Origin: a virus
Taxonomy: Duplodnaviria; Caudoviricetes
Reading direction: 5' to 3' (one strand)
DNA length: 25,697 nt
Virus record (IMG/VR): IMGVR_UViG_3300014775_000091
Span: 1-25,697 of that record
Below are positions 1 to 25,697 of the stretch, one piece after another; the stretch's first letter is position 1, and every line of letters starts with the position of its first letter. A program made the position numbers and the translations under genes. The notes below the pieces were generated by a model, which was given only the letters and a program-made list of their open reading frames with translations, had not been told where the DNA came from and searched no databases.

Positions 1-132
1 GGCTCTTCCACCCTTACTTCCAGACTTAACGGATGATACTATACGTCTCCAGAGGGCTGGGTTGGCCTTCTTCGCCGAAGATTTCTTCAATATAGTTGAA
101 AAAATCTCGATGGGTACGTCCCAATTATCCAT
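1..132 (-). CDS. 5' part of a DUF5872-like basic protein (runs off the window)
   Basis: Manual translation from ATG at 130-132: MDNWDVPIEIFSTILKKSSAKKANPALWRRIVSSVKSGSKGGRA...; the 'LW.RIV..VK.GSKGG' segment recalls the DUF5872 family (usually followed by GQWSARKAQ). Start overlaps the protease stop. Confidence 0.6.
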   Translation of the reverse strand, partial: MDNWDVPIEIFSTILKKSSAKKANPALWRRIVSSVKSGSKGGRA

Positions 133-1411
133 TCTTATCCTTGTTGCCTAAGTGGGTAACAGAGGCTTCCATGTTGTGGAGAGTGTCTGAGATTTTGTTT
201 TGTACCCAGCCGGGGAGGTCTTCCTCGTCCTCAATTAACCCATAGAGTGAATCAGCGATATCACGGATTCGGTCTAACTGCGACCTAGCCATCCTACCTT
301 CTTCTTCCTTAGCCATCCATGCGGCAAATGCGTCTCTTGCTTTACGCATCTCCTCCATGTTGGGGTCACCTAAGAATTGCCCTGATTCATTAACGATTAC
401 AGGAGAGACAATGTTTCCGGGTTCACTGTATGTGACTGGAGCATACCTAGCTCTCTCTAAGTCAACTTCATCAGGAAGTCCCAAAAGAGATGTTATTGAT
501 CGGCTCTGTAGCTGCCTAGCGTTTTCATTCTCAAGGACAGCCATTTGTTTTGCTCCCAACCCCGGAACGATACTAGCTTTATCAAACCAAGCTGTAAAAA
601 TCTCTGTGAAAGTAGGAACTTCTTCTTTAGAAATAACTGTAAAGAATGAACCCGGCGTTGATGCTGGAACCACCTCAGACTTCATTAACTCAAAGTGGGC
701 ACCTTGGTTAACCCCTTTTTCACAGATTGTAACTTCAGCAAGTTCTAGCTGGTCTACCTGCATGTAAGTATTAGTGCCTTTGGTAATATTCTGAGTTTTG
801 GTTGCACTACCGGCAATAGAGTAGGAACGCATCTTGTTGTCTTTGATTTGGTCAGCGACCTTCAACCCAATTTTAGTGTCGTTGCGAAGCTCACAGATGA
901 AGAACAGAGCGTTGTCCTTTACACCACTCTTAAATATCTGTCCTGACTTGGCTATGAAGGCAGGAAGCGCATGTCCAACCTGAACATCGGAATGCATTAC
1001 CATAACATTCCTAGCTCGGAAATTATTCATGTATCGTTCAAAAGCATCGTCTAGGGCGGACATTGTGATAAGATGCCCTTCCCTGTCAACCAATTCCACC
1101 GAAGCAGGACCACCCACTACGACAGGTTCTTTGTCATCCAACTCTAATATCTTGACGACTTCAGCATATTTAGGTTCATTTGGATATGCTCTATTCAGAG
1201 TTAGGATTTCTGCTGGAGAAGCTAATCCAGCCTTGAATACTCGTTCATATTCTTTTAAGGCATCCCCAATATCACTAAGGGCAACTTTACCCCCCGTGTT
1301 CGATGTAGCTTTGTCCAGAATAATAATAGAATCTTCAGATTCTTGTAGCCATTTTTCGTATGCGGTGTTCGTTGCTGCTTCAATAACCATTAGGCTTGGT
1401 GAATCCCCCAT
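125..1411 (-). CDS. Prohead maturation protease (HK97/XkdF-like fold) with N- and C-terminal extensions
   Basis: Core GPASVELVDREGHLI...NVMVMH(S)...RSYSIAG...LAEVTICEKGVN matches herpes/HK97-type prohead protease motifs (His and Ser catalytic candidates); GGAG RBS upstream. Confidence 0.85.
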   Translation of the reverse strand: MGDSPSLMVIEAATNTAYEKWLQESEDSIIILDKATSNTGGKVALSDIGDALKEYERVFKAGLASPAEILTLNRAYPNEPKYAEVVKILELDDKEPVVVGGPASVELVDREGHLITMSALDDAFERYMNNFRARNVMVMHSDVQVGHALPAFIAKSGQIFKSGVKDNALFFICELRNDTKIGLKVADQIKDNKMRSYSIAGSATKTQNITKGTNTYMQVDQLELAEVTICEKGVNQGAHFELMKSEVVPASTPGSFFTVISKEEVPTFTEIFTAWFDKASIVPGLGAKQMAVLENENARQLQSRSITSLLGLPDEVDLERARYAPVTYSEPGNIVSPVIVNESGQFLGDPNMEEMRKARDAFAAWMAKEEEGRMARSQLDRIRDIADSLYGLIEDEEDLPGWVQNKISDTLHNMEASVTHLGNKDKNG

Positions 1412-2337
1412 ATTACTCCATATACTGTTGGAGTCTCGGTACCAGTAGCGTTTACGAAACTAATCCTCTCCCTGAAGTCAATTGGGAAGTTTGTTTCAAA
1501 GAAACCAGTGTGCGGCTCATCTGCCGTAGGAGCTTTGATGTAAATTCCTGTGGATGATGAGGCATCACAGTCAAAGGCAAGGTAAGTATTGTGACTAGTA
1601 TGCAATCTTATGCCTCTAATCACAACGGAATCTACACGCTTTTTAGAGATTGATAGGTCTGCGGTACCTTCCCAAGAGTAATCCCGCCCCAAATCACCTG
1701 CTATGTATGATGAATATGAAGAATCCGTTCTGACTTCATTATGAATTTTGTCTGCATAGAATGTTGTTGACTGTTGCGTTGGGGTCACAACCTTTACATA
1801 TGCGGTTGTACCTCTAGTAGTCTTAGGAATTACGTACTGGACTTGCAGTTGTTGAAAGGATGTGCTAAGGGTAACCGTATTACCCGTAGCCAAAGTAGTT
1901 CCGTCAGCGTCCTCTATAACAATTTGGACTGTCCCTGTCGGAGAACCTCCATCCCCTCTAACAACTGCTTGTCCAGACAACACACGTATCCCAGACGAAC
2001 CGTGCCCGATAACCTGTGTAGTGTAGAAACCTTCACCAGCAGCAGCGTTATCCGTTATGTTTTTTAACGAGTTAGAGCCGTCCGCAGCGTAGGTGGAACT
2101 CTGACTAATAGTTGAACCGGTAGCAGTAAATTCCGTTATGGTAGAGTTTTCAACTGAAGGGTTAGTAACAAGGTTAACCCCTGCTTTCCCTCGGTCTATA
2201 GTAAACAAGTCCTGAGCCGTATTAGTAGTACTTAGAGTCGTACTAAACGGATAGTACTTAGTAAACGGATGAGTTGATGTTCTGGTACTGGGGTCAATTT
2301 CCCACGATGACCAAGCATCATGCATCAAGTCTGCCAT
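1390..2337 (-). CDS. Virion protein with a CBM4/9-like carbohydrate-binding beta-sandwich
   Basis: Thr/Ser-rich beta-type sequence; NLVTNPSVE...GSNSLK...FYADKI pattern typical of CBM_4_9-like domains; AGGAG RBS; lies in the head cluster. Confidence 0.55.
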   Translation of the reverse strand: MADLMHDAWSSWEIDPSTRTSTHPFTKYYPFSTTLSTTNTAQDLFTIDRGKAGVNLVTNPSVENSTITEFTATGSTISQSSTYAADGSNSLKNITDNAAAGEGFYTTQVIGHGSSGIRVLSGQAVVRGDGGSPTGTVQIVIEDADGTTLATGNTVTLSTSFQQLQVQYVIPKTTRGTTAYVKVVTPTQQSTTFYADKIHNEVRTDSSYSSYIAGDLGRDYSWEGTADLSISKKRVDSVVIRGIRLHTSHNTYLAFDCDASSSTGIYIKAPTADEPHTGFFETNFPIDFRERISFVNATGTETPTVYGVIWGIHQA

Positions 2338-2350
2338 ATGTTATTATCTC

Positions 2351-2611
2351 CTATCGGTTATAAAACCAACTAATCAATCCCGTAATCCCGCCCAATACTA
2401 CTATTGTATGCAGTAGAAGTACTCCTACCGCTACCATACTAGTCTTCGCCCCGTAAACTCGGTTACGCCATTCTTTTATGTCTGTAAGTTCAGTATCTAA
2501 TCTATTTAAAGTTTGAGTCAATGTTTTATTTAGTTCTGATTGGCTTTCAATATAACGGTCTAGGCGTTCAGCATACACCGCTAATTTCAAGTCCACTGAC
2601 TCGTCGGCCAC
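2351..2611 (-). CDS. Small membrane protein (coiled coil plus C-terminal TM; holin/XhlA-like)
   Basis: N-terminal heptad-like region followed by hydrophobic MVAVGVLLLHTIVVLGGITGLISWF. Confidence 0.5.
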   Translation of the reverse strand: MADESVDLKLAVYAERLDRYIESQSELNKTLTQTLNRLDTELTDIKEWRNRVYGAKTSMVAVGVLLLHTIVVLGGITGLISWFYNR

Positions 2612-2970
2612 TATCGACCGTAGACCATAATCCGAACACTTACATTACTCAGGTCTTCTGTGTCTGCTACCTCAATAGTTGAAGATAGGTCTGTTGTTGT
2701 ATTGCTAGCATCACCATTGTAGACTTTTATTTTCGAGTTAGCGTAGTCGTACAGAGCAAAGTATGCATAGTCAGTCCCTGAAGTATCTTCAACGTTGCCA
2801 ATTGCAACGAATTCGATTTTATCAAGTCCTAGGTCGCTGGCTGCGAGAGACTCACCCCCAGTAGGATAAGAACTGTCGAATGTAACTTCAACTATTCTAT
2901 ATTGGAGATCGCCGGGAACACCCTTTGGAAACTCTGCACCGCTAGAAGAAGTGCTAATAGAAAGAGCCAT
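2611..2970 (-). CDS. Putative capsid decoration/cement protein
   Basis: 119 aa directly after the MCP; VTFDSSYPTGGESL motif seen in small post-MCP structural proteins; GGAGG RBS. Confidence 0.55.
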   Translation of the reverse strand: MALSISTSSSGAEFPKGVPGDLQYRIVEVTFDSSYPTGGESLAASDLGLDKIEFVAIGNVEDTSGTDYAYFALYDYANSKIKVYNGDASNTTTDLSSTIEVADTEDLSNVSVRIMVYGR

Positions 2971-2995
2971 TTATTTTTCCTCCATGGATACGTGT

Positions 2996-3023
2996 AAAGG
3001 CGGGGAGGTAATCCCCCCCGCCT
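2996..3023 (-). terminator. GC-rich hairpin after the major capsid gene (probable leaky terminator or stabiliser)
   Basis: Minus strand AGGCGGGGGGG-ATTA-CCTCCCCGCCT then TT: 11-bp stem whose one irregular pair is a G-U only on the minus strand; U tract is short. Confidence 0.7.
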
Positions 3024-3038
3024 AAAAGAAAGCTTTGA

Positions 3039-4391
3039 TTACGTGTTAAGGTCAACAATCTTGGCCTGAACATCGAAACGGTGTGCCCTAAGTTCAGCCA
3101 TCGTGTAAAGCAAACCACGAACTACGAGCGATGAAGCTGCAAAGTAGTCACGGTTCTCGATGTACTGAGTAGGTTGAGCAACCGCTACCTCAAGGTAGTC
3201 AGTGTCCAGAACGTAGACGTTAGAACCAAGCTCACCATCTGCGTCACTGTAAGACTTAGTAGTGTCTGCATCTGGAAGAATTGGGATACCCATGTAAGTA
3301 GACAGAACCAGACCAGTTCGAGTTCCGGGGAATGTCTTCTCCGAACCGATACCAACCTGATACTCTTCCTGACCGAGGTATCGCTGCTGAGAGTTGAGCA
3401 ATCGCTCAAGTTTGAAGTACTGGTCATGTCCCATGAGGATGAGCTTTGGCTCACCACCATTGGTGCGAATCTTCTCAATAGCTGTGTCCAGCATGTTGAG
3501 CGAGAGGTCTCGACCCGTACCAGAGTTGCCCTGTACCGAAGCAGCAGTCTTCCACTGGTTAGAAGAAGTTCGGCTTTCGGTAAGAGTAGATTCAATACCG
3601 TATACGTTTGCACGAGTGTCGGTCGTTGAGCTACCTACGTTTGTACCGTGAACGGTAACAATGTCGTCGATAGAGGTAAGACCAGCACGAGTGTGGACGT
3701 AGATAAGGTCACCGTCAGCTGGGTCGTTAGTGAAGTTAATGGTCAACACGTTACCGGAAATAGCGGTAATTTCAACACCGGTAGCATCTTCGTGTGTACC
3801 AGCGTTGTCAAGTGCGAACTTGTCACCAACTCGGAATCGGGAACCGTCGTCAACTGTTACAGTTGTACCGTTACCAGCAGTAGCAACAGCGGCTGAAGGA
3901 GCGGTCAACTCAAGGTTCATTTCCTTGATGTGGTCCAACTGAGCGTTCTCGTTTTCGAGGGCAAGAACATCACCAACACCACCTTCAAGCTGCGACGTAA
4001 ACATCGCCTTGACTGAGGCTGCGAATGTCGTACCAACGATACGAGGCAGCGACGAAACGGTCTGAATGTCCGAAACGTCGATTGTTGGCAACGAACCAGT
4101 TTCACTGATAGGCTGTGAACGGTTTGCGCCACGGTCGGCACGAACACGCCAACCAGCAGTGTTACCCCACACATTACGTGGGAGTGCGTTGAAGAAGCGG
4201 GTCTGGTTGTTCAGTGCTTGCCATACCTTGCGACCGAAAGTAGCCGTGAAGATATCACCTGAAACCGAGCCACCGCCATCTACACCGAGGGCAGTTCCGG
4301 AGAACGCCTTTGACAGGTACTCAGAACCGAGAAGACTCTGGGTCATTCCTCGGTTAGCCTGAGCTAGATATTCTGAAAGCGAAGTAGCCAT
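3039..4391 (-). CDS. Major capsid protein (HK97 fold)
   Basis: 450 aa after the scaffold; FGRKVWQALN...GWRV, P/A-domain-like C-terminus (LDTAIEKIRTNGG, YMGIPILPD, YVLDTDYL); AGGAGG RBS; followed by a hairpin. Confidence 0.9.
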   Translation of the reverse strand: MATSLSEYLAQANRGMTQSLLGSEYLSKAFSGTALGVDGGGSVSGDIFTATFGRKVWQALNNQTRFFNALPRNVWGNTAGWRVRADRGANRSQPISETGSLPTIDVSDIQTVSSLPRIVGTTFAASVKAMFTSQLEGGVGDVLALENENAQLDHIKEMNLELTAPSAAVATAGNGTTVTVDDGSRFRVGDKFALDNAGTHEDATGVEITAISGNVLTINFTNDPADGDLIYVHTRAGLTSIDDIVTVHGTNVGSSTTDTRANVYGIESTLTESRTSSNQWKTAASVQGNSGTGRDLSLNMLDTAIEKIRTNGGEPKLILMGHDQYFKLERLLNSQQRYLGQEEYQVGIGSEKTFPGTRTGLVLSTYMGIPILPDADTTKSYSDADGELGSNVYVLDTDYLEVAVAQPTQYIENRDYFAASSLVVRGLLYTMAELRAHRFDVQAKIVDLNT

Positions 4392-4413
4392 TTTTTCTAA
4401 ATCCTCCTAAGAA

Positions 4414-5172
4414 TTAAAGTGTGACCTCACCGTTCTGTACTGCGAACTGCAATTTGCGAAGTTCACCGTAAGAAAGGTTAGCAAGGTCATTAACGTCTAC
4501 GGATTCAGTAGCCTTAACAATGTCTACTTCATCCTTACCAAAGGTAGCCTTAGGAGCGACCAATCGGGTCTCTTCCTTAAAGCCCATTTTTCGTAGTCGA
4601 GCTTCGGACTCTTCCTGAACAGCCTTAGCAATATTAGCCTTAGAGTCAGCAAGTTCTTTCTGAAGAGCATCAATCTGCTTCTTCATCTGGCTGTACATAG
4701 CCTTCTCTTCGTCCTCGTCCTCATCCTCGTCCATCTCAGCCTTTTCCTCATCCTCGGCCTCGTCGTCCTCTTCAGCCTTCATAGGGTAAGACTTCTCTTC
4801 GTCTTCCTCTTCGTCGTCCTCAGCCTCAGCCTGAATAGTGGCTTGCTGGTCAGCAGCAGCTGTAGGAGGAGCAACAGTAGTGGAAGAGTCGTCACCACTG
4901 GCGTTTACAGGACCGCTGCTCTTAGCCTTGCGTTCCTTTTCGCCATCCAGATCATCAGTAGCTTTGAGCATACTAACAACAGCAGAAGCGACATCTTTTA
5001 CAAGAGCGTTTCGCTCATCAGCTTCAGCTTTGGCGAGTTCAGCCTCTGCATCCACTTCTTCGGCTTTAGTGAGCCGAGCGTCCATCTTTTGAAGTACTTC
5101 TGCCAAAGCAGCTAGACCCAGTGAAGTGCCTTCCATGTACTTCTCAAGACGACCATTGAATTCGTCACTCAT
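4414..5172 (-). CDS. Capsid scaffolding protein (start revised to MSDEF at 5172)
   Basis: Acidic, coiled-coil, Asp/Glu runs, immediately upstream of the MCP; GGAGG RBS at 5179-5183 precedes ATG 5170-5172. Confidence 0.8.
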   Translation of the reverse strand: MSDEFNGRLEKYMEGTSLGLAALAEVLQKMDARLTKAEEVDAEAELAKAEADERNALVKDVASAVVSMLKATDDLDGEKERKAKSSGPVNASGDDSSTTVAPPTAAADQQATIQAEAEDDEEEDEEKSYPMKAEEDDEAEDEEKAEMDEDEDEDEEKAMYSQMKKQIDALQKELADSKANIAKAVQEESEARLRKMGFKEETRLVAPKATFGKDEVDIVKATESVDVNDLANLSYGELRKLQFAVQNGEVTL

Positions 5173-5281
5173 TGAGAACCTCCAATATGATTCCATTCCA
5201 TTCCAATCCAAGTAAAGGTTGGTCTTAGCCACCGCCGACCTTTATATAAAAATAGAACAAATATTCTAAAATGTTCTAGTT

Positions 5282-5290
5282 TATTATACT
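5282..5290 (-). promoter_or_regulatory. Candidate late promoter AGTATAATA upstream of scaffold/MCP
   Basis: Exact copy of the recurrent 9-mer containing TATAAT, in an intergenic gap. Confidence 0.7.
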
Positions 5291-5316
5291 AGGGGAATTG
5301 AAAATCTACGAGAAGT

Positions 5317-5535
5317 TTATATATCTGTGTGTGAATTTATATCAATCTGACCGTCTAAGTACTTTAAAATCTCATTTCGGAAGTCGTACAACGGTACTTG
5401 AACAAGCTTTTTTAGCTTTTCACACTGGTTACCTTCGGGTAACGCTGCTTCTACTTGGTCTAATACTCTACCAACCATACGAGAATGTCTAGCTAATATC
5501 CATTCTTGTTCCGCTGATATCTTTCCTATCTCCAT
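5317..5535 (-). CDS. Hypothetical helical protein (72 aa)
   Basis: AAGGAG RBS; fits the minus-strand gene run. Confidence 0.65.
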   Translation of the reverse strand: MEIGKISAEQEWILARHSRMVGRVLDQVEAALPEGNQCEKLKKLVQVPLYDFRNEILKYLDGQIDINSHTDI

Positions 5536-5546
5536 GATTCTACTCC

Positions 5547-5957
5547 TTAATCAACCATAAACCCCAGTGAAGTGCCACCTTTGTTCATCATACTCTGAAT
5601 ATAATCAGGCAAATTATCCCCTACAACCCTATTCAAGGCATCTTCCAAATACGGCTGTCCTTTTCTCATATGTCCTTCTACCAAGGAACTTCTACCATTT
5701 TTAAGTCTTCTTCTAGTTGTGGGAATATACCCCCCATCATGAACAAGAACGGCATAAGGTGCTCGGTACGAAATGAATGACTCTCTTGGACTAATACTAG
5801 AAACCATAGAACGTTGAAGTTCTCCCGATTCATATGGAAGAGGCCCCTCAGGTTTAGGAATCTGAGATTCATCTTTAACCTGACGGGCTAACTCCTGCTG
5901 CAATAATTCAACAGCGGACATAAATATGTATCGTATACGGGTATTTCTATCAGTCAT
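5547..5957 (-). CDS. HK97 gp10-like / minor capsid-type neck or tail-completion protein
   Basis: PYESGELQRS...YAVLVHDG...GQPYLEDAL pattern (P..SG.L..S, YA..V..G, QPYL). Confidence 0.65.
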   Translation of the reverse strand: MTDRNTRIRYIFMSAVELLQQELARQVKDESQIPKPEGPLPYESGELQRSMVSSISPRESFISYRAPYAVLVHDGGYIPTTRRRLKNGRSSLVEGHMRKGQPYLEDALNRVVGDNLPDYIQSMMNKGGTSLGFMVD

Positions 5958-5961
5958 ACCC

Positions 5962-5970
5962 TATTATACT
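5962..5970 (-). promoter_or_regulatory. Candidate late promoter giving a leaderless transcript
   Basis: AGTATAAT-AGGGT-ATG: TATAAT ends 5 nt before the start codon. Confidence 0.6.
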
Positions 5971-7321
5971 AACTAACCCAAACTTCTGGAAGGTCTAATT
6001 CAAACTCCGAAGGCTGAGTATCGAACCTATCGAGGTAAACAACTTCTTTACCTACCTGTCCATACTCTGGGTGATAGTAAAGTACTAGGTGTTTTGGTTT
6101 AGTAATCACATGCAGCCTACTAAAAACAAATTCATCTCCACCTTTAGTGGTGCCGCAGATATGCAAACTACCTGTACCTATATCTATTTCATCTATTCTG
6201 TGGAAATGCCCTAACAAAACATCATCAAACGACTCAGGTACTTCATACGCTGCGTCCGAGATCAATTGAGTTTTGTATTGCAGAACAGCCCTCAGAGAAG
6301 TTATTGCTCGTTGAATGCTGGCTGTTGCTCCGCCCCCCGCAATAGAATCACCATGCATTATCAACACATTACGATTTGCTACTGAGAATACATGGGCAAA
6401 ACTCTTAGGAATTTCAAACTTAATGTTTTTCTGATCTTTACAGAATGTAGCAATCCACTGATACATCATGTAATCCCAATCCATGAATCTATCTTTAGAT
6501 GGGATTTTACGAGTCATGCGACCGTGGTTACCCACAACACATGGAACTCTAATCTCATCAAAGTGAGGAGCAAGGAACATCAAAGCTTGACTAATAACCT
6601 TGGCTCCATACATCATCTGCATCATGCAGTTGTCTACGTTAGTACGAGCAAGTTCTTCATGAATGTCTCCTGAAATCATGTCTCCTAGCATAGGAACAAC
6701 TAGTTCTTTAATGTCGCAGATATTGCGGCGATACTCAGCTAGGTTTAGAACTTGATTACTCCAACCCCAAATTCGTCGGCTAAACAACTCAATGTCATAT
6801 TCATTAAGTCCAACCATTTGTTCTGGAGATACTAAATCTCCAACGTGAGTGTCTGTAAGTGGAGCAACCATACTTTGAGCCGACTTACCTCTAGGTCCTT
6901 CGGAGGGTTTCCGAATAGGGAAAGGCTTTGTAGGCTTCATAGGAGTTACATATTTTTGTAAAGTGTCGATAAGCAGATCGTTTTTAGTTCTGTTCTTTAT
7001 GACCTGCTCATAAAGCTTTTTGTAATATCTAGATTCAGCTTTATACGTTTCGAGTCTTTTATCTAACCGAATGCGGTCTCCTAGAAAGTCAGCCTCGGAT
7101 TCAATAGGTTCGGGAGCTATGCCATCAGCCATACGCGCAGCAGCCTCATCCAAAACCTCAGAGTAATCATAAACCTCTCGGTCATACCATCTTTGGATAG
7201 TAGACCTGTGTACCGAAACCCCGTATTCTTCTTCTAGAAAATCGGCAAGACTAGTCCATGTTTGTCCGGCTTTCCTCCTCCGAATCAGTTCTGGCTTCGC
7301 TATTTCTGGAATCACGGTCAT
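5969..7321 (-). CDS. Calcineurin-like metallophosphoesterase with N-terminal HTH and coiled coil
   Basis: All five MPP motifs: DTHVGD, GDMISG, GNHGR, HGD, GHFH; N-terminal WTSLADFLEEEYGVSVHRSTIQRWY HTH; GGAGG RBS. Confidence 0.85.
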   Translation of the reverse strand: MTVIPEIAKPELIRRRKAGQTWTSLADFLEEEYGVSVHRSTIQRWYDREVYDYSEVLDEAAARMADGIAPEPIESEADFLGDRIRLDKRLETYKAESRYYKKLYEQVIKNRTKNDLLIDTLQKYVTPMKPTKPFPIRKPSEGPRGKSAQSMVAPLTDTHVGDLVSPEQMVGLNEYDIELFSRRIWGWSNQVLNLAEYRRNICDIKELVVPMLGDMISGDIHEELARTNVDNCMMQMMYGAKVISQALMFLAPHFDEIRVPCVVGNHGRMTRKIPSKDRFMDWDYMMYQWIATFCKDQKNIKFEIPKSFAHVFSVANRNVLIMHGDSIAGGGATASIQRAITSLRAVLQYKTQLISDAAYEVPESFDDVLLGHFHRIDEIDIGTGSLHICGTTKGGDEFVFSRLHVITKPKHLVLYYHPEYGQVGKEVVYLDRFDTQPSEFELDLPEVWVS

Positions 7322-8402
7322 CAGCGTCCTCCGCTTTGCTTGTTTCTAAAACTTCAAAATACTCTTTAAACATGTTATAAAAGGCATCAAACTCTTCGTC
7401 AGTACTTTTATAGGTTGTTTCCTCTGGAACCTTTTCTTCTGTTTCGGTCTTAGCTGGTTTAGATGGTTCTTGTATAACAGCCTGTCTAGGTAGATCAGAA
7501 CCAGCTTTTTCAACATCTTCGTTTTCAAGAACTGCGTCCTTAAGTTTAGACCCTGCTACAGCGGCTCCCATTCTAGCAAGTACTGCTAATTTTTCAAGCT
7601 CGTCGTCTTCTTTACGAAGATCAGAGGCAGCCGAGTTGACTATATCAGCTGCCCACTTTTCTACCTTTTTAGAGTCTCTCAGAAACCTATCTAGTTTGTC
7701 AACCCCGCTTCTCTTTTGTTTATTCTTTTTTGACGAATTCCCTCCATAGGTTGGAGTAAATACGCCGGGGTCTGAGGAGACAGCTACCGTACCAACACCT
7801 GCTACCGCTCCTCCACCACCATCCTCTTTCAGGAAAGAGACGAATTGGTCTAAAGTAGTTGATTTAGACATAGCTATCTCTTTACCACTCTTTACATCAT
7901 CAAGAAGTCTAGCCCTAGACTTCTCTCTAGCAGCTTGGGTCTTGTAATCATCGTCCCTTTTTCCTTGAGAGAGCACAGATTGTTTCGCTTTGATTGCTTC
8001 ACCGTGCCCCATTGCTGCGTTTAGATGAGCTTGTGCCGCTTCCGGAGATATTGTTCGGAGTCTGTTTGATTCCGCTAGGTGTCCTTGAGCAGCTTCATCA
8101 TGGTAGTTAACAGGACTTCTTTCAATCTTTGGGTGATGGATTGCTTTTACACCATTGCCGTAGTAATAAACTACCGTACCGTCCGGACGTTCTTCTTTTG
8201 TCAGGTACGAATGATTTTTAGCTTGCTCCGGCTGCGACAAATATTTACCTGCTTCGGAGTCTGGGTCAATGTCCTTTTGTTCAGGAACGGAACCTACATG
8301 TCTGGTACCTGACTCTGGGTGATTGGAAGAATCATAATATAATTCTTTGCTCCAATCCCGCTTTTCCTCCTGTGGAGCTTTATCATCTTTCTGCTCAGGC
8401 AT
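7251..8402 (-). CDS. Hypothetical modular protein, probable internal head protein
   Basis: Follows the portal; charged and low-complexity, with a His-rich helical segment, a Gly-rich segment and many hydrophobic-x-K sites; GAGGAGG upstream. Confidence 0.55.
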   Translation of the reverse strand: MPEQKDDKAPQEEKRDWSKELYYDSSNHPESGTRHVGSVPEQKDIDPDSEAGKYLSQPEQAKNHSYLTKEERPDGTVVYYYGNGVKAIHHPKIERSPVNYHDEAAQGHLAESNRLRTISPEAAQAHLNAAMGHGEAIKAKQSVLSQGKRDDDYKTQAAREKSRARLLDDVKSGKEIAMSKSTTLDQFVSFLKEDGGGGAVAGVGTVAVSSDPGVFTPTYGGNSSKKNKQKRSGVDKLDRFLRDSKKVEKWAADIVNSAASDLRKEDDELEKLAVLARMGAAVAGSKLKDAVLENEDVEKAGSDLPRQAVIQEPSKPAKTETEEKVPEETTYKSTDEEFDAFYNMFKEYFEVLETSKAEDADDRDSRNSEARTDSEEESRTNMD

Positions 8403-10366
8403 TAATTATCATCCTCCTCATCTAGTCGAATCACATCTCCTGTGTTCGATGTAGATTGATTACTAGGTTCCACCCGCTTATTCGCAGGAGGTTTTGGAAT
8501 AGTAAAAGTTGCAGGTTCTACTCTATCCACACCTGTTGGGGTTAAGAATGCTACATATTGTTTATCGCCTTGGATAAACCACATTTTTGTACCATCTGGA
8601 GAAATTTCCTTTACCAACGGCGTTGGATAGCCCTGAGTCACCAAAGCATCCATCCACGATGATGTAAAAGTTTCCCCTGACTTTTCTAACCCAAACATTC
8701 TATTTTCGCCTTTACGCTCTCTAGCCTCAGCATATTCGTCTATATCACGCTCATCTAGAGGCATCTTATCATCAGCATTTGGAGTTCTCCAGCCTAGATT
8801 ACGATCTTTATACTTACCCTCACCTTTTTCCATAGAGTTTTCTACTTCCTGTGGGGCTTGTTGTTCTTGCTCTGCCTGAGCTGCTTCTTGTTGAACTTGC
8901 ATTATAGCTTGTTGCCTAAGCTGTTCCTCTTGCGCCGTGAGAGCCAAGACTTGAGTTTCTCCTTGGATTTGGGCAAGCGGTACAGGAGCACCGGAGATAA
9001 CAAAGTCAACGTCCTCCAAAGCAGCACTCTGTCGCCTAAGCTGGATATCAAATCCCATATCATTTAGCATCTTAGCAATATTGGCTCGTTGGCTGGCGAA
9101 GTTGATTCTAGTTGCTTCCGCCTTTTCTTCTGGATGTGGAAGTACTAGTTTCCAGTCCTTTACCCCAAAGCCTTCCAATATGAGAGGGAATACTTTTTCG
9201 TGGAACAGCCGTTGATCGGCTTCAACCACCCGACTCATAACCATAAGTTGTTGGGTTTGCGTGGAAAGACCCCCAAAAGCATCTGGCGTACCCTGCCATG
9301 CAGGAGAGACCCCCCATAGAGCAGCAATGCGTTCTCTAATTTCTTGTTTGACTGGTAAGTAATCCATTTCCTGTAAGGTATGGAACAGTCTAACTAAATC
9401 AACTCTACCACGATTTGTTTTGGATGAGACCGCAACCATAGGTACAAAGTTAGGGTCTTGTCTAGCTTGTACAGCGATTGCTTCTCGCTCACGCTTTAAG
9501 CTTTCGGGGTCATCAGTTGAAACCATCAACATGGATGCGGGCATTTTCCTCTCGAAGAAATAGCGGTACAGGTTTCTATCCATACCTATGAGAGTCAAAG
9601 CCTTTTCAAAGATAGTGAGTATAGGAGACCAACCATAGGTCTCAGTAGGGTTAAATTTAGAAAGGTGGATAATTTCACTATCTAAGAAATAATGTACCTC
9701 ACCACGATTGTGATACTTGTACATCGCAGGACGGAGAGCTAAACCACAATCCTTAGTTCCACACTTTCCGTCTTCCTCTCTAGTCTCTTCCCGATGCAGG
9801 GCACAAACAAAGTGCTGTTTCTTCGGCATACCTTCATCATTTAGATCAAATTCAATTAGAGCGGGATTCAACCTTCGTATCTCTTGAATCCTTGACCGAA
9901 GTACGTCCCCCTCATCATGGTAATATTCTTTATGTATGTACAAAAAGGCATCATCGAGAGTGTTTAAATCCCAATGGAATTGCCTTAATACTTCTTCTAA
10001 ACTCTGATCGAAAGTGTTACAGTCTCTGAGGAACTTTTTAATTCTATTTAGTTCTTCCTCGTCAGGGTCTGCTTTAGTAGGTTCAAACGTTAATCCTCTC
10101 CGAAAAACTTCTCCGGTAATATGGGAAACAGGACCTCTAAGTTCCTCAACTTGAAACGCAATCGTTTGAAGGTCTTGCATTAACTGTCTACGGAACTGGA
10201 CTTGGTTTTTAATGTAAGTGTTTACTAGGTAGTCTATCCCAAGTGTGGGAGAACTCCCCGTGTCACCCTCAGCCTTACTAAGACTTAAGAAACCCAACTT
10301 AGCATTCAAGTCTTCCATCTTTCCCATCAACGAAGGTGTTTCAGGAAGATAGTTGTTTAACCTCAT
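8402..10366 (-). CDS. Portal protein
   Basis: 654 aa; IIHLSKFNP..YGWSP, YFFER..P, MDYL...IAALWGVSP portal-type motifs; downstream of terL. Confidence 0.85.
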   Translation of the reverse strand: MRLNNYLPETPSLMGKMEDLNAKLGFLSLSKAEGDTGSSPTLGIDYLVNTYIKNQVQFRRQLMQDLQTIAFQVEELRGPVSHITGEVFRRGLTFEPTKADPDEEELNRIKKFLRDCNTFDQSLEEVLRQFHWDLNTLDDAFLYIHKEYYHDEGDVLRSRIQEIRRLNPALIEFDLNDEGMPKKQHFVCALHREETREEDGKCGTKDCGLALRPAMYKYHNRGEVHYFLDSEIIHLSKFNPTETYGWSPILTIFEKALTLIGMDRNLYRYFFERKMPASMLMVSTDDPESLKREREAIAVQARQDPNFVPMVAVSSKTNRGRVDLVRLFHTLQEMDYLPVKQEIRERIAALWGVSPAWQGTPDAFGGLSTQTQQLMVMSRVVEADQRLFHEKVFPLILEGFGVKDWKLVLPHPEEKAEATRINFASQRANIAKMLNDMGFDIQLRRQSAALEDVDFVISGAPVPLAQIQGETQVLALTAQEEQLRQQAIMQVQQEAAQAEQEQQAPQEVENSMEKGEGKYKDRNLGWRTPNADDKMPLDERDIDEYAEARERKGENRMFGLEKSGETFTSSWMDALVTQGYPTPLVKEISPDGTKMWFIQGDKQYVAFLTPTGVDRVEPATFTIPKPPANKRVEPSNQSTSNTGDVIRLDEEDDN

Positions 10367-10369
10367 AAA

Positions 10370-10799
10370 TTAACCCTCTGTCCTTGTAAGACCGGAGACA
10401 TCACCCAAAGCTGCTAGTTTTACTATTGCTGACAGAGCAGACTCCTTGAATAAGTATGTTTCGGATTGAGAAAGTCGTCTAACCTCATCCCTCAATTTTT
10501 GATTTTCCTCTTTCATTTCAGAGGCTATGGTTTGGGCTTGTACTAATTCGTCGTTTAGAGCTTCATTCTCCGCCATGGTTGCACTCTTTAGTACCCCCAG
10601 ACGAGCCGCTTCTCTTACTAGAGAATGATATGCTCCTTCACTAAGAACAGTCACGGCTGGATGATCGTCAGGAATATCGTCCTCTGGCTCCAAAGTACCT
10701 AACTCGTTATGCCAAGTATCTAATATTCTCCATGTACCAGCGTTGTCTCGATTAGAGACATACTGTTCTCCACGTTCTCTTAAAATAGAACCGATAGGC
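10370..10799 (-). CDS. Hypothetical protein with C-terminal coiled coil (143 aa; ATG at 10799-10801)
   Basis: AAGGAG RBS; preceded by a tandem promoter motif. The ORF track gives 10370..10801. Confidence 0.6.
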
Positions 10800-10820
10800 A
10801 TTACTATGCTCCTTCTAAAC

Positions 10821-10839
10821 TATTATACTCTATTATACT
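10821..10839 (-). promoter_or_regulatory. Tandem candidate late promoters (AGTATAATA x2, 10-bp period)
   Basis: Plus strand tattatact-c-tattatact in the nrdJ/portal-operon gap. Confidence 0.7.
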
Positions 10840-10843
10840 GAAT

Positions 10844-12772
10844 TTATGCTATGTGGCACTTAGACCACCCACAACTCTTACAAGCAATACAGCCACTCTC
10901 ATCGACTAACATTGGATTGTCACAGCACTCATCAGCACCTACTAAAACAGGAACTTTATCTTCTTGGGAGTCTAGGAACGACAGATCAACAGAGGTGGGA
11001 GTTTCTTCATCTTTCTTATCAGCTTTTACCAAAACTTCCATTTCTCTACTACCTGAACGATATACAGTTATTCCTTTACATTTTGATTCCCAAGCTGACA
11101 TATATGCTGCGTACACATCTTCAAGGGTAGCTTCATTTGGGAAGTTGATAGTCTTAGAGATACCTGAGTCACACGATTCTTGGAAAGCTGCTTGCATAGC
11201 TACGTGAGATTCTGGGCTGATATCCATAGCGGTAACATAAGTTTGCTTCACCCACTCTGGAACATCGTCTCTATCTTGGATTGAACCACCCCCAGAAATA
11301 AACTCCATCAAATCCTCAGAATAAAAATTATACTTTTTGGCATCCCGTTCAAAATACTTGTTTACGTAGTAAAGAGTTTCCCCTTCTAGGATATTCATCT
11401 TCTTCCACGCTAAAGCGAAAGTAGGTTCAATGCCACTAGAAGTATCAGCAAGCATGGAAATAGTTCCTGTGGGAGCTACGGTCAAACGACAAGCGTTACG
11501 GAATCTATCATCAGTATCAACATAATCACTATTGTGCCATGCCGGGAAAACCCCCCGTTCTTCAGCTAGAAGTTTAGATTCCGCATCAGCAATATCTTTA
11601 ATAAAGCCCATCAACGAACGTCCTATCTCTCTAGCTTCCGGGGTGTCATACCCCAATCTAAGCTGGATTAGCAAGTCCGAAAAGCCCATAACACCCAAAC
11701 CGATTTTACGGGTTGCTTTAGTCATACGTTCTATATCACTAGTTGCATAATAATTAGCGTCAATTACGTTGTCTAAGAATCGTACTGCGGTTCGCACAGT
11801 TTTTGCCAGCCCTGTCCAATTAATATTATCTCTTGGTACAGCAGTTGGTTCAGTTGAACTAGTGTTTCCGTTCGGGTTCTTGTAGAAATTAGCAAGATTT
11901 ATTGAACCCAAGTTACAGGACTCGTTGCCTAATAGAGGTTGTTCGCCGCAAGGGTTTGTTGCAATCATCCTACCATGCTCTTGTTTAACGTGGTTGTCTC
12001 GGTTAACTTCATCAAGGAAAATCATACCGGGTTCACCATTGCGCCATGCCCCGTAAACCATTTTACTAAATACTTCACGAGCGTCTAATTCCCCCACCAC
12101 TTCATTAGAACGTGGGTTAATCAAAGGGTAATGAATGCCAGCTTTTACAGCTTTCATAAAATCTGTAGTTACCCCAACAGAAATATTAAAATTGTGGATT
12201 TCGCCTTCTTGTGCTTTACAGTCAATAAACTCAAGAATATCTGGGTGATGGACATCCATCACAGCCATATTCGCACCATCACGTTTACCGCCCTGAGTAA
12301 TCATAGAGGAAACCCTTGATAAGGTTTTCAGTACTTCAATTGGTCCACAAGCAATACCATGAGTAGTTTTTATCCTGTCTCCACGGGGTCGAAGCTTAGA
12401 CAAAGCAAATCCTGTGCCTCCCCCAAATTTTTGAACCATTGCAGCGTCATGGGCAGCTTTCATAATACCCCCCATACTGTCTTCTAAAGGAAGCACGAAA
12501 CAAGCAGATAGCGTACCCTGTTTTGTACCGGCGTTCATCAAGGTAGGAGAGTTAGGGATGAAATCTAAAGTTTCCATCATCCCGTAAAAATCATTAGAGA
12601 TAAGTTTAACTTCTGCGTCTAGTTTACCGAAAGAAGTCTTCTCAACATCCGCCACCGCATCAGCGACCCGTCTAAACAAACCATCAGCGTTTTCTATGGG
12701 GTTCCCGTCATCGTCTTTTAAAAAGTATCTCTTTTCCGCTACGGTTTGAGCTTGAGAAGATAAAGTTACCAT
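10844..12772 (-). CDS. nrdJ: Class II (adenosylcobalamin-dependent) ribonucleotide reductase
   Basis: NSPTLMNAG, LSACFV, TNPCGEQPL, ESCNLGSINL, APTGTIS, DSGISKTIN, KGITVYR; C-terminal CxxCGWSKC; no ATP cone and no nrdB in the window. Confidence 0.92.
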   Translation of the reverse strand: MVTLSSQAQTVAEKRYFLKDDDGNPIENADGLFRRVADAVADVEKTSFGKLDAEVKLISNDFYGMMETLDFIPNSPTLMNAGTKQGTLSACFVLPLEDSMGGIMKAAHDAAMVQKFGGGTGFALSKLRPRGDRIKTTHGIACGPIEVLKTLSRVSSMITQGGKRDGANMAVMDVHHPDILEFIDCKAQEGEIHNFNISVGVTTDFMKAVKAGIHYPLINPRSNEVVGELDAREVFSKMVYGAWRNGEPGMIFLDEVNRDNHVKQEHGRMIATNPCGEQPLLGNESCNLGSINLANFYKNPNGNTSSTEPTAVPRDNINWTGLAKTVRTAVRFLDNVIDANYYATSDIERMTKATRKIGLGVMGFSDLLIQLRLGYDTPEAREIGRSLMGFIKDIADAESKLLAEERGVFPAWHNSDYVDTDDRFRNACRLTVAPTGTISMLADTSSGIEPTFALAWKKMNILEGETLYYVNKYFERDAKKYNFYSEDLMEFISGGGSIQDRDDVPEWVKQTYVTAMDISPESHVAMQAAFQESCDSGISKTINFPNEATLEDVYAAYMSAWESKCKGITVYRSGSREMEVLVKADKKDEETPTSVDLSFLDSQEDKVPVLVGADECCDNPMLVDESGCIACKSCGWSKCHIA

Positions 12773-12781
12773 TGAAGCCTC

Positions 12782-14422
12782 CTAGCCTCTGTATAAACAC
12801 AGTAAACAAAGTTTATTTTCGGGAACCCACACAGAAGGACCACATCCTTGTTTTGTACAAGTTGGGTCAGGTGCATTTTGATGCGTTTCCGTTTGGGGAT
12901 TACTAGTATTATACTGGTCATTCGGCTGGGGTTCAAGCCTTTTCATAACCTCTTTTACACCACTTTTGTCTTCCCCCTGATCATCAAATAAATCATTCAT
13001 ATTACCGACTGTTTGTATCTTATATCGGCTAGATTCATAAGCTGCTGTAAGAGCCATAGCGACTGAGAAAAAAGCATCTCCATGACCCATAGGAGTCTCT
13101 GGGGCTTTGAGTTCATTACTAACCGAAAGTATCTGTTGTTTTTGCCTTTCATCCGCCAATAATTTTAGATTGCCCGAATTCACATACTCTTCAAATATTT
13201 GTGCCATAGTATGTTTACTCTTAGCACTGAACGACATAGGCCACCAAGCTGAGTTAAGACCTCTATCCTCCAGTTCTCCTCTTGTGTTATCGACATACCC
13301 TTTAGTTATTTTGAAATTTTTAGATACATCATTTAGATATTCTATCTGAGCCGAATAATCCCACCCATCTAACCACGACTGGTGAATCTGTTCTAGATAT
13401 TGACCATTGCGCTTAAAGATAACTAGATGTGATGGGTGTCTTTTCTTACCCACATCGAAGCCAGCGTAAATCTCATCTTCTTCTGTGAAGAGATGGTCAA
13501 CTAACGGAGGTAAACTTCGTAGGGTGTAGTCCTCACATTTGGAAATTTCATCATGTGTAAAGTAAGCTTCCGTATTGAACGCCGGTTGCAACAAAAACTC
13601 AGATGCAAAAGATTTAGGTTTAGCTGCCTGAGTGTCGAGTAGAAATTTCTCAGTATACATTTCAGGAAATAAAACCCGTCTCCCCGGTACTGGGTCTAAT
13701 GCAGGTAATTTACGGGTGACAAATCTATCATCTGATTCTAATACTGATAACAAGTCTCCCGGCATCATAGGAGTACCAACTATAATAATGGGAACCCCTT
13801 GATTTGGAATAAACATAGATTCCGTAAGAAAGTGGTCTTCTATCTTTTTCATCACACCCATTGCTAGTGGGTTCTCTGGGTCACGCAGGATGTCATCAGC
13901 AATCAAAGCACCGTTAACATGCATACCTCGTTTGAATGAGAATAGACCCCCATGAAGAACCTCTCCTATTGCTCCATCTACATCATACCTAAACGTAAAA
14001 TCTGCTCGTGGTGCTTTGTTGGTAAACCATTGTTGTAGGATTGGGTTACGAGCAACTTCTTTGTTTAACTCTCCTATATGGTATTTAGCCATAGTGTCTG
14101 AATAAGAAAGATAAAGAATGTTTGCGTTAGTCCCCATCTTTAACATACGCCAAACACTAAAAGCGTGTCCCAAGATAGTGGATTTGAAATGTGCTCTTGG
14201 GAGAATGCCTACATAATGTTTACCGTTTTCCAAACATTCTTCGATATCTTCGCAAATCGTAGCCACATGCCAAGCTTTAAAATACTCTGGATGGTCAAAA
14301 CCCTGCGACCAAACATCTCTAGTAAATTCCCAGAAACTTCCGACAGAGTATTTCTTATTTGTTTCTAACTTATCAGCAATTAAAGATAGCGCATCAGCCA
14401 CCGAAACGGTCTCATTAGGCAT
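12782..14422 (-). CDS. terL: Terminase large subunit
   Basis: Walker A variant LPRAHFKST, Walker B LIADD, coupling motif VGTP, RNase H-like GFDVG...HGDAF. Confidence 0.9.
   Translation of the reverse strand: MPNETVSVADALSLIADKLETNKKYSVGSFWEFTRDVWSQGFDHPEYFKAWHVATICEDIEECLENGKHYVGILPRAHFKSTILGHAFSVWRMLKMGTNANILYLSYSDTMAKYHIGELNKEVARNPILQQWFTNKAPRADFTFRYDVDGAIGEVLHGGLFSFKRGMHVNGALIADDILRDPENPLAMGVMKKIEDHFLTESMFIPNQGVPIIIVGTPMMPGDLLSVLESDDRFVTRKLPALDPVPGRRVLFPEMYTEKFLLDTQAAKPKSFASEFLLQPAFNTEAYFTHDEISKCEDYTLRSLPPLVDHLFTEEDEIYAGFDVGKKRHPSHLVIFKRNGQYLEQIHQSWLDGWDYSAQIEYLNDVSKNFKITKGYVDNTRGELEDRGLNSAWWPMSFSAKSKHTMAQIFEEYVNSGNLKLLADERQKQQILSVSNELKAPETPMGHGDAFFSVAMALTAAYESSRYKIQTVGNMNDLFDDQGEDKSGVKEVMKRLEPQPNDQYNTSNPQTETHQNAPDPTCTKQGCGPSVWVPENKLCLLCLYRG
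12907..12915 (-). promoter_or_regulatory. Candidate late promoter inside the terL 3' end, upstream of nrdJ
   Basis: Exact AGTATAATA about 135 nt before the nrdJ start, in a linker-coding stretch. Confidence 0.5.
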
Positions 14423-14942
14423 TACCGGCTACATCCTTTTCTTCTTTGGCTGTATTAGAAACCAGTAACCTTAACTTGGCTGCTATACGCTGCATCGTTT
14501 CAGCATCGTCAATCTCATCTATAAGAATCTGTATCACATCTTGCACAAACTGCAAATTTATCAAGCCTTCTAGGACTTGGCGTTCTCCTTGGATTCCAAT
14601 AGTTGTTGCCTTCACAGCATCCAAAGCCCTATCAAAGGTTAAGGAATTTAGTTCTGTAGAAGCTTTACGTCTAATAGTTTCGTATACATCTAGATGTTCT
14701 TTTTGCAACCGAGCCAAACGTTCTGATTCTGTCTCAGCGGCTTTTTCAACAGCTTTTGTTTTGACCTTGTGTAACTCATTTTCCCAACCATACTTTTTTA
14801 CCCAAGCGTAAATAGTTTGATTGCTGACATCGACAGAAAATTCAGTAGATACTGTTTCCGCAATCTGTCGTGCGGAATAAGTATCCTGAAGATACAACTT
14901 CAAGGCTCTGTTTTTTGCTTCTTGGGGTATAATTTTCGGCAT
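14415..14942 (-). CDS. terS: Terminase small subunit (N-terminal HTH)
   Basis: ALKLY...SARQIAE...NQTIYAWVKKYGW HTH followed by helices; overlaps the terL start. Confidence 0.75.
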   Translation of the reverse strand: MPKIIPQEAKNRALKLYLQDTYSARQIAETVSTEFSVDVSNQTIYAWVKKYGWENELHKVKTKAVEKAAETESERLARLQKEHLDVYETIRRKASTELNSLTFDRALDAVKATTIGIQGERQVLEGLINLQFVQDVIQILIDEIDDAETMQRIAAKLRLLVSNTAKEEKDVAGNA

Positions 14943-14945
14943 GTT

Positions 14946-15431
14946 TTATTCTGTTGGGATGTCGGGATATTCCGCTGTACCGTAATGGTACGCTGCGTGT
15001 TCAGGGTTTTGAGAATCTATGCTACCCCCATATGGAGTACCGTTAGATTGAAGTAGCTTACTGAAGTCCATATAACCAGTTTTGTTTGTAGCTGCATTGT
15101 AGCAAGCAGGTACTTTAAACTTAGCCCCGTTTGAAAAGAAATTCTTAAAGTCTACACCAATCTCATCTCGTGTACAGACACCCTTCCAAATCTCAGCTTG
15201 CTCAACAATAGGTTTGAAATGGTTGTTTTTCCTAAGAGTTCCAGATGTACGCTGCGTGTCAGCAAATTGGGTATTGTTGATGCACTCAAAGTATTTACAC
15301 CAAACAACTACGCCGTGTTTTTCTTTTAAATCTTCTAGTGTGGTACCTTCTGGAAACCTATCTTCATAAACTGAGGTTTCTTCCGTTTTAGGTCCGTTTT
15401 TAGACACATACATCTTAAAGTTCTTTTCCAT
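14946..15431 (-). CDS. Hypothetical Cys-containing protein (possible metal binding)
   Basis: CKYFECINN...CTRD...PAC, four Cys; between ruvC and terS. Confidence 0.6.
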   Translation of the reverse strand: MEKNFKMYVSKNGPKTEETSVYEDRFPEGTTLEDLKEKHGVVVWCKYFECINNTQFADTQRTSGTLRKNNHFKPIVEQAEIWKGVCTRDEIGVDFKNFFSNGAKFKVPACYNAATNKTGYMDFSKLLQSNGTPYGGSIDSQNPEHAAYHYGTAEYPDIPTE

Positions 15432-15873
15432 ACCTTTTCCTCCACAATGCTATACAGGCTGCATCCGCATAATCCTGCTCTGGAAATTTATCTCCCCACA
15501 TATCCTTAGCAAACGCCATAATATCAGGCTTTTTAGCGTTGCCTTTCCCTAATACTTGTCTCTTCCATGTATTGTTGTCCACAGCCACAAAAGAGATACC
15601 AGACCGATGAAGTCCGTATTTTATACCAGCTACAACTGAAGCTATCGCTATAGTTGCTTTTGCGTTTTGTATGTATATCGCGGACTCAATTGCCGCTGCG
15701 GTCATAGTTATTATACTTAAATCAGCATTGAATTTATCAAGTATCTCGTAAAAACGATCATCCGCAGATTTCAAAGGACTGCCGAATTTACGTAAATCGA
15801 CTAAATTTTCATCATCATCTACGAAAGCCGCATGGACAGCCTTGGAAGAACAATCAAAACCGGCATAAATCAT
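15415..15873 (-). CDS. ruvC: RuvC-like Holliday junction resolvase
   Basis: AGFDCS, AIES, TWK...GKGNAKK, DYADA acidic motifs. Confidence 0.88.
   Translation of the reverse strand: MIYAGFDCSSKAVHAAFVDDDENLVDLRKFGSPLKSADDRFYEILDKFNADLSIITMTAAAIESAIYIQNAKATIAIASVVAGIKYGLHRSGISFVAVDNNTWKRQVLGKGNAKKPDIMAFAKDMWGDKFPEQDYADAACIALWRKRYGKEL
15709..15717 (-). promoter_or_regulatory. Candidate late promoter embedded in ruvC, upstream of the terminase genes
   Basis: Exact AGTATAATA; first copy in transcription order, at the replication/packaging boundary. Confidence 0.5.
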
Positions 15874-16040
15874 TCTGAATCAAAATTATGATTTTCAACT
15901 AACTCATTCAAGTATAACACTGTTTCAGCTATAAAATTTATCTTCTGTAACATAGTATGTTGATCTTTTTGGTGTATATCAAAACGCATTGATAAACAAC
16001 ACAGCTCTACAGAAGATAGGATATCAAGCATCTCGTCCAT
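15870..16040 (-). CDS. Small hypothetical protein (56 aa; start revised to MDEML)
   Basis: GAGGAG RBS 7 nt before ATG 16038-16040; fills the gap to ruvC with a 4-nt overlap. Confidence 0.55.
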   Translation of the reverse strand: MDEMLDILSSVELCCLSMRFDIHQKDQHTMLQKINFIAETVLYLNELVENHNFDSE

Positions 16041-16542
16041 AAATAGACTCCTCATATGATTTGGTTCTAAGAGCGACCACTCTCGAAACAGTTGCGTAGG
16101 CAGACGTATACAATCGAAGTTCCCCAAGAGTCTTCTGATAAACAGTTTTCATGTTTATGCACTCTCTTAGCAAATCCATCAACGCTGGATTAGTCATCAA
16201 CACTTCACCCCTCAAGTTTTCTTTACTAGGTTTTCGTTGATTTTCGATTCTGTACTTATCAGCCACTTTAAACATAGCTATATTATAGGCTTCTTCAAAC
16301 TGAGCTTCCATAGCCCCTTTACGAGCCTCTAAATCAGCTACATGTTGTTCTAGCAATCCTTTCAAGCCCCCGTAAACAACTAGATAATCAGACAACTCTT
16401 TCGCTGAGGCTGTCATTACCTTAGAAAAGTCTAATTCCGTTTCCGGTCGGTTAGTATCTAAAACAATTTTAGGGATACTAAGGTTAGCGACATAATCATT
16501 CGCTTGTTGTATAGCATCTCCATAAGACCATCTTTTTCTCAT
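16024..16542 (-). CDS. Coiled-coil protein, possibly a UvsY-like recombination mediator
   Basis: Long helical hairpin with a basic mid-loop, among RecA/Cas4/RuvC genes; no diagnostic motif. Confidence 0.4.
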   Translation of the reverse strand: MRKRWSYGDAIQQANDYVANLSIPKIVLDTNRPETELDFSKVMTASAKELSDYLVVYGGLKGLLEQHVADLEARKGAMEAQFEEAYNIAMFKVADKYRIENQRKPSKENLRGEVLMTNPALMDLLRECINMKTVYQKTLGELRLYTSAYATVSRVVALRTKSYEESIYGRDA

Positions 16543-17222
16543 AAGTCAAATTTCCCCTGCGGTGTAACTTTTTTACAGTCACAATACCATTCCCCAGTAC
16601 ACTTTTCCGGTATAGCTTTCATGTTCATTATCCGGTGGCATCTATCAACTATATCTGACCACATCTTATCATCCGGAATAATCTTAAAGCATTTCCACTC
16701 TTGATTATCTTTGTTTTCATACAAAACATAACCAATTTCATACTCAGTCGTATGCAAATACAACTGAATCTGTACCATATGTTCCGGTTTAGGTGCGGAT
16801 AGTTTTGAGAATAGACTACTCTTAATAGTTTTCAATTCTAGAATAGCAGTACGATTCGTCTGAGATGTGATAAGGAAATCCATACGTCCAGAAATAGGAG
16901 GGTCTTGATACTTTGCGGGTACTTCCCGATCTTTGAAAAGATCAGCTTTCACTAAATACTTTTCCATCCGATCTTCAAAAGTATTTCCGTGATCGAAAAT
17001 TCTCTGTAGCTTAGGATTAACATCTAGTGCGGGCAACATACCATTGTAAGCATAGTATAGATACCTATCACAAGGGTTACCTAAGGAAGATGGGTAAAAC
17101 ACTCCTTGCGACGGAGCACGACCGGGGTCTACGATAGTTGCTTCTATCTCAAGCGGTAGCCAATTATCCTTAGTAGATGTTTTAGTTACGTTTCCGGGTC
17201 GAATCTGTCTAATTCCTGCCAC
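16539..17222 (-). CDS. Cas4-like PD-(D/E)xK exonuclease
   Basis: PSSLGNPC, GRMDF...ELKT, QIQLY, C-terminal CTGEWYCDC (1+3 Cys Fe-S staple). Confidence 0.85.
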   Translation of the reverse strand: MAGIRQIRPGNVTKTSTKDNWLPLEIEATIVDPGRAPSQGVFYPSSLGNPCDRYLYYAYNGMLPALDVNPKLQRIFDHGNTFEDRMEKYLVKADLFKDREVPAKYQDPPISGRMDFLITSQTNRTAILELKTIKSSLFSKLSAPKPEHMVQIQLYLHTTEYEIGYVLYENKDNQEWKCFKIIPDDKMWSDIVDRCHRIMNMKAIPEKCTGEWYCDCKKVTPQGKFDL

Positions 17223-17488
17223 AGTCTAGTCCTTATCGTTTCTAACGTGTTTTCTTTAAAGTGCATTATATCACAAATGCCTTGTTGTTTCAAAGCAGCA
17301 TCTCGTTTTTGGTCTCTCTTTTGTAAGTGTCCAAAAACACCATCAGCTTCAATAACAGCTTCTAACTCAGGTAAGTAGAAGTCTACTGTGTATGGAGGGA
17401 ACTCTGCTTGATACACATACCGAAGCCCCGTTTCCTCCAAACACCTTTGTATTAGTTTTTCTTGGTCAGTCCAATATCTGAACGGCAT
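17186..17488 (-). CDS. DUF559/Vsr-like endonuclease
   Basis: YTVDFYL...VIEADG..GH..RDQKRD motif. Confidence 0.8.
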   Translation of the reverse strand: MPFRYWTDQEKLIQRCLEETGLRYVYQAEFPPYTVDFYLPELEAVIEADGVFGHLQKRDQKRDAALKQQGICDIMHFKENTLETIRTRLWQELDRFDPET

Positions 17489-18425
17489 CTACAATCTTCT
17501 TCATCTCTTCAGGGAATTGGTCAGCAAATGCTCTAAGGTTGTCGAAACCCTGTATTCTCTGATCTGGAAACTTGTCGCAGTAGTACCATGCTCCACGTTT
17601 GGTGATAATGCCTTTCTCCAAAGCCTCTCTCAGGTAGGTTTCATTTGTATCAATACCACCTTCAATGCGGAATGGAACCTCAACTTGTTCCCACCGTTCT
17701 CCACCAAACTTATCCTTTAGAAGACCAGCCTTTATCATAAACCCGACACGCTCGTCCTTCTCTTTGATATAAGAGCCTCTACGAGTCTCCATGACAGCAT
17801 GAGCAAAGAATTGTTGTCCTTTACCGCCCGGCATAGTCTCTATGGCTGATACAGGTCCCATAGACCCCCGTACTTGGTTTATAACAACTAAGGCAGAACC
17901 ATGACTAAGAAGCGGTAGCAACCTAATCAAAGCTTGGTTCCAAGACCTAGCTTGCCATGCAATCGGGCTATAACCAAAAGAATCTTTGTTCTCAGTAATG
18001 TCTTCTGGAATTAGTCCTGCTACTGAATCTAGAATAACGAGATCAACACCATTCTTTAGACCCGCCTCCATCGCCCGATACGCATCTTCTGCGTTAGAAG
18101 CTTGCTTTACAAGAATACTCTCTGTGTCTAAGCCACACTTCTCCATCCAAACCGAATCCCAAGACATCTCGGTATCAACCCAAAGAGCAACACCATCTTG
18201 ACTTTGAACTGTTTTGCATAATTGACTAGCTAGATAAGACTTACCTGAAGACCACCCACCAAAGAATAATGAGAACTTCTTCTTGGGAATCCCCCCATTC
18301 GTAATCCGATCAAGAGCCGGGATGTTAAAAGGAATCTTCTCGTATAGGAATTCTTCTGAATTACCTACTACAAAACCAAGATTCTTATCCTCTAATAATG
18401 TATTAAACAAATCATTCGCTGGCAT
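17466..18425 (-). CDS. recA: RecA-family recombinase
   Basis: ALDRITNGGIP, Walker A GGWSSGKS, VDTE, ILDSVA, INQVR, PGG, GAWY. Confidence 0.92.
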   Translation of the reverse strand: MPANDLFNTLLEDKNLGFVVGNSEEFLYEKIPFNIPALDRITNGGIPKKKFSLFFGGWSSGKSYLASQLCKTVQSQDGVALWVDTEMSWDSVWMEKCGLDTESILVKQASNAEDAYRAMEAGLKNGVDLVILDSVAGLIPEDITENKDSFGYSPIAWQARSWNQALIRLLPLLSHGSALVVINQVRGSMGPVSAIETMPGGKGQQFFAHAVMETRRGSYIKEKDERVGFMIKAGLLKDKFGGERWEQVEVPFRIEGGIDTNETYLREALEKGIITKRGAWYYCDKFPDQRIQGFDNLRAFADQFPEEMKKIVDAVQILD

Positions 18426-18675
18426 CTACATTCCCCCGATTTAGATAAGCCTCTGCCCAAGCAAAACAAACAGCGGCACACTGAATAACTTCCTCAAACA
18501 TACCTGCTGATCGTTTTTCATAAACTTCACGAGCAACTTCACCTACTTCTTCAGTTAGTATTACTGTCCAGTGCTCATCACTATTAAATGTTTGATCGCC
18601 CCATTTTTTATCTTGGCGTTCTCGTTCTGCTAGAACTGCCTGTAAAACTGTCATTCTAGTTGCTTCTTTAACCAT
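18412..18675 (-). CDS. MazG-like nucleotide pyrophosphohydrolase (start revised to MVKEA)
   Basis: ERERQDKKWG, LTEEVGEVARE...EEVIQ (ExxE...ExxQ) all-alpha NTP-PPase pattern; GGTGGGG upstream of ATG 18673-18675. Confidence 0.75.
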   Translation of the reverse strand: MVKEATRMTVLQAVLAERERQDKKWGDQTFNSDEHWTVILTEEVGEVAREVYEKRSAGMFEEVIQCAAVCFAWAEAYLNRGNVDASE

Positions 18676-18892
18676 TATCCCCACCTGCTTCCTGAAGAAT
18701 CTTTTCGACTTCCGCATCTGCCATTTTGTATATCTTGACGAAAGCTTTACCTAACGCTTTACGAGCTTCTTCAAGTTGCTCATCAACATCATGGTCTAGC
18801 TCAATGTCATAGATACCTATTGTAGTCTTTGCGGAATTATAGTTACCTAAATTCACTGTAAAGGATATTTCTTGCGAAACCTTTGCCATCAT
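18668..18892 (-). CDS. Hypothetical protein (74 aa)
   Basis: TVNLGNYNS motif common in small phage replication-region genes; AGGAG RBS. Confidence 0.7.
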   Translation of the reverse strand: MMAKVSQEISFTVNLGNYNSAKTTIGIYDIELDHDVDEQLEEARKALGKAFVKIYKMADAEVEKILQEAGGDNG

Positions 18893-18905
18893 AAACTCCT
18901 ATCTC

Positions 18906-20915
18906 TTAATCCCAATCTAACAAGTCTACAGTAGTTAGTTCCGGTTCTACTGCTGGTATTTCAAACTTGCCTCGAACTGGGATTCCTTCGATTAAATCTA
19001 TATCTTCCTTAGTTGCCCACGAAGGGTCACATACTTCCATGTCTACCTGTAACGGGAGATTCAAAGTGTTCTCCAGTAGCAAACGACGAACGTTAGGAAT
19101 AACATCCATAGCTTCATCATCATGGACTTCGCAGATAATTTCATCGTGCACCTGTAATAAAATGGTACTCTGTTTATCAGCTAAGTATTTGTCAACCTCA
19201 ATCATTCGTTCGGTCAACAAATCCGCACTAGTCCCCTGAATCAAATAGTTAACCGCCTTGTAGCCTTTATCGTGGGGGACTTTGTAGATACGTCCATACT
19301 TATTACGTACCCATCCACGACGCTCTATCATTCGTACCACTGTATCGAAAAACGTTTTCGACCCTGCTATGTTCTCGAAATATTCTTTCTTATACCTAGC
19401 TGCCTCATCGGGAGTGGTATTTAGTTGTTGCGCTAGTTTCTGCTTACCGATTCCGTAAATAACCCCAAACGTAATAGTTTTAGCAAGCTGGCGGTAGAAC
19501 TTATACTCAGGGTGGTCCTTGTCTACCTTGAATGCTATCTTAGCCGCTTCGCCGTGGAAGTCTACATCCCCCTGTTTCATCAACTCTAACATCTGTGGGT
19601 TGTCTATGTAGTACATAAACATACGGACTTCCATCTGAGAATAATCATAGGAGACTAAAGAGTAGTTTTTTCGAGGTACAAACAAACGGCGTACCGCTAT
19701 CTGCCCCTCGTCTTCTTCACTGTAGGATTCATCACCGACAAATCCCCACGCTTCAAGTACCTCATTGCTAAGTTTCTCACTATCCGCAGATGACCCACCC
19801 TTAGAAGCAATAGTGGCTCCCACTCTATCCCGTACTTCTGAATAACCAGCCTCATCTAATTCCACATCATATAATTTAAAATGGTTACGGGGAATATTTT
19901 GCAGGTTTGGACCACGAGAAGAAAGTCTGCCTGTAACAGTTCCCCAATTTGCAAAGGTTGTATGCATCACAGGCGTTTCAAGATAAGGGTCAACGTATGT
20001 AGACCTCAGCTTCAGCAACGTTCTGTACTGCCGAATCAGCCCTGCTACGGGATGGTTTATTTGAACAAGAGCGCCTTCATTCCAAGCATCTTGACCCTTA
20101 TCGGTCTTCATGGGTGATCGAACCCCAACAGAATTAAAGTAGTTTCCTACCTGTTGAGTACTAGCAATGTTGAATACGCTCCCAGCTACACCATGAATCC
20201 GCTTTTCGATCTCCGAAAGCCGGTTTGTAAGCTTTTTCGTAGTAGATTCAGCATATTTTTGATCAATAGCTATGCCTCTACGCTCCATATTGAGTAAAAC
20301 CTTCGTTAGTTCAATCTGAGTGCGAAAAACATTCTCTTGTTCACTGTTTTTGATCTTTTCTAGCGAGTCTTCGTACACCTTAAGTGTCCAATAAGCATCT
20401 TTAATACAATATGGACCTAAAATCTCCGGAGGACACAAAGAAAAGTCTTTATTCCACCGGTTTTTGACTAAAACTTGCTTAGTTTCCTTATCGTAAGCTG
20501 CTTCTGACGCTCCAAAGCGGCGTGTTATGGTCTCTGTAAGAGATAAGGAATCCACAATGCTTGATTCAGTAAGCCTAACCATAACTAGAACATCTATCAG
20601 GTCTTTATCATCTACCTTGAGGCCGTCTTTCTCCAAAAAAGGGACATCAAACTTCAAGTTGTACGCAACAATCCGTTTTATCTTATTCATTTCATCCATA
20701 AGTATGGGAAGAAAAGCTGAATCTAGATTACCCCCAAGGGTTTGGTGTCTGAACGGAAAGTAAAAAGCGTTATCTGGAACTGCAATACCTATACCACAAA
20801 GCTGATTATAGGAGTATGGGTCTAGTCCATTAGTCTCACAGTCAATTACCCATTGGTCATGCTTTGAAAGCGTCTCAATAGCTGAATTAAATTGTGATTC
20901 TGATAGAACTAACAC
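18906..20915 (-). CDS. polA: Family A DNA polymerase with 3'-5' exonuclease (no 5'-3' nuclease)
   Basis: ExoI DCET, ExoII YNLKFD, ExoIII YCIKD; TGRLSS, NLQNIP, motif A DYSQME, motif B RQLAKTITFGVIYG, motif C QVHDE. Confidence 0.95.
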   Translation of the reverse strand: MLVLSESQFNSAIETLSKHDQWVIDCETNGLDPYSYNQLCGIGIAVPDNAFYFPFRHQTLGGNLDSAFLPILMDEMNKIKRIVAYNLKFDVPFLEKDGLKVDDKDLIDVLVMVRLTESSIVDSLSLTETITRRFGASEAAYDKETKQVLVKNRWNKDFSLCPPEILGPYCIKDAYWTLKVYEDSLEKIKNSEQENVFRTQIELTKVLLNMERRGIAIDQKYAESTTKKLTNRLSEIEKRIHGVAGSVFNIASTQQVGNYFNSVGVRSPMKTDKGQDAWNEGALVQINHPVAGLIRQYRTLLKLRSTYVDPYLETPVMHTTFANWGTVTGRLSSRGPNLQNIPRNHFKLYDVELDEAGYSEVRDRVGATIASKGGSSADSEKLSNEVLEAWGFVGDESYSEEDEGQIAVRRLFVPRKNYSLVSYDYSQMEVRMFMYYIDNPQMLELMKQGDVDFHGEAAKIAFKVDKDHPEYKFYRQLAKTITFGVIYGIGKQKLAQQLNTTPDEAARYKKEYFENIAGSKTFFDTVVRMIERRGWVRNKYGRIYKVPHDKGYKAVNYLIQGTSADLLTERMIEVDKYLADKQSTILLQVHDEIICEVHDDEAMDVIPNVRRLLLENTLNLPLQVDMEVCDPSWATKEDIDLIEGIPVRGKFEIPAVEPELTTVDLLDWD

Positions 20916-20936
20916 CCATATCTCCTGTAATAGTAA

Positions 20937-21656
20937 TTAAAAGGGTAGCTTTTCAGTTTCCCAGCCGTCCTCATCATCATCGAGAGAAACGCTAGATGTC
21001 GGGACTGTTTCCTGATTAGGCTCGGAAGGTGTGTCGGAGTAGACATCCAACATGTAATCCTTGATACTAGGGAGGTCATTAACCTCTGAGTACTTACTTT
21101 CGGAAATTTCATCTTCCTTAGGAGTAGCAGTTATCGTGTAGGTTGTGTCCAACCCTGCTCCTTGCCGTCTAATACGGACGACACCCTTGTTCAAAGTACC
21201 CCAATCGTTATAAACATCTACCAACTGGTTCCACAAAGCGTTACTGCGACCCATAGACAGAGCGATAACTCGGAAATCATTAATTTCTTCCTTATACACT
21301 GTCTTTCCTGAAGGACCAGTAACTGCTTCCCAACGATCATTGTTGTTTGGGTTAGAACCGTGGAATACCTCGATTACATACGCCCAAAAAGCAAATCGGT
21401 GTGAAGCCCGTGTTCCCTCAGGGATTTTTCCCATCGGACCATTAGGTCCTTCCAAAACACTCCTAAAAGAGCCACCGTCTTGAAAAGTATACATCCAGAA
21501 TTCATCTAGATATGGGTCGTTGTCTTCTCCAGTTGCTACTGGAATTAGAAACGCCTGATCACCATCTCGGAAATACAACTCCCTACGATTGGAAGATGTT
21601 CCCCGTTCTGAAGATGTACGGGTGCTACGTTCATTAATTGCACGAATACCGGGCAT
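20937..21656 (-). CDS. Single-stranded DNA-binding protein (gp32-like)
   Basis: Aromatic-rich OB-like core, RRQGAGLDTTY motif, acidic tail ending DDDEDGWETEKLPF; between primase and polymerase. Confidence 0.75.
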   Translation of the reverse strand: MPGIRAINERSTRTSSERGTSSNRRELYFRDGDQAFLIPVATGEDNDPYLDEFWMYTFQDGGSFRSVLEGPNGPMGKIPEGTRASHRFAFWAYVIEVFHGSNPNNNDRWEAVTGPSGKTVYKEEINDFRVIALSMGRSNALWNQLVDVYNDWGTLNKGVVRIRRQGAGLDTTYTITATPKEDEISESKYSEVNDLPSIKDYMLDVYSDTPSEPNQETVPTSSVSLDDDEDGWETEKLPF

Positions 21657-21665
21657 AATAATCTC

Positions 21666-22526
21666 CTACCAAAAACTTCTATCTTCTACTATCTGGGTTA
21701 CGACATCCTTTTGACGAACCTCTTGAATATCTTTATACCCAGATGGTAATTCAATATGTGATACTTTAATGTATTGTCCGAGTGATGTCAAGGCTCTTTC
21801 CATACCAATTTGTCCAGCTTCATCAGAATCTAGACAAAGTGCTATCTCACCTACAGGTAACTCCTGTAAAAGTTCTACCTGTTTTTTAGAGATAGACATT
21901 CCTAGGATGGACACCGCAGGATAACCCAATTGTGTAAACCACATAGCATCCAACGGACCTTCTACAACACACAATAGTGGGCAATCCTTTATGAGGTGCC
22001 CACCAAACAATACCCTAGATTTTTTAAACTCGTTCGGGTACAGATACTTCGGAAACCCCTGCTCCCTACGAACTGCCCAGCCTACCATACGTTGCTGTAA
22101 GTCATAGATTGGTAGAGCCAATCCGTTCTCAGCAGTTATACCGGCATTCCAATGCTTTAGTGTACGTTTTGTGAAGCCTCTATCGAAAATCCACGACGGT
22201 ACGTAACTTTGGTTGTAAGGAAATTCAACTTCCGGGAGTGTGTCAGAAACGGGTACAAAGTCATCAAACAAGTTAATGTTTACTGTTACTTCGTTATCCC
22301 CTATAAGTTTAGCTAGTTCTTTCTCAGATATATCTAAATACCTAAGTAAGAATCCTTTTAAACTCCCCTGACCACACCCCCGAAAGCAAATCCACACACC
22401 TTTACGAGTGTTAATCGAGCATGAGTTATGACTGTCAGCATGAAAAGGACACAATAAAGTGAACTGTTCTTCACCTAGAGGAACAGAGACACCAGATGCC
22501 TCTAATACTGCTGACCAATCAATCAC
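21666..22526 (-). CDS. dnaG: DnaG-type DNA primase
   Basis: CHC2 Zn finger CPFH...CFRGC; Toprim VEGPLD and DSDEAG. Confidence 0.9.
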   Translation of the reverse strand: MIDWSAVLEASGVSVPLGEEQFTLLCPFHADSHNSCSINTRKGVWICFRGCGQGSLKGFLLRYLDISEKELAKLIGDNEVTVNINLFDDFVPVSDTLPEVEFPYNQSYVPSWIFDRGFTKRTLKHWNAGITAENGLALPIYDLQQRMVGWAVRREQGFPKYLYPNEFKKSRVLFGGHLIKDCPLLCVVEGPLDAMWFTQLGYPAVSILGMSISKKQVELLQELPVGEIALCLDSDEAGQIGMERALTSLGQYIKVSHIELPSGYKDIQEVRQKDVVTQIVEDRSFW

Positions 22527-22726
22527 TTTGCTTTTGCCTTGCGGTCTGCTTTATTTGCTCGAACAAAGAGAACAACTTCGTTCTCATACCCGTAAGCATC
22601 CTTAATCTTACCTCGCTGGATATCTCCAACGGTGATAGTCATAACGGACTTACTTGGTCCTTTGCTTTTAGCTTCTTTGACCACAATGTTTTCCTCATTA
22701 GGCCTTAGCCATGTAAGTAAACCCAT
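22523..22726 (-). CDS. Hypothetical protein (67 aa)
   Basis: AGGAG RBS; fills the helicase-primase gap. Confidence 0.6.
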   Translation of the reverse strand: MGLLTWLRPNEENIVVKEAKSKGPSKSVMTITVGDIQRGKIKDAYGYENEVVLFVRANKADRKAKAK

Positions 22727-22735
22727 TCTAATCTC

Positions 22736-23980
22736 CTATAATCCTATGTCGAACTCTTCAATTTGACCAGAGTCAACTTTCCACGTAAAGGTGCAGTTAT
22801 CGACCGAGAGGTCACCATCACGATACTTCTGGAATTGCACTTCTCGCTGATCGTCGAAATCTTCGACCATACACATTGAGAGTGCTACATCCGAAGCTCG
22901 TATTAGAGCGTCCCCAAATGCGACCTGATCTGACCGGGGAGGAGAGAACATATTTGCCCCTGCATCCCTAGTAGCTTGTGTTGATACCATAATGGAAGTA
23001 TTTTGAGCCAGAGCGTAATTCTTTAGACCGTAGAACAAGCTGTGGCTTTGTTCCCACGCAGCCTTCCTAGAATCCGAAGTGGATATCAAATATACTCCAT
23101 CTATCACCGTAATGTCGGGAGAGTATTTACGGATTAGGCTAGCAATACTGCCTAATGAAATGCTGTCCTCTCCATTAATGTGATCGCATATCAGAAGTCG
23201 TTTGGTATTAGACTTCTGCAAAAAATCTTTATACTGCGCCTCGTCGATAGGTTGACCTGTACGCAAGGCTCTATGAGAAAGTTTGTACCCCATCATCTGA
23301 GCAAGAACTACATCTAAACGCATTTCAATAGATCGTTTAGACATCTCAGTAGACACTAATAGCGTTCTATGTCCTTCCAAGATCGCTGTAGCCGCTGTCT
23401 TAATGCATAGCCATGTCTTTCCTACCGTAGGTCTAGCAAAAGCAGAGATAAGGTCTCCGGGTTGCCAACCCATGCCTGTAGAATTAATCGCTTTGAACGG
23501 AGTCTTTATACCGATTAGTCCGTCACCCATCTGTCTTTTCTTACTGCGTTCCTGCCACTCATCGAATCGAGTCATGTCCCCGGAATCGTAATGGAAAACA
23601 TCCTCATCATACACCACTTCAATATCTTGAAGCTGGTTAGTGATGTTAGCAAGAGCCGCTTTAGGGTTATCGGAAAGCGTAGTTTTATTCTGGCTAAAAG
23701 TGTTTACTATCTCACGGAATAGAATTTGTTTACGAAATTCATCTTGAGCGTAATCAAAGCTTACGGTAACCGCATCCTTACGAAGTTTAGGGTACTTCTC
23801 TATAAGTACACTAGTCTCAGGAAATTCTTGGTATTGGTCATGGTATTCGTTTATGAATTTTACTGCGTCCCCATGTACCGCAAAATTCCTAAGGGGATAC
23901 CTAAATCGCTTGTAGTTCTTACTGTCAGTTAGACCTAAAACTAATGCGGATTCAATAAAGTTAAAGTTGGTGCTATCCAT
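22736..23980 (-). CDS. dnaB: DnaB-like SF4 replicative helicase (start revised to MDSTN)
   Basis: ARPTVGKT, STEM, IDGVY, TQ, KYRDG; AGGAG RBS before ATG 23978-23980. Confidence 0.92.
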   Translation of the reverse strand: MDSTNFNFIESALVLGLTDSKNYKRFRYPLRNFAVHGDAVKFINEYHDQYQEFPETSVLIEKYPKLRKDAVTVSFDYAQDEFRKQILFREIVNTFSQNKTTLSDNPKAALANITNQLQDIEVVYDEDVFHYDSGDMTRFDEWQERSKKRQMGDGLIGIKTPFKAINSTGMGWQPGDLISAFARPTVGKTWLCIKTAATAILEGHRTLLVSTEMSKRSIEMRLDVVLAQMMGYKLSHRALRTGQPIDEAQYKDFLQKSNTKRLLICDHINGEDSISLGSIASLIRKYSPDITVIDGVYLISTSDSRKAAWEQSHSLFYGLKNYALAQNTSIMVSTQATRDAGANMFSPPRSDQVAFGDALIRASDVALSMCMVEDFDDQREVQFQKYRDGDLSVDNCTFTWKVDSGQIEEFDIGL

Positions 23981-23987
23981 AGAACTC

Positions 23988-24215
23988 CTACTTTGCTGAC
24001 GGATAAAGAACACGACCTACATCGTTACATACGTATAAGCGTACCAAGTCCGAAGTATGGTCGTCAACTAATGCTTTAGCATCTTTGTACGAAGCGTAAT
24101 CCCCATAATCCCAAAGTTTACGCATTTCAAAACCCAATACTTTGAATTTGCCCTCAGGTGCTCGCCTTAAAGACAAATTAGAATAGCTTATCTGTTTTGG
24201 CTTTTGATTTTCCAT
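23988..24215 (-). CDS. Hypothetical protein (75 aa)
   Basis: GAGGGG upstream; fits the operon. Confidence 0.55.
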   Translation of the reverse strand: MENQKPKQISYSNLSLRRAPEGKFKVLGFEMRKLWDYGDYASYKDAKALVDDHTSDLVRLYVCNDVGRVLYPSAK

Positions 24216-24630
24216 CTTTATTCCCCTCTAACAACATAACCAGTTCTTTGTATCGGGCTTTGTCCGATGCTTTAGGGAACCATTTGGTTTCTATTCGGAC
24301 TAATTCCCGCCAAAGTACTTTATCAGAGGGCTTTGTGGATGTCAATACCTTCCAGTATAAATCTGGACGTTTACAATCAGGTAGATAGTAGGACAAAGCT
24401 GATAACGTAAACATTACCCTAGCTTTTTCTCCGTTTTGTTTCAGGGAGTCATACAGCGCAGCTAACACATTGAAGTACCCATGCGTATCAATTGCTTTTT
24501 TCAAAGCACTGATTTCTCGCCCTATGAAGGTCTGAACTTCATATTCTTTGCCTGTTTCTTTTGCGTATAAAAGAGCAAATGCAGAAAAGGCAGTATTAGC
24601 ATTTAAGTTAGAAGGAGATTTTCTCGCCAT
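24178..24630 (-). CDS. Hypothetical protein upstream of the helicase
   Basis: 150-aa helical ORF overlapping both neighbours; function not recognised. Confidence 0.6.
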   Translation of the reverse strand: MARKSPSNLNANTAFSAFALLYAKETGKEYEVQTFIGREISALKKAIDTHGYFNVLAALYDSLKQNGEKARVMFTLSALSYYLPDCKRPDLYWKVLTSTKPSDKVLWRELVRIETKWFPKASDKARYKELVMLLEGNKDGKSKAKTDKLF

Positions 24631-25126
24631 AGTAGGTATTAATCTTTTCTTTTACCTTTGCCGCTATTTTATGCGGCATAGATAACTGTAATTTTTTACT
24701 TATTTCAGTATTAGTATACCCCATTAAACGTAAATTAATAAAAGCTAACTCAGTTCTAGTGAAATCTATAGATTCTAGGTTGTGTATTGTAATAAAGTCT
24801 TCTAATAGAGAAATCTTTTCTTCGATACGGTCTTTGAGATCAAACCCGTTTTGGTTTTCACTCTCTAAAGGAACTACATAAAAGTTACGCTTACTTTTCT
24901 GGGTAGCTTTAAAAAGTAAGGTGCGGATTGTATTAACCATACTAGTATGTAGATATGTATGGAATTTTACCTGCCGTGTGTCATCATACTTTGCCGCTGC
25001 TTTACATATAGCCAAACGCAGCTCCTGAGCCAAATCGTCTCTGTCTAAACCATTTATAATGACCGACGAAGCCATTTTTTGGACTTTTGGCTCCCACTGT
25101 ACAATCAGTTCATTGTTTATTTGCAC
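24608..25126 (-). CDS. Phage sigma-70-family RNA polymerase sigma factor
   Basis: Region 2 pattern DRDDLAQELRLAICKAAAKYD...KFHTY...N; region 4-like LMGYTNTEISKKL; AGGAG RBS and GTG start. Confidence 0.8.
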   Translation of the reverse strand: MQINNELIVQWEPKVQKMASSVIINGLDRDDLAQELRLAICKAAAKYDDTRQVKFHTYLHTSMVNTIRTLLFKATQKSKRNFYVVPLESENQNGFDLKDRIEEKISLLEDFITIHNLESIDFTRTELAFINLRLMGYTNTEISKKLQLSMPHKIAAKVKEKINTYYGEKISF

Positions 25127-25532
25127 TATGAAAGCTCCTATACTGTTTATAACAATCTCTACTACAATAGGTGTTTTTCTTGCCTTCTCTTATTCGTGCT
25201 TCTTGAACAACCCGTCTCCGGTAAAAAGGGGAACGACACCACTCGCATATAAGTTTAACATACTTTAGTTGGAACATGCAAGCCCCATCATGGGCGGCGT
25301 TATTTTTTATGTTGCGGACGGGGAATACTATTTTACCGCAAATTTTGCACCACTTACGAACCCGCTTCCTTTTTTTGGGTTTAGGAGTCCGAACTGACGC
25401 AGTAGGCAAACCATTTCGTTTTAAAACAGCCCAAACGTTCTCTCTTGTGCTACCTATCTTATCTGCAATTTCTTGCAGGGTCATCTCTGGAAATTTTGTC
25501 CTTAACCGTTTAGCACGTTTACTTTTTTTCAC
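25110..25532 (-). CDS. HTH plus Zn-ribbon DNA-binding protein
   Basis: MTLQEIADKIGSTRENVWAVL HTH; CKICG...HDGAC and CEWC...YCSRDC; very basic. Confidence 0.7.
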   Translation of the reverse strand: MKKSKRAKRLRTKFPEMTLQEIADKIGSTRENVWAVLKRNGLPTASVRTPKPKKRKRVRKWCKICGKIVFPVRNIKNNAAHDGACMFQLKYVKLICEWCRSPFYRRRVVQEARIREGKKNTYCSRDCYKQYRSFHSANKQ

Positions 25533-25696
25533 TAGAATTCATCTATAGATGCTTGTTCTTTTTCATATGTTTTGACCTGTTCAGAAAGTTGACCTTTCCA
25601 AAAATTTGTTAAGTAGTCTGCATCTATGTCTCCAGTTCCGTTATCAGGACCTTTAATATAGGAAGACGCTGCTACAATCCTAGTCCACTGCTCATC
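25532..25696 (-). CDS. 3' end of a hypothetical protein entering the window
   Basis: Open frame ...DEQWTRIVAASSYIKGPDNGTGDIDADYLTNFWKGQLSEQVKTYEKEQASIDEF* with TAG overlapping the next GTG. Confidence 0.55.
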   Translation of the reverse strand, partial: DEQWTRIVAASSYIKGPDNGTGDIDADYLTNFWKGQLSEQVKTYEKEQASIDEF

Positions 25697-25697
25697 T

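Follow-up and report, generated by a model that had tools for sequence, protein, structure and literature searches.

Gene content and transcription signals

The window, by which we mean the whole 25,697-nt stretch of IMGVR_UViG_3300014775_000091 that was analysed, is a partial genome of a marine virus of the Caudoviricetes with wide occurrence. An HK97-fold major capsid protein (MCP), a portal, a terminase and a maturation protease are all encoded in it, and tail tube and fibre genes were found in its relatives. All features described below lie on the minus strand. The MCP (3039..4391) was placed in the Druskaviridae/magrovirus MCP family by domain, phrog, tblastn, structural and profile matches, also matched PF17236 in the domain scan, and has a β-rich insertion at about residues 165-235. 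Three genes downstream of it is an archaeal-virus-like prohead (S78) protease with a long C-terminal extension (125..1411; PF04586, phrog_23555, tblastn). The genes between them would encode a candidate head decoration protein, so named for its position directly after the MCP (2611..2970; weak match to phrog_26402, E 0.006), a putative holin, conserved in position and holin-like by shape only, with a coiled coil and a C-terminal hydrophobic segment (2351..2611), and a conserved, likely virion protein that keeps its position in relatives and has a weak, below cut-off match to CBM_4_9 (1390..2337; E 1e-3). The acidic coiled-coil protein ahead of the MCP (4414..5172) is by its position a putative scaffolding protein, and its true start is probably the ATG at 5172 and not the GTG at 5232, since in homologues translation starts from the corresponding ATG, which a GGAGG site precedes.

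The head module continues with a neck/tail-completion protein (5547..5957; phrog_5, E 2e-8), an inserted phosphoesterase-type exonuclease (5969..7321; phrog_284, E 3e-45) and an archaeal-virus-like portal protein with a Cys insert (8402..10366; domain and phrog matches, tblastn and trees). Beyond the portal are a class II (B12-type) ribonucleotide reductase, NrdJ (10844..12772; domain match, identity comparisons and tree), the terminase large subunit TerL (12782..14422; phrog_38) and an HTH-bearing terminase small subunit (14415..14942; PF06056, phrog_2414). The bacterial-type replication and transcription genes named in the initial annotation were all confirmed, namely a RuvC-like resolvase (15415..15873; PF02075), a RecA/UvsX-like recombinase (17466..18425; PF00154, E 2e-32), a family A DNA polymerase, PolA, with a 3'-5' exonuclease domain (18906..20915; PF00476, E 2e-78), a single-strand DNA-binding protein (SSB) whose sequence has an acidic tail ending in LPF (20937..21656; phrog_1607), a DnaG-type primase (21666..22526; Toprim and CHC2 zinc finger), a DnaB-type replicative helicase (22736..24013; PF03796) and a sigma-70-family factor (24608..25126; sigma-70 region 2, PF04542, E 8e-12; phrog_351). 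A Cas4-like exonuclease and DUF559 nuclease (16539..17488; domain and phrog matches) is also present. No tRNA genes were found in the window, and no Rfam family matched it, the conserved leader hairpin described below included. Six RNA runs shared 0.20-0.33 of the words of the 3-12 kb portion, a result of word matching only from which no expression is claimed.

Ahead of the scaffold-MCP operon is AGTATAATA, a sigma-70-type -10 box (5282..5290; motif count and relatives). In the motif scan this sequence occurred six times in the window against 0.27 expected, with the further copies at 5962, 10821, 10831, 12907 and 15709 and all of them on the coding strand. All 45 of 45 relatives have GTATAAT ahead of their capsid operon, compared with 0-1 occurrences upstream of five control genes. 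A generic promoter scan gave no excess (28 in the window vs 29.5 in shuffles), and only the specific motif was enriched. The operon leader contains a conserved hairpin (5214..5243; 44 distinct copies in the fetched loci) with compensatory change at four of its nine predicted pairs among 17 sequences. AGGAG ribosome binding sites had been taken as a bacterial sign, and 11 of the 32 genes do have one in the 20 nt before the first possible start, but such sites are not specific to bacteria.

An archaeal-virus-like head beside a terminase of another kind

The initial annotation had proposed a likeness of the MCP, portal and protease to archaeal viruses, and the motifs it quoted for the MCP and protease, together with the portal Cys insert, were found in the window translations. 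The likeness holds, as tblastn against 50,697 annotated phage records matched the MCP to 11 records, the portal to 10 and the protease to 8, every one of them an archaeal virus. The named matches were Druskaviridae and the methanogen-linked vir335 and vir519, with Druskaviridae giving the best values (MCP 26-29%, portal 26%, protease 29%) and the only matches for the protease. The Cys insert of the window portal aligned with that of HVTV-1. For named magroviruses we used environmental PolB-bearing records as stand-ins, a label that is inferred because no MCM was found in them; against these magrovirus-like loci the portal was 28-37% identical at up to about 240 bits (HVTV-1, 143 bits; vir335, 55 bits), and the protease, at 31-43%, was closer to them than to HVTV-1 or vir335. 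A profile of 14 PolB/MCM/halovirus-type MCPs scored the window MCP at 215 bits, vir519 at 194 and vir335 at 102, whereas Jasmine, T5, HK97 and phiEco32 scored at most 22.5 bits. A position of MCP, portal and protease inside ordinary bacterial phages, which would have refuted the initial interpretation, was not what we found.

The best named structural match of the window MCP was HVTV-1, with the Arthrobacter phage Jasmine scoring nearly as high, and the cyanophage Mic1 was found by the MCP family profile (E 3e-10), so the wider MCP superfamily takes in bacterial phages. A Jasmine-type MCP as the closest relative was ruled out by the profile score, and no window protein matched the Jasmine MCP, portal or terminase by BLAST at E below 0.05; Jasmine is still a useful outgroup. 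An ESM Atlas search gave viral clusters only.

The terminase is of another kind. TerL gave weak tblastn matches to nine of the 50,697 records, all bacterial phages, and none to the terminases of HVTV-1, vir519 or vir335, nor was a terminase match found between the window and the magrovirus-like loci; an archaeal-like terminase was therefore rejected. The seam between modules, previously placed at 14.9-16 kb, is accordingly moved to between TerL/NrdJ and the portal. Misassembly of two viruses, one archaeal and one bacterial, is a suspicion prompted by nothing beyond the odd gene mix and a drift in GC content, which is about 0.50 at the MCP and 0.38 near 16 kb, and we regard it as practically impossible. 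Among 79 TerL loci in all, PolA was present in each of the 32 with 7 kb upstream, and all 19 long relatives, those extending 7 kb or more upstream and 4 kb or more downstream, had both PolA and portal in the same order. Independent contigs from three studies bridge the junction with flat depth over spans of 8-17.7 kb or more, and the core genes are shared, largely in order, by four distant near-complete genomes. The assembly check that the initial annotation had called for thus came out in favour of a genuine sequence.

Within the MCP family (284 representatives, most without a known host), PolA-linked MCPs were monophyletic with support of 98. The branch of the window had PolA in 19/24 records, DnaB in 17/20, PolB in 0/14 and MCM in 0/20. 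The other sampled branch had PolB in 7/23, PolA and DnaB in 0/23 and MCM in 2/23, a sample limited to MCP branches sharing one short motif because three divergent MCP alignments gave no search pattern. Cluster look-ups returned two organism labels among 30 proteins, and the P0324 branch, when examined, gave no host clue.

Comparison with the magroviruses (Aoguangviridae, order Magrovirales; Philosof 2017, PMC5434244; ICTV profile, PMC10768690) shows both shared and differing features. Both are marine and of similar genome size (about 80-170 kb for relatives of the window), have a nuclease gene within the head module, which in magroviruses is reported for group C, and, as judged from the PolB-bearing environmental stand-ins, have an HK97-fold MCP, a Cys-insert portal and an S78 protease of one family. 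Unlike the magroviruses, which have PolB, MCM, AEP and PCNA, the window encodes PolA, DnaB, a DnaG-type primase, SSB, RecA and sigma, and no AEP or PCNA was seen in Pfam scans of near-complete relatives. The window also differs in its TATAAT promoters, its lack of any terminase match, its putative bacterial host, the sharing of a single strand by its replication genes and head genes, and a protease downstream of the MCP. The Druskaviridae (HVTV-1, HCTV-1, HCTV-5; Thumleimavirales), although the best named matches of the head genes and of the MCP structure, have haloarchaeal hosts and another gene order, and only 3 of the 32 window proteins, the head trio and not the terminase, matched the 52-90 kb region of HVTV-1. 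Remoter members of the MCP and portal families are vir519, vir335 and the MCM-only viruses (putative Nitrososphaeria hosts), which differ in having archaeal hosts and, for the MCM-only records, neither PolA nor DnaB. Jasmine, Mic1 and the Kuravirus phages SU10/phiEco32 are bacterial phages with structurally related MCPs, but Jasmine and phiEco32 fall at or below the 22.5 bits given above, a scoring that did not include Mic1. No earlier description of this lineage was found in the literature.

Evidence for a probable wall-less bacterial host

The best host clue in the window is NrdJ, which went unmentioned in the initial annotation. The phage protein is shorter than cellular forms and is conserved throughout the marine clade. 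In one Dehalococcoidia order, 21 of the 61 genomes have a chromosomal NrdJ to which it is 60-65% identical, and it formed a 99-supported clade with 13 of these; the chromosomal gene sits in an ftsZ-nrdR-nrdJ operon (3/3 loci annotated). Identities elsewhere were at most 53% in the rest of the class (near-full-length), 48% for plasmids, 39% for annotated phages and, over full length, 49% for Nitrososphaeria-class genomes. Cellular NrdJ searched against viral contigs gave distant matches only. Based on these identities and the tree, we concluded that the phage NrdJ is derived from a Dehalococcoidia order. For the NadA of a relative, all six organism-named matches in the top 120 were Chloroflexota/Dehalococcoidia. 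Apart from gene affinities and promoters, the host association seen was co-binning, which put two clade contigs in a Dehalococcoidia MAG; no CRISPR, tRNA or provirus link was obtained. Together with the GTATAAT box in 45/45 relatives, these genes strongly indicate a bacterial host, as had been proposed, and it is probably a member of the Dehalococcoidia.

The candidate hosts would lack a conventional wall. The Mur-ligase family was uninformative, with one weak match in each of four genomes that we take to be probably FolC, and for this reason PBP and MurB were chosen as wall markers; both were absent from all five candidate hosts (0/5 each; 10/10 bacterial controls positive). Archaellin was detected in 3/5, and in none of four genomes made up of the three with the closest NrdJ plus G001. 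This wall and archaellin pattern agrees with Lim et al. 2023 (PMC10444878). In five near-complete genomes, a scan that passed over short ORFs and those interrupted at cut points recognised no endolysin family.

Some of these observations could be read otherwise. Archaeal-virus-like head genes, the missing endolysin signal and the binning of one 87-kb clade contig in a Nitrosopelagicus MAG might be reconciled with a poseidonialean or nitrososphaerial archaeon whose virus had exchanged its archaeal replisome for a bacterial-type one. We consider this very improbable, as sigma-70-family genes and conserved TATAAT boxes require a bacterial RNA polymerase, NrdJ and NadA are Chloroflexota-derived, and NrdJ of the Nitrososphaeria class, the archaeal set that was compared, stays within the 49% noted above. 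A bacterium other than Dehalococcoidia is a less remote but still unlikely alternative, in which NrdJ and NadA would have been acquired from co-occurring Chloroflexota: gene origin is indirect host evidence, the genome-by-genome cellular NrdJ comparison covered few phyla, and one MCP fragment was binned in a Sphaerochaetaceae MAG. Against it, two independent genes concur, NrdJ is kept across the marine clade, and the absence of a recognised endolysin suits a wall-less host. The wider clade may nevertheless have other hosts, because the NrdJ of the relative G134 falls outside the Dehalococcoidia-order group.

Origin and implications of the lineage

Taken together, the window is a real piece of the genome of a large tailed-phage lineage in which capsid, portal and protease belong to the magrovirus/Druskaviridae family while replisome, sigma factor and TATAAT promoters are bacterial. 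The likely hosts of its marine members are wall-less Dehalococcoidia (SAR202-like Chloroflexota), and we hold this reading as a whole with fairly high confidence. Such a phage would copy its DNA with its own PolA, DnaB, DnaG and SSB, using dNTPs supplied by the host-derived B12-type NrdJ; its head genes would be transcribed by bacterial RNA polymerase with a host or phage sigma factor, and its own terminase would package the DNA into the archaeal-virus-type head. The proposal that the lineage links archaeal and bacterial Caudoviricetes, by joining an archaeal-virus head to bacterial replication, is supported at the level of sequence by the head trio, the exclusion of a chimera and the strongly indicated bacterial host.

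The trees disagree on which way the cross-domain event ran, and they favour neither module exchange nor an ancient host switch, the two routes named in the initial annotation. In the portal tree the PolA clade was nested among archaeal viruses, grouping with magrovirus-like viruses, HVTV-1 and MCM-only viruses, while vir335/vir519 fell outside this group (support 93; 88 concatenated). The MCP tree rooted on Jasmine and phiEco32 instead placed the PolA clade as sister to all archaeal MCPs (support 88), and AU tests did not reject archaeal monophyly (p 0.21 for the portal, 0.43 for the concatenated head genes). With the same bacterial host, the clade may be the sister group of the archaeal viruses, either because the head family is older than the lineage split or because archaeal viruses descend from a bacterial phage, and no jump from archaea to bacteria would then be required. 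The related MCPs of the bacterial phages Jasmine, Mic1 and SU10 also fit this history, to which we give a little less than even weight, but the portal grouping speaks against it, a larger MCP tree with an open root put the clade amid other branches with weak support, long-branch outgroups can attract the long PolA stem, and many kinds of archaeal host stand against the single bacterial branch found.

One ancient event may have combined a head block from an archaeal virus with the terminase and replisome of a bacterial phage. Its setting would have been a host with a surface free of peptidoglycan and in part archaellated, which lowers the domain barrier, and the lineage would then have diversified while keeping its gene order; on this history we find the balance roughly even. 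More tentatively, an archaeal virus of the magrovirus/Druskaviridae family may have entered Bacteria through peptidoglycan-free, archaellum-bearing Dehalococcoidia, where it gained its terminase, replisome and sigma factor from bacteria. Its descendants would then form an order-level lineage not described before, with abundant SAR202 phages that lyse without endolysin among its members.

If a Chloroflexota host and an archaeal-type head are truly combined here, the lineage would be one of the rare groups that connect viruses across two domains. For Caudoviricetes, a large bacterial branch within the head family would be a concrete case in which to study cross-domain host switching, in either direction, and therefore capsid or portal markers alone can mislabel such phages as archaeal. 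The lineage also supplies candidate phages for SAR202-like bacteria, which are ubiquitous in the ocean and now cultured (PMC10444878), so that tests become feasible of the link to the host, of the S-layer or archaellum as receptor and of how lysis proceeds where peptidoglycan is lacking.

Gene content and the integrity of the junction

The 25.7-kb virus record carries 32 genes, all on the minus strand, and Pfam and PHROG scans of the window confirmed the genes named in the initial annotation. They also identified NrdJ, which is a class II ribonucleotide reductase, together with a Cas4-like nuclease, a phosphoesterase-type exonuclease, and a neck protein. The suggestion that the major capsid protein (MCP), portal, and protease resemble those of archaeal viruses was upheld by tblastn against 50,697 annotated phage records, in which 11 records matched the MCP, 10 the portal, and 8 the S78 protease, all of them archaeal viruses (Druskaviridae HVTV-1/HCTV, vir519, and vir335; 22-29% identity). 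The terminase large subunit (TerL), which had been listed with the head genes for phylogeny, proved different, matching only 9 bacterial-phage records (~24% identity) in the same search and none of three archaeal terminases. The archaeal-like set thus comprises capsid, portal, and protease and not the terminase, which puts the seam between the portal and TerL/NrdJ. For PolA, the best matches among those listed were bacterial-type PolA at about 27-33%.

The exonuclease (5969-7321, minus strand) is placed within the head module; the accessible text of Philosof 2017 describes, for group C magroviruses, a similarly placed gene resembling a PolD exonuclease, a likeness of position. The protease (125-1411, minus strand), downstream of the MCP, ranges from about 290 to 1850 aa across relatives, suggesting variable fused domains.

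The clade is a big one: a close MCP relative is encoded in 497 IMG/VR stretches, and 1107 of 7999 clustered proteins scored passed as MCP relatives. Among 79 loci fetched around TerL, PolA was present in all 32 of those long enough to include 7 kb upstream, and the 19 that also extended 4 kb or more downstream without exception carried both PolA and portal, the order of PolA, TerL, and portal being unchanged down to 53% TerL identity. Together with these 19 relatives, single contigs from three runs in three studies, bridging the junction at flat depth (8-24 kb, 8-22.7 kb, and 8-17.7 kb), exclude the chimeric assembly for which a check had been advised. A core block of DnaB, DnaG, PolA, RecA, and DUF559 is common to an 87-kb relative and four other near-complete genomes, and in three of those four it leads on to TerL and portal. 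Relatives of the window (~80 to 170 kb) additionally encode tail tube and fibre genes.

Several clade members have unusual features. In the distant member G134 (L522-L526), classed as a provirus by IMG/VR, 25 tRNA genes form a single cluster; the genome also encodes NusG, sugar-modifying enzymes, a protein of the tubulin/FtsZ family, and a COOH-NH2 ligase like that of phiEco32. G130 (L517-L521) carries genes for GroES, RtcB, an RNA ligase, and a pyruvate phosphate dikinase-like protein, along with a tRNA whose anticodon corresponds to a stop codon. Single in-frame TAG codons interrupt matches to DnaB (G142:C1:41092-42321) and portal (G129:C1:72642-74081), for which sequencing error and recoding are candidate readings. 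The portal frames of G123, G126, and G137, which span 1050-1767 aa, gave matches broken into several pieces, as would be expected of large insertions, inteins for example.

Capsid family and the possible direction of exchange

When 1.84 billion representatives were searched with phmmer, 284 MCP relatives emerged. A tree of 154 rows placed the 20 MCPs linked to PolA in a single clade with a support of 98. Whole-record searches of the window's branch found PolA in 19 of 24 (of the five misses, one has DnaB and the others are 23-37 kb fragments), DnaB in 17 of 20, PolB in none of 14, and MCM in none of 20. Another capsid branch, sampled through one motif and covered by 23 long records out of 25, had PolB in 7, MCM in 2, and PolA or DnaB in none. 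We infer that the PolB records, in which no MCM was detected, are magrovirus-like and the MCM-only records Nitrososphaeria-virus-like, no named magrovirus being among those compared. The window's portal and protease were 28-37% and 31-43% identical, respectively, to those of magrovirus-like loci, in both cases above HVTV-1. A profile of 14 MCPs of the PolB, MCM, and halovirus types scored the window at 215 bits, vir519 at 194, and vir335 at 102, and the bacterial phages Jasmine, T5, and HK97 at 22.5, 5.8, and 4.0. An AlphaFold model of the MCP (pLDDT 80.5) matched, in rank order, an uncultured-virus MCP (47%), HVTV-1 (E 4e-23), and Arthrobacter phage Jasmine (E 5e-21), and among solved structures HK97-type capsids such as Mic1 and SU10. 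The window's head is almost certainly one that archaeal viruses have in common with it.

That distant members keep the gene order points to a single old event behind the pairing of head and replisome. In the history that we prefer, an archaeal-family head block would have been joined, within a Chloroflexota host lacking a wall, to a bacterial replisome and terminase, and we put transfer from archaea to bacteria at roughly even chances. That the clade is instead sister to the archaeal viruses, or that transfer ran the other way, is somewhat short of even; the MCP tree (28 rows, rooted on Jasmine and phiEco32) placed the clade as sister to all archaeal MCPs with a support of 88, but the portal tree (LG+G4, 24/31 rows) grouped it with magrovirus-like viruses, HVTV-1, and MCM-only viruses, leaving vir335 and vir519 outside (support 93), as did the concatenated head genes (support 88). 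The portal grouping lost resolution under a mixture model, and archaeal monophyly had AU p-values of 0.21 (portal) and 0.43 (concatenated). Long branches affect all of the portal, concatenated, and MCP trees, which do not settle the direction.

Promoters and the probable host

The motif AGTATAATA occurs six times on the coding strand of the window, versus 0.27 expected. In every one of 45 distinct relatives GTATAAT stands ahead of the scaffold-MCP operon, and in 27 of 52 it stands ahead of the gene preceding the portal, versus 0-1 of 22-52 in five control regions; the head genes themselves therefore have bacterial-type -10 boxes. Downstream of the TATAAT box and ahead of the scaffold start sits a nearly invariant hairpin (5214-5243, minus strand), present in 44 distinct copies in the loci fetched. 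It has compensatory changes in its outer stem and no Rfam match, and is a candidate translational operator of the scaffold-capsid operon. The longest scaffold ORF (4414-5232, minus strand) has its GTG start at 5232 inside the hairpin, and homologues point to ATG 5172 as the true start. As judged from gene content, this would be a lytic tailed phage replicating by its own PolA, DnaB, DnaG, and SSB, recombining by RecA, the Cas4-like nuclease, and RuvC, supplied with dNTPs by NrdJ, transcribing its head genes from TATAAT promoters, packaging DNA by a terminase of its own into a capsid that, like the portal through which the DNA passes, is of archaeal-virus type, and maturing that capsid by the S78 protease.

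The window's NrdJ is 65% identical to a chromosomal NrdJ in 3 of 121 Dehalococcoidia-class genomes, where it sits in an ftsZ-nrdR-nrdJ operon in the three loci annotated, and identity is 60-65% in 21 of 61 genomes of the order to which these three belong. In trees, phage NrdJs, that of the distant member G136 included, formed a clade with 13 cellular NrdJs of this order (support 99); those of plasmids, Nitrososphaeria-class genomes, and annotated phages reached at most 39-49% over full length. Evidence independent of NrdJ for a Chloroflexota host comes from the clade member G139, whose quinolinate synthase NadA (L513:1182-2393), an auxiliary NAD-synthesis gene, is of Chloroflexota type, all 6 organism-named matches among the best 120 listed being Chloroflexota or Dehalococcoidia. 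PBP and MurB had no matches in five genomes of the order (bacterial controls positive, 10/10), and archaellins were found in three of five in a partly different set and in none of four small genomes. SAR202, which the order presumably resembles, is described in the accessible text of Lim et al. 2023 (PMC10444878) as lacking peptidoglycan synthesis and having archaella. No endolysin families were found in five near-complete clade genomes, an absence that, given the ORFs covered, is no more than suggestive: the scan took in 55 ORFs from the 87-kb contig and, for the remaining four genomes, 225 of the 256 ORFs of 110-1500 aa listed, those left out being mostly overlapping opposite-strand frames.

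Against this host stand one MCP fragment labelled Sphaerochaetaceae, the G134 NrdJ, which is placed elsewhere in the tree, and one clade contig binned in a Nitrosopelagicus MAG. This 87-kb contig (G002:C55, L168-L172) makes up about a tenth of that MAG; it is likely mis-binned and could give rise to false archaeal host predictions. We consider the host of the lineage very probably bacterial, with Dehalococcoidia the most likely host at good probability.

Relation to described viruses

Magroviruses and Druskaviridae build their heads as the window's clade does, but the replisome that defines them (ICTV, PMC10768690; accessible text of Philosof 2017, PMC5434244) is absent from this clade, which is therefore a member of neither. 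In the available portions of the literature, a large marine MCP clade is treated as archaeal with only a handful of bacterial sequences noted (Liu et al. 2021, PMC8651126), and PolB groups only are covered by Xu 2023 (PMC10160649) and PMC11706807. The accessible text of a 2025 preprint (10.1101/2025.08.23.671958) presents the opposite case, in which families linked to archaea are nested among viruses of bacteria, so cross-domain switching is not new as an idea. We found no description of this clade in the literature covered, which was main text and few subscription papers, including the accessible parts of PMC5628999, PMC5474096, PMC4889955, PMC10848233, 10.64898/2026.09.15.751708, and 10.1101/2022.09.19.508504. 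Its members may already stand in published trees, unlabelled or labelled as archaeal, and the clade is a real and apparently undescribed lineage, of family or order rank, within a known virus class.
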